DNA from: Thermodesulfobacteriota bacterium
GTDB taxonomy: Bacteria > Desulfobacterota_D > UBA1144 > Nemesobacterales > UBA2774
DNA: 64,000 nucleotides
Direction of reading: 5' to 3'
Assembly (NCBI GenBank): GCA_965216785.1
Contig: OZ244197.1
Location: 1,024,001-1,088,000 of the forward strand
Shown in pieces: positions 1 through 64,000 of the stretch. The notes below the pieces were generated by a model that had not been told where the DNA came from, searched no databases, and saw only the letters and a list, made by a program, of their open reading frames with translations. The position numbers and the translations under genes were made by a program. Within the stretch, counting starts at the first letter, position 1; each line of letters begins with the position of its first letter.

Positions 1-257
1 TAAATTTGAGCTTCAGCGGCGTAGTAGGGGAGTCGCTCGCCATGAACCTTGATATTGAAGGTATTGCCGTGTCCACTGGGGCCGCTTGCTCGGAAGGAAA
101 AGTCGATCCTTCGCACGTACTAAGAGCTATGGGGGCCTCAAAAGAGGATGCTGCGTCTTCAGTCAGATTCAGCCTGGGCAGGTTCACTGAAAAAGAGGAT
201 ATAGATATAGTTACAGAGAAGCTTCCCGGAATTGTGAGTAGAATAAGGTCAGTCTAA
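1..257 (+). CDS. Cysteine desulfurase (IscS/NifS family), 3' end only
   Basis: GIAVSTGAACSEG catalytic-Cys motif and SVRFSLGRFT; frame is open from the window start. Confidence 0.9.
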   Translation, partial: NLSFSGVVGESLAMNLDIEGIAVSTGAACSEGKVDPSHVLRAMGASKEDAASSVRFSLGRFTEKEDIDIVTEKLPGIVSRIRSV

Positions 258-1294
258 GGGAATACGGGGGGGCCGCTCAGACCTTCGCTCTCGTCCCAGC
301 CCATCATTATATTCATGTTCTGCACGGCCTGCCCTGAGGCGCCTTTTACCAGGTTGTCTATTACGGAGACGATTACAGCTGTGTTGTTCTCAGGATTTAC
401 ACGAAGCCCGATATTGCAAAAGTTAGAGCCTCTTACGTGCGCTGTCGAAGGATATACGCCCTCTGGGGATATCCTCACAAATTTTTCATTCTCGAAATGC
501 TCCCTGTAGAGTTTTAGTAACTCCTCGGTCGTAGTGTCTTTAGTGAGGCGTACATAAATAGTCGAGAGGATGCCCCTGTCCATCGGTATAAGGTGTGGTG
601 AAAACATGACTTTTACGTCTTTGCCCGAGTAATCTGAGAGTACTTCCTCAATTTCCGGCATATGACGGTGCTCGCCTATTTTATAGGCCTTAAGTCCCTC
701 GTTTACCTCACAGAAATGAGTATCCAAAGAAGGGGATCGCCCCGCGCCCGTTACGCCCGATTTAGAGTCTATTATGATTGAATTACTCTCAATTAACCCC
801 TCTTTTAATAAAGGGGCCAGCGGCAGTATTGACGACTCCGGATAGCAGCCCGGGTTTGCGACAAGTTTTGCGTCTTTAATTTTATCCCTGTTTAATTCGG
901 GCAGTCCGTAAACAGATTGATCTATAAGCTCGGGGCAAGGATGCTCGCCGTACCATTTTTCATAACGCTCCCGGCTCAGCCTGAAATCTGCTCCCAGGTC
1001 TACTATTTTGATGTCTCTACCATATAGGGCCGAGATTATTTTCGCCGACGCTCCATGAGGCAGCGCGGCAAACACAATGTCTGTATCGCTCGGAACAGAG
1101 TCTGCATCCAGGGGTTCTAGTTTTAGATCCAAATACTCCCTAAGGTGGGGGAATACCTCGGATAGTTCCTTGCCCGCGTGTTTTTCCGCTGTTAGGTGTG
1201 TAACAGTGACGCTGGGATGCACGAGTAAAAACCTGAGAAGCTCGCTTCCTGTGTATCCACTCGCTCCTAATATGGCGACTTTATTTGTTTCCAT
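254..1294 (-). CDS. argC: N-acetyl-gamma-glutamyl-phosphate reductase
   Basis: GASGYTG, ANPGCYP, SGVTGAGR and DNLVKGASGQAVQN motifs. Confidence 0.97.
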   Translation of the reverse strand: METNKVAILGASGYTGSELLRFLLVHPSVTVTHLTAEKHAGKELSEVFPHLREYLDLKLEPLDADSVPSDTDIVFAALPHGASAKIISALYGRDIKIVDLGADFRLSRERYEKWYGEHPCPELIDQSVYGLPELNRDKIKDAKLVANPGCYPESSILPLAPLLKEGLIESNSIIIDSKSGVTGAGRSPSLDTHFCEVNEGLKAYKIGEHRHMPEIEEVLSDYSGKDVKVMFSPHLIPMDRGILSTIYVRLTKDTTTEELLKLYREHFENEKFVRISPEGVYPSTAHVRGSNFCNIGLRVNPENNTAVIVSVIDNLVKGASGQAVQNMNIMMGWDESEGLSGPPVFP

Positions 1295-1485
1295 GGAGAT
1301 TGAAAAATATCAGGGAATACAGGTAATTACAAGGCCTGGGATTGAATTTTTACCTAATTTGGGAATAATAGTATACGGGTCAGGGTCGTATTTACGAATT
1401 TTGACTAAGGTTACCCGGTGAGTAATTTTTACAAAAATAAACTCACCGTATAAAAAATATTAACTTATTTCGGGGGAAGCACATA

Positions 1486-2493
1486 ATGTCAATCAAGGTA
1501 GGAATTAACGGATTCGGAAGAATCGGTAGGAGTATTCTTCGCATAGGACTAGAAAGAGGAGGGATGGACTTTGTTGGAATTAACGATATATCCGACTCCA
1601 AAACACTGGCGCATCTATTTAAATACGATTCGATTTTCGGTACATATAATGGGGATGTTACCGCCGAGAACGGTCACATAGTTATAGATGGGAAGCCTAT
1701 TAGGGTATTTTCAGAAAGAAATCCGGCGGATATAGCGTGGCAGGACGTAGGAGCCCAGATTGTAGCAGAATCAACCGGCATATTCCGCTCCAAAGATACA
1801 GCTGCGGCTCACTTGGGCGAGACTGTAAAAAAAGTCATAATTACAGCGCCCGGAAAATCGGATATCGATTTTACTACTGTGCTCGGAGCGAACCAGGATG
1901 AATATGACAGCGAAAACCACAACATCATTTCAAACGCCTCATGCACTACTAACTGTTTTGCAATGATAGTGAAAGTGCTTCATGAGAACTTCGGCATTAA
2001 ACAAGGTCAGATGACGACGGTTCATTCATACACGAACGACCAGCAGATTCTTGACGCGCCTCATAAAGATTTAAGAAGAGCCCGGGCCGCGGCGCTTTCA
2101 ATCATTCCTACCAGCACCGGAGCCGCAAACGCTATAAACATTATTTACCCAGAGCTCAAGGGTAAAATGAGCGCTGTCGCCATGAGAGTGCCTACTTCGG
2201 ATGTTTCGGTCGTTGACTTTACCTGCGAAGTGGATAAGTCCACCTCAGCCGAGGAGGTTAACGATAAATTCAGGGAGGCTTCAGAGGGCTCTCTTAAAGG
2301 ATATTTAAGATACTCAGAGGAAGAGCTTGTTTCCTCTGATTTTGTGGGAGATCCGCACTCCGCAATTTTGGATGCGCCTCTTACATCTGTTGTAGGCGGC
2401 AATTTGGTAAAGGTAATAGGTTGGTATGACAATGAATACGGTTACTCTACAAGAGTAGTCGATCTAATAGAATATATTGGGGAGAAGGGTTAA
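1486..2493 (+). CDS. gap: Glyceraldehyde-3-phosphate dehydrogenase, type I
   Basis: GINGFGRIGR, SNASCTTNC and WYDNEYGYS motifs. Confidence 0.98.
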   Translation: MSIKVGINGFGRIGRSILRIGLERGGMDFVGINDISDSKTLAHLFKYDSIFGTYNGDVTAENGHIVIDGKPIRVFSERNPADIAWQDVGAQIVAESTGIFRSKDTAAAHLGETVKKVIITAPGKSDIDFTTVLGANQDEYDSENHNIISNASCTTNCFAMIVKVLHENFGIKQGQMTTVHSYTNDQQILDAPHKDLRRARAAALSIIPTSTGAANAINIIYPELKGKMSAVAMRVPTSDVSVVDFTCEVDKSTSAEEVNDKFREASEGSLKGYLRYSEEELVSSDFVGDPHSAILDAPLTSVVGGNLVKVIGWYDNEYGYSTRVVDLIEYIGEKG

Positions 2494-3713
2494 TGAATAG
2501 GCTCGTTATATCGGATGTTCCGGACTCAATGCTTGAGGGAAAGCGCGTATTCGTGAGGGTTGACTTTAACGTGCCGATAAAGGGCGGGAAGATCAACGAA
2601 GACTACCGAATCCGTAGGGCAATCCCGACAATTGATTACCTTATAGAAAAAAAAGCAAAGGTTGTTCTTGCCTCTCACCTCGGGCGTCCGAAGGGGAATG
2701 TGATATCAGACCTATCCCTAAAGCCAATTGCCCTCAGGCTTTCTGAGCTTTTGGGCAAATCCGTACAATTTACCGGTAAGGTAAGAGGGGAAGAGGTAAG
2801 AAAGTCTATAGAGAATCTAAAGGGCGGGGAAGTTATGCTGCTTGAGAACCTGAGGTTCCATAAGGAAGAGACGGATAACGACCCAGAGTTCTCAAAAGAG
2901 CTCGCGTCTTTTGCGGATATTTATGTAAACGACGCGTTCGGCACATCACACCGTAAGCATGCCTCTACGTATGGTATGGCCTCGTATTTCGATCTGAGAC
3001 TTGCGGGTTTTTTGGTTAGCAGGGAGCTTAAATTTTTAACTAGGATCCGCGAAAACCCGGAACGCCCGTTTATAGTCATTGTGGGTGGCGGAAAGATTAA
3101 GGACAAGATCAACGCGCTTAGCAATTTTATAGAGAAGGCAGATAAGGTGCTTCTAGGAGGAGGGGTGGCGTATACGTTTCTCAAGGCAAAGGGGGTTAAT
3201 ATAGGTAACTCTATTGTCGATGACGAGAAGATAGACTGGGCAAGGGAGTCTCTCGAAAAATACGGTGATAAGATCTATCTCCCTGTGGACCACGTAGTTG
3301 CCGGCAGCTTTGAAAGGAGAAAGAACTGTATGGTGATGGACGAGGAGATTCCGGATGACCTGCAGGGTTTTGATATCGGTCCAAAAACAGCCGCACATTA
3401 CAATCATCAAATTAAGGGTAACGGCTCGATATTCTGGAGCGGACCTATGGGAGTGTTTGAAGTAGATGATTTCTCAGCCGGAACGACTCAGGTTGCTCGC
3501 ACCGTCGCTCTCGCCACATGGCGAGGAGCTACAACAGTGGTAGGAGGCGGAGATACTATAGCCTCTATCAGGAAAGCGGAAGTTCTGGACTCTGAAATTA
3601 CGCATATATCGACTGGAGGGGGCGCGCTGCTTGAATTTCTGGGCGGAGAGGAGCTCCCGGGTATATCTATTCTTAACAGGAAAGAAGAAAATATATCATT
3701 AGCTGCAAACTAG
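2493..3713 (+). CDS. pgk: Phosphoglycerate kinase
   Basis: RVDFNVP, SHLGRP, LLENLRF, HISTGGGA motifs; overlaps the gap stop (TAATG). Confidence 0.97.
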   Translation: MNRLVISDVPDSMLEGKRVFVRVDFNVPIKGGKINEDYRIRRAIPTIDYLIEKKAKVVLASHLGRPKGNVISDLSLKPIALRLSELLGKSVQFTGKVRGEEVRKSIENLKGGEVMLLENLRFHKEETDNDPEFSKELASFADIYVNDAFGTSHRKHASTYGMASYFDLRLAGFLVSRELKFLTRIRENPERPFIVIVGGGKIKDKINALSNFIEKADKVLLGGGVAYTFLKAKGVNIGNSIVDDEKIDWARESLEKYGDKIYLPVDHVVAGSFERRKNCMVMDEEIPDDLQGFDIGPKTAAHYNHQIKGNGSIFWSGPMGVFEVDDFSAGTTQVARTVALATWRGATTVVGGGDTIASIRKAEVLDSEITHISTGGGALLEFLGGEELPGISILNRKEENISLAAN

Positions 3714-3816
3714 GGTTTTACTTCGTTGGCCTCTGAGGTTTTGGTGAGTTCGTATATAAAATTAGAAACGGTAATGATAAAAGGGGTATGAAATATAGAT
3801 ATATGGAGATGAAACG

Positions 3817-4881
3817 ATGGCAAAGGGTGATATAAATTCCATAGAAAAACTACTCGGCAAAGAAGCCGATTACCTTTTAAATCATAAATGTAAGACGGTC
3901 TCAAAATCGAATCTCCATCTACCGGGACCCTCTTTTGTAGACGATATATTTATTCCTTCTGACAGACCGAACTCTGTATTGAGGAACCTTGAGCTGATGT
4001 ACAACACGGGCAGGCTCGCGGGTACTGGATATTTGTCCATATTACCAGTTGACCAGGGAATAGAGCATTCTGCGGGAGCGTCCTTTGCTCCTAATCCTAT
4101 GTATTTTGATCCTGAAAATATTGTGAAGCTCGCGATTGAAGGAGGCTGTAACGCAGTCGCCTCGACACTGGGAGTGCTTGGATCCGTATCGAGGAAATAC
4201 GCCCATAAAATCCCTTTTATTGTGAAAATAAATCATAACGAGCTTCTTACTTATCCTAATACGTTTGATCAGATTATGTTCGCAAACGTAGACCAGGCTT
4301 TCCAGATGGGAGCGGTCTCTGTAGGCGCGACGATTTATTTTGGCTCTCCTGAAAGCTCTAGGCAGATACAGGAAGTGTCGGAGGCATTTAGCTATGCCCA
4401 TTCTCTCGGTCTCGCAACGATCCTATGGGCTTATCTGAGGAACCCCGCGTTTAAAACCGAGGACGCAGACTACCACCTGGCTGCAGACCTCACAGGGCAG
4501 GCAAACCACATTAGCGCTACGATTGAAGCTGATATTGTGAAACAGAAACAGGCCGAGAATAACGGAGGTTTTACAGCTCTTAATTTCGGTAAAACCGACC
4601 CCAAAGTCTATTCTAAGCTAACTTCATCTCACCCGATCGATCTTACCCGTTATCAGGTTGTGAACTGCTATATGGGAAGAGCGGGGCTCATCAATTCCGG
4701 TGGAGCTTCGGGGAAGAATGACCTTGCGCAGGCCGTACGTACCGCTGTGATTAATAAAAGAGCGGGTGGTATGGGCCTGATTACCGGCAGAAAATCTTTC
4801 CAGAAGCCTATGAAAGACGGTGTTAAGATACTAAACGCCGTTCAGGATGTATATCTGAATAAAGATATAACGATTGCCTGA
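3817..4881 (+). CDS. fbaB: Class I fructose-bisphosphate aldolase (DhnA type)
   Basis: [16 protein letters not shown] and [11 protein letters not shown] motifs. Confidence 0.95.
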
Positions 4882-4967
4882 TAGAAGACTTACCTTTCAA
4901 ATTCTTGCCTAGTAGATTCACTCTCTTGGATTTATAATTAATCCGGTTTACTGTAGGACTTTATCCG

Positions 4968-6119
4968 ATGAATTGGAAAATAGAGGGACTTAAGAGATTT
5001 GACGGGATATTCGGGAGGCTCGCGTGCTCGGCGGCTAAGCTAATCGCAGCTCCGAGAAAGTATGAAGATACCGATAGCCCGAGGATTCTTGTGATCAGGC
5101 CCGGAGGGATCGGGGACGCTGTCCTTCTGTTCCCGGCGCTTAAGGAGCTCAAAAAGCGCTATCCGGAGTGTGTAATAGATATTCTGGCCGAGAAAAGAAA
5201 TTCGGGGATATTTTCCTTGTGCCCTTATATAAATTCGGTAATTTGTTACGACGATAAACCACCTTCGGGGATTTTCTCGGCAATCAGGGGAAAGTACGAT
5301 ATCGTAATCGACACAGAGCAGTGGCACCGACTGACTGCCGCTGTGTCTTATCTGACTGGCGCTCCGGTAAGGGCAGGCTTTCAAACAAACGAGCGCTCAG
5401 GGCTCTACAGCCACCCGGCGCCTTACAGTCAAAGTGACTATGAGGCCCGAAGCTTCTTGAATCTGGTATCGGCGGTCACGGGAGAGCAGTATGAGTTTAA
5501 TCCTGAAGAGCCTTTTGTCCCGGTCGATTTATCAGGTTCGGGAGATATCGACTCTCTTTTAAACGATTTCAAAAAAAGGAAAAAAGCTATTGTTGGGATA
5601 TTCGCCGGGGCGACTGTGAATGAGCGGCGCTGGGGCACGAAAAATTTTGGTGAACTTACAAAGGGGCTTACTGATGATGGTTTTGGCGTGGTATTGCTAG
5701 GCGGCAAGGTCGATCTCGATAACTCTGCAGATATCAGGGAAATATCAGGTGCGGAGAATCTGATCGATTTCACAGGGGAAACTACCTTGGCCGAAACCGC
5801 TTACATTTTATCTCAGTTGAATCTGCTAGTCTCGGGCGATACGGGGCTTATGCATATCGCCTGCGGCGTGGGCACGGCGACTGTGGCGCTGTTCGGCGCC
5901 GGAATTGAAGAGAAGTGGGCACCTAATGGTAAATCTCACGTCGCTATCAATAAGCACCTTAGCTGCAGTCCCTGCACGAAGTTCGGGTACACCCCTTCGT
6001 GTCCATACGGTGTAAAATGCCTGAGTGATATCACTGTAGAGGAGGTTTCGCTCGCAGTACAGAAAAGGCTCACAGGCAGAAAAAGGAAGCGAAAGGCTAC
6101 TAAGGGCTCCCCAGTTTGA
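4968..6119 (+). CDS. Glycosyltransferase family 9 (heptosyltransferase-like)
   Basis: GGIGDAVL, DTGLMHIA and CSPC...C...C C-terminal motifs. Confidence 0.88.
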   Translation: MNWKIEGLKRFDGIFGRLACSAAKLIAAPRKYEDTDSPRILVIRPGGIGDAVLLFPALKELKKRYPECVIDILAEKRNSGIFSLCPYINSVICYDDKPPSGIFSAIRGKYDIVIDTEQWHRLTAAVSYLTGAPVRAGFQTNERSGLYSHPAPYSQSDYEARSFLNLVSAVTGEQYEFNPEEPFVPVDLSGSGDIDSLLNDFKKRKKAIVGIFAGATVNERRWGTKNFGELTKGLTDDGFGVVLLGGKVDLDNSADIREISGAENLIDFTGETTLAETAYILSQLNLLVSGDTGLMHIACGVGTATVALFGAGIEEKWAPNGKSHVAINKHLSCSPCTKFGYTPSCPYGVKCLSDITVEEVSLAVQKRLTGRKRKRKATKGSPV

Positions 6120-6196
6120 AGTTTACAATGTCAATCCTATCTTTAATATGATAAGATACCAAAACTTGTTTGATAAGAACGTTGAGGGTTGGATAG

Positions 6197-7231
6197 ATGA
6201 ATAGGTTGTTTCTGATAAGTATTATCACAATTCTTACCTTCTGTGCCTGTCAGCACATCTCTTTTGCTGTGTGCGTAGAAGGCCCGCCGGATACATTTAC
6301 CTGTGACTCAAGCCCGCCTAACCCTGATCCCGACGGCATACAGCAGAGCGCTAACGATAACGGCGTCCAGGTGAATGTGCTTCCCAATGGGAACATAGAT
6401 ACGAATAACATGATTGCAATCGATTTAGGTAACGGGGCAAACCATGTGAACATTGACAGCGCTTCTGTAACCGGGCAAGACCGGGCTGTAACAACAGGTG
6501 ATGGGCCTGACGAGATTTCGCTCCATAAGGCAAACGTGGAAGGCCAGGGTTCGACCCTTTTCTTTAATGACGGCGACGATAATATTGAAATAAAAGACTC
6601 TTTGGTAACGACTACGGTCGGAGGTGTCACCATAAGCGTGGGTTCAGGAAGCGACACTGCCGTAATCAGTAGCAGTACAGTTTCCACAGGCCCCAATATC
6701 AGCCGCGCTTTCACCGGAGGACTCGGCAGAGAGGACCTCACTATCATGGACTCTGTCATAACCAACTCCTCAACAGACGTAACTGTCTCACTAGGGGCGG
6801 ATGACGACAAGGTATTTGTTACCCGCTCAACAATCACTAATGCAAACAATAATTTCCCCTTAGGCGGCGCCGCCGGGGATGATGAGCTAACCATCGGTAC
6901 AGGCGCGGTAATACCGGGCGGTATTGACTGTGACCTTGATATTGACAACGTACCCCGTGGCTTTGATACACTTATATTCGCGATGGAGGTCCCGCGGAGC
7001 CAGATCGCCATGTTCACGGAGCAGATTGAAAATGCACCCACGCCTGATGGTTCTGTCACTATTAACGGCATATTTTATCTTTACAGAAACTGTGATCAAT
7101 TAGTAGCGGACCTGAGAGTACCCGAAGGAAGACCCATCCCCACCCTGTCTGAGTGGGGGCTTATCGTGATGGCCGGAGTGTTGGGATTAATAGCTTTGGT
7201 TGCTATAAGAAGAAAGAGCGCAGTTCAATAA
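6197..7231 (+). CDS. IPTL-CTERM surface protein with RTX-like G-x-G-x-D repeats
   Basis: Signal peptide, GDGPD/GSGSD/GADDD repeats, C-terminal RPIPTLSEWG-TM-RRK; paralog of 29753..30712. Confidence 0.9.
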   Translation: MNRLFLISIITILTFCACQHISFAVCVEGPPDTFTCDSSPPNPDPDGIQQSANDNGVQVNVLPNGNIDTNNMIAIDLGNGANHVNIDSASVTGQDRAVTTGDGPDEISLHKANVEGQGSTLFFNDGDDNIEIKDSLVTTTVGGVTISVGSGSDTAVISSSTVSTGPNISRAFTGGLGREDLTIMDSVITNSSTDVTVSLGADDDKVFVTRSTITNANNNFPLGGAAGDDELTIGTGAVIPGGIDCDLDIDNVPRGFDTLIFAMEVPRSQIAMFTEQIENAPTPDGSVTINGIFYLYRNCDQLVADLRVPEGRPIPTLSEWGLIVMAGVLGLIALVAIRRKSAVQ

Positions 7232-7256
7232 ATAGCAGAATCAAAGTATAAAATTT

Positions 7257-7285
7257 AAAAAGGGAGCCGAAGCCCCCTCTTTTTT
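7257..7285. terminator. Bidirectional intrinsic terminator (GGGAGCCGAAGCCCCC)
   Basis: GC hairpin flanked by A and T runs between convergent genes. Confidence 0.75.
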
Positions 7286-7319
7286 AAGCGCAAGCTTCTA
7301 TCTAGAAATTTATCGTTAC

Positions 7320-8201
7320 CTAAACGCCCTTATCTTCAAGGCCTTCGGGGACTTCGCCGTAATAAATGGAGTCTTCTTTGTAGAGCTCTTTTATCTTTTC
7401 CTTAGGCATGTCGGGCATCCCTTCGTCAAGTCCGAACATCTTGCAAAGGTGCTTTAACTCTTCATCTCTTCCGGGATGCGGCGCCATAGGCTGAATCATA
7501 TGTTCCTCTTTTAGCTCTTCCCTTACCTCTTTGTCTTCATTAAGAGGGGTTCCGTACTCGTTATAGTGATAGAGCTTGTCAAACCTTTTTCTCGGTCTTT
7601 GTCCCGGGCTCTCGGCAGGATATCCCACGGCCATTAGCCATATGGGCACTATGTTATCAGGGACGCCGAGGATCTTGGGAAACTCTGCCGGTTTTCTTCC
7701 CGTTGCCAGCAAACAGCACCCGAGCCCGAGCTCAGTAGCTGCAAGAAGAGAGTTCGCGATTGCCTGACCGGCCTCGATCCTAAGCAGGTCTTCAGCCCTT
7801 TCCCTCGGAAAGCTCATTAGGCGAGGGTATGTGGTTTCAGTAAGAATCTTATAGGTCCACCCATAAGCTGCCGTAACCGCTCTTGCCGGAAACAGCACCG
7901 AGAAAGACTCGACCAGCTCCTTATACCATGCGTCCATATTAATTAGCCAGGCGATAGTAATGGGCGCCTGCCTTAACTGCTGTTCGTTAAAAGTTGAGGC
8001 GCATTCTATTATCTGCTCGAATTTCTCTTCCGGGTATGTCCTTTTGTCTATTACTATTGCCTCTGTGGCGCCGCAGTTGCCCTGACACGAGGCGTAACGA
8101 GCCGCCTGCAGCATCCTTTGAATCTTCCAGTCCTCGACCTCTTCCCAGGGCTTGAAAAACCTGATGCTCCTTCTGCTACCTATAGCTTCTAAAAGTTCCA
8201 T
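7320..8201 (-). CDS. Nitroreductase family protein
   Basis: N-terminal RRSIRFF, LLAATELGLGCC and AVGYP..PGQRPRK. Confidence 0.88.
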   Translation of the reverse strand: MELLEAIGSRRSIRFFKPWEEVEDWKIQRMLQAARYASCQGNCGATEAIVIDKRTYPEEKFEQIIECASTFNEQQLRQAPITIAWLINMDAWYKELVESFSVLFPARAVTAAYGWTYKILTETTYPRLMSFPRERAEDLLRIEAGQAIANSLLAATELGLGCCLLATGRKPAEFPKILGVPDNIVPIWLMAVGYPAESPGQRPRKRFDKLYHYNEYGTPLNEDKEVREELKEEHMIQPMAPHPGRDEELKHLCKMFGLDEGMPDMPKEKIKELYKEDSIYYGEVPEGLEDKGV

Positions 8202-8362
8202 ATTTATTGCCTCCTTATTTGCGAAAAGTAATTTAGTCTAAACGGAATTTAAAAAAATGTCTCCTGAGACCAGTTGTTTTAGTATAACTGAACGAGCGCT
8301 TGCTCGCCACATGTGATGGAGCATGGGAGTTTAATGTAAATAATTTGAGGATTAGGCCTGAA

Positions 8363-9121
8363 TCAGATATCTATTTCTAATAGATCCTGAGCCTCGATGA
8401 CTTTTGCCGTGACATTTTCCCTAATCTGCTGAACAACGTTTTCTTGGTCGCTTACGGGATAAAGATGTGTGACGACAATTTTTTTAGCACCGCACTCATT
8501 TGTAATCTTTATCACTTCTTTTGGTGTGAGATGACCTTTTCTCTTGTGCTGGTCAGGGAGCGCACATTCTATTATAAGAAGGTCCGCGTTCTGGGAGAGT
8601 TGTATTAGATTCTCTGAGTAATCGGTGTCGCCCGAATAAACGAGAGATTTCCCTTCTGCATCGATTCGGTACGCGAGACTGCTGTCGATATGGGGAACCT
8701 TCACGGCTGTAATATCTAGCTCTCCAGTACTAAGAGAGCCAGGCTCGATCTCTTCTATCTCCATACCCTCAGGCGCAATCCAATCTTTATACGCACTCTT
8801 AAGATTGTTGAAGAATTCAAGGAATCCTTCACCGCCCCAAATGCGAAGCGGCTTCTCTCTCTTCACGCCATAAGGGGACCATTCCGTGTATTTTCTTGCG
8901 AATAGAAACGGTACTAAATCACCTGTGTGGTCGGGGTGCAAATGGGAAAGAAATATATGGTCGATCTCCATATAGTTAATGCCGGCATGAGCCAGCTTCC
9001 AGGTGGAGCCATTTCCACAGTCGAGCAGCAGCTTTGAGTTCCCGGTCTCTATAGCATAGCCAGATGAGCCTCTCTGAGCGGAGGGAACGAGAGTCCCCGA
9101 TCCAAGAATTATGAGCTTCAT
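8363..9121 (-). CDS. MBL-fold metallohydrolase (RNase Z/BN-like)
   Basis: SHLHPDH, YSGDT, GHLT and THLYP motifs. Confidence 0.88.
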   Translation of the reverse strand: MKLIILGSGTLVPSAQRGSSGYAIETGNSKLLLDCGNGSTWKLAHAGINYMEIDHIFLSHLHPDHTGDLVPFLFARKYTEWSPYGVKREKPLRIWGGEGFLEFFNNLKSAYKDWIAPEGMEIEEIEPGSLSTGELDITAVKVPHIDSSLAYRIDAEGKSLVYSGDTDYSENLIQLSQNADLLIIECALPDQHKRKGHLTPKEVIKITNECGAKKIVVTHLYPVSDQENVVQQIRENVTAKVIEAQDLLEIDI

Positions 9122-9192
9122 TTTTTAATCACCGGCAATTGGGTTAATCTAATTAAGGACTGTAGCACCACTTGAGAGAAAGGGCAACATAT

Positions 9193-9960
9193 ATGAAGCG
9201 CGTAATTACAATAAGTACTGACTTCGGTGTAGTGGACTACTACGCCGGCGCGATGAAAGGGGTGATGCTGGGTATAAACCCGGATGCTCTGATCATTGAT
9301 ATAACCCACTCTATACCTAAGTTCGACGTTCTAACAGGTGCCCTCACCCTTAACGGCTTTTATAGCTATTACCCTGTGGGGACTATCCATGTTGCCGTCG
9401 TAGACCCTGGGGTTGGAAGTGAGAGGAGGCCCATAGCTATTGAGGCTGACGGCAATTATTTTATTGGCCCGGATAACGGACTGTTCTCAATAATCTACAG
9501 CAGGAGCAAGAAAACTCATATTAGAGAAATTACAAACCCGGATTATATGATGAAGTATGTAAGCAGCACATTTCATGGTAGGGACATCTTTTCACCAGCG
9601 GCGGCTCACATCTCTAAAGGTGTGAATATTAACGAGCTCGGGGATGAGGTCGCCTCACCCGTAACACTTGAGCTGCCCCAGCCCGTGGTTTCACCCGGAA
9701 GAGTGACGGGAAAGGTTATACACGCTGATTCGTTCGGCAACCTTTTGACGAATATACCCCATGAGATAGTGAAGCCGGGCTCGGAGGTGTATGTCGGTGA
9801 TATAGCTCTAGGTGCTCCGAAGAGCTCTTACGGAAGTGTAAAGAAGGGTGAGCTGCTTAGTATAGTGGGGAGCTTGGGTTTCTTGGAAATTTCCGTGAAT
9901 CAGGGAAGCGCTTATGAAGCGCTTGGCAGGGAATTGGCCGTAACTGTAGTTACGGGTTAG
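9193..9960 (+). CDS. SAM hydroxide adenosyltransferase (DUF62, halogenase superfamily)
   Basis: TDFG, VVDPGVGSERR and TFHGRDIF motifs; ATG at 9193 preferred over the upstream TTG. Confidence 0.88.
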   Translation: MKRVITISTDFGVVDYYAGAMKGVMLGINPDALIIDITHSIPKFDVLTGALTLNGFYSYYPVGTIHVAVVDPGVGSERRPIAIEADGNYFIGPDNGLFSIIYSRSKKTHIREITNPDYMMKYVSSTFHGRDIFSPAAAHISKGVNINELGDEVASPVTLELPQPVVSPGRVTGKVIHADSFGNLLTNIPHEIVKPGSEVYVGDIALGAPKSSYGSVKKGELLSIVGSLGFLEISVNQGSAYEALGRELAVTVVTG

Positions 9961-10006
9961 TGCTCTATGGGTTTAGGAAAGTGTAGCGGTATTTACTAAG
10001 GAATAA

Positions 10007-10429
10007 TCAGGCTTCAAATTCTAATAAATATGTCTTCCCTTTCATTTCTATCTCTTTGGCCGAGCGGTAAGTAAAGATATTTTCCCAAAAATGATCTTCG
10101 GGCTCCTCATTACCCTCTAGTCTTAGCTTTTTTATTAGCTCCCAGTACGCTTCATCATCGGGAAGATCGGGCAGTAGATCGAATAGAGTCGCTATGTGCG
10201 GTCTGTCGGCTTCATCGACGGTTTCCCAGCTTACCCACTGTTGATTTTTCTTCGATATGAAGAGCTTGTCCCCGGGATTATTATGCCGGGTTTCACTGAG
10301 CGTCCAAGCCGGGATGTACTCTGTATAGTAATAATCAAAAGCACTTTCCAGAATGTCGCTCCATTTAAGCGTTACGGAATTGGATTGTTCAGAATCTGTC
10401 TCTGCGTGGTTCGTGGCTTCTTTACACAT
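10007..10429 (-). CDS. Hypothetical acidic protein
   Basis: 140-aa ORF with GGAG RBS and an upstream sigma54-type promoter. Confidence 0.65.
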   Translation of the reverse strand: MCKEATNHAETDSEQSNSVTLKWSDILESAFDYYYTEYIPAWTLSETRHNNPGDKLFISKKNQQWVSWETVDEADRPHIATLFDLLPDLPDDEAYWELIKKLRLEGNEEPEDHFWENIFTYRSAKEIEMKGKTYLLEFEA

Positions 10430-10526
10430 TTTGCTTCTCCAAGCTTTAGTGCGCTACCCTTACAGTGATTATATAACATGCATAAATGCCCAAATCTACA
10501 GGAATTTATGTTACCCTACCTGATAG

Positions 10527-10542
10527 TGCAAAAACTATGCCA
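10527..10542 (-). promoter_or_regulatory. Sigma54 (-24/-12) promoter
   Basis: Minus strand reads TGGCATAGTTTTTGCA, matching TGGCAC-N5-TTGCA at exact spacing. Confidence 0.65.
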
Positions 10543-10707
10543 GGAGCATGCATTTGTGTAACTTCCCTCAATTGTTTGTTTTTTCACATTCGCTTGTTTT
10601 GATATAGGGGAAAATCTTAACAAATTTCGTCAATAATCGATGGAAGTTTGCATTATATTGAACAAGAACGGTTTTTTTTATAAACTTAGAGTCCGAGGTA
10701 ATAAACC

Positions 10708-11787
10708 ATGCCTGAATCTATTCCCGAGCCCCTAAAAAAGTATGTAGACCGCTCCGCGCCAAAAGAGCTCCGCTTAACGGCGGCCCGGGGTTTAATACCT
10801 CTAAGCCCAAACGAGCTTGCGCACCTTTTGTACTTACTTACTCAAGACGAGGACAGAGAAGTTGGGGAGGAGGCCAAAAAATCTTTAAGCGAGATACCAG
10901 AAGCGGTAATATCCACGGTACTTTCTGACGTAAATTCACCTCCTGAGGTTCTTGACTATATAGCAAGAACATCGCTTCAGGAAGCGGGGCTTGAGAAAAT
11001 AATCGTGAACAGCTCTACCCCTGATCTCACAATATCCTACCTCGCGGAGCATACAGACTCTCAAAAGCTTCTTGAGCTTATATCAACTAACCACCAGAGA
11101 ATAGTACGTTCATCTGAAATTGTAGAAGCTCTCAGTAAAAATCCCATGGTCAGCCGCTCCACACTTGACAGTGTTATCGATTACCTGAGTCTGTATCTAG
11201 GTGAGGATGCCGATATTCCCGTACGCGCTGATAATATAAGCACGGAAACCACGAGCGAAGATCCGCAAGTTGAGCCAGAGCCCGGCAGCTCGTTTTTAGA
11301 CGAAGCGGAAGTTAACGAAGAGCTCCTTGAAGAAAGCACTGAAGCGCAAGATGATGAAGCGGAAGGCAAGCGTGAAAATATTCAGGTTGAGATTAGTCAA
11401 ATGAGTATTGGCGAGAGAATTAAGCTTGCAATAAAGGGAAACAGGGACGCAAGGACAGCCCTTGTCCGAGACCCTAATAGAATAGTGTCAAGGGCCGTAC
11501 TTAAGAACCCGCGCCTCACAGATACTGAGATTGTGCTCATATCGCAGTCAAAGATAGTTAATGATGAAATACTGAGGGAAATATCCGATACGAGAAAGTG
11601 GTCCAAGATGTATCCTGTGAAGCTTGCGCTTGTCAGTAACCCGAAAACGCCGCCCCACATATCCGTCAATCTGGTAAGGCATCTAAGGGATCATGATCTC
11701 CGCTCTATCATGTGGAGTAAAAACCTCCCCGGTGTAATCACAAGCGCCGCAAAAAATATTATGCACTCAAGAAGAGACAGGAAGTAA
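10708..11787 (+). CDS. Conserved hypothetical protein with helical (LRV/HEAT-like) repeats and an acidic linker
   Basis: Repeated L..NP.TP motifs (AVLKNPRLT, ALVSNPKTPP) and KLAIKGNRDAR segment. Confidence 0.75.
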   Translation: MPESIPEPLKKYVDRSAPKELRLTAARGLIPLSPNELAHLLYLLTQDEDREVGEEAKKSLSEIPEAVISTVLSDVNSPPEVLDYIARTSLQEAGLEKIIVNSSTPDLTISYLAEHTDSQKLLELISTNHQRIVRSSEIVEALSKNPMVSRSTLDSVIDYLSLYLGEDADIPVRADNISTETTSEDPQVEPEPGSSFLDEAEVNEELLEESTEAQDDEAEGKRENIQVEISQMSIGERIKLAIKGNRDARTALVRDPNRIVSRAVLKNPRLTDTEIVLISQSKIVNDEILREISDTRKWSKMYPVKLALVSNPKTPPHISVNLVRHLRDHDLRSIMWSKNLPGVITSAAKNIMHSRRDRK

Positions 11788-11821
11788 GCGGGGTATTCAC
11801 ATGCCCGGTTTATGGTTATAT

Positions 11822-12778
11822 ATGACTGAAGAAAATAAAACGCAGATACTAAAAATAACAAAAGAGCTTTCAGGTAAAAGGGCGGACGTCGTTCTATCTG
11901 AGTTTTTGTCCGAGCAGACGCGATCACAGATTAAAAAGCTCATAGATGACAAGATGATCGTGCTGCAAGACAGGGCTATAAAACCCTCAACTAAATTTGA
12001 CGAGGGCGATGTGGTGCAAATTACTCTGCCCGAGCCTGAGCCGATGGATCTTGCGCCGGAGGATTTGTCTATCGAGCTGCTTTACGAGGATGAATGCATA
12101 GCGGTTGTAAATAAGCCGCCGGGAATGACGGTGCATCCGGGCGCGGGTGTTAAACACGGCACTCTTGTAAACGCGCTTCTTTATAAATGTAAGGACCTGT
12201 CCGGAATCGGTGGGAAGATCAGACCCGGTATAGTGCATAGGCTGGACAAAGATACTTCGGGGGTAATGGTCGTCGCGAAAAATGATAAGGCGCATAACTC
12301 CTTGGTCGAGCAGTTTAAGACAAGAGAAGTCAAAAAGAAATATATCGCCATAGTCGAAGGAAAAGTGAAAACGGACTCTGGTGTGATTGAGTCAGAGATC
12401 GGCAGGCATCCTACGAATAGAATAAAGATGTCCTCTAAAGCTAAAGCAGGAAGAGTTTCTGTTACAAAATGGAAAGCGCTCGAGCGCTACGGCGCCGCAA
12501 CCCTACTCGAGGCCGAGCCCAAAACCGGCAGAACTCACCAGATAAGGGTCCATTTTTCAGAGTCTGGTTATCCTATTTTGGCCGATAAGGTTTACGGAAC
12601 GAAAAAAGTTAGAAACGATGTGCTAAAGAGCGCTTCTAAAATGATGGGAAGACAGGCCCTTCACGCGGCTGAGCTCGGGTTCAAGCATCCGGTCACGGGT
12701 GAGCTCTTAACATTTAAATCACCACTGCCACAAGATATGGAAAACACGATTGAATATTTAAAGCACATTGAAGGATAA
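11822..12778 (+). CDS. rluD: RluA-family 23S rRNA pseudouridine synthase
   Basis: S4 domain, GIVHRLDKDTSG, TGRTHQIRVH; paired with pgeF; start either 11801 or 11822. Confidence 0.92.
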   Translation: MTEENKTQILKITKELSGKRADVVLSEFLSEQTRSQIKKLIDDKMIVLQDRAIKPSTKFDEGDVVQITLPEPEPMDLAPEDLSIELLYEDECIAVVNKPPGMTVHPGAGVKHGTLVNALLYKCKDLSGIGGKIRPGIVHRLDKDTSGVMVVAKNDKAHNSLVEQFKTREVKKKYIAIVEGKVKTDSGVIESEIGRHPTNRIKMSSKAKAGRVSVTKWKALERYGAATLLEAEPKTGRTHQIRVHFSESGYPILADKVYGTKKVRNDVLKSASKMMGRQALHAAELGFKHPVTGELLTFKSPLPQDMENTIEYLKHIEG

Positions 12779-12787
12779 ATTAGATTA

Positions 12788-13471
12788 ATGAAACTTGCCG
12801 AATCAAAGCTCATTTCCTCAATTAAAGGGGTTGCGCACGGGTTCTCCGATAAATCCCTCGGTGATAACGCTTCAGAAATAGCCCGCCTACTTAATTTATC
12901 AAAGATTACTCTCTTAAAGCAGGTACATAGCGACAAAGTGGTTATTGTAGATGATATTAATGCCGAGACCGCCCGCCTGGAAGGGGACGCTTTAGTAACC
13001 GGATTGAGCGGCTTTGGCGTAGGAGTGGCCACAGCAGACTGCGTTCCTATATTGCTGGCGTCCGGCAACGCACGGGTAGTGGCCGCAGTGCACGCGGGGT
13101 GGCGCGGGACATTGAGTGAGATTATCGTCAATACAATCAAGGTTATAAGAGACCGATACGGAATAGAGCCTGAAAACTTAAAGGCCGCGATTGGCCCATC
13201 TATAGGAAAATGCTGTTACGAAGTAGGTGAGGAAGTGGGCTCCGAGTTTAGTGGGAAGTATGAAGATACAAGTGAATATTTGGCTGACAAGGGTAATGGT
13301 AAATACATTCTTGATTTAAAGAGGGCTAACAGTCTACTGCTTAAGAGAGAAGGAATATCGGAAATAGAAGTGCTGGATGTATGCACAAAGTGCAGTGAAG
13401 ATTATTATTCCTACAGAGGAGATGGTAAGGGCACGGGCCGCCAGCTGAGCGTTATCGGTATAGTCCGCTAG
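12788..13471 (+). CDS. pgeF: PgeF/YfiH family protein
   Basis: QVHS, TADCVPIL, HAGWRG and CCYEVG motifs. Confidence 0.93.
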   Translation: MKLAESKLISSIKGVAHGFSDKSLGDNASEIARLLNLSKITLLKQVHSDKVVIVDDINAETARLEGDALVTGLSGFGVGVATADCVPILLASGNARVVAAVHAGWRGTLSEIIVNTIKVIRDRYGIEPENLKAAIGPSIGKCCYEVGEEVGSEFSGKYEDTSEYLADKGNGKYILDLKRANSLLLKREGISEIEVLDVCTKCSEDYYSYRGDGKGTGRQLSVIGIVR

Positions 13472-13557
13472 GCCCTCAAAGTGTGTTAATATTTTTCTGA
13501 GAAGGTATAATGTTTGGAAATTTCGTAGATTTCAATTCAATTTGATTGGAGACAATT

Positions 13558-14016
13558 ATGCTTCAGATAATGTGCTGGGTCGATTCGGAAGACTATTGGT
13601 ATTTAAACTCGATGAACGAGAAAAAAGAAGCTATAGATTACTACGTTTACCGCTTTGTAGTTGAGGGCGGGGGCGAGGGTATGGGCAGCAGCGCTATAAC
13701 TCTTTTGGTCGCGGAGTTTAATAACGCCAAGATGTCGGTTGGTTTTGTAATCCCAAACGATTTTAAGCTCGATAAGGACATAACTTTCAGGTTTATCTGT
13801 AACGACAGCCCCTCAAACGATATCGCGGTTGAGACAAAGCTTTCCGAAGAGGTGAAAAAAGCGTCTTATATGGGTAATGATCACGAAAAAATCGAGTACA
13901 TAGGCTTTACGCTAGAGAAGTTTTACGAAGGTCATGACGCGAAATTCTATCTGAACGATCTAAGGCCAAAGACTGAAAATAGCAGCGAGGAAAGTGGGGA
14001 AGGCCCTCAGCCTTAA
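13558..14016 (+). CDS. Hypothetical protein
   Basis: Open frame with GGAG RBS before ATG 13558; no recognised motif. Confidence 0.7.
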   Translation: MLQIMCWVDSEDYWYLNSMNEKKEAIDYYVYRFVVEGGGEGMGSSAITLLVAEFNNAKMSVGFVIPNDFKLDKDITFRFICNDSPSNDIAVETKLSEEVKKASYMGNDHEKIEYIGFTLEKFYEGHDAKFYLNDLRPKTENSSEESGEGPQP

Positions 14017-14155
14017 CCGCGCTAAATCGTCTAATCAAGTTGTTCTTAACTCGAAAAAATAACAGATTCTAAAGGTACTTGGACTGACCCGGTTTTAATC
14101 TCGTTACGGCGATTTATGTTCCAGGGTCAAATGGTTTAGGGAGGAATTATAAGAT

Positions 14156-15364
14156 ATGAGTGATACTAAAAAAATAGTGCTGGCTTACTCGGGGGGGCTG
14201 GACACCTCGGTTATTCTGAAGTGGCTTGCCGAGGAGTACGAGGCGGAGGTGATAGCCTACGTTGCAGACGTGGGACAGGGGGAAGACCTTGAAGAGGTAA
14301 GAGAGAAAGCGATCAGTACGGGCGCAAGTAAAGTGTATATAGAGGATTTAAAGGAAGAGTTTGTAAAGGACTTCGTATTCACAGCTATAAAAGCGGGCAG
14401 TATTTACGAAGGGACTTATCTTCTCGGCACCTCGCTTGCCCGCCCGCTAATCGCAAAGAGGCAGATAGAGATAGCAAACGAAGAAAATGCATTTGCAGTC
14501 TCTCACGGCTCCACGGGGAAAGGGAACGATCAGGTGCGGTTCGAGCTCACTTACTACGCTCTTGATCCGCAGATACAGGTGATCGCCCCCTGGCGGGATT
14601 GGAACCTTAACTCGAGAACCGCGCTATTAGCGTACGCAGAGAAGAATGGGATTCCTGTACCGGTGACTCAGAAAAAACCCTATAGCTGCGACAGAAACCT
14701 GCTTCATATAAGCTACGAAGGGGGGATACTCGAAGACCCGTGGTCTGAGGCCCCTGAGGATATGTTCGAGATGACGGTGTCTCCGGAGAACGCTCCAGAC
14801 GAAGCGGTTTTTATAGATATAGATTTTGAGAACGGCGAGGCGGTAAAATTGGACGGAAAAGCCCTTAGCCCGGCTGAGCTGCTGGGCACGCTTAATAAAA
14901 TCGGGGGAGCAAACGGCGTAGGCCGTGTGGATATGGTAGAGAACCGTTTTGTCGGGATGAAATCGAGAGGGGTGTATGAAACCCCCGGCGGCACAATATT
15001 ACTTGCTGCCCACAGAGCGCTTGAATCTCTCACGATGGACCGTGAAGTGATGCACTTAAGAGACGGTCTTATGCCTAAAATCGCAGAGCTCATATACTAC
15101 GGGTTCTGGTACTCGCCCGAAATGGATATGCTTAAAGCAGCGGTCGATGAGTCTCAAAAGAACGTCACCGGAACGGTGAAGCTTAAGATTTATAAGGGAA
15201 ACGTGATTATTGCCGGAAGGAAATCTCCTTACTCGCTCTATCAGGAAGACCTGGCTACTTTTGAGGAAGACAGCATTTACGATCAGTCAGACGCTACCGG
15301 ATTCATAAAGCTAAACGCGCTCAGGCTGTCCGTCAGGAAAATGCTCGAAAAAAAGGGCGGTTGA
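14156..15364 (+). CDS. argG: Argininosuccinate synthase
   Basis: [19 protein letters not shown] and [11 protein letters not shown] motifs. Confidence 0.98.
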
Positions 15365-15374
15365 AAGGGGCTTC

Positions 15375-16382
15375 ATGAAAACGTCTGATTTTGACTACGT
15401 ACTGCCAGATGAGAGAATCGCTTACCACCCTTTAAAAGATAGACAAAACTCAAAGCTTATGGTCCTTGATAGGCAGGATCGTAGTATTCTCCACAAAAGA
15501 TTCTACGAGCTTACAGAGCTGCTACGTCAGGGAGACTTGTTAATATTTAATAACACAAAGGTGATCCCGGCCCGTATTTTCGGTAAAAAGAAATCGGGGG
15601 CAGAGATAGAAGTACTGCTTCTTGAGCGCATTGATGGAAACAAGTGGAAGTGTCTTGCAAGAAATCCTAAAGAAGGGGCCCAGCTTGAGTTCGAACAAGG
15701 GGTAACGGGCAGGCTTAGCAGCTTGAACAGCAGTGAATGGACTATAGAATTCAGCGAAGATGTCTCCGCATTCTTAAATAAGCATGGGCGGATGCCGCTT
15801 CCTCCGTATATAAAAAGAGAAGCGGAAGAAGCGGACAAAGTTACGTATCAGACTGTTTACGCACAGAGGGAGGGCGCCGCCGCGGCTCCTACAGCGGGAC
15901 TCCATTTTACCCCCGGGCTTATAGAAGAGATGGAAAAAAGGGGTATAGAGACAGGGTACGTCACGCTCCACGTAGGGCTTGGCACGTTCTTGCCCGTGAA
16001 GGACGAGAATATTGCAGACCACGTTATGCATAGCGAGTATATAGAGGTGCCGGAGCGAACCGCTGCCCTGGTGAATGAAGCGAAGCGTGAAGGTCGCAGG
16101 GTGATAGCCGTAGGTACAACTGTGGTAAGGACGCTTGAGTCTTGTGTTAATGAGGAGGGCCGGGTTCATGAAAACTCCGGCAGGACGGAGCTTTTTATTA
16201 CGCCCGGGTTTAAGTTTAAAGTTGTGGACGCACTGATTACGAATTTTCATCTCCCGCGCTCAACACTACTGATGCTGGTGTCGGCTTTTGCGGGTAAGGA
16301 GTTTATATTTAAGGCTTACGAAGAAGCGCTTCTCGGAGACTACAGGTTTCTTAGCTACGGGGACGCTATGTTTATATGCTAG
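15375..16382 (+). CDS. queA: tRNA preQ1 SAM ribosyltransferase-isomerase
   Basis: PLPPYI, AAPTAGLHF, TNFHLPRSTL and SYGDAM motifs. Confidence 0.97.
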   Translation: MKTSDFDYVLPDERIAYHPLKDRQNSKLMVLDRQDRSILHKRFYELTELLRQGDLLIFNNTKVIPARIFGKKKSGAEIEVLLLERIDGNKWKCLARNPKEGAQLEFEQGVTGRLSSLNSSEWTIEFSEDVSAFLNKHGRMPLPPYIKREAEEADKVTYQTVYAQREGAAAAPTAGLHFTPGLIEEMEKRGIETGYVTLHVGLGTFLPVKDENIADHVMHSEYIEVPERTAALVNEAKREGRRVIAVGTTVVRTLESCVNEEGRVHENSGRTELFITPGFKFKVVDALITNFHLPRSTLLMLVSAFAGKEFIFKAYEEALLGDYRFLSYGDAMFIC

Positions 16383-16395
16383 AGAGGAGTGTTAA

Positions 16396-17652
16396 GTGCA
16401 AGTAAAAATAGAAAGCTTGGCCGCTGGCGGCGCCGGAATCGCAAAAGTAGACGGGAAGGTTTATTTCGTTACGGGAGGGCTGCCGGATGACCTTTTGGAA
16501 ATAAAGGTAGTAAGGGATAGGGGGAAGTTCGCAGAGGCCGTGATAACTGAGATTGTTGAGCCCTCAGAGCACAGAGTAGAGGCCCCGTGCCCTGTTTTCG
16601 ATAGCTGCGGCGGGTGTCAGCTCCAGACTTTGGATTATGACTCACAGCTAAGGGAAAAAGAGAGTATAACCTGTGAAACACTTAGAAGAATTGGAGGTTT
16701 TGAGAATTTTGATATAGAGCCTATAAAAGCCTCTGCTGAGCACTACGGCTACAGAAACCGGGTAACTCTGAGCACTTTCTTTTATTCCGGGATGTGGCAT
16801 ATCGGATATAATCAGAAGAGGAGTAACCGTAAGGTTAAAATAGAGGGCTGCCCGGTGTCGGATAACCTGATTGAATCTGCGATAGGGCGTTTGTCCGGCG
16901 TACTGTCGTCAATAAGTGATCCTTCATACTCACTTGAAAAAGTTCATATCTCTTCAAACGGTCTCAAGCCATACATCACATTGGTCACTAAGCAGGGTAG
17001 GAGGCCCGATACGCTGAATGTGCTGATAAAGCATCTTAAGCGATATGAGGAGACAGAGAACATATCTGTATTGGGTCAGAGAGAGGTCGAGTTTGAGTAC
17101 GAGAGCGCCGGGTTTACATTTATATCAAGGCCCTCTGTATTCGCTCAGGCTAACTACAGCGTGAATGCGGCAATGGTGGAGACGGTTGTCGAATGGGCCG
17201 GTAGTGATGGCGCAGACCGTATTCTTGATCTTTATTGCGGGACAGGGAATTTCTCTTTACCCCTTTCCCGGCAAGCGCTCTCAGTGGACGCCGTCGAGAT
17301 TAACCGAAGCGCGGTGAACCTGGCGAAAAGGAGCGCCCGGTTGAACAAGATAGATAATATCTCCTTTCATGTCTCTCCCTCGGGCCATTACATACAGGAG
17401 CTCGATAAGGACAATAGCAAGTTTGATACAGTTGTGCTTGATCCGCCGAGAGAAGGGGCCAAGGAAACCCTGGAAGGTATAGCGAGGCTCGCGCCTTCTA
17501 AAATCATCTACGTATCGTGTGATCCGGCGACACTGGCGCGGGACTTAAAGAGCTTGGCTGCTTTCGGGTACGAGCTTACCGCAGTCCGTCCCTTCGATAT
17601 GTTCCCCCAAACCTCGCATATAGAATCTGCATCATTATTAGTGGGCGCTTAA
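16396..17652 (+). CDS. rlmD: 23S rRNA (uracil-5)-methyltransferase
   Basis: TRAM domain, CxxxxxCGGC, LDPPR, YVSCDPATLARD and DMFPQT motifs. Confidence 0.93.
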   Translation: MQVKIESLAAGGAGIAKVDGKVYFVTGGLPDDLLEIKVVRDRGKFAEAVITEIVEPSEHRVEAPCPVFDSCGGCQLQTLDYDSQLREKESITCETLRRIGGFENFDIEPIKASAEHYGYRNRVTLSTFFYSGMWHIGYNQKRSNRKVKIEGCPVSDNLIESAIGRLSGVLSSISDPSYSLEKVHISSNGLKPYITLVTKQGRRPDTLNVLIKHLKRYEETENISVLGQREVEFEYESAGFTFISRPSVFAQANYSVNAAMVETVVEWAGSDGADRILDLYCGTGNFSLPLSRQALSVDAVEINRSAVNLAKRSARLNKIDNISFHVSPSGHYIQELDKDNSKFDTVVLDPPREGAKETLEGIARLAPSKIIYVSCDPATLARDLKSLAAFGYELTAVRPFDMFPQTSHIESASLLVGA

Positions 17653-18512
17653 TATGAGAAGCTGTCGCTGGGGACACTCTTAACTGCTGTGTACGTTTTC
17701 TCCTGGTACTCCTTGGTTTTATAGTCATAGATTTTATATTTTTCGGTTAGATACTCCTTTTGTATAGCGCTAAAAGCCTCCCTGGCAAGCTCTTTTCTGC
17801 ATACCTTCTCCTCTGTTCCTATCGGTTCCAGAACAGATAGTTCTACGTCGATTGATTTTAGAGACAAGAGCTTGAACAGATGCTTAAAGAAAGTGATCTT
17901 GCCGTAAAAGAATACGGAAAACATATTTTCTGTTGATAGCGCTTCTCCGTTTGCTTTCGTATATTTTATACATGTGGGTAGAACGTCCGCGCGCGATAGC
18001 TGAGGCGTGCGGAAAAAGGGAGTTTTGAACGGCAGCATTCCCGTTCCGTCAGACGTTGTGCCTTCCGGGAAGAGTACTACGTTGAATCCCATGTCCATGA
18101 TGCTGGAAATTTCCTCTATCTCTTTCAAAATCCCCCACTTCCATCTTCTCTCTATAAAAACCCCGCCTGAAAGCTCGGTAATCTTTCCTAGTATTAAATT
18201 CTCCTTAACCCCGTCTACGCTTGCTACGAACACGGAGGGAAGGGCTGAGGAAATAACAAAGATGTCCAGGTATGAGAGGTGGTTCGCGGGTACAAAGAAG
18301 CTCTTGGCAGAGGAGTATGAAGAATGAATTTTAGTATCTACTCTTACGGCCAGAGCTTTTAGCAGCATACGGCACCACTGCGAGCTTAGCCTCGTGGTCA
18401 GGGTAAGTTTTTTCTTTTTATCTTTTATGAAAAGCGACAGCGGGTAGGTAACTAAAAAAAAGGAAAGAAGGAGCAGAGCGCAGAGGAAAAATCTATAGAG
18501 CTTTCTAACCAT
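17649..18512 (-). CDS. Lysophospholipid acyltransferase (PlsC family; probable OlsA-like)
   Basis: NHLSYLD and FPEGTT motifs; overlaps the upstream GNAT gene. Confidence 0.85.
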   Translation of the reverse strand: MVRKLYRFFLCALLLLSFFLVTYPLSLFIKDKKKKLTLTTRLSSQWCRMLLKALAVRVDTKIHSSYSSAKSFFVPANHLSYLDIFVISSALPSVFVASVDGVKENLILGKITELSGGVFIERRWKWGILKEIEEISSIMDMGFNVVLFPEGTTSDGTGMLPFKTPFFRTPQLSRADVLPTCIKYTKANGEALSTENMFSVFFYGKITFFKHLFKLLSLKSIDVELSVLEPIGTEEKVCRKELAREAFSAIQKEYLTEKYKIYDYKTKEYQEKTYTAVKSVPSDSFSY

Positions 18513-19365
18513 TAACCACTTTGTACCTTTTCTCATAAGTGTCGGTCAATATCTGAAGGTCGAGCACCGTGAAAAAGTCGGCGCACTTGAACTTCTTGTC
18601 CAGAGCAGGCTCGCCGCATATCACGGATCCTGCTTTAAGATAGCTCTTGAGCAAAGCGGGGATGAACTGTCTTATGGATTCTGACTTTATATCGAATTTA
18701 TGAAACGCGTCCAGATGGTAGCCGATCTCTTTAAGCTTAAATTTCCCCTTCGGGTATACCCTCATGCTTTCAGGAGACAGATGAAGCTCCTTAATGTATT
18801 TATAGATGAGGCATATCTCGACAATGTTGGTAGTGCTTACGCTCGAGCAGCCGAACAGGTATTTTGCTTCAAGGGTTTTGATGTATTCTGATAACCCTTT
18901 CCAGAGAAGAGCGATCGCGGTGCCGTTACGGTAGTCTCTGTGAACGCATGCCCTTCCGAGCTCAATCTTAATTCCCGCCGCTTCCTTAACGCTGTCTATG
19001 GAGAATTCGGTTTCTGAGTAAAAACTGTCTGAGAATTCCGAGGATATAAGTCTGTATGTCCCCACTACTTTATTTATATTCTTGTCTATGATAATCAGAT
19101 GGTCGGACAGGAGATCGAATTTATCGATATCTATCCCAGTCAAAGTATCTTTATTTAAAGTCTCTCTGTAGAACACTTCGTAGCGCAGCTCAAGCGCCTT
19201 CTCGAGCTCGATTATATTATCAACCGTTTTAATTATGTATTTCCTACTGTCGATAAAGAGCCTTACCTTGGGTTTGAATTCGCGCATCTTCCAGTAAATC
19301 GCGCGCTTAAGCACGCCTGCGTTGGTGACTCTGTCTTTAAGAGAAATGACTTTATCTGCTAACAT
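18505..19365 (-). CDS. GNAT N-acyltransferase (OlsB-like amino-lipid synthase)
   Basis: LRYEVF, DIDKFD, VGTYRL, YSETEF and ELGRACVHRDYRNG motifs; GAGGAG RBS supports a start at 19365, not 19599. Confidence 0.85.
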   Translation of the reverse strand: MLADKVISLKDRVTNAGVLKRAIYWKMREFKPKVRLFIDSRKYIIKTVDNIIELEKALELRYEVFYRETLNKDTLTGIDIDKFDLLSDHLIIIDKNINKVVGTYRLISSEFSDSFYSETEFSIDSVKEAAGIKIELGRACVHRDYRNGTAIALLWKGLSEYIKTLEAKYLFGCSSVSTTNIVEICLIYKYIKELHLSPESMRVYPKGKFKLKEIGYHLDAFHKFDIKSESIRQFIPALLKSYLKAGSVICGEPALDKKFKCADFFTVLDLQILTDTYEKRYKVVNG

Positions 19366-19408
19366 TCGTCTCTCCTCTGAAATGTCATAGTATAGAAATA
19401 CCACGGTT

Positions 19409-19448
19409 GTATTTATGCAGTGTGAAGCCAGGGTTAAATCTGTGTTTA
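19409..19448 (-). promoter_or_regulatory. Pho-box-like array of four 11-bp-periodic heptamers
   Basis: Minus strand TAAACAC-N4-TTAACCC-N4-TTCACAC-N4-TAAATAC, followed by -10 TATACT at 19389-19394. Confidence 0.6.
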
Positions 19449-19643
19449 ACACTCTTATCGTTATGTCTGTAACGTGTATAATTTTTATATTGGTCAAAAT
19501 GAGAGAATATGAAACGGCGGGCTTGCTTGAGATGGATGCAGTTTGTAAAAAAAGGCGCCTAATATTAAAATAACCATATATCACAGGTAGACGATACATT
19601 TAAATTTCATAATCTGAGATAGGTATCAATCTCATTTGCTAAC

Positions 19644-20678
19644 ATGAAGATATTATTTGGTATACAGGGAACAGGCAACGGTCATATCTCCCGCTCAAAA
19701 GAGATCGTTAAGGAGCTCATGAAATCCGCCAGCGTCGATGTGCTCTTAAGCGGAACACAGCACGAAGTGAACGTGGATTTTGAGATCAAATACAAATACC
19801 CGGGACTCGGATATACGTTCGGAAAGAGGGGCGGGATTGATTATATGGACTCTTTCAGGACTTTTAGTCCCTATAAGCTGATTTCAAATATCCGGGGGCT
19901 GCCCGTACGTGATTATGATCTTGTAGTTACAGATTTTGAGCCCGTAACAGCATGGGCCTGCAGGGCTAAGGGAGTGCCGTGTATCTCAATTTCACACCAG
20001 GCCGCTTTGCTGTCGCCCAAGACCCCGAGGCCCCAGGAAAAAAACGGTTTTCAGCAGCTGGTGCTCAAGTGGTACGCACCGGGGACTACTTTGATCGGGC
20101 TCCACTTTAAGGAGTATGACGATTTTATTAAAACACCGGTCATACGTAAGGAGATGCGCTGTACCGATGTAAGCAACAACGGCCATTATACGGTCTATCT
20201 GCCTTCGTACGATGATAAATTCTTGTGCGGGATCCTGAATAAAATTGACGTGCCCTGGGAAGTATTCTCAAAACATCATAAAGGCCAGTCTTACAGGGAC
20301 GGCAATGTCCGGGTATTTCCTGTGGATGGTAATAAATTTGTGGAGAGCTTCTCAAGCTGTGAGGGGATAATCTCAAACGCGGGGTTCGAGACGCCCTCCG
20401 AGGCTCTTTTCTTCGGCAAAAAACTGTTAGCCATACCGATGCGAAGGCAGTACGAGCAGGAGTGTAACGCCGAGGCGCTTAAGCAGCTGGGCGTAAAAGT
20501 CGTGTATTCGATCGGTCCTGATTTTGACAAAACAGTTGCCGAGTGGATCGAGTCCTCTTTTGTGTATCATGCCGATTACGGGGATAATCTGCCGGAGCTT
20601 GCAGAAATGATTTTAGCGCACGCTACGGATAATGAAGTTGTGGAAGAGCCCCTTACGGTTACAGAGATCGAGCAGTAA
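19644..20678 (+). CDS. Glycosyltransferase (MJ1255/VC2487-like, GT28 C-terminal domain)
   Basis: MKILFGIQGTGNGHISR, TDFEP, NAGFETPSEA and QYEQ..NA motifs. Confidence 0.88.
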   Translation: MKILFGIQGTGNGHISRSKEIVKELMKSASVDVLLSGTQHEVNVDFEIKYKYPGLGYTFGKRGGIDYMDSFRTFSPYKLISNIRGLPVRDYDLVVTDFEPVTAWACRAKGVPCISISHQAALLSPKTPRPQEKNGFQQLVLKWYAPGTTLIGLHFKEYDDFIKTPVIRKEMRCTDVSNNGHYTVYLPSYDDKFLCGILNKIDVPWEVFSKHHKGQSYRDGNVRVFPVDGNKFVESFSSCEGIISNAGFETPSEALFFGKKLLAIPMRRQYEQECNAEALKQLGVKVVYSIGPDFDKTVAEWIESSFVYHADYGDNLPELAEMILAHATDNEVVEEPLTVTEIEQ

Positions 20679-20714
20679 ATATATTAAATAAAGCTTAGTC
20701 CCAATCTATCCGGC

Positions 20715-21287
20715 TCAATTTTCCTCAATATAGTCCTGAAGAAGCGACAGACTCACCAGCTTTTCGGCGATGTTCTTGTACAGCTCGCCTATCTTGAGAA
20801 GGTTGATCACTTCGTCCATGTTCTTCCAGTCCTGGATAAGGTATGTCAGAAGTATTCTCTTGTGCTGATCTTCAAGATGCTCGATATACGTGCAGTCTTC
20901 CTCAAGCTTTTTGGTGTCCAGGTTGTTGGACCAGGAGTCGTATGAGGTAAGACACTTGATGTTGGGCAAAATGACGTCAAGCATCTTCTTCGTATCGAAC
21001 TCCTCCAGCAGTGGCTTTACGGATTTGAGGTTTTCCATCAGGTCTACAGAATCGCTGAATTTATCTATGATCGACAGCATCAGCTTGACCGCGGTCTTGT
21101 AGTTGATGTCACGGTTGTTCTTACAGTCCTCAAGGGCCGCTCTGAGGTTCTCGCCCAGCAGATTTATCTCTTCCCTCAGGGATTTAAGCTCTTCTTCGTC
21201 CCTAGTGGTTATGTAGCTCTTTGATTTAGAGACAAAAGACTCGAATTCACTATCTATTAGCGATCTGTCCAGTGTGCCAGTTCCCAT
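20715..21287 (-). CDS. Helical protein, probable degenerate PhoU-like
   Basis: C-terminal RILLTYLIQDWKNMDEVINLLKIGELYKNIAE resembles the PhoU second repeat. Confidence 0.55.
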   Translation of the reverse strand: MGTGTLDRSLIDSEFESFVSKSKSYITTRDEEELKSLREEINLLGENLRAALEDCKNNRDINYKTAVKLMLSIIDKFSDSVDLMENLKSVKPLLEEFDTKKMLDVILPNIKCLTSYDSWSNNLDTKKLEEDCTYIEHLEDQHKRILLTYLIQDWKNMDEVINLLKIGELYKNIAEKLVSLSLLQDYIEEN

Positions 21288-21350
21288 ATGTAATCACCCC
21301 TCAGTTGATATTGAAACCGAGAGATAATATTACTATATCTGGATATTTTT

Positions 21351-21368
21351 GTGTTAAGATTGTGTTAA
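21351..21368 (-). promoter_or_regulatory. Pho-box-like direct repeat
   Basis: TTAACAC twice at an 11-bp period; -10 TATAGT at 21332-21337. Confidence 0.6.
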
Positions 21369-21445
21369 GATAGTGTGGCCTTTAGATATTTATTTAAATG
21401 CAGGCCGTATGTTGTGTTTTGTCTGAGAAGATTTGAAAGAGCAAT

Positions 21446-21487
21446 AAAAACGGGTGAGTCCCGCGGGTCAAGACCCACCCTGTTTTT
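21446..21487. terminator. Intrinsic terminator hairpin
   Basis: AAAAACGGGTGAGTC...GACCCACCCTGTTTTT. Confidence 0.7.
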
Positions 21488-21592
21488 AGACTCGTGCCTG
21501 GAGAGAGGCAGGTAATTAAATAGCAGATAGTCTTAAGAGTACGGCTTGATTGTTAAGAGGCTGTGTCGGGCGGGTTAACAGGATATGAATAG

Positions 21593-22582
21593 CTAAATAA
21601 GGTGGCTTACAAACTGGTCCGCAATAGAGCTCCAGCTCTGCGTCTCCGCGTATTTGCGGGCGTTTTCTGAAAAATCGTCCAGTTTATAAAAGACCTTCTC
21701 TATATTGTTCTCAAGATCGTCCCCCAGGTGCCCCGTGCATCCGTCCAGCACGATATCGCTAGGGCTCGGCACATTATACGCTACGACCGGGAGGCCGCAG
21801 GCCATGGCCTCGAGGATGACGAGCCCGAACGTGTCGAGCTTGCTCGGGAAAACAAATACATCGGCCTTGGTGTAAATATCCTTAAGGTTCTTGTGCGCTA
21901 CGTAGCCCGTATATTCAACGTCCGTATATTTTGATTTCAGTGTTTTTAAATATGGGCCGTCGCCGACGAGTATTTTTCTATAGCCCTTAATTTTACAAAA
22001 GTCCTCGAGGTTTTTATCTTTACTCACCCTGCCGACGGTGATGAGGGTTTTCTCTCTTGAGCGCCGGGCCTTGCCATTGGCATTGAATATGCTCGTATCT
22101 ACTCCCCTGCCCCAGACGATCGAGTTTCTCAGCCCCAGCTGCTTTGCTATGCTTTTGGTGGTGACCAGCACTTTCTTGCTGTAGCTGTGAAACCACCTTA
22201 CGTACAGCCAGGTCATGAACCTCGGGACGCCGTAGAGCACCCAGCCGTACTCTGCGAGCCTGGTGTGATAGGATGTGTTGTAGTTTATGGCGTTTGCGCG
22301 GCAGTACTGTCTCATCGCGAGCCCAAGGGAGCCTTCGGTCGCTATGTGAATCCTGTCGGGCTTTACCTGTTCGTAATATTTTTTGACTATCTGCGGTGCG
22401 TTTATGACGACCGGAATGTTGCCCTGGATTTTAAATATATGCTCCGCTCCACTGACGTAGGGGCTGAGCACGAACACGTCGTGCTCTTCTTTTATGAGCT
22501 TGGTGATGTAGCTCCAGGTGTAGGTTACGCCGTTTACCTGGGGGTGCCACGCGTCAGTAACGAGCATTATTTTCATATTCAT
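21593..22582 (-). CDS. GT4 glycosyltransferase (Agt/MgtA-like glycolipid synthase)
   Basis: TDAWHPQVNGV, HIATEGSLG, TSYHT and DTFGLVILEAMACG motifs. Confidence 0.88.
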   Translation of the reverse strand: MNMKIMLVTDAWHPQVNGVTYTWSYITKLIKEEHDVFVLSPYVSGAEHIFKIQGNIPVVINAPQIVKKYYEQVKPDRIHIATEGSLGLAMRQYCRANAINYNTSYHTRLAEYGWVLYGVPRFMTWLYVRWFHSYSKKVLVTTKSIAKQLGLRNSIVWGRGVDTSIFNANGKARRSREKTLITVGRVSKDKNLEDFCKIKGYRKILVGDGPYLKTLKSKYTDVEYTGYVAHKNLKDIYTKADVFVFPSKLDTFGLVILEAMACGLPVVAYNVPSPSDIVLDGCTGHLGDDLENNIEKVFYKLDDFSENARKYAETQSWSSIADQFVSHLI

Positions 22583-22628
22583 ACCCGGAGAGTAAATCTA
22601 TAGCGGATATGTTGAGGATATAATTTAA

Positions 22629-22668
22629 ATATTAAGGGTGTATGTTAAAGGGATTAAAGGGGGGTTAA
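22629..22668 (-). promoter_or_regulatory. Pho-box-like array
   Basis: TTAACCC, TTAATCC and TTAATAT at offsets 0, 11 and 33 bp, upstream of the GT4 gene. Confidence 0.5.
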
Positions 22669-22694
22669 TAAACCTATCCTGAACACTAGGGCTT

Positions 22695-23333
22695 TTAAAT
22701 GATGTTAGTGAAATAAAGAATGGACGCGGCTGTCGCCCCTCCAAGAAAAATGCCCGCTATACTCTGTGAAAAGGTGTGTCTGTCAAGGCGTACCCGGGAC
22801 CATGCTGTGGCCGGAATAATCAGAGATACGGGCAGTAAGCTCTGTCCGAATAGCGCTATCGCCACAACGGCAAGCCCCGATGCCGCGGTACAGTGACCGC
22901 TGATCTTCCACCTGAAGGTTATGAGCACTATCAGCATCAGCTGAATTATGGCTACTGAGCTTATGATCAAGAGCATTCTCGGAGCGCCCCCGAAGTAGAG
23001 CACGGAGAATACTATAGAGGATATAAGCAGAATAATAATAAGCGGCCAGGCGCGCTGCTCCCTGATCTTCATATGAAAATCGGTTACGTGCCCCCTTCTG
23101 ACAAGAGAGAAAATATATATGCTGGGTATCAGCACGAAAAGTACTATGGATATAACAGTCCAGTAGAGCACGGGCTCGTTTTCAACAGCCTGGGCCGCTA
23201 GAATGAGGCTCGCTACCGCAAGCAGGGGCGGGCTGAATATTGTGGATATTATGCGTGCCGTTTTATCTCTCCGGTGTTCCGATATTAATATAGTGTCAGC
23301 AATTCTCGAGTAATAGCTTTTATTTGTCGCCAT
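22695..23333 (-). CDS. PAP2-like membrane phosphatase
   Basis: Multiple TM segments; KISGH and WSRVRLDRHTFSQ motifs. Confidence 0.75.
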   Translation of the reverse strand: MATNKSYYSRIADTILISEHRRDKTARIISTIFSPPLLAVASLILAAQAVENEPVLYWTVISIVLFVLIPSIYIFSLVRRGHVTDFHMKIREQRAWPLIIILLISSIVFSVLYFGGAPRMLLIISSVAIIQLMLIVLITFRWKISGHCTAASGLAVVAIALFGQSLLPVSLIIPATAWSRVRLDRHTFSQSIAGIFLGGATAASILYFTNII

Positions 23334-23388
23334 CGTTCTTTGTTTTAACCGTTTTGCCGTCCATAACTAATAGTATAATAGCAATTAA

Positions 23389-23428
23389 GTATTAAGCGGT
23401 CTTTAATTCTCTATTAAAGCGGCGTTAA
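23389..23428 (-). promoter_or_regulatory. Pho-box-like array of four repeats
   Basis: TTAA at 23392, 23403, 23414 and 23425 (exact 11-bp period); -10 TATACT at 23372-23377. Confidence 0.6.
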
Positions 23429-23621
23429 CGTAGTACCATCTGCAAAGGCGCGTATAAGTCCCGAATATTAAGAATGCTCGACCGCTTATTTCTTAATAAT
23501 GGCCCCCCATAAACATATTATAGTCTAAAAATCCAAAATTAGTAATAGGCAGTTTGGATTGGGCCGCTGTCCCTGTAAACAGCCCGCGTTTTTGGGGATT
23601 GCTCTTGAGCCGGGCATTGGG

Positions 23622-23864
23622 ATGTACCGTGTGCAGGAGAGGATACTTGAGTTTCTGGACGGCGAGACAGAGCCGGTGCATAGGAAGCTGATATTTGAGG
23701 ACGTGCAGGACGAGACCGGAGCTAAGCAGAGAACAGTTGAACGCGGGATTGAGGAGCTTATGGCCCTAGGACATGTTACAAAGGTGAAAAGGGGTTACTA
23801 CATGCTCTCAGAGTTCGCGCCGCAAGCGCCAACCCTAGGGTTTGGCGGGAATGGCGGGAAGTGA
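23622..23864 (+). CDS. Small winged-helix protein or fragment
   Basis: QERILEFL...RTVERGIEELMALGHVTKVKRGYYML wHTH pattern; start uncertain and RBS weak. Confidence 0.55.
   Translation: MYRVQERILEFLDGETEPVHRKLIFEDVQDETGAKQRTVERGIEELMALGHVTKVKRGYYMLSEFAPQAPTLGFGGNGGK
23811..23860. repeat. Left imperfect inverted repeat of the R-M cassette (internally palindromic)
   Basis: GAGTTCGCGCCGCAAGCGCCAA-CCCTAGGG-TTTGGCGGGAATGGCGGGAA; both blocks match the reverse complement of 25992..26086. Confidence 0.8.
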
Positions 23865-23875
23865 GGGGGTATCTA

Positions 23876-24718
23876 TCAAAGAATATCTTTTTCTACTTCA
23901 GGTGCTTCTATTCCTAAATATTCTCTATATATTCTCTCCCTGTAGACATTACCAAGCTCATTTACAGCTTCAATGAATGCTTGGTAAGTTCCAGTACCAC
24001 CTATTTTGTCCCAAAATTCATTTCCAATTAGGACAACTTTGTCCTCTTTCATATCAAACCATCGTGCAGGAAAACTCCAACTATAGTTTTCTCTAGTGCC
24101 ATATGGGTTGTAGGGCAAAGCATAAAAAGCATCATCTATTTGCGGATTTGTCATACAGTAGAGTTTCAATATTTTTTCTTTACTTACTTTTGTCTGATCA
24201 CTATTGGGTAGAGGTGCTTTTAATTCAAATGCATATTTTTTGTCGTTATTATGATCTTCAGTGTAAACATCACATACAACTGTAATAGGAATTTCTTCAC
24301 CTTTGCCTTTCAGAATATAATTTATTTCAGTATCCCAATCGGGCCGTTTCCGCTTTTGTCCTTTCCCAGGGTGTTCCAATGCATTAAGGATTTCAGTTAT
24401 ACGTCTAAGCCTACCCTGTTTAATTGTTCCACTTATAGTATGATTTAATTTTCCAAAGCCAAGACCATGTTGTGCCGCAACAACAGCTAATTTTTCCCAA
24501 ACTCCACCAAATGGAGTTACAAATCTACGTTCAAAATGAGACCCTTGAAATATTTCATAAGGCACTAGTGCCGCATATAATGGTTTCTCAGCTTTAAATT
24601 TGTCCAGTAGAAAAGGATCTTCAACTAATACTTTCTCTAGAACTCTATCCATCAACAAATTGATAACTGATTGTATAGATGTTTTGATCTCATCATGAAC
24701 GCTCACAACTTTCTCCAT
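23876..24718 (-). CDS. Type II restriction endonuclease, TdeIII/MjaII-like
   Basis: FERRFVTPFG, CDVY...FELKAPLPNSDQ (PD-(D/E)xK), ALPYNPYG and EFWDKIGG motifs; AT-rich. Confidence 0.85.
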   Translation of the reverse strand: MEKVVSVHDEIKTSIQSVINLLMDRVLEKVLVEDPFLLDKFKAEKPLYAALVPYEIFQGSHFERRFVTPFGGVWEKLAVVAAQHGLGFGKLNHTISGTIKQGRLRRITEILNALEHPGKGQKRKRPDWDTEINYILKGKGEEIPITVVCDVYTEDHNNDKKYAFELKAPLPNSDQTKVSKEKILKLYCMTNPQIDDAFYALPYNPYGTRENYSWSFPARWFDMKEDKVVLIGNEFWDKIGGTGTYQAFIEAVNELGNVYRERIYREYLGIEAPEVEKDIL

Positions 24719-25920
24719 ATGAATACTGATTCATAGAATTCATTAGACCTTCTGCCTGTTCTGCGATTAACATGTCGTTGTACAATGGCTTCGATTTCAA
24801 CATCTACAAGTTTAGCAATTTGCTCATAAAGGTTTTTTGTATCAGCAGCAATAATTATCATCCTGCCACCAGGTGCTAATGCATTTTTTGCATTAATAAA
24901 AACATTAGCAAGTGCCTCTATATATTTTTGTTGTGCCTTCTTACTTGCGCCATTTGCAGCAGGACCAATTTCATCCTGGCTATTGTCTTCAAGTCCTAAC
25001 AAATGATATGCATATTCATGCTGTAAGTGGTAATCAATCAAACCAACATATGGTGGACTTGTAATAACACCGTCTATTGGTGGGTATGCGGCTTGTCGAC
25101 TATCCTGATGATGAACCTCTGATAATGCATTGGTTCGTAAATGTGAAAATTCCTTTATACGCCTTATAGTATCAAGGCTATATCTAGAGATAAATTTAAG
25201 AGCATCTTCTGTCGGTGTACACGTTCTAGAATGCTTATAACACCAATATTCAGTATTTTGAGGAAACTTAGGAAAATCGAGGTCATAATGTGTTGTTAAT
25301 CGTGCGGATCTTGCGGAACGGGAAAGTATTATTTTTAGAAGATCTTTGTATTTATAATTTCCTGTCTCTAGAAAGAATTTATAAGCTAACAGCTCATTTA
25401 AGGCTTTTGGTTTGTACCACTCTTTTAAGTATTGATTAGCAACAAATGTAGGGTTCTCTAACTTTAGATTTTCTTTCCAGAGACTTAGCTGGTTCTTATC
25501 TCTTTGTGAAAACTCGTTTACCTTTTTTAGGATATCTAATACTTCTTCGTTTAAACTAGAAATATCATATTTCTCTATCTTAACTTTAGACAATAATACA
25601 TTGAAAGCCGAAACATCATAACCAATAGTATTTATTCCTAACTCATTTGCTTGTATTAGTGTAGTACCTGAACCACAAAATGGATCTAGTATTGTTTGCC
25701 CGGGTTCAAAATACTTCCGTAAAAATATTTCTACTAACTGTGGGATAAATTTGCCCAGATATGGGTGTAGACGGTGAACATGCTTAGTTCTTTCTCTTTC
25801 TGGAAGCTCTTTTTCGTTCCAATTTAAGTTTAAAGATTCAAGTTTTGTATCTTTACTAACCCTACTAGGTATAGTGGGTGTTAACTCTTTGTATTCAGTT
25901 GTTTCTTGTGTCAACTGCAA
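24703..25920 (-). CDS. DNA N4-cytosine/N6-adenine methyltransferase
   Basis: HPYLGKFIPQL, DPFCGSGTT and ITSPPY motifs; overlaps the endonuclease gene. Confidence 0.9.
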   Translation of the reverse strand: MQLTQETTEYKELTPTIPSRVSKDTKLESLNLNWNEKELPERERTKHVHRLHPYLGKFIPQLVEIFLRKYFEPGQTILDPFCGSGTTLIQANELGINTIGYDVSAFNVLLSKVKIEKYDISSLNEEVLDILKKVNEFSQRDKNQLSLWKENLKLENPTFVANQYLKEWYKPKALNELLAYKFFLETGNYKYKDLLKIILSRSARSARLTTHYDLDFPKFPQNTEYWCYKHSRTCTPTEDALKFISRYSLDTIRRIKEFSHLRTNALSEVHHQDSRQAAYPPIDGVITSPPYVGLIDYHLQHEYAYHLLGLEDNSQDEIGPAANGASKKAQQKYIEALANVFINAKNALAPGGRMIIIAADTKNLYEQIAKLVDVEIEAIVQRHVNRRTGRRSNEFYESVFIWRKL

Positions 25921-25991
25921 TTTATCTGACCTTTAAATATTTTGTGGTATAACATACTAGATTGACTAATATACTTCAAATGTAAATGATG

Positions 25992-26086
25992 TTCCCGCCA
26001 ATCGCGCCAAAGTATGGGGACAGAGGCGAGCGTCTTAATGCGATGCCGGGGTGTTAATTAGAAATTGGCGCTTGCGGCGCTAACTC
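25992..26086. repeat. Right imperfect inverted repeat of the R-M cassette
   Basis: TTCCCGCCAATCGCGCCAAA (18/20 match) and TTGGCGCTTGCGGCGCTAACTC (21/22 match) to the left-end blocks. Confidence 0.8.
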
Positions 26087-26099
26087 AAAAGACAGAAAC

Positions 26100-26145
26100 A
26101 AAAAAGGGAGCCGAAAGGGAGATAATCTCCCTAAGCTCCCTCTTT
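26100..26145 (-). terminator. IPTL-type terminator with an internal insertion
   Basis: Minus strand GGGAGC-[TTAGGGAGATTATCTCCCT]-TTCGGCTCCC-TTTTTT. Confidence 0.7.
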
Positions 26146-26180
26146 CATACTTTAGTTTTTCTATTTGTTACCGCGAGTGG

Positions 26181-26693
26181 TTACGCCGCGGCTTTTCTTC
26201 TGCGGACTGCTAACAGCCCTACAATGCCCAAAACTCCCGCCATGGCTATGAGTCCCCATTCAGACAGCGTAGGGATGGGGCGCGCACCTAAAAAATTGCT
26301 AAATGTACACGATATAGCACCACCACCGCCAAAGCAGCCGATGGTCACAGTAGCGCCGTCAATGGAAAAATTAACATCTCCCTCAACCCCGCACTCTATA
26401 CCCTGAAGCTCCCATCCGTCTAAAGGCTGTTCTGTGACTGCGAGTGTGTCGCCCGGGTCTATGCTAGTTGCGAAAGAGTCAGAATCGGGGTCACTTAAGG
26501 GAACTTCAAAAACAATCTCACCGGAAACGTTTTCAAATGTGAACACCGTGTTGTTTGCGGGAGTGGACGATTTAACAATCTCTATATCACAGTCCGTTGG
26601 TTGAGCCCTGGCATCGGGGCTGAAACCCAAACCAATTCCAACGGCAACATACGCGAAAATAAATACCGCAGCAATTCTGTAAGCGATCTTCAT
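26181..26693 (-). CDS. IPTL-CTERM protein with a single prealbumin-like/CnaB-type domain
   Basis: Signal peptide, CDIEIVK...VTE...CTFSN, then RPIPTLSEWG-TM-RRRK. Confidence 0.9.
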   Translation of the reverse strand: MKIAYRIAAVFIFAYVAVGIGLGFSPDARAQPTDCDIEIVKSSTPANNTVFTFENVSGEIVFEVPLSDPDSDSFATSIDPGDTLAVTEQPLDGWELQGIECGVEGDVNFSIDGATVTIGCFGGGGAISCTFSNFLGARPIPTLSEWGLIAMAGVLGIVGLLAVRRRKAAA

Positions 26694-26794
26694 GATGGAT
26701 CCTCCTTTATGCGTAAAAAATTCAGATTTTTTCTACGCTAACATATTTTACTGCCTTTTTGAAGATATATCGGGCAAATAGAGCAGAAGAGCCG

Positions 26795-26855
26795 CGCGGT
26801 TTAATCAGGGGCTTTCTCGAACGTTACGCGGAGCATGCCCCCTTCGAGGCTGGCG
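26795..26855. repeat. Direct repeat copy 1 (duplicate of the arsA 3' end)
   Basis: 26795-26845 is identical to 27990-28040 (51 bp); the match extends to 61 bp with 2 mismatches. Confidence 0.95.
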
Positions 26856-27072
26856 AAGCCCGATCGGGGGGGGAGCCTAAAATCAAGCTGGCCCGGGACG
26901 ACTTAAACACGCGAAGGGCGGTTAAAACAATAGACTCTTTTAATTATTATTTATACCTAGCGTTGTTTTTATATAATAGATTTTAATCTACTTAAAGGTG
27001 AGATTGCGCTAGGAATTTAATCTAATAGTGTTATAATTGGATAAATATTCACAATAAAAGGGAGGTTATGGG

Positions 27073-27999
27073 ATGAATCTATTAAGAATAACAATTACAG
27101 CTTTTTTCATTTTTATGCTCTCCTACGGCGCAGCGAGTGCACAACATGCACTCTTGATTTCCGTCGACGATTTCTGCATACAAGACGATGTGGGTAGTGA
27201 GCAGAGCAGACTTTTCAGAGTTGACCCGGAAACAGGGCAGATAGTAAGTATCGGACCAATCGGTTTCGACGCCGTAACGGGCATGGCGCAGCTCGGTGAC
27301 GGGAGACTCGTGGGCAGCGCAAGAGCGGACGCGGATGGGGACAGGATATCTATCCTTATCGAAATAAACCCGCTCACAGGCACGGGTACACTCATCGGGA
27401 CCATCGGTAACAATAACGAGGGCGGCTGCGGCAGAGTGCCTGACCTTACCTACGACGCTGCTACGGATACGCTCTACGGAATAGGCTTCAGGTGTATTCC
27501 GGGTGACAGCCACGGCGGCATAACAGAGCTGCTTACTATAAATCAAAATACCGGAGAGGGCACTACAGTCGGGCAGACCGGGTTTTTCGGGGGCGGGAAC
27601 GGACTGGCCATCAGTCCCGGCGGTACGCTGTTTTCTTCTGAGAACGAAGAGTTTTTAACCCTTGACCCGGATACAGGCCAGGGAACGCTGGTTGCAAACC
27701 ATCCCCCACCGGGTGATTTCGTTATGTCTGCAATGGACTTCCAGCCTGAAACAGGTGATCTCTTTGGGGTTGCATTCAGATTTGGCGAAGGGTTCCCGAC
27801 CGATCTCGTAACCATAAATACTGCAACAGCCGTGTTAACCACAATACTCGAGTTGCCGGTCTGTTCAGATGCGATGGTGTTTATTGAAATTCCACCGAGA
27901 CCCATCCCTACGCTTTCCGAGTGGGGACTGATCGCTACAGCCGGAGTGCTGGGCATTATCGGCTTCTTTGCGCTCAGGAGAAGAAGGGCCGCGGTTTAA
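27073..27999 (+). CDS. IPTL-CTERM protein with beta-propeller-like repeats
   Basis: Signal peptide, repeated L..IDP.TG.GT..G motif and RPIPTLSEWG-TM-RRRR; GGGAGG RBS. Confidence 0.9.
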   Translation: MNLLRITITAFFIFMLSYGAASAQHALLISVDDFCIQDDVGSEQSRLFRVDPETGQIVSIGPIGFDAVTGMAQLGDGRLVGSARADADGDRISILIEINPLTGTGTLIGTIGNNNEGGCGRVPDLTYDAATDTLYGIGFRCIPGDSHGGITELLTINQNTGEGTTVGQTGFFGGGNGLAISPGGTLFSSENEEFLTLDPDTGQGTLVANHPPPGDFVMSAMDFQPETGDLFGVAFRFGEGFPTDLVTINTATAVLTTILELPVCSDAMVFIEIPPRPIPTLSEWGLIATAGVLGIIGFFALRRRRAAV

Positions 28000-28050
28000 T
28001 CAGGGGCTTTCTCGAACGTTACGCGGAGCATGCCCCCTTCTAGGTTGGCG
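27990..28050. repeat. Direct repeat copy 2
   Basis: Contains the overlapping stop codons of the IPTL gene (+) and arsA (-) in one TTAA. Confidence 0.95.
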
Positions 28051-29171
28051 CTCTCCACATTTAGCTTGGCGAGGAACTTGGGCAGGAAAATGTTCCGCCT
28101 CTGGTTCTCGATCTGAATAGTAAGCTCGTCCCCTACCTGGTGGAGCTTCAGCTCTTCCTTTGTAATGAAAGGGAGCGTCATCACGAGCGAGTAGGTGTCT
28201 TCCTCTTTCACAATCTCATAGGGCTTACCCTTGAAAAATACCTGCGAGGGGTCTTCGCCTGAAAACAGGGACTGTCCAAACCCGGTAAGCGCCTGTGTGC
28301 CCAGGACCTCTTTTGACGAGAGCTGGGCCTCGTGTATGGGTATCCGGTTGAACAGCTCCCCTATCTCCTCGCGGTAAGTGTCCTGGAACTTGCGCCACTC
28401 TTTAAAGAACGGGTGGTCGAGCTCAACGGGCATGGTGCGGTTTACGATTATCGAGTCCACGGGATAGCCGTAGAGGTTGAGGTAGGTGTACGCCCTCTGG
28501 GTCTCCTTGATAACCATTTTCTCAAGGTTCAGGACGAGGCGGATGGAGGTGATCTCGGGGTCTGAGAATACCTGGTGTATGGCGTTTAACTGTACAAAGA
28601 GCTGCTCTATCGCCTCATACGTGTCCTCTTCGGGAAGCGGCATATCGGACACCACTTTCACGGCGGGCCTTACGACCTTTAGCACTTTGCGCTCTATAGG
28701 GAACACCTTCACGAGCCACCAGCGGGCAACGTCGGGAAGCGAAAGGAGCTTTAGGGTCTCGCCCGTAGGGGCGCTGTCCACGATGATTACGTCGAAGTCG
28801 CTTTCCATGTAGTGGTTATAGACCCAGAGAAAGGAGGCTACCTCTTCCATGCCGGGGAAGACGCTGAATTCTTCTGCCAGTATGTCGTCAACGTTCATCC
28901 AGCTAAAAAGGGACTGTATGTAGCCCGTGAGCTTTCCCCAGTATTTATTGACAGAGTAGTAAACGTCTATCTCCTGGGCGTAGAGGTTCTTCATCACGCG
29001 CACGGGCTCGGGCCCGAGCTCTCTATCGAACGCGTCGCGCAGGCTATGGGCGGCGTCTGTAGAGACAACGAGGGTCTTGTGCCCCATCTTGGCAGACTGT
29101 ATGGCAGTGGCCGCGGCAACCGTTGTCTTGCCGACTCCCCCTTTCCCGGTGTATAGGATTACTCTTTTCAT
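27996..29171 (-). CDS. ArsA/Get3-family ATPase with a C-terminal HSP20-like domain
   Basis: GKGGVGKTT, STDAAHSL and DSAPTGETL motifs; C-terminal GDELTIQIENQRRNIFLP; no cysteines. Confidence 0.9.
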   Translation of the reverse strand: MKRVILYTGKGGVGKTTVAAATAIQSAKMGHKTLVVSTDAAHSLRDAFDRELGPEPVRVMKNLYAQEIDVYYSVNKYWGKLTGYIQSLFSWMNVDDILAEEFSVFPGMEEVASFLWVYNHYMESDFDVIIVDSAPTGETLKLLSLPDVARWWLVKVFPIERKVLKVVRPAVKVVSDMPLPEEDTYEAIEQLFVQLNAIHQVFSDPEITSIRLVLNLEKMVIKETQRAYTYLNLYGYPVDSIIVNRTMPVELDHPFFKEWRKFQDTYREEIGELFNRIPIHEAQLSSKEVLGTQALTGFGQSLFSGEDPSQVFFKGKPYEIVKEEDTYSLVMTLPFITKEELKLHQVGDELTIQIENQRRNIFLPKFLAKLNVESANLEGGMLRVTFEKAPD

Positions 29172-29295
29172 GTGTTTGTCTCTTTAAGCATTAGATTTAA
29201 GTGTGTATAAAGAGTACCAGGTAATCCAGCGGGCTTGACATAAATTCTCACGCGCTTAATATAATAGTCCGAAATCTTTTAGCGAGGTTTACATT

Positions 29296-29439
29296 ATGAG
29301 TGATAACAACGCTTCAGACAACAACGTACCAAATTCCTACCCGGGGCTATTTGCGGTTGCCTCTTTTTTGATCTTGCTGGCCACAGCGCTCTTGGCCGTA
29401 GGCGGGATCTACTTTAGCTTCATCAATCCTTCTTTTTAG
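29296..29439 (+). CDS. 47-aa small protein with a C-terminal TM helix (not in ORF track)
   Basis: MSDNNASDNNVPNSYPGLFAVASFLILLATALLAVGGIYFSFINPSF; GAGG RBS; TTGACA at 29235 with TAATAT/TATAAT downstream. Confidence 0.7.
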   Translation: MSDNNASDNNVPNSYPGLFAVASFLILLATALLAVGGIYFSFINPSF

Positions 29440-29752
29440 TCCTCTCTATTAATTTACACAGGGCATTCTCAATTCTTTAAAAATATTGTATGATTGAACT
29501 GTAATCTATTTTTAAAGGGGGAGAGAAAGAAAGCTCTATTCAAAAAAAGTCTCAGGGCTATTCGCTTTAACCTTTTTACTATTACAAGCGTTTATTATGC
29601 CTACACAGACTGCACAAGTGCAGCAGCCTTTCTTGAAATAGTAGGGCTCTCCGAAGAAGAAAGGTTACGGTTTAGTATAAGGAAAACAGTACAAAATCTA
29701 TTATTTTTTTTTAAAATAAAGCCGACTATCCAGTCTAAAGGAGAATGGAAAA

Positions 29753-30712
29753 ATGAGAAAGTTTCTATTATTAACTTTAATGTCAGTAAGCGTTTGCTTT
29801 GCATACAGCCAGATTACTTTTGCTGCTTGCGGCGGCGGACCTACGGTATATACGTGCGACACTGCCGATCCCAACCCCGACCCCACAGGTATTCAGGAGG
29901 AGACTAACGACAACACCCTTACCGTTAACGTATTGCCCGGAGCTGGCATTGATACCGCTTCGGGAAACGGTGGAAGTGCGATTGATCTGGGCGACGGCGG
30001 AAATACCATAACAGTAGACAACGGAAACTTAATTGGTGCAGATGACGCCGTCGAATCCGCATTTGGTAATGATATGGTAGACATTCTTGGCTCCGACTTA
30101 ACAGCAGGTGACGACTGTGTAGAAACCAGTAGTGGAAACGATACCGTTAACATGACTGATACGACCTGCTTACTAGTTGGTAATGCAGGCGATGGGTTGG
30201 AGCTAGCCAGCGGTAACGACACGGCAAGCGTTCTGCGCTCAACGATAACATGTAATCCTACCAACTCTGGCTGCGAGGCGATAGAAGGCGGTAACGGAGA
30301 AGACGATGTAACCGTTGTGGAATCAACACTCCGAGGCGGTGGTGTCAATCCGGATGCTATTGCGCTGGGCGGCGGTAACGATATTGCAACATTAGGCACA
30401 GGGTCTAACCTTGAAGGCTTGATTGACTGTGGTAGCAATTTCGACACTCTCATTTTCGCTATGGACGTGCCTGAGGAAGCGGTCGGTCTTATTACTTCGC
30501 AAATTCTAGCAGCAGGTCTCCCCGACGGCAGCATCAGCATAAACAACCTTTTCTATGAGTGGGAAAACTGCGAGCTTCTTGTACCGCAATTAAACGGCGT
30601 ACAAAACGTGAGACCAATCCCCACCCTATCTGAATGGGGACTTATAGCTATGGCTGGAGTATTAGGTCTGGTTGGTTTACTCGCTGTCAGAAGAAAGAAA
30701 GTAACAGCATAA
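29753..30712 (+). CDS. IPTL-CTERM surface protein with RTX-like GND repeats
   Basis: Signal peptide, SGNDT/GGND repeats and RPIPTLSEWG-TM-RRKK; paralog of 6197..7231. Confidence 0.9.
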   Translation: MRKFLLLTLMSVSVCFAYSQITFAACGGGPTVYTCDTADPNPDPTGIQEETNDNTLTVNVLPGAGIDTASGNGGSAIDLGDGGNTITVDNGNLIGADDAVESAFGNDMVDILGSDLTAGDDCVETSSGNDTVNMTDTTCLLVGNAGDGLELASGNDTASVLRSTITCNPTNSGCEAIEGGNGEDDVTVVESTLRGGGVNPDAIALGGGNDIATLGTGSNLEGLIDCGSNFDTLIFAMDVPEEAVGLITSQILAAGLPDGSISINNLFYEWENCELLVPQLNGVQNVRPIPTLSEWGLIAMAGVLGLVGLLAVRRKKVTA

Positions 30713-30746
30713 TCAGAAATTAACTTAAACAGTACGGTTTATACTT

Positions 30747-30773
30747 AAAAAGGGGAGCTTCGGCTCCCTTTTT
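30747..30773 (+). terminator. IPTL-type terminator GGGAGC-TTCG-GCTCCC-T run
   Basis: cUUCGg hairpin followed by a U tract. Confidence 0.85.
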
Positions 30774-30847
30774 CACATGTATAAGTAGACAGTTCCGTTG
30801 TACTTGGGAACCGCAGCTTTAGCGGGAAAATGTTTTGTTAATAAGCA

Positions 30848-30876
30848 GATGGGGGCAGACCGAAGCCTGCCCCATC
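30848..30876. terminator. Hairpin downstream of the minus-strand gene pair
   Basis: GATGGGGGCAGACCGAAGCCTGCCCCATC; U tract weak. Confidence 0.5.
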
Positions 30877-30906
30877 CGCACAATCGCCGAGTTCTGTAAA
30901 TTATCG

Positions 30907-32574
30907 TCAGTTAATAACAGCGCCGTCCGGTATATTAGCAAACGAGCGTATCCTTACGCCATCGCCTATGGTTACATCCATGCCGATTCGCACAAAAGCG
31001 CCGATCCGTACGCTGTTGCCGATCACGGTGTTTGCTCCAATCCTCGTGAATGCTCTCACTCTGGTTCCGTCTCCGATACTGACGTTATCACCGATCCTGA
31101 CCGCGAACCCTATTCGTGAATTCATTCCCACTGTGACACCTGAGCCAAGGTTTGAAAATGCCCGGACCCTTGCGCCGTCGCCTATTTCAGAGCCTTCTCC
31201 GACCTGCACGAATATGCCAATAAGCGCGTTGTCACCGATTGTAGAGTGATCGCCCAATACGGCGCCGCTGCGTATTGTTGCACCCTCGCCAATTAAAACT
31301 CCTTCACCGATAGTTACGTTATTTCCGATGTTGGCAGTCGGAGAAACGCAGGCGTCGCCAAACCCGTCCATATTGGTGTCTTCCTGGCCGGGGTTGGCAA
31401 GGAACGGACAGTTGTCTACGTCGCCGCAAACGCCGTCGCCATCTATGTCGTTATCCGGGTCGGCAGGGCACGCGTCGCAAGCGTCCCCAAGCCCGTCACC
31501 GTCCTCATCTTCCTGCCCCGGGTTTGGATCGGCAGGGCAGTTGTCCGCGCTGTCCGGAACGCCGTCGCCGTCACTATCAACGGCTGTTTCCGTTCTCGCG
31601 GGCAGACTGTCGTTTATCCCCAGCCTTACGAAACAGTAATCTTCCGAGCCGCATGATATAAAAACCTCTTCGTCATCGAAAAGACCTACCTCGTAATTCG
31701 AAACCGCACCAAACGCGAAGTACGGAGGGCCGTAATCATCCCGGATGTTCATCACCACTACATCCGATGCCGTCTCAGTGCCTACCGTGCTGTATAAACC
31801 GTAAACCTCGTCGGGAAGAAAATCGTCCAGGCTCGAGCCCGGAGCGCCGGTGAGTATCCCGCTGCAGCCAGGAGCCGTGCAGATGGCTTGTCTTGCGTAC
31901 ATATTCGCACCGTACGTAAATCCGAGGGAATCGGAAATATGTAGATTCCCTGAAAGGAAGTCGTGATCTATAACGCTGCGCGGGCTGGGACAATCATTGA
32001 CCGGCGTTATGACCAATATTCCTTCTTTGTCATCTAAGTCGGCCTCCGGTATATCGTTGCCATCGTTAGAGACAATGCTGCTCAAGTCGTACACGTGCGT
32101 GTCATTGGCTGTATATCTGTCGCAGAAGTCCCGTATCTCTACGCAGTCTTCGTTAAGAATCTGGATGTGCACGTTTAACACTCCTCCGGGGGTTAGCATC
32201 CCTGAGTTATCGGAAGAGTTCGTGACCTGGATCTTAGTGTTTCTACCCTCTGTGCGGGTCCACCATGTTATTAGCTGTGTCCCTATTTCGTTTGAGGGCG
32301 AAGAGGTGGCTATTGAGGATGTGCCTCCTCTTGTATGCATCCAGTCCAGACCTCCCGTGAAGCTTGTGGGTGTGCGCTCGAAAACGCCTATCATCGCAGC
32401 CGAGAAATTAGGGGTAGTCGGAGTGATGTCGAGATTTAACATCCCATCTGTATAGGGTACGCCCGAGCAGAAGAGGTTATTGTCACCTACCTGAGCATTC
32501 GCGCGTATAGTTGTTACGCATATGAACACCAGTAGTAAAACCGTCATGAAAAAACGTCCGGATAAAATGTTCAT
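30907..32574 (-). CDS. Secreted protein: unknown N-terminal domain + thrombospondin type 3 repeats + C-terminal hexapeptide (left-handed beta-helix) repeat
   Basis: DSDGDGVPDSADNCP..PNPGQED repeats and (I/V)G(D/E/N)xx hexapeptides; GGAGG RBS supports a start at 32574. Confidence 0.85.
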   Translation of the reverse strand: MNILSGRFFMTVLLLVFICVTTIRANAQVGDNNLFCSGVPYTDGMLNLDITPTTPNFSAAMIGVFERTPTSFTGGLDWMHTRGGTSSIATSSPSNEIGTQLITWWTRTEGRNTKIQVTNSSDNSGMLTPGGVLNVHIQILNEDCVEIRDFCDRYTANDTHVYDLSSIVSNDGNDIPEADLDDKEGILVITPVNDCPSPRSVIDHDFLSGNLHISDSLGFTYGANMYARQAICTAPGCSGILTGAPGSSLDDFLPDEVYGLYSTVGTETASDVVVMNIRDDYGPPYFAFGAVSNYEVGLFDDEEVFISCGSEDYCFVRLGINDSLPARTETAVDSDGDGVPDSADNCPADPNPGQEDEDGDGLGDACDACPADPDNDIDGDGVCGDVDNCPFLANPGQEDTNMDGFGDACVSPTANIGNNVTIGEGVLIGEGATIRSGAVLGDHSTIGDNALIGIFVQVGEGSEIGDGARVRAFSNLGSGVTVGMNSRIGFAVRIGDNVSIGDGTRVRAFTRIGANTVIGNSVRIGAFVRIGMDVTIGDGVRIRSFANIPDGAVIN

Positions 32575-32651
32575 TGCCGGTCCTCCCTCTTTAAATACTT
32601 TCTTCAAACCTCTTGTCGTCTCTGATGCTTTCTTTTTTATTTGTCCTTTTC

Positions 32652-33644
32652 TCATGGCGTAGTACCTCCTTCCCACCAGGAGTCAAACGAGCTTGAGCTT
32701 GCGCCGTTCGTAAGCCCGATAAACCCCGTGAAATGGGTATTAAACGCGCAGGTACCGTCCGCCTCGCCGACGATTGGGTCGCTGCAGATAAAGTCCTCAA
32801 ACGGCATGTATAGATGGCCAGAGTCATTGGTGGCGCTGATCGTACTTGAGAGGCAAGCTTCGTTTGGGTCTCCCTTGGTGTTAGGCAGTGAGAGGTCTAT
32901 GGCTATGTTCGCGCTGCCGTCGCTGCAGTTAAATTCCCTGGGAGAGCATGAAGACGGGGTCTCGTTTTCATCATAGATTATTATCTGATCCGGGGTGGTC
33001 GCTCCCCCGAAGACTGAACGAACGCCGGGGCTTGCGTAGACGGTGTCGTGGGTAATCTCCGCATAGGTGAATCCTATGAGCTCTGAGAAACTGCTGCCGT
33101 TAGCGCTGCTGAAATTGATAATGCCTGCCGCGCTCGAGTCGGTCGATGTCGACTCGGGAGCCGCGGCGTTTGCCCTGTACTCATAGCCAGCGTCGTCGAT
33201 AATCCGCATCGTCCCGGTAAGCGAGTTCGAGGGGCCCGACGACAGCGAAATCACCACAAACCCGTAGAGGTCAGGATCTAAAGTAATTCCGAAAGCAGCA
33301 TCGTTCAGGACGATATTAGACATATCGTACGTGTGAACGTCTACAGCCGTGTAGGTGTCGAAAAAATCAATTTCTTCGCAGCTGACTATTGTAGAATTAA
33401 CCGTAAATATCTGAACGTGGACGGTTAACGGGGTGAACGTCAGATTTGCGAGCTGGATATAGCTCTTTCTCGCCCTTGTGTCGAAATAATACACCAGTCT
33501 GTCAGCCCCCCCGTCGGTCAGCTGTATCGGACCCGGGGACCCCGCACCGGCCGCTGGCACCAGTGTGCAAAAAAGAATTAAAACGGGAAAGAAATACTTA
33601 CATAGCAAACGCTTAGAATATACTAAGTGTGTATGCTCCATCAT
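32652..33644 (-). CDS. Secreted hypothetical protein, paralogous to the N-domain of the downstream gene
   Basis: IQLAN...VHVQIF...CEEIDFFDTYT..DVHTYDMSNIV aligns with IQVTN...VHIQIL...C.EIRDFCDRYT..DTHVYDLSSIV; GGAGG RBS. Confidence 0.8.
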   Translation of the reverse strand: MMEHTHLVYSKRLLCKYFFPVLILFCTLVPAAGAGSPGPIQLTDGGADRLVYYFDTRARKSYIQLANLTFTPLTVHVQIFTVNSTIVSCEEIDFFDTYTAVDVHTYDMSNIVLNDAAFGITLDPDLYGFVVISLSSGPSNSLTGTMRIIDDAGYEYRANAAAPESTSTDSSAAGIINFSSANGSSFSELIGFTYAEITHDTVYASPGVRSVFGGATTPDQIIIYDENETPSSCSPREFNCSDGSANIAIDLSLPNTKGDPNEACLSSTISATNDSGHLYMPFEDFICSDPIVGEADGTCAFNTHFTGFIGLTNGASSSSFDSWWEGGTTP

Positions 33645-33943
33645 ACGCCTCCATTAATAATAGATTTTTACAAAGCCGCTAACTTTGACGTTTATGCTCA
33701 AAGAAAAAAACAGCCATGACTTAAACTGCAAATTTCAAATCTATTAGTTCGGCGGTCTAATGAACGTAATTATTCATTACCCGGAGAGGCAGTGGTGCGT
33801 ATTCCTTTAATGGAGTGTGTGCCTTAGCTTCTCTGTATAAAACCCTGCTGTGCCTTTGCTGAACTGATATGTTACTTATACGCGATCTTAAATTATAAGA
33901 CCCGTTGACCCATCATTCCTCTCCCCCCAAAGGGGATATCCCG

Positions 33944-33972
33944 ATTATATCTTATTCTTTTTTTTAGAACAA
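33944..33972 (-). promoter_or_regulatory. Sigma70-like promoter
   Basis: TTGTTC-17bp-TATAAT on the minus strand. Confidence 0.5.
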
Positions 33973-34159
33973 GTGTTTTAAAATTACTATATGAGATTTA
34001 ATTATTGTATATAGACAATATGTCGTTGATCTCAGTTTATCCGCTTAGAATGCCGGAGCTCTGAAGCATTGCAATCCCTTTATTGCGCATGACTTAACAT
34101 GTATTCTATGTTGCTAAGTAATCAAACTGAGAACTGTGATAATTAAGGAGAGTGAGCGA

Positions 34160-34714
34160 ATGACAAATCCTAGCCCGTCCGAGTTTAGCGCCGGTAGTAC
34201 AGATCAAGAAAGCGCGCTTGCCAAGCGCATACGCGTTGACGAGGCGCTTTTTCTGAGCCTGATCGCGCTATCGACCATAGGTATAGGGATTACCAATTTC
34301 TGGCCTGTAGAGAGTTTTTGGTTCTGGGCCGCCATGGTGCCGGTGTTCGGCTTAACGAGCATTTACCTGGGCTGGTCAAAAGCCCGGCAAAGGGGCGAGG
34401 GAGTAGCCAGGATCATACGCATCCAGGTGCTTCACTGGATCGGCTTATTAGCGGCGCTAATTCTTATTTATTACCTGTTCAAGCCCACGGGGCGGATAGA
34501 TTACAACCAGCTCGCTCTTATCACGCTCCTGGCGCTCGCGCTAACCACGTTCCTTGCCGGGGTGCATTTTGACTGGCGCTTCATGGTGGTGGGGGTTATT
34601 CTCGGGTTTGCTGTCGCCGGGGCCGCGTTCCTGGAGCAGTTCATATGGGTGATCATCATCCCCGTCGTAGCGGCGATAGGGCTTATAGTCTTTTGGTGGC
34701 AGAGAAAGCTGTAG
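34160..34714 (+). CDS. Hypothetical multi-pass membrane protein
   Basis: About 6 TM helices; QVLHWIG and FLAGVH segments; GGAG RBS before ATG 34160. Confidence 0.8.
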   Translation: MTNPSPSEFSAGSTDQESALAKRIRVDEALFLSLIALSTIGIGITNFWPVESFWFWAAMVPVFGLTSIYLGWSKARQRGEGVARIIRIQVLHWIGLLAALILIYYLFKPTGRIDYNQLALITLLALALTTFLAGVHFDWRFMVVGVILGFAVAGAAFLEQFIWVIIIPVVAAIGLIVFWWQRKL

Positions 34715-34969
34715 AGCGTCTGCAAGTGCGTAGCCGTTATCGTTTACTCTCCTGAGCGCTTCGCTGCTTAAACACTATAAATTATATAATACATCGGTAG
34801 ACTATCCGGGGTTTCATTATACAATTACCTGTCAATTATGTTCCTGATTGTTGCTATTAGTTAACCAGTTTGGTGTGAAATGAATCGATGGTTATGTGTC
34901 TAGGTCCTGCCGCCGAATTTTTAAAGTAACTACAGTGATTGTTAGATCTAATTTTAAGGTGTATATAAC

Positions 34970-36955
34970 ATGGGAATTGAGCTTCTGACCGATATTTTAA
35001 TCATATTTAGTATTTCCGTAGTCGTGCTTTACATTTGTCATCGTCTTAGCATTCCTACAATCGTCGGATTCCTCATAAGCGGTATATTAGCCGGGCCTCA
35101 CGGGCTAGGGTTGATCGGTGCGGTTCATGAAGTTGAGCTTTTAGCGGAAGTCGGCGTTGTGTTACTGCTTTTTACTATCGGGATTGAACTATCTTTCGCA
35201 AAGTTACTGAAAATTAGAAAAACAGTCCTTGTGGGCGGCGCTATACAGGTGTCCCTGACCATATTGGCCACATTTTTAGTAGCTAAGCAACTTGGGTATG
35301 GTCTTGGCGAGGCTATATTTTTAGGGTTTCTTATCTCTCTTAGCAGTACCGCGATCGTACTAAAGCTGATCCAGGAGAGATCGGAAGTCGATACCCCCTA
35401 TGGACGCGCAACACTTGGTATTTTGATATTCCAGGATGTAATTATTGTCGCAATGATATTGGCTACACCCCTTCTTTCCATAGCAAGGCTAAGCCTTGAC
35501 GGGTCTGTAATGCTTGCCTTATTAAAAGGAATCGGGGTAATTCTGCTAGTGATCGTAGCCGCTAGGTGGATTGTGCCCCGGGTTTTGTATCAGATTGCCA
35601 AGACCAGAAACAGAGAAGTCTTTTTGTTAAGTATTTTTGTAATATGCCTCGCCGTTGCCTGGGCAACTTCCAGTGTGGGGTTTTCCCTTTCAATAGGCGC
35701 GTTTTTAGCGGGCTTAATTATTTCGGAGTCAGAGTATGGTCATGAAGCTCTGAGTAACGTGCTCCCATTTCGCGATATCTTCACAAGCTTCTTTTTTATC
35801 TCCATCGGTATGCTGCTCAATATCGGTTTCCTTTTCGAGCAAACAGTGCTCGTCGTGCTGATCGCTTTTGGGGTTCTATTTGCCAAGTCCGTCATTGCGG
35901 GTTTGGCGGCGGTTTTGCTGGGACTCCCCCTGCGCACATCGCTCTTAGTCGGTCTTGCGCTTTGTCAGGTGGGAGAATTTTCGTTTATTTTATCCGAGAC
36001 CGGTATCGAAAACGGATTACTTGATGAAAGTTCATATCAAATGTTTCTTGCGGTATCCGTGCTTACAATGCTGGTAACGCCGTTTATCATCATTTTAGCT
36101 CCCCGCTTTGCGGATTCAATTTTACGGCTGCCAATTCCCGGCAAGTTAAGATCGGGTTTCTATCCGTTAACCGAAGTCAATTTTCAAACTAAGAAAGACC
36201 ATCTTATAATCATAGGCTATGGATTGAACGGCAGAAATATCGCGCGAGCGGCCAGGGCAGCCGGCATTCCCTATGTAATTATTGAGATGAATCCCGACAC
36301 AGTAAAAAGCGAGCAGGCAAAAGGTGAGCCGATTTACTATGGCGACGCGACTAGGGAGACAATACTTGAGCATGCCAACATCAAGGATGCGAGGATTGTC
36401 GTGTCCGTAGTTAACGACCCTGCTTCAAACCGAAGGATTGTCGAATTATCCAGAAGACTTAATCCGGAAGGTTATGTTGTCTCGAGAACTAGATATGTTA
36501 ACGAGGTGAAACCACTTTATGAAATAGGTGCGGACGAAGTCGTCCCTGAAGAGTTTGAGACGTCTATCGAGATTTTCACGCGGGTTTTGGAAAAGTATCT
36601 TATACCTAAGGGTAATATTGAGGGGCTTATAGCCGAGGTGCGCTCGGATGGGTATAAGATGTTCAGAAATGCTTCCGCGGACGTGTTATCAGCTCCGGAT
36701 TTGAAGATTCAGCTTCCCGATATAAAAATTAGTACGTTATCGGTTGCCGAAAATTCCCCTTTAGTGGGGAAAAGTTTGGCTGAAATGAGGTTAAGGCAAA
36801 GATACGGCATCTTGGTTTTGGCGATACGTCGAAACTCGGAAATCATATCCAACCCGGACAGCAATATGGAGTTTTTAGCCGGGGACGACCTATTTGTGCT
36901 GGGAGCGCCGGATAAGATAGCGGAAATTGACAGTTTAGTACTAAATCCCGAATAG
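34970..36955 (+). CDS. CPA2 (Kef-type) cation:proton antiporter with TrkA-N and TrkA-C domains
   Basis: LSSTAIV, FQD and IIGYGLNG motifs; C-terminal RCK_C domain. Confidence 0.92.
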   Translation: MGIELLTDILIIFSISVVVLYICHRLSIPTIVGFLISGILAGPHGLGLIGAVHEVELLAEVGVVLLLFTIGIELSFAKLLKIRKTVLVGGAIQVSLTILATFLVAKQLGYGLGEAIFLGFLISLSSTAIVLKLIQERSEVDTPYGRATLGILIFQDVIIVAMILATPLLSIARLSLDGSVMLALLKGIGVILLVIVAARWIVPRVLYQIAKTRNREVFLLSIFVICLAVAWATSSVGFSLSIGAFLAGLIISESEYGHEALSNVLPFRDIFTSFFFISIGMLLNIGFLFEQTVLVVLIAFGVLFAKSVIAGLAAVLLGLPLRTSLLVGLALCQVGEFSFILSETGIENGLLDESSYQMFLAVSVLTMLVTPFIIILAPRFADSILRLPIPGKLRSGFYPLTEVNFQTKKDHLIIIGYGLNGRNIARAARAAGIPYVIIEMNPDTVKSEQAKGEPIYYGDATRETILEHANIKDARIVVSVVNDPASNRRIVELSRRLNPEGYVVSRTRYVNEVKPLYEIGADEVVPEEFETSIEIFTRVLEKYLIPKGNIEGLIAEVRSDGYKMFRNASADVLSAPDLKIQLPDIKISTLSVAENSPLVGKSLAEMRLRQRYGILVLAIRRNSEIISNPDSNMEFLAGDDLFVLGAPDKIAEIDSLVLNPE

Positions 36956-37057
36956 GGCGGGGGCTGTTATATTAAAACTTGCTCCGCTATTACTAAGGCT
37001 TAAGTGATTGTTGATTATATCGCCGGCAGCCAAGTTTTATAAAAAAGGAAGTCCCTG

Positions 37058-38281
37058 TTAATAAGTAAATCCCCAAACGCTCTGTATTATCAAAAAGCAC
37101 AGGCACAACAGGAACCCGGTTACGGGGATTGCTGTCGGGTAGGTCTTTATTCCCTCCGGGTGAGGGTCTTTTTGCTTCAGCCTCCAAAGCGATAGGTTCA
37201 TGAAGGCAAACACCGTAAGGGTGATAAAGCTTGATATCTCGGCGAGGCGGAGCAGAGGGAGCCAAAGAGCGAGCGCCAAAATGAACGCGGTGATGAAACA
37301 CGTGGCTACAAGCGGCGTCCTGGTAAATCTGTTCACGGATGAGAACACGCGCGGGGCCATCGAGCGTTTGCCCATGCCGTAAAGTATACGAGAGCCCATG
37401 ATTATCTGAATCAGCGCGCCGTTTACTACGGCAACAATGCTTACAAGGCTTATCGGCTTTGATGACAGGTTCGATTTGTATTCGTATATGGCGGCAAGCG
37501 GAGCGTCGCTCCCCGAGAGTACGTCAAGGGGGACTGATAGCACCGCCGTGAGGGAGACGAGGAGATAAAGAAGCGTAGAAATACATAGTGCGAATATAAT
37601 TGCTTTTGGCAGGTTTCGCCTTGGCTCCTTGACCTCCTCCGCTACGTTTACAATATCCTCAAACCCGACAAAGGCATAGAACGCGAGAAACGCGCCGAGC
37701 GATACGGAGATCCATGCCTGAGCCTCAAGGGGCGGGATAAATTCAGAGAACCTATCCGGAAGCTGGGTAAAAGAATCACCCGCGACAACGATTACCGAGA
37801 GGAGCCCCACTATCTCGATTAGCGTTATGATAGAGGCGGCGGTGACAGAGGTCGTGATTCCCCACGCCGCTACGATCCCTAAAAAGATGAGCAATGCGGC
37901 GATAGCGGCCCAATCCGGAATGTTGACGAATATCTTGAAATAGCCGACAAAGCCGTTTGCTATTGTCGCGGCGGACACAGAGCCAATCATGACCACCGAC
38001 CAGCCGATCGCGGCGGATATCCAGCGAAGAGAGAACGCCTCTTGCGCATAGGCAGCTTCACCCGCGCTTTGGGGATAGCGTGAGGATAGCTCGGCGTATG
38101 AGAAGGCGGTGAAGCCCGCGATGACAGAGGCCATCAGAAAAGAAAGTGGGGTAAACATTCCTGATTTTCCCGCGACTTCACCTATCAGAACGTATATGCC
38201 GGCGCCGAGGATCGTACCCAGGCCGTAGAGTGTGACCAGCGGTACGGACAGTGTTCGTTTTAAGGATGTTTCTTGTGGAAT
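37058..38281 (-). CDS. APC-family amino acid permease; probable non-canonical ATT start at 38281
   Basis: The frame extends 41 codons upstream of ATG 38158 and includes LKRTLS...YGLGTILGAGIYVL; also YAELSSRYP and FYAFVGFED. Confidence 0.85.
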   Translation of the reverse strand: MPQETSLKRTLSVPLVTLYGLGTILGAGIYVLIGEVAGKSGMFTPLSFLMASVIAGFTAFSYAELSSRYPQSAGEAAYAQEAFSLRWISAAIGWSVVMIGSVSAATIANGFVGYFKIFVNIPDWAAIAALLIFLGIVAAWGITTSVTAASIITLIEIVGLLSVIVVAGDSFTQLPDRFSEFIPPLEAQAWISVSLGAFLAFYAFVGFEDIVNVAEEVKEPRRNLPKAIIFALCISTLLYLLVSLTAVLSVPLDVLSGSDAPLAAIYEYKSNLSSKPISLVSIVAVVNGALIQIIMGSRILYGMGKRSMAPRVFSSVNRFTRTPLVATCFITAFILALALWLPLLRLAEISSFITLTVFAFMNLSLWRLKQKDPHPEGIKTYPTAIPVTGFLLCLCFLIIQSVWGFTY

Positions 38282-38395
38282 ATTTACGCACCTCTACTTA
38301 TTTATAGACTACTTAATATACTGGTAATAAATAACAGCTAAGATTCTATTTGACTAACTTTAGCAATAAGCACAGAAATTTAATACAATATTATA

Positions 38396-39295
38396 GTGAT
38401 TAGAAAAGATAAACAGCACATCGTCTTTAGAGCCAGCGACGGTTTTGAGATAGACGGTCTCTTGCTTCCTCGGGATGCTGACTCTGAAGAAGAGATATTA
38501 GAAACTCCCATAGTCTTAATTATCCACGGAGAGCTGGGTCATTTTCTCTCACAAGGCACTCCGAGACTTTTGCCTGATTACTTGTATGATAAGGGTATAA
38601 GCTCTTTCGCAATTAATACCAGAATGGCTAATATCGGACAGAAGACTGGTGGGGCTATATTCGATGATGCGATAATGGATATAGAGGCTGCTGTCGAAAT
38701 ACTTAAAGAGGCAGGTTTTCATCGAATATATTTATTGGGTTACAGCCTTGGATCAAATTTAGCTGTTTACTATACTTCTCAATCTCCAGATCCTAATGTT
38801 AAAGGAATAATTCTGGAAGGCTGTACATACTCGCTTCCTGAATCACACAAAAAACGCCTGATGAAATGGGAGAGCGTCCCTTCATATGATGAGATATATG
38901 AGAAAGCAAAGGAGATTTTAAAGCCGGACCCGTATACAAGCTTAAACGATACTCTTTTAGTGGTTTCCCGTGCTTGGGGACCCACATTTAAACCTACGCA
39001 TTTTGGAATATATACCTATAGAACATGGTGGTTTATGAAAGGTCCGGAAGCTACAAAAACCAGAGCATACAAACTAATCTCAAAAGTTAAAGTGCCGATT
39101 CTTTTTCTACGCGGTGAGAATGACCGAATTGTTGAAGACCGGGAAACTACCGAATTAGCGAGCATAGCTCGTGAGGCTGGAAATTCTGATGTAACTATAA
39201 AGTACATTCCGGATGCACGCCACGACTGTATGGAGAATCCCGGTAAAACTATAGAGACAATAACCACCTGGATATCTTTAGTTGATTCGCTGTAA
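38396..39295 (+). CDS. Alpha/beta-fold hydrolase
   Basis: IIHG, GYSLG nucleophile elbow, GENDRIV and ARHD. Confidence 0.85.
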   Translation: MIRKDKQHIVFRASDGFEIDGLLLPRDADSEEEILETPIVLIIHGELGHFLSQGTPRLLPDYLYDKGISSFAINTRMANIGQKTGGAIFDDAIMDIEAAVEILKEAGFHRIYLLGYSLGSNLAVYYTSQSPDPNVKGIILEGCTYSLPESHKKRLMKWESVPSYDEIYEKAKEILKPDPYTSLNDTLLVVSRAWGPTFKPTHFGIYTYRTWWFMKGPEATKTRAYKLISKVKVPILFLRGENDRIVEDRETTELASIAREAGNSDVTIKYIPDARHDCMENPGKTIETITTWISLVDSL

Positions 39296-39345
39296 AAATC
39301 TTATGGCAATATTCCGCTGTTAAACTAGATAGATTTACAGGGAAA

Positions 39346-39371
39346 CAAAAAGGGAGCCGAAGCCCCTTTTT
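39346..39371 (-). terminator. IPTL-type terminator
   Basis: Minus strand AAAAAGGGGC-TTCG-GCTCCCTTTTT. Confidence 0.75.
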
Positions 39372-39395
39372 GTTTCATAAGTGTAATTGGTCACA

Positions 39396-39581
39396 TTAAG
39401 ATGTGTATTTCCTTCTTCTCATTACGAGTAAACCGATTATCCCGAGTACTCCGGCCATAGCTATCAGACCCCACTCAGACAGTGCGGGGATGGGGCGCGC
39501 CACGATTTGGTTTGAAAAAATACAGGTTGCCTGATAGCCTGATAAACACTCAAGCTCTATAAAAGAAAGAAGCGAATCAAA
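39396..39581 (-). pseudogene. 5'-truncated IPTL-CTERM gene remnant (not in ORF track)
   Basis: Translates FDSLLSFIELECLSGYQATCIFSNQIVARPIPALSEWGLIAMAGVLGIIGLLVMRRRKYTS*; in-frame TAA upstream and no signal peptide. Confidence 0.85.
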
Positions 39582-39650
39582 TTATGCTTTGTTTTAGATG
39601 CTGGTTGACTATAATAAACTCTAAACGCTAAATAAGCTGGAGGATGCGAC

Positions 39651-40277
39651 ATGAAAAAGTATATTGTTGAATTTATCGGGACCTTAATATTTGTACTTAC
39701 CATAGGTTTTGTTGTTTTAGAGCCCGGAGCGGGCGTGATGGCGCCGCTTGCGATCGGATCGGCTTTGATGGTGATGATATATGCCGGAGGGCATATATCG
39801 GGCGGGCATTATAACCCAGCTGTAACAATTGCCGTCTGGCTAAGGGGCAGGTGCGCCGGGTCCGATGTGCCGGGATATATAATTGCCCAGATTGTGGCGG
39901 CGGTAGTGGCCTCGTTCATAGTCCTGTACGTAAAGGGTAACCCGGCGGTAGAGCCTATGACGCTAAATCTGGCCCCGGCGCTGTTAGTGGAGTTTCTCTT
40001 CACGTTCGCACTTTGTTATGTGGTTTTAAATACGGCTACTTCAAAGAATACTGAGGGTAATTCATATTACGGGCTTGCTATAGGGTTTATTGTTGTTGCC
40101 GGCGCCTATGCCGTGGGTCCTGTGTCAGGCGCTGCGTTCAATCCTGCCGTGGCTGTGGGTATATCCGTTATGGGACTTTCGGTCGTAAGTAATATCTGGG
40201 TATATTTCGCGGCAAATTTCGTTGGGGGAGCTATAGCGGCGCTGGTATTCAACGCCCTGAACCCTGACGACAAGTAA
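39651..40277 (+). CDS. Aquaporin (MIP family)
   Basis: HISGGHYNPAVT and SGAAFNPAV dual NPA motifs. Confidence 0.95.
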   Translation: MKKYIVEFIGTLIFVLTIGFVVLEPGAGVMAPLAIGSALMVMIYAGGHISGGHYNPAVTIAVWLRGRCAGSDVPGYIIAQIVAAVVASFIVLYVKGNPAVEPMTLNLAPALLVEFLFTFALCYVVLNTATSKNTEGNSYYGLAIGFIVVAGAYAVGPVSGAAFNPAVAVGISVMGLSVVSNIWVYFAANFVGGAIAALVFNALNPDDK

Positions 40278-40284
40278 TTTTGAT

Positions 40285-40318
40285 AAACTATGCGTCAATA
40301 CGACGCATAGTTTTTTTT
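40285..40318 (+). terminator. Aquaporin terminator
   Basis: AAACTATGCGTC-AATAC-GACGCATAGTTT followed by a T run. Confidence 0.85.
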
Positions 40319-40344
40319 GCAGCACAGATAGATTCTCGGGCAAA

Positions 40345-40375
40345 TAAAAAAAGGGAGCCGAAGCTCCCTTTTTTT
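40345..40375 (-). terminator. IPTL-type terminator
   Basis: A7-GGGAGCCGAAGCTCCC-T7 on the plus strand. Confidence 0.85.
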
Positions 40376-40401
40376 ATTCTTTTAAATTGTGAGTTTAAGA
40401 G

Positions 40402-40926
40402 TTACGCTTCCGCTTTCTTTCTGGTTATTCCCCAAATGCCTACCAGTACTAAAATTCCCGCCATTGCTATGAATCCCCACTGCGAAAGAGTAGGTATGGG
40501 GCGGGGGCCCGAATTGGAAAAAGTACAGCTGCCTACACCGTCATCGACGCATGTTATAGCAACTCTTTGTTCGTTTACGAACTCGGTCAGAAAGAGACAT
40601 GGGCCACCACCGCAGTCATCTTCTTCTACCGTACATTCTATACTGCCCAGTTCCCATCCGGGAGGAACTAACTCCGTTAAACTTACCTCATTACCGTTTT
40701 CTATAAACATCAGCTCTGTATCGTCGCTTGGGTCTGACAATGTAAAGCTGAAATTTTGATCCCCGGTGACTTCGAAAGTGAAAATTGTGTCGTCCGGTGG
40801 TATAGCCGCCTTATTGATTGTTATCGGACAGAACGCGTTTGCCTGGCCGGTGCCGAGCACCAAAAAGCCTGCGCCCATTAACACGGTAAGTATGAATAGA
40901 CTTATCAAATTTCGTGTATATCTCAT
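40402..40926 (-). CDS. IPTL-CTERM protein with a single prealbumin-like/CnaB-type domain
   Basis: CPITINK...LTE...CTFSN, then RPIPTLSQWG-TM-RKK; paralog of 26181..26693. Confidence 0.9.
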   Translation of the reverse strand: MRYTRNLISLFILTVLMGAGFLVLGTGQANAFCPITINKAAIPPDDTIFTFEVTGDQNFSFTLSDPSDDTELMFIENGNEVSLTELVPPGWELGSIECTVEEDDCGGGPCLFLTEFVNEQRVAITCVDDGVGSCTFSNSGPRPIPTLSQWGFIAMAGILVLVGIWGITRKKAEA

Positions 40927-41082
40927 TTTAATCCTCCTTAGTTATCAATGGTAAGGCTAGGAATATACAAACACTATAAACATAAATACGGAGCGATTGC
41001 AACCATTTGTTTGGATTCGATATAAAAGAGGGGGCAAGAGAGTTTGGTAGATCCTGGAAAATCGGCGGCTTTCTATTTAACG

Positions 41083-44000
41083 CTATAAAGCATCCGGTTC
41101 TGTGTTTCCGGGAAGCTCCGGGACAGCTTTTCTGCTCTTGCGCCAGTTGGTCCATTTCTTGTGAATGTGGAGCTTGGCGTCATCGAGGATCAGGTAAAGA
41201 CACGGTATCAGCAGTAGAGTTATAAGCGTTGCGAACACGAGCCCGAACCCGAGCGCTATGGCCATAGGGGCAAGGAACGCCGCCTCTCCCCTGAATTTAA
41301 TCATAAGAGACGCGAGTCCGCCAAACGTAGTGACAGTTGTCAGGACAATCGGCCTGAAGCGGTGCTTCGCAGAGAAAGCGACCGCTACAACCCTGCCCAT
41401 TTTGCTAAACCTCGAGTTTATAAAAGTCATCAGGATAAGGCTGTCGTTTACCACAATTCCAAGCAGCGCGACGGTGCCGATGAGCGCCGGCAGCGTGAGA
41501 GGCTCGCCCCTTAAAAGTATCCCGATCATCACCCCTATGAGCGCAAAGGGGAGGACGGCCATAATGATAAAGGGTTGTGTGTAGGACTTGAGCATGCTCG
41601 CAAGGATTATGTATATGAGCAGGATCGCGATTATAGCGGCTCTTTGTATGCTCGCTAAAGACTCTCTGGTCTGCTCCTCCTCGCCGCCGAATACGTATGA
41701 GTAGCCGGGGAAACTCTTAAGTGTATCGTCAAGATAGGCCGAGAGGGAAGCATTGACTTCGGTCGGCGTGGTAACATTCTCGTCAACCTCAGCCGTTACC
41801 CTGACGGCGCGCTCGTTATCATAGCGGGATATAGTAAGCATGCTGGGCTCGGTCGTCATGCTGACTATGCTGCTTATGGGCACCCAGCCGCCTCCGGGCG
41901 ATTTTATCTGATATGACTCCAGAAGTGAGAGCAGATTTCCGGAAGGGAGCTCGTATTTAACTATTATGTCTGCTTCCTCAGTACCGAGGCGGGTTTGCGC
42001 TACAGTAAGACCTTCTGCCGCGGCCCTTATGGCCCTTGCAATAGTGCGTGTGTCGAGTCCGTATACAGCGGCTCTTTGCTCGTCAACATTTATTCTTATC
42101 TCGGGTTTGCCCCAGATTAGATCATCGCTTACGCTGTTTACGCCGGTGGTGGTTTCAAGATTTTCAGAAGCTATCCCAGCGAGCTCTTTTAAGGACTCGA
42201 AGTTCTCTCCCATTATTCTTAGATCAACTGCCTTCCCGGTCGGCGGACCTCCTGACTCGACAAAATCCACCCTTACGGGTCCGACTACTTCACTCTCTAC
42301 TCTTTTTCTAATTTCTCTTGCAAGCTCTTTTGCGTTTTCTTCTCTAACATCGAAGTCTTCAAATTCCACTATTACCGTTGCCAGGTGATCTCCGAGATCG
42401 GATTCCTGTCCTGTCAGGTCTATACCGATCATCGATATTGTGTTTTTGTGCACATGATCGGGCACTATTTCCTTAACAGTGTCTTCGATCTTGGCGACTG
42501 ATTTAATGGTAGAGTCGATACTTGACCATGAGGGGTTCTCGACCCTGATATAGATTTCCGCAACGTCCTGGGAATAGAAAAGAACCCTGGGTACTTTCAT
42601 GAAGATGCCGAGAGTTAATATCAAAACCAGTACGAAGGTTGTAACAGTTATATATCTGTGCCTTAGCGCGAAAGTTAGCGCTTTCATGTAGTTGAACCGG
42701 ATTTTGTATACCCAGCTTCTATTTTGCCTGTTGGCGTGTCCGGGTTTTAAGAAGTCAGCGCAGTGAGAGGGCAGTATGATAAGTGCCTCTATCAACGAGA
42801 CAAGGAGCGCGAATATCGCGACTTTTGGAATAATGGACATAAACTTGCCTATGAGCCCCGTCGCAATGAGAAGCGGTATGAACGAGGCTATGTTGGTGAG
42901 AATAGTCGCCACGACAGGCATGGCTACTTCCTTGGTCCCCTTTATTGCCGCATCCTTGGCGGAGTACCCGAGCTGTAAGTAGCGCTGTATGTTCTCGGCT
43001 ACGATAATCGCGTCATCCACAATTATCCCGAGCACTAATATAAGCCCGAACATCGAGAGTACGTTGAGGGTGATCCCGGAGAACTGCATGAGTATAAAGG
43101 CTCCGAAGAAGGCCACGGGAAGACCTACAGCGGCAACGATGGCGGCCCTCAAATCCAGGAAAAGCGCAAGAATAATGAGAACGATAACAAGACCTATGAG
43201 GCCGCTGTTCACCATTGTCTCGAATCTTTTTTCTACCCAGTAAGAGGTATCGTTCGTGGTATATAACTGTATTTCCTCGGGTACTCTTCCCCTAAATTCC
43301 TCGACTTTGTTTTCTATTGTTGTGACAGTTTTAATTGAGTCCGTATTCTTTTGCTTATTGATCCAGAAGTTGATGGAGGGGAGGCTGTTTACCCGGGCTT
43401 TTGTCCTGGTTTTCTGCTCGCCCTGCTCTATTCTCGCGATGTCCTTAAGTAATATATGCCTGCCTTGATCGCTTTGTCTCACAGGGATATTGAGAAGGTC
43501 TTCGACCTTCTGAACCCGGCCCGTGACTCTTACGAGTATCTCGGAGTCTCCCTGCTCGACGGCCCCCCCGGGCAGGTCGAGGTTCTTCTGGTTGATTACT
43601 GTCGCGACATCTTCCAGGCTCACTCCGTACTGGCGCAGTTTGTCGGGATCAACGTATACCCAAAATGCGGGGTCGCCGAGCCCTGAGGTGATGATGCTGT
43701 CTACTCCGCCGATGAGTTTGAGCTCATTTTCAAGTAAAAGTGCGTAGCTCCTAAGGGTTTCCTGAGGGACGTCGCCTGCTATGGCGACGCTTATGAGAGG
43801 GAAATTGGCATCGAACTCCTCAACAATCGGGTCTTCCGCGTCCTCCGGGAGCTTGTCCTCGATCCTTGAGATTTCAGAACGTATTTCCTGCGCGAGCTTT
43901 TGAGTATCCTCACCGGTGTAAAGCTCGGCCACAACAGAAGAAAGCCCTTCCGATGAAGTCGAGCGCAGCACTTTAATGCCGCTGATACCGTTTATTTCGT

Positions 44001-44205
44001 CTTCGATGGGTATGGTAACGAGCTTTTCAACGTCCTCAGCCGAGGCTCCCGGAAAAACAGTGCTGACAGTTACGAGCTCAAGTTTGATGGAGGGAAATAA
44101 CTCAAGAGGAAGCCTCGTCGCGGCAAGTATTCCGACAACGAGTATCGAGAGCATAAGGAGATTTACAAGTACGGGATTTTTAACAGAGAATTCGGCAATG
44201 TGCAT
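41083..44205 (-). CDS. RND efflux transporter permease (AcrB family)
   Basis: 1040 aa; LGIIVDDAII, GIVVNDSL and RFRPIVLTT motifs. Confidence 0.95.
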   Translation of the reverse strand: MHIAEFSVKNPVLVNLLMLSILVVGILAATRLPLELFPSIKLELVTVSTVFPGASAEDVEKLVTIPIEDEINGISGIKVLRSTSSEGLSSVVAELYTGEDTQKLAQEIRSEISRIEDKLPEDAEDPIVEEFDANFPLISVAIAGDVPQETLRSYALLLENELKLIGGVDSIITSGLGDPAFWVYVDPDKLRQYGVSLEDVATVINQKNLDLPGGAVEQGDSEILVRVTGRVQKVEDLLNIPVRQSDQGRHILLKDIARIEQGEQKTRTKARVNSLPSINFWINKQKNTDSIKTVTTIENKVEEFRGRVPEEIQLYTTNDTSYWVEKRFETMVNSGLIGLVIVLIILALFLDLRAAIVAAVGLPVAFFGAFILMQFSGITLNVLSMFGLILVLGIIVDDAIIVAENIQRYLQLGYSAKDAAIKGTKEVAMPVVATILTNIASFIPLLIATGLIGKFMSIIPKVAIFALLVSLIEALIILPSHCADFLKPGHANRQNRSWVYKIRFNYMKALTFALRHRYITVTTFVLVLILTLGIFMKVPRVLFYSQDVAEIYIRVENPSWSSIDSTIKSVAKIEDTVKEIVPDHVHKNTISMIGIDLTGQESDLGDHLATVIVEFEDFDVREENAKELAREIRKRVESEVVGPVRVDFVESGGPPTGKAVDLRIMGENFESLKELAGIASENLETTTGVNSVSDDLIWGKPEIRINVDEQRAAVYGLDTRTIARAIRAAAEGLTVAQTRLGTEEADIIVKYELPSGNLLSLLESYQIKSPGGGWVPISSIVSMTTEPSMLTISRYDNERAVRVTAEVDENVTTPTEVNASLSAYLDDTLKSFPGYSYVFGGEEEQTRESLASIQRAAIIAILLIYIILASMLKSYTQPFIIMAVLPFALIGVMIGILLRGEPLTLPALIGTVALLGIVVNDSLILMTFINSRFSKMGRVVAVAFSAKHRFRPIVLTTVTTFGGLASLMIKFRGEAAFLAPMAIALGFGLVFATLITLLLIPCLYLILDDAKLHIHKKWTNWRKSRKAVPELPGNTEPDAL

Positions 44206-44221
44206 TAGAGGCTCTAAAGAG

Positions 44222-45355
44222 TTACGGCATCAAGCGGACTAGCTGCCCGCCGGCAAGTCCAACGTGGCCTTCTACGATGACCTTGCTGTTTTCCGGTATC
44301 ATGTGTGAAGGTATACTGCCCTCGTTTTCGTTTATCCAAACAACCGAGACCGGGATCTTTTGAGCTTTCCCATCCTGGTAAACAAAGATGAAAAGATCGC
44401 GGTTATCGGACAGTACAGCTGTCCTCGGTACTATGATTACATCCTTTAGTAATTCAACAGGTACCTGCATGTTAACGATCTCGCCCGGCCACCAGTTGTA
44501 TTTATTATCAATAATTTCAGCCTCTACTTCATAAGTGCCCGAAAGAGCGTCCATGCCGGGGCTGACACCTATTACGCGGGCCTGTGTTTCTTCATATGCC
44601 CCGTTTAGTGTGGTGTTGAGGTTTACGGTCATTCCGGGCTTAATCACCCTGGCCCACCTGGGCTCGACCCCCGCTACTACGCGCTCGTTTGAGGTGCTTA
44701 CCATCCCGGCAACCACCTCGCCGGAAGTTACTTCCTGGCCGATATCCGGGATTATCTCCGATACCTGCCCTGAGATAGGGGCCTTTACCGTAAGGTGCTC
44801 TACATCCCACTTCATCAAGTTATAGGACGCTTCCAGGCCGTCTACGTTTGAGGCTTCAGAGGATACCTGGTTTGACAGAGAGTCCAGAGTGTCCTTAGCC
44901 ACAATGCCTTTTTCGACCAGCGTTTTGTTCTGCTCGTATTTGCGTCTTAGCTCGTTAAGGTTTGCTTTTGCGGACATGAGCCGGGCCTCGGACTCTTTTA
45001 GCCTGTACACCTTGCGATCGTCCTGAAGCACTATAAGGGGGTCGCCCTTTTGCACTTCCTGGCCCAAAACCGCTTTCCTCTCGACGACCCATCCGCTGAC
45101 GTCGGCTTTAATGCTTACCGTTTGCCCTCCCTCTAGCCGCGCTAAAAAGCTGGTGGTTCTCCAAACTTCTGTAACCGATGAGTCCTGAACTCTTACGGGC
45201 GCAAGCTTTTTTTCAGCTTCCCCTTCAAACGCGGAAGTGCGTACAGAGATCATGCGAACGTACAGGCCTATGGTGAGCACAATAAAAGCCGCAAGGAATC
45301 CAAAGAACCATATCCACTGTTTTTTCTTTTTAGCTCTTATCTTTGCCGTAGGCAT
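44222..45355 (-). CDS. RND periplasmic adaptor (membrane fusion protein)
   Basis: N-terminal TM, lipoyl-like GQEVQKGD, coiled coil and VKAPISG. Confidence 0.9.
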   Translation of the reverse strand: MPTAKIRAKKKKQWIWFFGFLAAFIVLTIGLYVRMISVRTSAFEGEAEKKLAPVRVQDSSVTEVWRTTSFLARLEGGQTVSIKADVSGWVVERKAVLGQEVQKGDPLIVLQDDRKVYRLKESEARLMSAKANLNELRRKYEQNKTLVEKGIVAKDTLDSLSNQVSSEASNVDGLEASYNLMKWDVEHLTVKAPISGQVSEIIPDIGQEVTSGEVVAGMVSTSNERVVAGVEPRWARVIKPGMTVNLNTTLNGAYEETQARVIGVSPGMDALSGTYEVEAEIIDNKYNWWPGEIVNMQVPVELLKDVIIVPRTAVLSDNRDLFIFVYQDGKAQKIPVSVVWINENEGSIPSHMIPENSKVIVEGHVGLAGGQLVRLMP

Positions 45356-45604
45356 CGAGTTAACCTCTTGGAATAATTCTACACAATATTTTCCGGATTG
45401 TTATACTAATTATACTAAGACTTCATAATACTTAAAATTTCCGTACGATTTTTAAAACTTGCAATGCCTCCGGCTACTTGTGGTGACGATTTTAAAGTCT
45501 CCTTTATTTTTTTCTCAGAACATGTTGATTTTTCAGGTATTTTTCTGTAATATGACAAATTAAGACTAAATCCAAAGGAGAGGGATGTAGTAGGGTATAC
45601 GCCT

Positions 45605-45880
45605 ATGACAAAATCACAATTATCTGCCCACATAGCCGAGAAGGCTGGTATCACAAAAAAAACAGCTGCTGAGATTATTGACGAGCTAGCTGCTGTTGCT
45701 TATAGCGAGGCCAAGAAGAACAAGCAGTTTACTCTTCCTGGAATAGGTAAATTGGTTCTGAATAACCGGAAAGCGAGGAAAGGAAGAAACCCCGCCACCG
45801 GTCAGGAAATCGATATACCGGCCAAGACTGTAGTTAAGTTCAGGGTAGCCAAAGCGTGTAAAGACGCTGTATTGGGCTAA
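45605..45880 (+). CDS. hup: DNA-binding protein HU
   Basis: MTKSQL..., RKARKGRNPATG and IPAKTVVKF. Confidence 0.95.
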   Translation: MTKSQLSAHIAEKAGITKKTAAEIIDELAAVAYSEAKKNKQFTLPGIGKLVLNNRKARKGRNPATGQEIDIPAKTVVKFRVAKACKDAVLG

Positions 45881-46067
45881 TAGCTAAGACCTGAGAAGAG
45901 CTACTTTTTAAGTTACAGACTGTATGAGTTTTGAAGTGTCCTGGATTTGTTCCACTAGGATGGATGTATAGTTATGCACATTACAGTACTAGTTCAAGAA
46001 TATATGGGACGAAATCTTGTATTACATAACAGTCTAGATTGGCTGGATACTGAAAAAACTTCGGTTC

Positions 46068-47261
46068 TTAGCTTTTAAAGGAAGAAATTTTGTCAAGAAC
46101 CCTTTGAGCAAGGTCTGATTTTGACATAAGAGGTAGCTCTTCGGTTTCAGAGCCGTATAGAAGATGCGCTTTATTTGTATCTTTTTCAAATCCTGATTCG
46201 GGCTCAAGAATATTGTTGGCAACGATCATATCTGCTTTTTTTCTCTTTAGCTTATCCTTAGCGTTTTTAATCAGGTCCTCACTCTCTGCAGCAAACCCGA
46301 TGACAATCCGGCCGTTCTTATTGCCCCCGACTTCTTTTAATATATCCTTGGTTTGCTTGAGCTCTATGGTTTTTTTGCCGCTTTGTTTTTTAATCTTGCC
46401 GTTTTGTCTGGTTTTTGGCGTGTAATCTCCGACTGCCGCGGCTTTAATTACAATCGTAGACCATTTTAGGTGTTTTAATACAGCATCATACATATCTGAG
46501 GCGCTTTCAGTTTGAATTAGCTCCACTCCATATGGGGGCGTTAATTCAGTCTTTCCCGATATTAGTTTTACCTGGGCCCCTCTCATGCGCGCCTCTTTTG
46601 CCATGGCGTATCCCATCTTTCCGCTCGAGGGGTTTGATATAAATCGGACGGGGTCTATGTACTCTCGCGTTGCTCCGGCTGTTACTAGTACTTTTTCACC
46701 GGTTAAATCTTTAGGGGTCAGCGCTGATTCTATTTCATCTGCTATATCATCAATTTCAGGGAGTCTTCCCTTGCCTTCCCAGCCGCATGCAAGCTCACCC
46801 TCGCCAGGCTCAACCACTATAAAACCGCGACTCTGCAGTTTGGTGAGATTCTCCTGTACTGCCGGGTTTGAATACATGTTCACATTCATGGCGGGGCACA
46901 GTATTACGGGGCATTGTGCGGCCAGAATGACTGTGGCCAAAAGACTGTCCGCTATACCCGAGGCGACTTTGCCGATAAAGCTCGCCGACGCTGGGGCAAC
47001 AACAATGACACCTGCTTTGTCCGCCAGGCTTATATGGCCGATCTCGGCCTCCCAGACAAGATCGAAAGTCTTCAGTGCTACACGGTTTCCCGAGAGCGTC
47101 TGCATCGTAAGAGGTGTGACAAACTCGGTCGCATTCTGCGTCATTACAACCTGTACTGAGGCATTTTCCTTGACGAGCCTCCTTACAAGGTCGCAGGACT
47201 TATAGGCTGCTATGCCTCCCGTGATGCCTACTATTATATTTTTCCCTTCAAATTTACTCAT
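46068..47261 (-). CDS. coaBC: Bifunctional phosphopantothenoylcysteine decarboxylase/ligase
   Basis: GITGGIAAYK, PAMNVNM, DPVRFISNPSSGKMG and GFAAE motifs; start taken at MSKF. Confidence 0.96.
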   Translation of the reverse strand: MSKFEGKNIIVGITGGIAAYKSCDLVRRLVKENASVQVVMTQNATEFVTPLTMQTLSGNRVALKTFDLVWEAEIGHISLADKAGVIVVAPASASFIGKVASGIADSLLATVILAAQCPVILCPAMNVNMYSNPAVQENLTKLQSRGFIVVEPGEGELACGWEGKGRLPEIDDIADEIESALTPKDLTGEKVLVTAGATREYIDPVRFISNPSSGKMGYAMAKEARMRGAQVKLISGKTELTPPYGVELIQTESASDMYDAVLKHLKWSTIVIKAAAVGDYTPKTRQNGKIKKQSGKKTIELKQTKDILKEVGGNKNGRIVIGFAAESEDLIKNAKDKLKRKKADMIVANNILEPESGFEKDTNKAHLLYGSETEELPLMSKSDLAQRVLDKISSFKS

Positions 47262-47371
47262 TTTTTTAATACCCCGATTACCTATAGTATAGGAAATAAG
47301 ATTTAATAGGGCAAACATTCACTTATCAGACGTTTGGTCAAAATGATAATTTTCCAAGATTAAAAAAACTC

Positions 47372-47410
47372 TTGACAAAATCATAATAGGTGTATATACT
47401 CCTATTATGA
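47372..47410 (+). promoter_or_regulatory. Sigma70 promoter overlapped by a 30-bp palindromic operator
   Basis: TTGACA-17bp-TATACT; TCATAATAGGTGTATATACTCCTATTATGA at 47381-47410. Confidence 0.85.
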
Positions 47411-47877
47411 TGAAAAAGAACGTTAATATGAACGAATTAAGCAGACACGAAGTTTCCAAATGCAATGAGTGTACGGCGTTTAATTTAAAGAAAGCGACAA
47501 GGATTGTGCAAAATCTTTTTGACGAGGCTTTTAAGCCCATAGGTCTTGAAGGGACTCAATATACTGTTTTAGGCCACATTTTTGTGCATGGGCCGATTTC
47601 TTTGACTAAGCTTGCAGAGTTGATGCATGTGGACAGGACCACACTTGCCAGAAATCTAAAGCCTTTAGAGAAAAGAGGCTTATTGGAAATAAAACCCGGC
47701 AGTGACCGCAGAGCCAAAATTATAAACATAACGGACAGCGGTAAGGAAGTTATGGCAGAGGCCCTGCCTCTATGGAAAAAAACGCAGAAAGAAATTAAGA
47801 CCGCGCTTGGTATTGATAATTGGAGCTCTATGATATCAAACCTAACAGGTCTTGTTGATGAGCTTGAAGTGAGATAA
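47407..47877 (+). CDS. MarR-family transcriptional regulator
   Basis: CTAFNLKKATR, VDRTTLARNLKPLEKRGL and DRR...ITDSG. Confidence 0.93.
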   Translation: MMKKNVNMNELSRHEVSKCNECTAFNLKKATRIVQNLFDEAFKPIGLEGTQYTVLGHIFVHGPISLTKLAELMHVDRTTLARNLKPLEKRGLLEIKPGSDRRAKIINITDSGKEVMAEALPLWKKTQKEIKTALGIDNWSSMISNLTGLVDELEVR

Positions 47878-47893
47878 AAAAATTTAAACATAT

Positions 47894-47909
47894 ACGTGTA
47901 TATACACGT
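47894..47909. promoter_or_regulatory. Second MarR-type operator
   Basis: Perfect palindrome ACGTGTATATACACGT with the same GTGTATATAC core, just upstream of the RBS of the NmrA gene. Confidence 0.8.
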
Positions 47910-47924
47910 TTAAGGAGCGTTAAT

Positions 47925-49049
47925 ATGAGTAAACCAAGGATTCTTGTTACATCGGCTGCGGGGCATACAGGGTCGGTAGTAGCAAAACAGTTAATTGAAA
48001 GGGGGTTTCCTGTACGCGCTTTTGTCCGCACAGAGGACGCGCGCTCCGAGCGCCTAAGAAAGGCCGGAGCGGAAATATTCGTCGGGGACCTATTAGATAT
48101 AAGAGACATGAGAAAGGCGCTCGTGGGTGTGGAGCGTGCTTATTACTGTCCGCCCTTTGCTGCAAATGTTTTACACGGCTCTATGCTTTTCGCCCTGGCT
48201 GCGGAAGAGGCGAAGCTCAAAGTGGCAGTGATTATGGCAGCGTGGAATCCGCATCCGACTCACCCCTCTATTCACCAGCGCGAGCACTGGCTAGCGGATA
48301 ATATCTATCAATGGATGCCAACGGTCGATGTCGTTTACGTTAACCCCGGGGTATTTGCATTCACATATTTCTTCAGCCTTCCCGCCGCTGCTCATTTCGG
48401 AAAGCTTTTGCTTCCTTACGGCGAGGGGCTGAACGCGCCGCCCTCAAATGAGGACATCGCCTCTGTGGCGGTTTCGGTACTGGCTGAACCTGAGCCACAC
48501 ATAGGTAAAAACTACAGGCCTACCGGACCAAAGCTTATTTCAGGCAGTGATGTAGCAGAGATATTCGGCAGTATTTTGGAACGTAAAGTTGACTACGTAG
48601 ATGTTCCGACATCGATGTTCATCAAGGCCGCCAAAGCCTTAGGGTTTTCGAATTTCGAGATAGCCCAGTTCCGTCATTATGCAGAAGAGATGCGAGGAGG
48701 TACATATGCGCTCGGTGCGCCTACGGACCACGTAGAGCTGGTGACAGGAAGGCCGCCTGAGGATTTTGAAGTAACCGCGCGGCGTTACTTTGAGCGCCCC
48801 GAGCTGGTATTCCCGGGCTTAAAGATCGGAAATAAATTTGAGGCTGCCTGGCTCATGCTTAAAACAATAATGGCCCGGGTGCCTGATTTAGATAAGTGGG
48901 AGTCTGAGCGTAGTTACCCGCTTATCAAAGAAGGGCTTCTCGCGCACGATAGTGAAGAATGGCTTTACACTGCCAGGCGCAAGCGCCTTTCTCTCCTTGA
49001 TATTAATAAGGACGAAGGGGCCGGAGAGGCGGCGCAAATAGCGGTGTAA
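47925..49049 (+). CDS. NmrA-family NAD(P)-binding protein
   Basis: ILVTSAAGHTG Rossmann variant, VRAFVR and EDIASVA. Confidence 0.85.
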   Translation: MSKPRILVTSAAGHTGSVVAKQLIERGFPVRAFVRTEDARSERLRKAGAEIFVGDLLDIRDMRKALVGVERAYYCPPFAANVLHGSMLFALAAEEAKLKVAVIMAAWNPHPTHPSIHQREHWLADNIYQWMPTVDVVYVNPGVFAFTYFFSLPAAAHFGKLLLPYGEGLNAPPSNEDIASVAVSVLAEPEPHIGKNYRPTGPKLISGSDVAEIFGSILERKVDYVDVPTSMFIKAAKALGFSNFEIAQFRHYAEEMRGGTYALGAPTDHVELVTGRPPEDFEVTARRYFERPELVFPGLKIGNKFEAAWLMLKTIMARVPDLDKWESERSYPLIKEGLLAHDSEEWLYTARRKRLSLLDINKDEGAGEAAQIAV

Positions 49050-49096
49050 GAACAAGAATAATGAATTTAAATCAAATAAATAAGGAGGTATTTAGC

Positions 49097-49951
49097 ATGA
49101 GTAACGAAGGTAGATTTAAAGATAAGGTAGTAGTCATAACAGGGGCATCGAGCGGAATAGGACGAGAGACGGCAATACAATTTGCCCGGGAAGGCGCGAG
49201 GACCGTACTCGTATCCCGCTCCAGGGATAAGCTGCAGAAAGTAGCGGCTGAGATTGCTAAGTTCAATACGAACGTATTGGTTATCCCAACTGACGTCTCC
49301 TCTCCCGAGCAGGTAAGCGCTATGGTGAAGGAGGTCGTTTCAAAATACGGTACAGTCGATGTTCTATTTAATAACGCGGGCAACTCGTACGTAGGAGCAG
49401 TAGGAGGCAAGGACTTTATCGCTAACGCCAAGAAGATGATGGACGCCGATTACTTCGGGACATTATATGTTACGACCGAAGTTCTCCCGGTCATGAAGAG
49501 ACAGGGGTCGGGGCATATTATGAACATGTCCTCTGTAGTGGGTAAAAAGGCATTCCCGCATTTTGGCGGATACTCTGCTGCCATGCACGCTATTACCGGG
49601 TTAACCGACGCACTCAGGCAGGAACTCAGGGGTACGGGGATCAATGTCTCAACAATTCATCCCGCCCTAACACAGACCCCGCTCCTTGACAGCGTAAGGC
49701 CTGAGGATATGCCGCCGCCGTTCAGGCGGTTTACGCCAATTGCCGTTGAAACCGTTGCCAGGGCGGTGCTTGACGGAGTGGAATATAACAGGGCGCGTGT
49801 TGTAGTGCCGTTTCAGCCGAGGATGCTTTTCCTTTCGGACTTTATCTCGGCCCGCTTCGGGGACTTGGCGGTTAGGCTCATTCAGAACAAGCTGTTTGCC
49901 ACTCTGATTGGGACGTACCGGGGAAGGGTGTACCGGCACGGTGTATCGTAA
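49097..49951 (+). CDS. SDR-family oxidoreductase
   Basis: TGASSGIG and NNAG motifs; catalytic motif reads YSAAM; AGGAGG RBS before 49097. Confidence 0.9.
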   Translation: MSNEGRFKDKVVVITGASSGIGRETAIQFAREGARTVLVSRSRDKLQKVAAEIAKFNTNVLVIPTDVSSPEQVSAMVKEVVSKYGTVDVLFNNAGNSYVGAVGGKDFIANAKKMMDADYFGTLYVTTEVLPVMKRQGSGHIMNMSSVVGKKAFPHFGGYSAAMHAITGLTDALRQELRGTGINVSTIHPALTQTPLLDSVRPEDMPPPFRRFTPIAVETVARAVLDGVEYNRARVVVPFQPRMLFLSDFISARFGDLAVRLIQNKLFATLIGTYRGRVYRHGVS

Positions 49952-50185
49952 TATGATGTGAGCGGTGAAGGTATATAAACTGCTCTCCGGGTTTTTAATA
50001 CTGTTATTCTAGTTGCGTCTTTTTGTGTAGTTCCGGCTCTAATGGGTAGATGCGTGTTACATACTACAACTTGAATCTACCCACTTTGAGCAAGCGGGGC
50101 GTTTATAGGTTATGTTTAAGGGGTTCTAAGTTTTATTTCTCGGTTGACAACGCGGCTGTGATTATGAAACTTAGTGGGTCTAAAT

Positions 50186-51763
50186 ATGCCTGAGGTTATG
50201 AAAAAAACGCCCGAGCAAAGCTCATTAGGTGAAGTATCCGGCGTAAGCTTTGTAAGTAAGAGCACAGGTAGATGGGTATTGCTGGTTGCTATTATAGGAT
50301 CGGGAATGGCCTTTATTGACAGTACCGCAATGAATGTTGTGGTGCCTGTGCTTCAGCAAGAGCTGAACGCGACCATTCCGCAAGTACAGTGGGTTATGGA
50401 GGCGTATGCTCTTTTTATGTCATCGCTTATGCTCCTTGGCGGCGCGCTCGGCGACAGGTTTGGCAGAAAGCGTATATTCGCTTTAGGAGTGGTTGTCTTC
50501 ACCGCGGCCTCCATGTGGTGCGGTCTTTCTCCAAATACGAGTCAGTTGATTGTAGCAAGGGCGTTTCAGGGAGTTGGGGGCGCGCTGCTTGTGCCGGGCA
50601 GCTTGGCAATTATCACAGTATCGTTCAGTGAGGAAAACCGGGGGCGGGCAATAGGCACGTGGTCGGCGTTTACGGCGATCACCACAGCTATGGGCCCGAT
50701 ACTGGGCGGTTGGCTTGCTCAGAATATTTCGTGGCGCTTGGTATTTTTCATAAACTTGCCGCTTGCTCTTATTGTTTTGGGAGCGCTTTTTTGGCGCATA
50801 CCGGAAAGTAGAAAGGAAAACGGCAGCGGGGGGTTGGATATATTGGGGTCTTTATTCGCTACTCTGGCACTGGGCTGTATAGTGTTCGCGCTTGTTGATT
50901 CGGGTAATATAGGGTTTGGGCATCCCAAGGTTATTATTCCCCTTGTAGCTGGGGGGATTTTCTTTATCTCCTTCATTTTGTATGAGTGGCGCGCTTCATC
51001 GCCGATGATGCCGCTTTCACTCTTCAGGTCTAGGACCTTCAGCGGGGCGAACCTGATATCGTTTTTGTACTGGGCCGCTTGGAGCAGCGCAGTATTCTTT
51101 ATCCCCTTCAATTTAATACAGCTTCAAGGCTATTCGGCTGCCGGTGTGGGAGTCGCTTTTGCCCCGCTAGTGATAGCGCTCTTTCTTTTTTCAAGATGGG
51201 CTGGGGGTACAGTGGCAAGGTACGGAGCTAAACCAGCAATTATGGCAGGGACAATCCTTGCCTCAATTGGGTTCTATCTGTTTACTCTGCCTACTATAGG
51301 CGGGAGTTACTGGACTACGATTTTCCCAGCTATTACGGTGCTTGGGATCGGGATGGCAATCGTCATCTCTCCGCTAACGACGGCTGTGATGAGCTCGGTC
51401 GAGCTCGAAGAATCGGGCGTGGCCTCAGGCGTGAATAACACTGTGGGAAGGATCGCCGGGCTTTTGGCTATCGCCGTTATGGGCGTGTTCGCTTTAAGCA
51501 CTTTTAACCGCAACCTCGACCGTGACCTGGACCGGCTCGAGATAACAACAGAGACCAGAGAGTCCATCGATTCGCAGCGAATAAAGTATTTACTAATTGA
51601 GATACCCGAGAACGTTGAGCCTTCTACCCGTAAGGCCATCCGCTCGTCTATTAACAACTCATTTCTGGCAAGTTACAGGCTTATTATGATGATATCCGCG
51701 GGGCTCGTGCTTATCGGGTCGGTTGTGGCCTGGCTTACTATAGAGAAACGAAAGCCCGGCTAG
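50186..51763 (+). CDS. MFS transporter (DHA2, 14-TM)
   Basis: GALGDRFGRKR and WRLVFFINLP motifs; start uncertain. Confidence 0.92.
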   Translation: MPEVMKKTPEQSSLGEVSGVSFVSKSTGRWVLLVAIIGSGMAFIDSTAMNVVVPVLQQELNATIPQVQWVMEAYALFMSSLMLLGGALGDRFGRKRIFALGVVVFTAASMWCGLSPNTSQLIVARAFQGVGGALLVPGSLAIITVSFSEENRGRAIGTWSAFTAITTAMGPILGGWLAQNISWRLVFFINLPLALIVLGALFWRIPESRKENGSGGLDILGSLFATLALGCIVFALVDSGNIGFGHPKVIIPLVAGGIFFISFILYEWRASSPMMPLSLFRSRTFSGANLISFLYWAAWSSAVFFIPFNLIQLQGYSAAGVGVAFAPLVIALFLFSRWAGGTVARYGAKPAIMAGTILASIGFYLFTLPTIGGSYWTTIFPAITVLGIGMAIVISPLTTAVMSSVELEESGVASGVNNTVGRIAGLLAIAVMGVFALSTFNRNLDRDLDRLEITTETRESIDSQRIKYLLIEIPENVEPSTRKAIRSSINNSFLASYRLIMMISAGLVLIGSVVAWLTIEKRKPG

Positions 51764-51845
51764 CGGGTTTGTGTGTTACCCATAAGACTGCAACCTTTTT
51801 CCCTGAACTGGTATCCTATATTTATATTCTGAAACGGAGACCGAT

Positions 51846-52250
51846 ATGGAAAAGAAAGTGAAAAAAACGGACGATGAATGGCGGAGCGTCCTAACTGATG
51901 AGCAGTACCATGTAACAAGAGAGAAGGGTACGGAGAGGCCCTTTACCGGTAAGTACCACGACCATAAGGAAAAGGGCATGTACGTGTGCGTAAGCTGCGG
52001 CGAGAAGCTCTTTCACTCAGATACCAAGTTTGACTCGGGTTCGGGATGGCCAAGTTTTTACAAGCCCCATGGGGATGACAAGATAGCCGAGGAAGTTGAT
52101 CAGAGTCATGGGATGGTGAGGACCGAGGTTCTGTGCAGCATGTGCGACGCGCACCTTGGACACGTGTTCCCGGACGGTCCGAAAGAGACAGGACTCAGGT
52201 ACTGCATAAACTCATGCGCGCTTGAATTCAAAGGGGACGAAGAAGAGTAA
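51846..52250 (+). CDS. msrB: Peptide methionine (R)-sulfoxide reductase
   Basis: [27 protein letters not shown] and RYCINS motifs. Confidence 0.97.
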
Positions 52251-52412
52251 GGCTAAGTAGCATGCACTCTGTTGTTATTTTCTATTAAGCTAAAGCGAGC
52301 TAAGCCCAAAATCTGAATTGCCTTAACAATTCAGTTTGCCAACATACTTGTGTAATCACCTATAACTACCGAAGGATAGAGCGCCGTTTGTAGATGCAGC
52401 CGTATTGAGTGG

Positions 52413-52487
52413 TGGTGGCGACGGGTGGATTTGAACCACCGACACAGGCCTTATGAGAGCCCCGCTCTGCCCCTGAGCTACGCCGCC
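52413..52487 (-). tRNA. tRNA-CAT (probably elongator Met; Ile2 not excluded)
   Basis: GGCGGCGTAGCTCAG...CTCATAA...GGTTCAAATCC...GCCACCA with encoded CCA; paired G1-C72, so not initiator. Confidence 0.92.
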
Positions 52488-52776
52488 GTTTGTTTTGGTT
52501 AAATGATAAATTTTCGGCAATATCTTTAGAAAATCCTTTTTGGCCAAAGGGCAAAATATATCATGACTGATGCAAGTTTCAAGATTTTATAAAGCAAAGC
52601 CGCACTTTTTTCTAAATACGGTTTTTTGTACAGGCATACCAAAACGGCTCTTTGAGAAAATTTATTCGTGATTTAGAGTAAATTAATTTTGTGTTGTTTA
52701 GGGCGGTTACGTGTAGCTGCAAATTATTTGCAAATATCCTCTTGACAGCTTAAGTAAAATACTTTATTTTTATTGT

Positions 52777-52868
52777 GAATCTTAACACTAAAGCTTAACA
52801 ATTCATCCTCCATCCTCCTTTAAAAGAGGGAATGCCTTAGAGACAATCTGGACATTCCCTCTTGTTGT
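52777..52868 (+). ncRNA. Candidate sRNA with tandem anti-SD motifs
   Basis: TTGACA(52742)-17bp-TATTTT promoter, CATCCTCCATCCTCC, and an 11-bp stem AAGAGGGAATG/CATTCCCTCTT. Confidence 0.5.
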
Positions 52869-52993
52869 ATCTAAAGAGTTTTTTCCTAGGGCAATTTATC
52901 CCATATCTTATATTAATAGCTATCCAGATTTGAAATAAAGGGTAATATATTATTCTCCGAAAGGGACAATGTCTGAGGGAGTAACAGCTCTTT

Positions 52994-53605
52994 ATGAATA
53001 GAAAAAAGGTATATTACGCGCTGGTAACCGTACTGGTCCTGATTGCAATAGGCTGGGGGATAATACTCTTTGTGCTTTTTATGGAAAAGAGTAAGGCTGA
53101 TTTTTACGGAAATATTTATGATAAAGGCAGAGCTCCCGAGTTTTCACTGACCGACCATAACGGAAATAGAGTGAAGATGTCGGATTTTAAGGACAAAGCG
53201 GTGCTCCTTTTCTTCGGATATACGCAGTGTCCCGATATATGCCCTGTTACAATGGGAACGCTGAAAACTGTCATGGATAATTTAGGTGAGGAAAGTAGCC
53301 GTGTGCAGGTGCTTTTCATTACAATAGATCCGGAGAGAGACGATCAGGAGAAATTAAAGGGCTACGTTCCTTATTTTAGCGAGAGCTTCATCGGGCTCAC
53401 GGGAACTCCTGAGGAGATTGACAAGGTAGCCGATGACTACAACGCGTTTTATATGAAAGAGGAAGTGGACTCCGAGTCAGGCTATCTGATGGGCCACACC
53501 TCTGCTGTTTATCTGGTCAATCCAAAGGGCAAGTTCGTATTGAGATACCCGCAGAACAGGATGGACCCCGTACGCATAGCTGAAGACATAAGGAATATCC
53601 TGTAA
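52994..53605 (+). CDS. SCO family copper chaperone
   Basis: FGYTQCPDICP, DPERD and conserved His (MGHT). Confidence 0.95.
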   Translation: MNRKKVYYALVTVLVLIAIGWGIILFVLFMEKSKADFYGNIYDKGRAPEFSLTDHNGNRVKMSDFKDKAVLLFFGYTQCPDICPVTMGTLKTVMDNLGEESSRVQVLFITIDPERDDQEKLKGYVPYFSESFIGLTGTPEEIDKVADDYNAFYMKEEVDSESGYLMGHTSAVYLVNPKGKFVLRYPQNRMDPVRIAEDIRNIL

Positions 53606-53644
53606 TTCCTTTTATGTAAATTCTATCTAGAGAGGTTTTCACAT

Positions 53645-54097
53645 ATGATAAAGATTCTAGCAGTGATAATGTTAAGTCTTGGTTTTGTGAGTTTTTCCTA
53701 CGCTCAGCAGCAAATTGAAATTACCGAGGGCTGGGTGAGAGGGACTCCGCCGGGGACTACGATTACCGCCATGTATATGAACGTTGAGAATAAGGGTGAA
53801 CAGGAAGACGTTCTTAGCAGTGTGTCGTCAAAAATATCAAAAAGCGCCGAGATTCATCAAACTTCAGTCGACGATAAGGGAGTCGCAAAGATGGAGATGG
53901 TTGAAAGTGTTGCCATACCCGCCGGTGAGGCCGTTCAATTTAAGCCTGGAGGTATGCATATAATGCTGATAGATTTGGAGGAGCCTCTAAAGAGTGGGGA
54001 TGAGGTGGAAATAGAGCTTGTGTTTGAGAAAGCAGGCAATATTAAAGTGCAGGCAGAAGTTGTAGGTGTTGGAGAAAAACGCAGTGGGCAAAAATAA
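53645..54097 (+). CDS. Copper chaperone PCu(A)C
   Basis: EIH...M...KPGGMHIML motif; signal peptide. Confidence 0.93.
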   Translation: MIKILAVIMLSLGFVSFSYAQQQIEITEGWVRGTPPGTTITAMYMNVENKGEQEDVLSSVSSKISKSAEIHQTSVDDKGVAKMEMVESVAIPAGEAVQFKPGGMHIMLIDLEEPLKSGDEVEIELVFEKAGNIKVQAEVVGVGEKRSGQK

Positions 54098-54108
54098 CTG
54101 ACTTGCTG

Positions 54109-54567
54109 TCAGTTTGTTTCTTCGACGTCGATTGTGGTTGATGGCAGCTCTTTTGTCGGTGCGTTTGATTCAAACATTATATTTTCCGGAGTATCAGCCA
54201 TCTCGCATCTTCCGTTAAACGTAGCGCCGTTTTCAACGGTTAGCTTTTCTATGAATACATCGCCCATTACCGAGCCCGAGCTTTTAATCTCCAGCTTGCC
54301 GGACTCAATGATTCCTTCGACCCTGCCGTAGACGATGGTTTCGGCTGCTTTGATCTCACCCTCGACCACACCGTTTTCACCGACTATTAGATTATATTCC
54401 CCGGCTATTTTCCCCTTAAGCTGACCGTCTATCCGAGTTGAAGATGTGGTTGTAACGTTACCCTCAAATACGCAGGACTCTCCGATCAGCGTAGTAATTT
54501 GGTTTGCGTCTGTTTTGCTCACAGTCACAGGCCTCTCTTCTTTCTTTTTATTTCCGAACATTCCCAT
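54109..54567 (-). CDS. Bactofilin (polymer-forming cytoskeletal protein)
   Basis: TLIG....FEG, RIDG, VGENGVVEGEI and GATFNGRC. Confidence 0.92.
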   Translation of the reverse strand: MGMFGNKKKEERPVTVSKTDANQITTLIGESCVFEGNVTTTSSTRIDGQLKGKIAGEYNLIVGENGVVEGEIKAAETIVYGRVEGIIESGKLEIKSSGSVMGDVFIEKLTVENGATFNGRCEMADTPENIMFESNAPTKELPSTTIDVEETN

Positions 54568-54570
54568 AAT

Positions 54571-55401
54571 TTATTTTAAGGTCAGATAATTTGCCGGGTC
54601 TATCCTCTTTCCATTCTTAACCACTTCGTAATGGAGATGCGTTCCGGTAGATCTTCCGGTAGAACCCGCTTTCCCTATAACCTCCCCTACAGTGACTTTT
54701 TGACCTTCCTTAACGTTGAGAGCGGACAAATGCCCGTACAGGGTCTCGTAACCGTCTTGGTGGTCTACTATCACGGTTTTCCCGTAGCTGTGGTGCCAAC
54801 CTGCTTTCGTAACCGTGCCGTCAGCTGTTACTACTATGGGATCACCATGATCAGCGTCAATATCTATTCCCGAGTGAAAACCGTATTTAGAGCGGAACGG
54901 ATCGCTTCTATAGCCGAACTTGGAGTTTAATTTTCCATCGAGCGGGCTTCCAACCGGTATGCCTTTCATCGTATCGTAAATCTCTTCTATATCTTTCTTC
55001 ATGTACTCTACATATGATATGTTAAGCCTGTCGGGAGGGATAAATTCTCCTCCTACGGATAGATGTTTTTTTATTCCTTTTTTGTCCAGAAGCTCCTGCA
55101 TTTCTAAAAGTGTTTCCTCTATGTCCGTTAACCTGGTTCTGAGCTTGGTTTCTATAACTTCGCTTTCTGTTATGTCTTGGTTCATTATATTAATAGCGCT
55201 TAGGAGCTTATTTACCGAATCTGATTTTATCTCTGAGTCTTTATAAAACATGTAGGTCGAAGTGAAAGAAAGAAGGGAGAAAATTGTGAAAACCGTGAAT
55301 GCGAATAGTGCTACTTTTAGGTGAGAAACTTTCATGCTGAACGATTTAGCCCCTTTACTGCCGGGTTTAACCAGCATGATGGTTATACGATTACTATCCA
55401 T
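54571..55401 (-). CDS. M23 family metallopeptidase
   Basis: FHSGIDI, YGHL and STGTHLHYEV motifs; N-terminal TM and coiled coil. Confidence 0.93.
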   Translation of the reverse strand: MDSNRITIMLVKPGSKGAKSFSMKVSHLKVALFAFTVFTIFSLLSFTSTYMFYKDSEIKSDSVNKLLSAINIMNQDITESEVIETKLRTRLTDIEETLLEMQELLDKKGIKKHLSVGGEFIPPDRLNISYVEYMKKDIEEIYDTMKGIPVGSPLDGKLNSKFGYRSDPFRSKYGFHSGIDIDADHGDPIVVTADGTVTKAGWHHSYGKTVIVDHQDGYETLYGHLSALNVKEGQKVTVGEVIGKAGSTGRSTGTHLHYEVVKNGKRIDPANYLTLK

Positions 55402-55574
55402 TAGTGCCTCCAGATGTGATTGGTCAACCAGACAATCGGTATACGAATTCTGATGAATTAACCCAATTTAATAAAAAGCAAGAATACATTTTATATGAAC
55501 GGAATGCAACCCTATATTTCACTACGGTTAATCTGCCCTTAGCTGCCTTACCCAGTAGATATGGGGACGTGGGC

Positions 55575-55710
55575 GATCCTTCGACTGCACACTTCGTGTG
55601 CGCTCAGGATGAACGGATTTTGTGAATGATGCAGTAGGAACGGACGGGAGCACTGAGCACGATCCGGGGAATTGGTAAGCAAGCCCGCCTTCGCTAAAGC
55701 TGCGTCGAGT
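55575..55710. repeat. REP-like palindromic elements
   Basis: GATCCTTCGACT-GCACACTTCGTGTGC-GCTCAGGATGA and GCCCGCCTTCGCTAAAGCTGCG. Confidence 0.45.
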
Positions 55711-55885
55711 CTGGCCGTCTTCCCGCTCCCTCGAAGTGACGCAATGGATAAATCAATTCGAGCTTGCGGTGAATCAGGATTCTGGATAATATCATATTAG
55801 AAGTATTCGTGTCCGGAATACTCAACTGGGTTACGGGCTCTTTTCCATAAGGGGTAATTGAAAATTAAAATTACGGTGCCGACAA

Positions 55886-56725
55886 ATGGGTAAGGTAATA
55901 AGTGTTTCAAATCAAAAAGGCGGGGTCGGGAAAACGACAACAGTAGTAAACTTGGCCTCATCACTTGCAGCTGCCCAAAAGAAAACATTAATTATAGATT
56001 TTGATCCCCAGGCAAACGCCACTAGCGGTGTGGGCGTGGACAGAGAGGGGATTGAGAAGAGTATATACGACGCGCTTGTCGGCGAGACGGACATTAAGGA
56101 AATGATAATTGAAGTCGAGCCCGACACTCTAAAGGGTTATTTGTGTATTGTGCCCACTACACCCGAGCTTGCCGGAGCAGAGATTGAGCTGATACACTTG
56201 GAGCAAAGGGAGTGGAGGCTAAAGCGCGCCATTGAATCCGTAGCCGCAGAGTTCGATTTCATACTAATTGATTGCCCTCCTTCATTGAGCCTGCTTACCG
56301 TAAACGCGCTCACCGCTTCGGATTCTGTATTGATTCCGGTCCAGTGCGAGTACTATGCCATGGAGGGTCTTGGGCAGCTTAAGAGAACTATATCGCTTAT
56401 TAAACAGAGGTTAAACCAGGGGCTTGCTATAGAGGGTTATCTGCTTACGATGTTCGATTCACGCAATAATATCTGCCACGTAGTGGCAAACGAGCTCAAA
56501 TCATATTTCGGAGGCGATGTGTTTGAGACAATAATAAACAGAAATGTAAAGTTGGCCGAGTCTCCGAGCCACGGAAAGCCCGCGCTTCTCTATGACGTAA
56601 AGTCTATAGGCGCGCAGAGCTATCTGGCGCTCGCTCAAGAGCTTATTAATAAAAACAGCCCCGTTAGCATGGAAGCGGAGGAGGGCCTAGGAGGTGCGGG
56701 AGTTGAAAAAAACTACTTTGGGTAG
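55886..56725 (+). CDS. parA: ParA/Soj ATPase
   Basis: NQKGGVGKTTT, DPQANATSG, IDCPPSL and PVQCEYYA motifs. Confidence 0.96.
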   Translation: MGKVISVSNQKGGVGKTTTVVNLASSLAAAQKKTLIIDFDPQANATSGVGVDREGIEKSIYDALVGETDIKEMIIEVEPDTLKGYLCIVPTTPELAGAEIELIHLEQREWRLKRAIESVAAEFDFILIDCPPSLSLLTVNALTASDSVLIPVQCEYYAMEGLGQLKRTISLIKQRLNQGLAIEGYLLTMFDSRNNICHVVANELKSYFGGDVFETIINRNVKLAESPSHGKPALLYDVKSIGAQSYLALAQELINKNSPVSMEAEEGLGGAGVEKNYFG

Positions 56726-57563
56726 AGGGCTTGACGCTCTTATTCCTAAGGAGACTGTGGAGACAGGTTCTTCTGGGAGAGAAGGGTTTATAGTTGCAGG
56801 TGTTGAAGAGGTCGCGCCAAACAGGACCCAGCCCAGGAAAGACTTTGACGATGAGTCGATAGCGGAGCTTGCTACATCAATTAAAGAAAAAGGAATAATT
56901 CAGCCGATCGTAGTTAGGAATACCCCGGATGGCTATGAGATAATCGCGGGAGAAAGAAGGTGGAGAGCGGCCCAGAGAGCGGGTCTTACAAAAGTTCCTA
57001 TCATAGTTAAGCACGCCACCGACAGAGAAGTGCTGGAGCTTGCCCTAATCGAAAACCTTCAGCGTGAGGACTTAAACCCTATAGAAGAGGCTATGGCGTA
57101 TAGTCAGCTCATTGAGGATTTCGGGCTTACTCACGAAGATGTCTCGGGGCGGATCGGGAAGGACAGATCAACCATAACAAACCAGCTGAGACTTCTTAGG
57201 CTAACAGAGCAAGCCAAACAGGCCCTTGTTGAAGGAGAGATCACTGCAGGCCACGCGCGCGCTTTGCTCAGCATCGAGTCTGAAGACAAGTCCTTGCAGG
57301 TCTTAAGCGCGATTATAAAACAGAGGCTTTCCGTGAGAATGACAGAAAGCCTGATACGGAAACTGTCGGAGGAAAAAAAACCTGTGGCGCAAGAGCCTTC
57401 AGAGGACGATATATATTTAAGGCGGATGTCCGATGAGCTTAAGAGAAACTTGAATACGAAGGTAAGGATTGTAAATAAGAAGGGTAAGGGTAAGATAGAG
57501 ATCGAGTATTACTCACAGGACGAGCTGGACAGGCTCTGCCGTTTATTGTTAGATAGCCAATAA
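56703..57563 (+). CDS. parB: ParB/Spo0J
   Basis: LGRGLDALI, AGERRWRA and IENLQREDLNPIEEA; AGGAGG favours TTG at 56703. Confidence 0.96.
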   Translation: MKKTTLGRGLDALIPKETVETGSSGREGFIVAGVEEVAPNRTQPRKDFDDESIAELATSIKEKGIIQPIVVRNTPDGYEIIAGERRWRAAQRAGLTKVPIIVKHATDREVLELALIENLQREDLNPIEEAMAYSQLIEDFGLTHEDVSGRIGKDRSTITNQLRLLRLTEQAKQALVEGEITAGHARALLSIESEDKSLQVLSAIIKQRLSVRMTESLIRKLSEEKKPVAQEPSEDDIYLRRMSDELKRNLNTKVRIVNKKGKGKIEIEYYSQDELDRLCRLLLDSQ

Positions 57564-57584
57564 CTCACTTATTAGCGGGATAAA

Positions 57585-57845
57585 ATGAAAGAGTTTAAAG
57601 TTAAGATAGAGGTTAAATTAAAACCGGTTGTTTTAGACCCTCAGGGCAAAACCGTTCTTCAGGCCCTAAATAATTTGGGGTATGAAGAGGTAGAGGACGC
57701 CAGGATCGGAAAGCTCATTGAGCTTAGGTTAAGTGACGGAAGTGAAGCGAATGTAAGGGAGAGGGTAGACGAAATGTGCGCGAAACTCCTGTCAAATCCG
57801 GTGATTGAGAATTTTGAAGTAAATATAGAAGAGCAAAATGCTTAA
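57585..57845 (+). CDS. purS: FGAM synthase subunit PurS
   Basis: VLDPQG, RIGK and LLSNPVIE motifs. Confidence 0.95.
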
Positions 57846-58557
57846 ATTCGGAATTATAGTTTTTCCAGGGTCCAACTGTGACCACGACTGCTATCATACT
57901 GTAAAACATGTGCTCGGACACGATGCTGAGTTCATCTGGCATGAAGAGACGGATCTTAGGGGTTTTGATTGTATTATAATCCCCGGGGGGTTTTCCTACG
58001 GTGATTACCTGAGGACGGGCTCTATTGCGAGCTTATCTCCGATTATGAAATCGGTCTCTGACTACGCATCCTCAGGCGGAGCCGTAATAGGCATATGCAA
58101 CGGATTCCAGGTGCTTGTGGAGGCGGGACTGCTGCCGGGCTCACTCATAAAAAACGCCTCTCTCAAATTTATCTGCAAGTGGGTGAATTTAAAGCTCGAA
58201 AATGACGACACATTGTTTACATCGAATTTGAATAAAGGGGATGTGCTCAGGATACCGGTGGCGCACGGGGAAGGGAATTACTTCTGCACGGCGGAGGATT
58301 TAAAGGAGCTTGAGTCTAGTGCCCAGGTTGTGTTTAGGTACTCAGACCCGGCGGGAGATGTGAGCGAGGAGGCAAATCCCAACGGCTCATTGAATAATAT
58401 AGCTGGTATAACGAACAAAGAGGGTAATGTGCTCGGGATGATGCCCCATCCCGAAAGGTGCTCCGAGGGGATAATGGGCGGTGAGGATGGAAGAGCTATT
58501 TTCGAATCCCTTATATCGAATCTTCATCAAAAAGGTAGGGTAAAGAAAGAGGCCTGA
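57838..58557 (+). CDS. purQ: FGAM synthase subunit PurQ
   Basis: [24 protein letters not shown] and MMPHPER motifs. Confidence 0.97.
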
Positions 58558-58580
58558 AAATATAGGGCGCAGAGTTTATT

Positions 58581-58724
58581 ATGATAAAGCTCCTTATTCT
58601 AGTATCTATAGTCCTCATCGCTTTTTGGATGGGCAAGCAATCGGCAATGTTGGGAAGGAAAAAAGTACAAAAAAGAGATACTGAAGATAAACCGCCCGTT
58701 ATAGATATAGAGACCGAAGATTAG
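58581..58724 (+). CDS. 47-aa single-TM protein (not in ORF track)
   Basis: MIKLLILVSIVLIAFWMGKQSAMLGRKKVQKRDTEDKPPVIDIETED. Confidence 0.65.
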   Translation: MIKLLILVSIVLIAFWMGKQSAMLGRKKVQKRDTEDKPPVIDIETED

Positions 58725-58832
58725 CTAAGCCCAAAACACCATTGTTTGTACCGTTTAAGCCTCTATGGTACCCTTAAACGCGGTAAATAATTTGCATAAC
58801 TCATCTAGATTATTAGAGCAAGGCTATAATCT

Positions 58833-59072
58833 ATGGAGAATAATAAAGTTAACGCCCAGATCGATATAACTAAAGAAATCTGCCCTATGACATTTGTAAA
58901 AACAAAGCTGAAATTGGAAACAATGTCCGCTGGGCAGGTACTCGAAGTTACGCTCAGGGAAGGTGAGCCGCTGATAAATGTTCCAAGGAGCGTTGAGCAG
59001 GAGGGCCACAAAGTCCTAGATATACACAGGGAGGAAGGGGACGTATTTAAAATCCTAATTGAGCGCTGCTGA
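58833..59072 (+). CDS. TusA-family sulfurtransferase
   Basis: IDITKEICPMTFVKTK and GQVLEV. Confidence 0.9.
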   Translation: MENNKVNAQIDITKEICPMTFVKTKLKLETMSAGQVLEVTLREGEPLINVPRSVEQEGHKVLDIHREEGDVFKILIERC

Positions 59073-60019
59073 TGGACTTATCTCTAGCCAGAAAAAAACC
59101 TTTAGAAAGCGGTTTGAAAAGAGTCGACTCCGTAATTGAGCTTATCGGAAACACGCCTCTTATAAGGCTTTCACACATGAGGGAAGGTCTGAGCCCGGAC
59201 GTAGAGGTCTATGCCAAAGCTGAGTGGTTTAACCCCGGGGGCTCGGTAAAGGACAGGCCCGCGCTTTGGATGATCCTTGACGGTATACGCACCGGGAAAC
59301 TTACTCACGATAAGATACTCATGGATTCCTCCTCAGGTAACACAGCTATAGCGTACGCTATGATTGGAGCTGCCCTTGGCTACAAGGTTGAGCTTGTCAT
59401 TCCGGAGAATATAAACATAGAAAGAAAGAAAACCCTAAAGGCGTTTGGGGCTAAGGTTATTTATTCGGACCCTCTCGAGGGCTCTGACGGCGCGATCCGT
59501 CTTGCGAGAAAGCTCAAGAAAGAAAATCCCGATAAGTATTTTATGCCGGATCAATATAATAATCCCGCTAACCCAAAAGCGCACTACGATACTACGGCAA
59601 TGGAGATTTGGGATCAGACTGACGGGCGCATTACGCATTTTATTGCGGGGCTTGGGACGAGCGGCACGTTTATGGGAACATCCCGGAGGCTTAAAGAGCT
59701 TAACCCGAATATCCGTACAATCGCGGTCGAGCCTGCAGAGGCCCTGCACGGGCTAGAGGGGATGAAGCATATGCCGACATCCATTGTCCCGGGCATTTTC
59801 GACGATGAGTATCCGGATGAGATTTTCCGAGTGAGCACCGAGGACGCCTACGTTACAATGAAAGACCTCTTAAAGAAAGAAGGTATATTTATAGGGCATT
59901 CGGGCGGAGCGGTGGCGTATGCGACACTCGAGCAGGCAAAAAAGCTTGAGCAAGGCGTACTGGTTACAGTATTCCCGGACGGCGGCTATAGATATTTGAG
60001 CGGAGGTCTCTGGTGGTAA
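59072..60019 (+). CDS. PLP-dependent cysteine synthase (CysM-like)
   Basis: IGNTPL, NPGGSVKDR, SSGNT, DQYNNPAN and GLGTSGT motifs. Confidence 0.92.
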   Translation: MDLSLARKKPLESGLKRVDSVIELIGNTPLIRLSHMREGLSPDVEVYAKAEWFNPGGSVKDRPALWMILDGIRTGKLTHDKILMDSSSGNTAIAYAMIGAALGYKVELVIPENINIERKKTLKAFGAKVIYSDPLEGSDGAIRLARKLKKENPDKYFMPDQYNNPANPKAHYDTTAMEIWDQTDGRITHFIAGLGTSGTFMGTSRRLKELNPNIRTIAVEPAEALHGLEGMKHMPTSIVPGIFDDEYPDEIFRVSTEDAYVTMKDLLKKEGIFIGHSGGAVAYATLEQAKKLEQGVLVTVFPDGGYRYLSGGLWW

Positions 60020-60426
60020 AAATTAGCGAAAGCTCATATAATGCGATCATTAAACACGCGGAAGCCGGGTTTCCACATGAAGTGTGCGGAGTGCTTATAG
60101 GACAGGACCACACAATTACCGACTATAAGGAATGCAATAATTTAAATACAGAGAGGGCTCATGACCGCTACGAGCTCGACCCGCTCTCATTTAAAGAGGC
60201 GGATGACTATTCAAGGGAAGTGGGAAAGGAAATAATTGGTATATATCACTCTCATCCCGACCACCCCTCTATGGCTTCAGAGACCGATAGGCAAAGGGCG
60301 TGGCCCGAGTGGATATACATTATCTTCTCTATAAACAGTGGTAAATATAACGACGCCCGGGCCTGGATACTGGAGGACTCGGGAGAAAAATTCTACGAGG
60401 AACCTATAGAGGTCACCCCTGACTAA
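60013..60426 (+). CDS. JAB/M67 metallopeptidase (Mec+-like)
   Basis: PHEVCG and YHSHPDHPSMASETD JAMM motif. Confidence 0.92.
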   Translation: MVKISESSYNAIIKHAEAGFPHEVCGVLIGQDHTITDYKECNNLNTERAHDRYELDPLSFKEADDYSREVGKEIIGIYHSHPDHPSMASETDRQRAWPEWIYIIFSINSGKYNDARAWILEDSGEKFYEEPIEVTPD

Positions 60427-60438
60427 GAGGTAGTCCCC

Positions 60439-61242
60439 ATGCGTCTAACAGAAGAACAGATATATAGGTACAGCAGGCATATACTCCTACCCGAAGTAGG
60501 CGGAGTAGGTCAGGAGAAGCTCCTTCGGGCTAAGGTCTTTTGCGTGGGTGTGGGAGGTTTGGGCTCGCCAGTTGCGCTTTATCTGGCCGCGGCGGGGCTA
60601 GGTACTTTAGGAATCGCGGATTCAGACCAGGTGGATATCTCGAATCTCCAAAGACAGGTGCTCCATTACACTGATGATATCGGCAAACCGAAAACTCATT
60701 CCGCCAGAGATAAGCTGCAAAAGCTTAACCCGGACGTAAACGTTATTGTATATAAGGACCTGATTACAAAGGACAATATTAGAGAGCTGGTCAAAGATTA
60801 TGATATTGTGATCGACGGCTCAGATAACTTCCCTACACGATACCTATTAAACGATGCCTGTTACTTTGAGAAAAAGACCCTGATCTCGGGCGCTTTATTT
60901 CAATTCGAAGGGCAGCTTTCGGTATTTAAAACGCATAAGGGCGGGGCGTGTTACAGGTGTCTGTACCCTGAGATACCACCCGCTGGAATGGTGCCTACAT
61001 GCGAGGAAGCGGGCATACTGGGCGCGGTCGCGGGCACAATAGGGACTATGCAGGCCGTAGAGACGTTAAAAGAGGTTCTCAATATCGGAGAGCCGCTCGT
61101 GGATAAGCTCCTCACGATGAACGCGCTTAATATGTCATTTAATACCGTTAAGATTAAAAAAGACCCGGGGTGTCATTTATGCGGAGAAAACCCCACGATT
61201 CTAAGCGTAGATGAGTACAAAGAGCGCGGGTGCGATTTATAG
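60439..61242 (+). CDS. MoeB/ThiF-family adenylyltransferase without a rhodanese domain
   Basis: RYSRHILL, GVGGLG, SNLQRQ, CYRC and CHLC motifs. Confidence 0.93.
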   Translation: MRLTEEQIYRYSRHILLPEVGGVGQEKLLRAKVFCVGVGGLGSPVALYLAAAGLGTLGIADSDQVDISNLQRQVLHYTDDIGKPKTHSARDKLQKLNPDVNVIVYKDLITKDNIRELVKDYDIVIDGSDNFPTRYLLNDACYFEKKTLISGALFQFEGQLSVFKTHKGGACYRCLYPEIPPAGMVPTCEEAGILGAVAGTIGTMQAVETLKEVLNIGEPLVDKLLTMNALNMSFNTVKIKKDPGCHLCGENPTILSVDEYKERGCDL

Positions 61243-61301
61243 GATTGGCCTATTTCATAAGCCGTTTTTTTCTATGCTTTGTGTCTAAAGCTGAACTTAA
61301 C

Positions 61302-61330
61302 TTGACAACCCTTTATAGCTCCCACATACT
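61302..61330 (+). promoter_or_regulatory. Sigma70-like promoter for nuoN
   Basis: TTGACA-17bp-CATACT. Confidence 0.6.
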
Positions 61331-61390
61331 ACCTACTCAAATCGCCATCTAAACGTATTATTACACCGAAAAATTTGGAGAATTTCCTAA

Positions 61391-62854
61391 ATGGATTTAA
61401 GTGATGTTTTTAAAAGTACTCTGCTGATAGGGCCTGAGATTTCACTGATAGTAGCAGGGATAGTGCTCATCATTTTGGGCCCGATTTTAAAGAAGAAAGC
61501 CGGTATTTACGTGTTTGTACTGGCTCTGATCGGTTTAGGAATAGCTTTTGGCTTGAACATCGAGAGGTTCGGGACCGCGGAGCTAGCCTTTGGGGGCGCT
61601 CTCTCTCTCGATCAGTACGCAGCTTACTTTAACGTAATATTCCTTATAGGCGCTCTTGCCGCAGTAATATTTTCAAAAGATTATCTATCTGCTACAGATG
61701 AGTACGCAGCTGAGTTTTACGCCCTTATACTGTTCTCAACGTCGGGGATGATGATATTGTCGTCCGCAAAAGAGTTTATGTCTCTTTTTCTAGGGTTTGA
61801 GATAATGTCGATATCGGTTTACGTGCTTACGGCTTTTAACAGAAAGTCCGCGCGCTCTACGGAAGCCGGAATAAAGTATCTTGTACTGGGCGGGTTTTCC
61901 TCGGCGATACTGCTATACGGTATAGCGCTTCTTTACGGGGCTTCGGGCACGATATACCTTACTGAAATATTAAAGAGCTTCGATATGACTAACCCTCTGT
62001 ACATTGCGGGCGCTGCGCTCGTGCTGATAGGGTTTATATTCAAGATCGGCGCATTTCCCCTGCACCAATGGGTGCCTGATATCTATGAAGGGGCGCCTGT
62101 GAGCGTGACGGCGTTTATGTCGGTTGGTGTAAAGGCGGCTGCGTTCGCGATATTGCTGAGAGTGATTTTTGAGAGTTTCTATCCGATACAGGTGAGCTTT
62201 ATGCCGCTCCTTTGGGTCATTGCCATATTCACTATTATAGTTGGTAACGTGGCCGCTATCGTACAGAGCAGCGTAAAGAGAATGCTTGCCTATTCGAGTA
62301 TTGCCCACGCCGGCTACGCGCTAATAGGCGTAGTAGCGGCTTACGGCGGGCAGGTGCTGGCAGTAAGCAGCGTTATATATTATCTATTCGCTTATACGTT
62401 TATGAACCTCGGGGCTTTTGGCGTACTTACCTATTTGTCACGTGACGGAAAGGAGTGCGAGACGTTCGATGACCTCTCGGGACTCTGGAGTAAAAGGCCG
62501 TTCGTTGCGCTTGCGCTTGGTATTTTCATGTTCTCGCTTGCCGGTATACCTCCGACAATAGGGTTCTTCGCCAAATACAGAGTGTTTCTCTCTGCCGTGC
62601 AGGCCGAGTTTTACTGGCTTGCGGTAATCGGTATCGTAGGAAGCGTGATATCCGCCTACTATTATCTACGTGTTCTCGTATACGCATTTATGAGACCGGA
62701 GACAAGCCCGTTCCCAACGTTTAAGGCAGCCTCATCCATAGCTCTTATAGTACTTTCTGTCGCGACTGTGGCTCTTGGCATATTCCCCTTTGATTCCTGG
62801 GACTTAGCGCTTAAGGCCGCGGGCACCGTGCTTGCCGCCGCGCGTGGCGGGTAG
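61391..62854 (+). CDS. nuoN: NADH-quinone oxidoreductase subunit N
   Basis: EAGIKY, FKIGAFPLHQWVPDIYEGAP, KRMLAYSSIAHAGY and SLAGIPP motifs. Confidence 0.95.
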   Translation: MDLSDVFKSTLLIGPEISLIVAGIVLIILGPILKKKAGIYVFVLALIGLGIAFGLNIERFGTAELAFGGALSLDQYAAYFNVIFLIGALAAVIFSKDYLSATDEYAAEFYALILFSTSGMMILSSAKEFMSLFLGFEIMSISVYVLTAFNRKSARSTEAGIKYLVLGGFSSAILLYGIALLYGASGTIYLTEILKSFDMTNPLYIAGAALVLIGFIFKIGAFPLHQWVPDIYEGAPVSVTAFMSVGVKAAAFAILLRVIFESFYPIQVSFMPLLWVIAIFTIIVGNVAAIVQSSVKRMLAYSSIAHAGYALIGVVAAYGGQVLAVSSVIYYLFAYTFMNLGAFGVLTYLSRDGKECETFDDLSGLWSKRPFVALALGIFMFSLAGIPPTIGFFAKYRVFLSAVQAEFYWLAVIGIVGSVISAYYYLRVLVYAFMRPETSPFPTFKAASSIALIVLSVATVALGIFPFDSWDLALKAAGTVLAAARGG

Positions 62855-62942
62855 TATAGTCTTAGCGGTAATTCTCCGATAATTTAAACCCAACAATTTT
62901 GCATACTTAAACTGTATATTGTATAATTAGCTTTAACAATCC

Positions 62943-64000
62943 ATGGCTAAAAGAAAAAACCGCTCCACAAAAGAGTCTCCAAGTACCATAGCAAGGGAAA
63001 TATTGGCCGCATTTCTGTTCGCAGTAGGTCTATTTTCCGCACTCAGCCTAATATTTTACAGCTCGTCCTCGGGGCTTGACGTAAAAGGCGCTATGGGCAC
63101 TATCGGAGTGTTCATATCGGGAATGCTCGGTAAAGCGTTTGGCATATGCGCGCTCGTTGTGCCTTTTGTCCTTTTCTACACAGCGATAATTGTGTTTATG
63201 AATAAGAAGGGAAGCGGGATTTACAGAAAATCGATATCGGCTGTTATCTTCCTCGTATCCGTTATGACTTTCCTTGCTCTTATATTCGGGCAGGGGAGCT
63301 TTCTCGGTTACAGCCCTGCAGGCGGATGGGTGGGCGGCGCAATCGCCGAGACGCTCAGGGGCGGGGTCGCCGGGACCGTAGGGTCTTACTTAATTGTAAC
63401 CATATTACTTTTACTCAGTTTAATAATAATAACGAGCCTTACATTAACTCAAATTATAGGGACTTTAGGAAAAGGACTTATGTTTACTGCCGATAAAGCG
63501 TACGCGATCTCCAGGCTTCTTGTTATTAAAGGAAAAGAAGCAGCTATGGATTTGAAGAGTACAATCCAGGAGAGAAGGGCCAAGTCCGCGCTCGAGCCCG
63601 CGTATTCTTCGGCAAACGGATCTGCCGCCTTGAGAGAAGAGCAAGAGGGGACTGAAGAAATTATTAACCTCGTAGATGAGGTAAAAGATGACGGCGATCA
63701 GGATGAAGCAACACCTACCATACACCCGCAGATTGTAGTGGAGCATGAGGCTGAGAACGGCACTCTTGAATTCGAGCCGAAAAAGGAAGTCGTTTACAAG
63801 GACTATAAACTCCCTCCGTTTGATTTGATGGACGCCAAGGTGGAGACTGCGATAGAGGTCGACAGGGACGCGGTAATTGAAAAAGCAAAGCTCATTGAAG
63901 ACAAGCTCAAGGACTTTGGAGTATCGGGGAAAGTAACTGAGATAAGGCCCGGTCCTGTCATCACTATGTTTGAATACAAACCTGCCCCCGGAATTAAAAT
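62943..64000 (+). CDS. ftsK: DNA translocase FtsK, 5' part (runs off the window; not in ORF track)
   Basis: N-terminal 4TM domain, then YKLPP...KLKDFGVSGKVTEIRPGPVITMFEYKPAPGIK. Confidence 0.93.
   Translation, partial: MAKRKNRSTKESPSTIAREILAAFLFAVGLFSALSLIFYSSSSGLDVKGAMGTIGVFISGMLGKAFGICALVVPFVLFYTAIIVFMNKKGSGIYRKSISAVIFLVSVMTFLALIFGQGSFLGYSPAGGWVGGAIAETLRGGVAGTVGSYLIVTILLLLSLIIITSLTLTQIIGTLGKGLMFTADKAYAISRLLVIKGKEAAMDLKSTIQERRAKSALEPAYSSANGSAALREEQEGTEEIINLVDEVKDDGDQDEATPTIHPQIVVEHEAENGTLEFEPKKEVVYKDYKLPPFDLMDAKVETAIEVDRDAVIEKAKLIEDKLKDFGVSGKVTEIRPGPVITMFEYKPAPGIK

Follow-up and report, generated by a model that had tools for sequence, protein, structure and literature searches.

Many IPTL-CTERM genes were likely spread by an IS3-family transporter with a built-in sorting signal, and recombination at their constant 3′ piece likely swaps their passengers. 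The six IPTL-CTERM loci in the window, the whole 64,000-nt stretch of DNA analysed here, appear to be part of a family-wide IPTL-tailed set whose 3′ piece is joined to an IS3 right end in relatives (Candidatus Dadabacteria) and after six genes of the host genome (G000). The original prediction had tail and terminator spreading as one DNA module. The two do form a shared module; what it missed was the IS3 right end and transposition, the route by which some of the genes are shown to have spread.

IPTL-CTERM loci and their terminator

The six loci called from sequence proved genuine, each showing RPIP(T/A)LS(E/Q)WG, a hydrophobic stretch and a basic end, and all six passed the curated cut-offs of TIGR04174 and PF18203 in a profile search (exosortase H and IPTL-CTERM models: TIGR04177, TIGR04174, PF18203 and NF041730). 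The first gene (6197–7231, + strand) encodes a 344-residue protein with a β-solenoid passenger (cluster f2) and has an orthologue at the same site in the related genome G002. Gene 26181 (26181–26693, −) encodes a 170-residue protein with a SpaA_4 (CnaB-like) passenger. Its hairpin (26106–26140, −) holds a 19-nt palindromic insert in the loop, where sequencing runs X5 and X7 have the canonical UUCG form. Those runs also lack a strain-variable type II restriction-modification cassette (23561–26132, −), composed of a TdeIII-family endonuclease (23876–24718) and an N6/N4 methylase (24703–25920), the right junction of which falls within this hairpin loop.

Gene 27073 (27073–27999, +), which has no hairpin, encodes a 308-residue protein with a DUF4394 propeller-like passenger, and an IS3 transporter element in G041 carries cargo with 60% identity to gene 27073. 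Its site is empty in G002, and its stop codon overlaps the convergent arsA gene. The 3′ end of arsA plus about 20 nt constitutes one copy of a direct repeat (26781–26855, +), and a second copy with 92% identity (27978–28050, +) overlaps both the 3′ end of arsA and the final 22 nt of gene 27073. Several solitary IPTL genes, including this one, are flanked by direct repeats of 33–81 nt that are not IS3-like. Gene 29753 (29753–30712, +) encodes a 319-residue protein with a predicted β-solenoid passenger, and its site is likewise empty in G002. It is followed by a spacer and exact hairpin (30713–30773, +); the spacer can be aligned to those of modules that bear an IS end, and the IS right end itself is absent. 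The fifth locus is a 5′-truncated remnant (39396–39578, −) with ~12 passenger codons, a SpaA_4-type end, and an intact tail; its hairpin (39353–39368, −) is shared with a convergent hydrolase-like gene. Upstream of the remnant's own neighbour gene, metagenome locus L104 has a complete SpaA_4-type IPTL gene. Gene 40402 (40402–40926, −) encodes a 174-residue SpaA_4 protein, shares an exact hairpin (40353–40368, −) with a convergent MIP-family channel gene, and is missing from the corresponding site in G018 and G021 (genus g2).

Of the three passenger classes first proposed, the CnaB-like and propeller-like ones hold as SpaA_4 and DUF4394, and the RTX-like label was loose, as neither 6197 nor 29753 gave an RTX family match at E 0.1 in a search for RTX calcium-binding repeats. 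The passenger so labelled is a predicted β-solenoid (pLDDT 90) with weak Foldseek matches to β-helices (best E 0.01). Among proteins of length 175–559, the 29753 passenger had 46 matches, 44 of which carry PF18203 and none another anchor domain.

As claimed, five of the six loci are followed by a terminator hairpin, beginning at 7262, 26106, 30753, 39353 and 40353. The distance from the stop codon is 30 nt for 6197, 40 nt for both 26181 and 29753, 28 nt for 39396 and 33 nt for 40402. Four of the five fold with z-scores of −4.7 to −6.1. The hairpin after 6197 (7262–7277, +; z −0.8) has one mismatch and is bidirectional terminator-like, with its UUCG loop on the opposite strand, that of a convergent nitroreductase-like gene. 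A hairpin scan of the window returned 3 matches against 0.13 expected, and an Rfam scan of the window found only a tRNA. The link between the GGGAGC hairpin and IPTL genes noted in the window holds genome-wide: it follows 33 of 57 IPTL genes and 12 of 2,733 other genes (crude gene calls), 7 of the 12 being convergent genes that share it; with convergent partners left out, the second count falls to 5 of 2,733. These data support the view that tail and terminator are homologous as one DNA module and that this is no generic terminator.

The host genome encodes 57 IPTL-CTERM tails (56 PF18203 matches) on about 21 passenger clusters and a single exosortase H. The latter, anticipated from the tails, scored 93.6 bits against the TIGR04177 cut-off of 86 and is accompanied by XrtH_assoc. 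Moreover, xrtH is present in 25 of 27 tail-bearing genomes and in none of 14 tail-less ones. The IPTL proteins are predicted to be surface-anchored by this one enzyme, with XrtH cleaving and anchoring the tailed proteins. A search for tail-less paralogues gave a single region, at 2,288 kb, where a propeller has a degenerate tail.

An IS3-family element with IPTL cargo

In relatives, an IS3-family right end follows tail, spacer and hairpin, the four making up a module of about 230 nt. Complete elements of 2.0–2.4 kb consist of a left end, orfA, orfB, an IPTL gene, the hairpin and the right end (L091, L116, L117, L127 and L162); other carriers are transposase-less or truncated (L096, L102 and L121). 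The orfB product scores 178 bits against the NF033516 cut-off of 160 and contains HTH_21, rve and rve_3, while orfA encodes HTH_Tnp_1, and an A-run lies where the two overlap. With an HTH orfA and a DDE orfB in overlapping frames, the element belongs to the IS3 family. The host genome harbors one copy, at 1,323,501, with orfA and orfB uninterrupted. The ends are imperfect terminal inverted repeats (IRs) of ~40 bp, with an outward −35 box in the right end; an IR scan gave 29 matches in the host genome, none in the window, and 0 on the reversed genome. IS3 ends usually read 5′-TG...CA-3′. Here the right end finishes CA and the left end, as placed by target duplications, begins TA.

Perfect 4-bp target duplications flank four of the ten IPTL carriers with readable flanks (L127, L096, L162 and L166) and both methyltransferase carriers (L169 and L170), hence 6 of all 12 elements with readable flanks; one further element matches at 3 of 4 bp. 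In L127 and L162, which retain the transposase, in L096, which lacks it, and in L166, which holds two cassettes, the passenger gene moved with the IS ends as a unit. The module can be aligned across 17 elements; at least nine cargo clusters, from several genera, share it. Cargo is not confined to IPTL genes, as about 13 of the roughly 26 element loci inspected carry something else. The state of the inner right end varies between intact (L168) and eroded (L127 and L117), suggesting that these elements arose as composites of IS, gene and right end. L127 and the G041 locus L174, from two samples, occupy the same insertion site (flank 99–100% identical over 420 nt), with IS bodies of 84–97% identity and unalike cargo, the L174 tail lying beyond the contig end; alternatively, two insertion events could have hit a favoured site independently.

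Traces of the element persist in the host genome. A right end lies 108–123 nt past the stop codon in 6 of its 57 IPTL genes (51 are without), and eroding right ends and transposase remnants adjoin genes there. A right-end matrix trained solely on relatives recovered 5 of 57 IPTL genes and, among all the others, 2 of 2,732 (Fisher p 6e-8). Two scans of the collection placed a right end at 27 of 53 distinct tail-plus-hairpin loci, which is no genome-wide rate because the scans selected a consensus tail and an exact hairpin. The six window genes, by contrast with passengers of transporter ISs or mobile insertion cassettes, do not lie within IS ends: no IS end or transposase remnant was found beside them, and IR scores after these genes are not above background. 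The element would move, as other IS3 members do, by copy-out/paste-in transposition, and decay of the IS ends after insertion may leave tail and terminator behind, the state seen in the window. IPTL genes may also have spread through tandem duplication and tRNA-integrated islands.

Reassortment of passengers and alternative explanations

The expectation that tails and passengers reassort was borne out by non-coding DNA. Eight of 528 spacer pairs exceed the shuffle maximum, six of them between unrelated passengers. Over 150 nt, the tail, spacer and hairpin arm of gene 26181 share 88% identity with their counterparts in a gene with an unrelated passenger at 1,940,909 of the host genome. In addition, passengers differ at the same site between G000 and G002 at two loci (L006 and L013). 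Near-identical spacers on unrelated passengers, together with these same-site differences, indicate that tails and passengers reassort, albeit rarely. In one pair of paralogues (g870743 and g2125164) synonymous identity is 220/248 in the passenger and 14/28 in the tail (p 4e-6). The shared tracts mostly begin in tail coding sequence and not at the hairpin, and we infer that the swapping step is homologous recombination: a RecA-type crossover in tail or hairpin would act over evolutionary time. A tree of 31 modules (142 columns) had 3 of 28 branches supported and 22 label changes compared to 23.6 when shuffled. AU tests (30 rows, with one long branch dropped, and 7 clusters), which like the tree had no power in either direction, rejected no passenger cluster as a clade (p 0.21–0.68).

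Wholesale homogenisation of tails was considered and ruled out, as tail synonymous sites are near saturation overall (identity 0.32, 0.27 expected) and orthologous tails diverge as core genes do (0.64 in both). This divergence also gives no support to a fast or programmed form of the surface diversification first envisaged, and neither does a conspecific strain that has the five window loci compared with few differences. No strain-level swaps were seen in the window from 22500 to 42000 (runs X5, X7, X8 and X10; gene 6197 lies outside this range) or at 2,124,501–2,143,500 of the host genome (X5–X8). Short tail–tail joints in these strain-run comparisons are best read as paralogues.

A more ambitious version of our interpretation, which we advance only tentatively and consider rather doubtful, is that the element is a surface-display vector: its right end would carry the sorting signal and an IR-derived terminator, would have built most of the 5–57-gene repertoires of the family, and would offer the hairpin as a landing site for cargo. 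If so, any domain recombined before the tail would at once be surface-anchored and mobile.

Under ordinary expansion, the tail-plus-terminator module would instead have spread mainly by tandem duplication, island-borne horizontal transfer and the odd RecA crossover, with the IS3 element capturing one IPTL gene late to give a young minority. Indeed, 30 of the 57 genes lie no more than 1 kb from another IPTL gene, tRNA-anchored islands hold 9 of the 57, hairpin-to-hairpin units have been duplicated without IS ends (741–742 kb versus 1,330–1,331 kb), and ComEC is present. Right ends are also rare after tails in G001/G002 loci (1/45) and in array loci of other genera (1/51). However, this scenario leaves unexplained both the one conserved hairpin–linker–right-end junction that at least nine cargo clusters share across several genera and the eroding ends and transposase remnants beside host genes. 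Moreover, the island location of IPTL genes is not enriched relative to rotation controls (p 0.12–0.52), nor is their enrichment near tRNAs or integrases in the host genome significant. We regard ordinary expansion as an improbable account of the whole.

Much less probable still is that the transposase itself does the swapping, using the hairpins as IR-like targets or secondary ends in a cassette-like, site-directed transposition. The hairpin arms do match the core of the IR, an IS left end lies inside the hairpin loop of g867885, the hairpin loop of gene 26181 holds the junction of the restriction-modification cassette, some long-loop hairpins of genus g2 resemble abutted ends, and the exact 16-mer occurs in 21 of the 24 genomes of the family and in none of the 16 others. 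But the arms are just 6–7 nt, the start of most shared tracts inside tail coding sequence points elsewhere, and a search of the spacer for a decayed IR reached marginal significance (p 0.045). A C(UUCG)G stem, furthermore, can persist for stability alone.

Finally, the six loci are not programmed antigenic variation; a system switching surface proteins within populations (integron, diversity-generating retroelement or REP-tyrosine transposase) would suit the large repertoire, the tandem arrays of relatives and tail-only remnants as possible acceptors, but is hardly credible given that the 92% complete host genome has no reverse transcriptase (PF00078, 0 matches), integron integrase (TIGR02249, best 90 of 265 bits) or Y1 transposase (PF01797, 0 matches), that conspecific runs retain the IPTL genes at both regions compared, and that every full IPTL gene has its own signal-peptide-like start.

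Comparison with known systems

C-terminal sorting tails (LPXTG, PEP-CTERM, GlyGly-CTERM and IPTL-CTERM) are homologous and occur on dozens of unrelated proteins per genome, yet transfer of a tail to a new passenger is rarely caught at the DNA level. Work on GlyGly-CTERM describes this many-to-one pattern of homologous tails on unrelated proteins (PMC3237569), and in Methylomirabilis lanthanidiphila the S-layer protein is an IPTL-CTERM protein (PMC8671808). As in other XrtH/IPTL-CTERM systems, a single xrtH and its associated membrane gene here accompany many proteins with the tail. The XrtH/IPTL-CTERM literature consulted treats the tail as a protein domain, whereas here it lies within a DNA module that also holds a constant terminator and an IS end and that shows direct traces of transposition. 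No link between IPTL-CTERM and IS elements or Dadabacteria was found in a literature search that covered few subscription journals, and the main text of the bioRxiv myxosortase paper does not mention IPTL.

The steps visible here, namely a fixed tail–terminator–IS-end module, dated insertions that bear target duplications, changes of cargo at a shared site, and decayed relics, outline a testable route for the spread of sorting signals, in which an insertion sequence builds a surface repertoire instead of spreading resistance genes. The 230-nt module can also serve as a marker in searches for surface and S-layer-like proteins from an uncultured group.

Transporter ISs carry a passenger gene between transposase and right end, an outward −35 box and short target duplications (PMC9330008). 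The present element shares passenger slot, right-end −35 box and short duplications with these and with IS3 elements such as IS911. It differs in that its left end starts with TA, not the usual TG, and in that a coding sorting signal closes its cargo slot: a new passenger fused to it in frame would be anchored at the surface. In Xanthomonas, mobile insertion cassettes with Tn3-family ends carry TALE and other effector genes, and 45% of TALE genes are IR-associated (PMC4337579). There, too, a repertoire of many genes has spread inside transposon ends, and solo ends, clusters and target duplications occur, but the chemistry here is IS3 and not Tn3, and the cargo proteins are mutually unrelated, having the anchor alone in common.

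Integron cassettes and diversity-generating retroelements are similar in their single-gene units, conserved terminal hairpin and tandem arrays. By contrast, neither IntI nor a reverse transcriptase was found in the host genome, it is the C-terminus that stays constant, and each IPTL gene seems to come with its own upstream region. Terminal reassortment of type III effectors was reportedly described by Stavrinides, Ma and Guttman in 2006, a study that PMC6460904 mentions. The process is said to fuse a terminal secretion or sorting signal, along with its regulatory DNA, to new domains. The IPTL system would be its mirror image, with a C-terminal anchor and terminator in place of a promoter and N-terminal signal.

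The IPTL-CTERM repertoire and its terminator

The genome under study (a single contig of 3.12 Mb, 92% complete) harbors 57 ORFs that a profile search identified as bearing the IPTL-CTERM tail, plus a few broken tails, and the passengers preceding these tails form ~21 clusters (f-numbers; blastp E<1e-5). Genes outside the window, which spans positions 1,024,001-1,088,000 of this contig, are named by g and their stop coordinate. All six loci noted in the window (6197, 26181, 27073, 29753, the remnant 39396, and 40402) are present as described and score above the IPTL-CTERM cut-offs. Pfam analysis of 36 of the 57 ORFs returned SpaA_4, PD40 and other propellers, C-type lectin, NIDO, laminin G and P-domain, and left many without a family. 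The RTX label proposed for one passenger class did not hold; the 29753 passenger is modelled as a beta-solenoid, with weak matches to beta-helices in a structure search. Nearby, positions 30907-32676 (minus strand) encode a protein of 589 aa that combines thrombospondin type 3 repeats with a hexapeptide beta-helix. Its 330-aa neighbour (32652-33644, minus strand) has no Pfam or NCBIfam match, and the stretch with this gene has no match in the five relatives searched.

A search for the exosortase H gene (xrtH), suggested in the original prediction, located one copy with its associated membrane gene at 983.5-984.7 kb. Among 41 genomes, tails occur in 27, 25 of which carry xrtH, and the remaining 14 have neither; within the family a genome contains up to 56 tails. 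All 57 genes lie in 2.33 Mb of the contig, leaving ~790 kb (3,007,000-679,000, across the contig ends) with none. At 2,288,282-2,289,550 a propeller paralogue has lost the IPTL motif from its tail and kept the helix and basic end. In a relative (G018:C16 62,000-65,800; L044), six short tandem IPTL genes have nearly identical tails, which suggests recent local amplification or conversion.

The GGGAGC-type hairpin lies 28-40 nt past the stop of five of the six window loci, 27073 lacking it. Genome-wide, it follows 33/57 IPTL genes versus 12/2,733 others, seven of which merely share the hairpin of an IPTL gene, and its exact 16-mer occurs in 21/24 family genomes and 0/16 others. The terminator is therefore not equally common after non-IPTL genes, and the specificity originally claimed for it stands. 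In genus g2 (L042-L054; 29/52 tails matched) the outer arms are retained around varied 15-25-nt palindromic loops, and some of these hairpins look like abutted IS ends. One site (L012, L032) exists in three states: a full IPTL gene in relative G001, a tail-only remnant with hairpin in relative G002, and a degenerate hairpin alone here (2,993,500).

Two further repeat families were noted. The first is REP-like, built of units of ~45-50 nt that frequently form brief tandem arrays, and occurs at window positions 26013-26051 and ~33 loci of this genome, and also in G001 and G002; 1/33 loci lies close to an IPTL gene, and a search of this genome for a Y1 transposase found none. The other is MITE-like (180-200 nt, 16 loci, including 161,089; 1,937,751; 2,080,929; 2,140,470).

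An IS3-family carrier of IPTL genes

The repeat behind several hairpins belongs to an IS3-family element (1,323,501), of which it forms the right end. This end lies 108-123 nt past the stop of six IPTL genes, which represent five clusters; its orientation is the same in every case, and five of the six genes reside within tRNA-anchored islands. A right-end matrix trained solely on relatives scored 5/57 IPTL genes versus 2/2,732 others (p 6e-8). Other parts of the element also persist: g867885 is preceded by a remnant of orfB and has an IS left end inside its hairpin loop, and g1284083 is preceded by a left end and a remnant of orfA. Collection scans yielded 12 genome and 41 metagenome loci, and the right end follows 27/53 distinct hairpin-bearing tails among these loci, which were chosen by a consensus-tail-plus-hairpin pattern.

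Complete elements of 2.0-2.4 kb (L091, L116, L117, L127, L162) comprise left end, orfA, orfB, IPTL gene, hairpin and right end, and in others (L096 (876 bp), L102, L121) no intact transposase is present. Of the 10 IPTL-carrying elements whose flanks could be read, four have perfect 4-bp target duplications (L127, L096, L162, and L166, where only our own tail profile scored the tailed gene, a second cassette in antisense), as do 2/2 methyltransferase carriers. Seventeen elements can be aligned from the final 100 nt of the tail through spacer, hairpin, linker and right end, and their cargo falls into at least nine clusters. L127 and L174 (from relative G041) share a left flank after ffh that is 99-100% identical over 420 nt and an IS body 84-97% identical, with unalike cargo, that of L174 being 60% identical to window gene 27073. 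Because an inner right end is intact in L168, eroded in L127 and absent from L117, these sequences suggest that the elements originated as IS-gene-right end composites. A short tyrosine recombinase (211-221 aa) is present in three copies that are 80-88% identical (870,977; 1,163,454; 1,289,455); they adjoin IS right ends and IPTL modules, as does one in L122.

The element is a general capture element, since in a count by eye of ~26 family-genome loci with an orfB end, three of them included owing to nearby IPTL matches, ~13 carry other genes versus ~9 with IPTL-type cargo, 4 being empty or unclear. Right ends are scarce, following 1/45 tails in G001/G002 loci, 1/51 in arrays of other genera and, by matrix scoring, 0/6 window genes. 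Either they decay after insertion, or many of the genes reached their sites in another way. Decaying ends were observed at g2681322 and g1615674; 30/57 IPTL genes stand in tandem and 9/57 in tRNA islands. Several solitary genes, including 27073, are flanked by direct repeats (33-81 nt) of either the end of the target gene or the terminator, an arrangement typical of integrative elements. That ordinary duplication and transfer account for the distribution, the IS having played a late and minor role, is a less likely alternative. The 3' half of tRNA-Thr(cgt) recurs as three 49-nt copies (2,672,267-2,682,606 and 1,606,810), each immediately preceding an IPTL gene or remnant; one copy is within the tRNA-Ser island.

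Reassortment and turnover

Reassortment of tails and passengers is real but occasional. Tail synonymous sites are near saturation on average (0.32 versus 0.27 expected), and tails of syntenic G002 orthologues diverge as core genes do (0.64 versus 0.64; 11 pairs, 76 core ORFs). Eight of 528 spacer pairs exceed the top shuffled score, six linking passengers without significant similarity. Genes 26181 and g1940909 are 88% identical across a 150-nt stretch that begins at the RPIP codons and reaches the hairpin, and g1607202 and g2679950 are 80% identical over 462 nt beginning mid-tail. g870743 and g1608200 have 31 identical spacer bases in common, and the 89%-identical sister of g870743 has a different spacer; synonymous identity between the sisters is 220/248 ahead of the tail and 14/28 within it (p 4e-6). 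The G002 sites of g2706006 and g1334621 are occupied by passengers of other clusters, and the syntenic G002 stretch lacks all three genes found at window positions 26-30 kb. AU tests on module trees (p 0.21-0.68) neither confirmed nor rejected reassortment. Against G002, 6197-7231 (versus L014) and g2275619 (versus L002) show mosaic identity, passenger cores mostly at 83-97% (DNA), tails at 73-80% and the 5' end of 6197 at ~50%, suggestive of allele exchange between species.

Strain comparisons drew on runs from two studies, with joints read from contigs. Contigs of conspecific run X5 span 26181, 27073, 29753, the remnant and 40402 and differ little there, and those of X5 and X6 span the IPTL genes at 2.12-2.14 Mb, so that turnover is slow. 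The restriction-modification cassette at window positions 23561-26132 is missing from X5 and X7. Its junction falls within the 26181 hairpin loop, which is canonical in both runs.

Proposed mechanism and relation to known systems

The best reading, which we consider probable, is that the IS3 carrier spreads IPTL genes and that crossover in the tail module swaps passengers. The module, elements, duplications, same-site differences and shared spacers were seen directly. Transposition would proceed by copy-out/paste-in through a circle, as PMC9330008 describes for IS3 biology. Crossover within the 100-150-nt tail module could place a resident passenger on an IS end, or attach an IS-borne passenger to a resident tail; selection may preserve the tail with its terminator as the IS end erodes, and the co-occurrence of tails and xrtH suggests that XrtH processes the tailed proteins. 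Swapping directed by the transposase at the hairpin, whose arms equal the inverted repeat core, is improbable, and we give a programmed system almost no credence.

The genes belong to the XrtH/IPTL-CTERM system. Homologous tails on unrelated proteins were already known (PMC3237569, section 7), and an S-layer subunit of Methylomirabilis is an IPTL protein (PMC8671808). A literature search of partial coverage found no paper linking a sorting signal to an IS end. The carrier has the tested IS3 and transporter-IS features, except that its left tip is TA. It works in the manner of terminal reassortment, and likewise resembles in its working the TALE-bearing insertion cassettes of Xanthomonas, as portrayed in PMC4337579.

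Follow-up and report, generated by a model that had tools for sequence, protein, structure and literature searches.

An ATPase gene of the Get3/ArsA family and an IPTL-CTERM gene lie tail to tail in the 64,000-nt stretch of DNA analysed here (the window), with the TTAA at 27996-27999 providing the stop codon of both, arsA on the minus strand and the convergent IPTL gene on the plus strand (Table 1). The end of arsA is present twice: two copies of a 51-nt sequence, identical at every position and spaced 1195 nt apart, enclose a unique part of 1144 nt. Of these 51 nt, 45 are the final 14 arsA codons and the stop, and the remaining 6 lie past it. Shuffling the window 20 times gave longest exact direct repeats of 13-15 nt, against 51 nt in the real one, and blastn against the whole genome (3,118,197 nt) returned this single pair and no third copy. 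An earlier note on this DNA had described the exact duplication, its derivation from the arsA 3′ end and the shared stop, all of which stand. Its description of the unit as an upstream region and one IPTL gene with no integrase also stands, except that it missed the truncated unit of an intergenic repeat family at the start. Three other ORFs of at least 70 aa lie fully inside the unit, all nested in the IPTL gene, and a 75-aa TTG ORF overlaps the left repeat copy. We keep 'arsA' as a label: the gene passes the broader GET3/ArsA/TRC40 model (276 versus 135) but reaches only 108.9 bits with the arsenical-pump model TIGR04291, whose cut-off is 650, so the target is a Get3/ArsA-fold ATPase and not, as the note had it, arsA proper.

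Table 1. Features around the duplicated arsA end, in positions of the window
Feature	Position	Strand	Remarks
Second IPTL-CTERM gene, SpaA_4 domain, 170 aa	26181..26693	-	outside the unit
IPTL-tail-like stretch, 14 nt	26781..26794		resembles final IPTL codons, one 2-nt gap; non-coding
Left copy of the exact 51-bp repeat	26795..26845		orphan last 14 arsA codons, stop, 6 nt
Extension of the left copy, 10 nt	26846..26855		8/10 identical to arsA
5′-truncated unit of the intergenic repeat family	26853..26888	+	left inner joint of the insert
AT-rich upstream region	26922..27072	+	two sigma-70-like matches, 26922-26950 and 26950-26977; purine-rich ribosome-binding-like stretch
IPTL-CTERM gene, 308 aa (cargo)	27073..27999	+	Pfam PF18203 36.5 bits (cut-off 20.8), TIGR04174 26.4 (20.5)
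Right copy of the 51-bp repeat	27990..28040		contains both stop codons
Get3/ArsA-family ATPase, HSP20-like C-terminal domain, 391 aa	27996..29171	-	intact target gene

The cargo protein passes the IPTL-CTERM cut-offs and has the build of other IPTL-CTERM sorted proteins (PF18203, TIGR04174), with an export-like helix at the N-terminus and an IPTL motif, a membrane helix and a basic tail at the C-terminus; it differs from them in its predicted beta-propeller body and a partial DUF4394 match. A model based on 101 aligned sequences (from the best 120 of 154 homologues) places a 20-strand body between two helices at a pLDDT of 92.4, and the structural matches listed for it are all beta-propellers, with TM of about 0.4-0.5; judged by the strand count, the body may have five blades. 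The protein is predicted to be an exported beta-propeller that is held or processed via its C-terminal sorting tail. As an exosortase-family candidate, the genome offers a single partial match to PF09721 (35.9 bits, covering positions 102-250 of 254), and an IPTL tail is also found on the Methylomirabilis S-layer protein (PMC8671808). Upstream of the gene, sigma-70-like matches, defined by consensus only, number 6 versus 3.2 expected. By their source names, the homologues belong to Thermodesulfobacteriota or Candidatus Dadabacteria. Within 1.5 kb on each side of the closest orthologues, at 72, 68 and 67% identity in three genomes (G018, G003 and G019), there is neither an arsA gene nor any long flanking repeat other than paralogous IPTL tails. 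In the genome under study, PF18203 has 56 matches and a pattern search recovers 54 tails, among which that of the cargo gene is the only one to overlap a neighbouring gene. A terminator type defined by a strict pattern follows 30 of the 54 IPTL genes and is absent after the cargo gene, an absence of little weight; with only 30/54, the idea that nearly all IPTL genes share one terminator type was dropped.

Contigs from 7 of the 24 listed sequencing runs were compared with the locus, and five studies contribute runs that contain the unit. No RNA run is listed as carrying the sequence, which gives no information on expression. Because 51-nt repeats collapse in short-word assemblers and none of the listed contigs covers the whole unit, an assembly artefact had to be considered. 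However, in run X5, from a second study, contigs end at 26824 and 28019 and start at 26816 and 28011, as expected if both repeat copies exist. Its unit contig departs from the window at a single base and in a single homopolymer letter, and its depth is 10, against 9.3 and 7.6 in the flanks. In X11, from a third study, a 350-nt contig spans the right joint with zero differences; X10 crosses out of the left flank into copy 1, of which it covers 46 nt; and in X1, possibly the source run, the 51-mer stands as a separate contig. Parts of the unit are also contained in runs X8, X9 and X10, from two further studies. As contigs of other studies break at the 51-nt repeat or bridge it, misassembly can be ruled out for practical purposes, and the repeat pair is genuine. 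No empty-site or circle joint is listed in the 7 runs, whose contigs break at the repeat and lose rare variants, so that minority alleles cannot show in them; the unit seems to be stable in the species. Over 26978-27679, run X7 lacks coverage between flanks at 2-5x, but it offers no contig joining them and was not counted as an empty site. The X1 contig depths (402, 714, 185, 638, 474) are unbalanced and were left out of the evidence. In that run, a 290-nt contig covering 26816-27105, a stretch with an 8-G run, has a depth of 185 versus 400-640 around it and breaks at the IPTL gene start, a break that X5 does not have.

The relatives of arsA show what ordinarily follows this gene. From 44 loci, 6 without a parsable C-terminus were set aside, leaving 38, one of which has no stop in its contig; the remaining 37 offer 68 to 5945 nt of downstream DNA, and some belong to the same species. 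Neither a second copy of the last 45 nt nor a convergent IPTL gene occurs at any of the 37 arsA ends. Of the 37, 32 have a PAP2 gene and/or a gene that we take, from its motif, to be glycosyltransferase-like. In G002, a genome of the same genus, arsA and the PAP2 gene are 260 nt apart and the whole 4.4-kb interval 23532-27995 is missing; its arsA end, at 75% over the last 96 nt, is too diverged to pass for an empty site, and the flank is missing together with the insert. The absence of this interval from G002 and the gene content behind 32 of the 37 arsA ends favour an insertion. A DNA search across 33 genomes of the family turned up the unit nowhere else, and the arsA end of this species is absent among those of 19 metagenome loci that could be parsed, a set from which the records of the source genome were possibly omitted.

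The gap between arsA and PAP2 is a site of turnover in several lineages. Loci L068 and L079 carry an insertion ~36 nt past the arsA stop that is absent from L070 and opens with a word resembling, by eye, the repeat at genome position 1289187. One X8 contig (touching 23812 and 27991; depth 3.6) has ~89% identity to the arsA end and continues into sequence like that of an inverted-repeat element, which suggests that a related species may have such an element directly behind arsA. On the other side of the gene, at 30907-33644, two exported-looking genes replace other content between the arsA upstream region and the next conserved gene, and one of them ends in thrombospondin type 3 repeats and a hexapeptide beta-helix.

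The second IPTL gene starts 107 nt past the stop in the left repeat copy and is likely to have been the earlier neighbour of arsA. Loci L073 and L074 have a co-directional IPTL gene, 40-42% identical to it, 110 nt past the arsA stop, and L066 has a truncated form behind arsA; the similar spacing (107 versus 110 nt) fits an earlier order of arsA followed by the second IPTL gene. Because 44-46% identical paralogues lie elsewhere in the source genome, the gene in L073 and L074 may nevertheless be an independent arrival. The region of the tail and terminator of the second IPTL gene (26130-26279) shares 88% identity with the corresponding region of a distant paralogue (genome contig C1, 1940811-1940959), which hints at tail exchange among IPTL genes.

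Farther out, a restriction-modification (RM) pair at 23876-25920 lies outside the repeats, 0.9-2.9 kb from the unit, and is the visibly variable part of the region, as X5 and X7 skip 23560-26133. It consists of a TdeIII-like restriction enzyme and a methylase (GC 35%) behind a short ORF, framed by inverted repeats of ~50 bp (23811-23860 and 25992-26086), and thereby resembles the RM units with inverted repeats described in PMC2853133. Within the right inverted repeat, at 26014-26064, a unit of the intergenic repeat family replaces 4 nt of the version at genome position 2392900, with no long duplication. A second frame of this kind (C1 2390999-2391275 and 2392897-2392951) encloses two unrelated genes.

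The match between the two arsA ends does not stop at the perfect core: an ungapped alignment covers 61 nt at 97%, and one with a single 2-nt gap covers 75 nt at 92% (26781-26855 versus 27978-28050). At the inner edge, the 8/10 agreement of the extension with arsA is equalled by 2 of 5733 and 1 of 6090 random flanks. In the frame of arsA, the extension spells A-S-L where the gene has A-N-L (ASLEGG versus ANLEGG). Among the 38 arsA relatives, which are not independent of one another, the leucine codon at this edge, CTC, occurs in 21 and the gene's own CTA in none, and serine (AGC) occupies the altered position in 3; the left copy therefore resembles a real arsA allele. The opening 7 nt of the extension agree also with a conserved repeat-family word and may be repeat-derived rather than allelic, and its last 3-4 nt also open the truncated repeat unit, which points to a microhomology joint. 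The family has 9 motif copies in the genome versus 0 in the shuffled genome. At the outer edge, the likeness to an IPTL tail that the earlier note had seen left of copy 1 is above chance, by a modest margin, being equalled by 49 of 6145 and 53 of 6210 random flanks.

Displaced gene ends occur elsewhere in this genome, the only one scanned in this way. An orphan copy of the last 80 nt lies within 10 kb downstream of 6 of the 2542 ORFs of at least 120 aa and upstream of 3. Internal segments taken at 40, 60 and 80% of the length gave 0 downstream copies, and those at 20% gave 5 rows from 3 genes. One of the six, at genome position 1956225, looks like a match to a repeat family, judging by nearby blast hits, and was dropped, leaving five including arsA. 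The other four are a gene that its motif leads us to call RNase HII-like, a small integrase, a 149-aa gene and a 575-aa gene. Behind each of them lie a single cargo gene and an end copy of 82-90% identity, and this recurrence of orphan ends around single cargo genes also favours insertion at arsA. Three of these four sites were checked in five relatives, among which G002 carries different cargo at two of the three and lacks cargo at the third, the 149-aa gene, whose case is an internally deleted remnant. The repeats have no sequence in common, and this argues against a single site-specific enzyme.

Other islets were seen along the same genome. Behind a tRNA-Thr gene at C1 2672267-2682900 come an integrase island and a tandem 2283-bp unit; both carry an IPTL gene, and both have a separate copy of the tRNA end (49 and 75 bp). 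A tRNA-Ala islet (C1 914783-915866; 25-bp repeat, one gene) and a tRNA-Glu islet (C1 948732-952000; 33-bp repeat, three genes) have no PF00589 match, and the 5′ part of the tRNA-Leu at 1330257 is duplicated 8.2 kb upstream. At C1 1605130-1612653, a 96-bp imperfect intergenic repeat (33 exact) surrounds 7.5 kb of DNA that contains three IPTL genes but has no integrase match. Three tyrosine recombinases of ~210 aa stand among IPTL and other cargo genes (C1 864005-871561, 1151855-1164038 and 1289416-1292063), two of them near long serine-recombinase ORFs and one with its own 3′ end duplicated.

The hallmarks of known mobile elements were searched for. No integron integrase exceeded the cut-off in the genome, which is 92% complete by markers: the best TIGR02249 score is 90.2 bits versus 265, in a test that none of 14 controls passed and that thus has no positive control. 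Within ~40 nt of either repeat copy there are no attC core heptamers; no hairpin is predicted (folding z-scores of -0.09 to 1.29), and no terminal inverted pair marks the unit ends among the 25 longest of the 37 listed. Transposases of the Y1 (HUH; PF01797) and IS110 (PF02371) types, each found in 6 of the 14 controls, have 0 matches in the genome. Long target duplications of variable length are a trait of IS1634-type transposases. A dif-like motif has zero matches genome-wide, which makes that test powerless. The genome contains 15 tyrosine (PF00589) and 2 serine (PF00239) recombinase matches, none within the window, and the 1144-nt unique part holds no integrase or remnant of one.

The earlier note had likened the unit to a minimal gene cassette for adding or removing surface proteins, and its geometry was described correctly: if the repeats recombined with each other, arsA would stay whole and a whole IPTL gene would end up on a circle. 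Clean excision is, however, geometrically possible under all readings and does not alone make a cassette. An active minimal cassette would excise as a circle, re-enter empty arsA ends and cycle surface proteins in the population, and the perfect repeats, the unit's own promoter-like region and the several single-cargo scars in the genome could be read in that way, in addition to the geometry. Nevertheless, we hold it to be highly improbable: an integron integrase (90 versus 265 bits), an attC core and a hairpin (z of -0.09) are all lacking, the unit is single-copy, the five studies list no alternative cargo, its depth in X5 equals that of the flanks (10 versus 9.3 and 7.6), and the layout is found in only 1 of 54 IPTL genes. 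With 0 of 37 arsA ends duplicated and three orthologues away from arsA, a surface-protein cassette gains no support from the relatives either.

Of the two modes of entry named in the earlier note, a long target duplication fits the locus, while att-like integration is unsupported because no integrase lies in the unit and no tRNA serves as its target. Another reading sees in the unit the remnant of an integrase-made island at the arsA 3′ end, the integrase having been deleted at the repeat unit or acting in trans. The target gene end is restored and the displaced end is distal, as in attachment-site islands, and the genome has the 15 tyrosine and 2 serine recombinase matches as well as tRNA islands that carry IPTL cargo. 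Against these points stand the 1144 nt devoid of an integrase or its remnant, the 37 related arsA ends with no duplication, and the similar scars at unrelated genes with unrelated sequences, and we consider such a relic improbable.

The history that we infer, at every one of its steps, and that we judge somewhat better than evenly probable, is that the 1195-bp unit is a one-off, integrase-free insertion scar left by recombination with a sister allele. The donor would have been DNA of a close relative in which the IPTL gene already lay tail-to-tail with arsA, and the recipient chromosome would have had arsA followed by the second IPTL gene. One joint would be homologous, in or beside the arsA end; the other would have joined, through short homology, a point in arsA ~55-61 nt from the outer edge of the repeat to the repeat unit upstream of the IPTL gene. 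The IPTL gene would thus have arrived with its own arsA end, leaving that end twice, and the left 51-bp copy would be the displaced old one. The donor piece may have been a circle, entering by a single crossover, or a linear molecule anchored by homology with one illegitimate joint. Host recombination between the 51-bp repeats could then give occasional loss or amplification, which implies no dedicated machinery.

Recombination with a sister allele would explain four features at once: a coding core free of mismatches, an edge that resembles an arsA allele, a non-coding tail edge that has decayed, and the distance to the second IPTL gene. It is favoured because both edges extend beyond chance, with an indel in the non-coding, tail-like edge and none in the coding part, and because the left joint cuts a unit of the repeat family; the presence of a ComEC-family gene, with a putative role in DNA uptake, was counted in its favour. 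Several observations count against it. Neither parent allele was found, as no arsA with a convergent IPTL gene only and no conspecific empty site came to light; the bias towards 3′ ends is modest (6 downstream versus 3 upstream); the internally deleted sister case suits duplication followed by decay equally well; and arsA shows no obvious replaced tract, either by GC3 or by identity to G002.

A one-step templated insertion during repair or replication is an alternative that we regard as unlikely. Synthesis would jump from the arsA end to a donor repeat unit via the 8 matching bases of 10, copy the IPTL gene and return ~65 nt behind its exit via the tail-like match, so that 51 nt would be copied twice. 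This would account for short imperfect homology at both edges with a perfect core between them and for an IPTL stop inside host-like sequence, and the nearby RM pair could be relevant, given that PMC2853133 suggests double-strand breaks as a cause. However, both differences in the 10-nt edge are of kinds seen in real arsA alleles, the genome retains no donor copy, and the RM pair is missing from strains that still hold the unit (X5). Alternatively, the IPTL gene and the arsA end may have been duplicated in tandem in place, with most of the first copy then deleted to leave a 14-nt tail and ~61 nt of arsA. The tail-like left edge would then be true homology, and the case of the 149-aa gene provides an example of an internally deleted copy. 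We find this scenario distinctly improbable, as it requires two events with well-placed ends, the mismatches are grouped at the two edges of a flawless 51-nt core, and a distance of 107 nt to the second IPTL gene agrees with an arrangement that lacks the unit.

Very doubtful, in our estimation, is a standing recombinase-free cycle that turns over the ~55 IPTL genes and other single cargo. In it, host recombination would release units behind duplicated gene ends as circles, which would travel from cell to cell and rejoin the same gene end through a single crossover, the intergenic repeats supplying the founding joints. If true, such a cycle would let an uncultured lineage exchange its surface proteins with no need of an integrase. 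Recombination with a sister allele makes the locus an ordinary but legible example of insertion with long target duplication, whose cargo is a surface-protein gene. No title on this locus was found in a literature search whose scope left out most subscription papers.

Among known systems, integron gene cassettes share with the unit a single gene, no mobility gene and the potential to circularize; the unit differs in having no IntI, no attC core or hairpin, a promoter-like region of its own and no array. Attachment-site genomic islands and islets lie at the 3′ ends of tRNA or protein genes. As at this locus, they restore the target gene end and displace the old end to the far side, but here there is no integrase, no tRNA target and no sister element at the arsA of relatives. 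The tRNA cases of attachment-site insertion appear in PMC2853133. Closer to the proposed joints are homology-facilitated illegitimate recombination and single crossovers with circles, which, in PMC3240628, give duplications of 109-950 bp in laboratory E. coli conjugation. These events likewise combine one homologous and one short-homology joint and duplicate part of the target locus, whereas the duplication here measures 51-75 bp and its origin is read from sequence alone. Repeat-mediated deletions and deletion-coupled insertions, as treated in PMC3119063, are related yet distinct.

The unit is likely to be one more insertion with long target duplication, and not a new gene-cassette system. 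Furuta, Abe and Kobayashi (2010; PMC2853133), who cite Nobusato et al. (2000) as reference 37, describe 46-bp duplications that overlap gene 3′ ends, lack mobility genes and occur mostly in competent species, and leave the mechanism of such insertions open. Compared with the cases in that paper, the cargo here is a surface-protein gene and not restriction-modification, the RM pair lying outside the repeats; the repeat is mostly coding, with cargo and target sharing the stop-codon tetramer; and no conspecific empty allele was found, which contigs cannot resolve. The likenesses are nonetheless extensive. Such insertions, as defined there, have an insert of <20 kb and a duplication of >30 bp that is unique in the genome, carry no integrase or transposase and, in the 46-bp Haemophilus cases, overlap a gene 3′ end with their repeat; here, an exact 51-bp repeat, present in two copies in 3.12 Mb, encloses 1144 nt with neither enzyme. 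With its perfect repeat pair, allele-like edges, repeat-unit joint and deep public runs, the arsA locus has a modest value as a test case for the mechanism of insertion with long target duplication.
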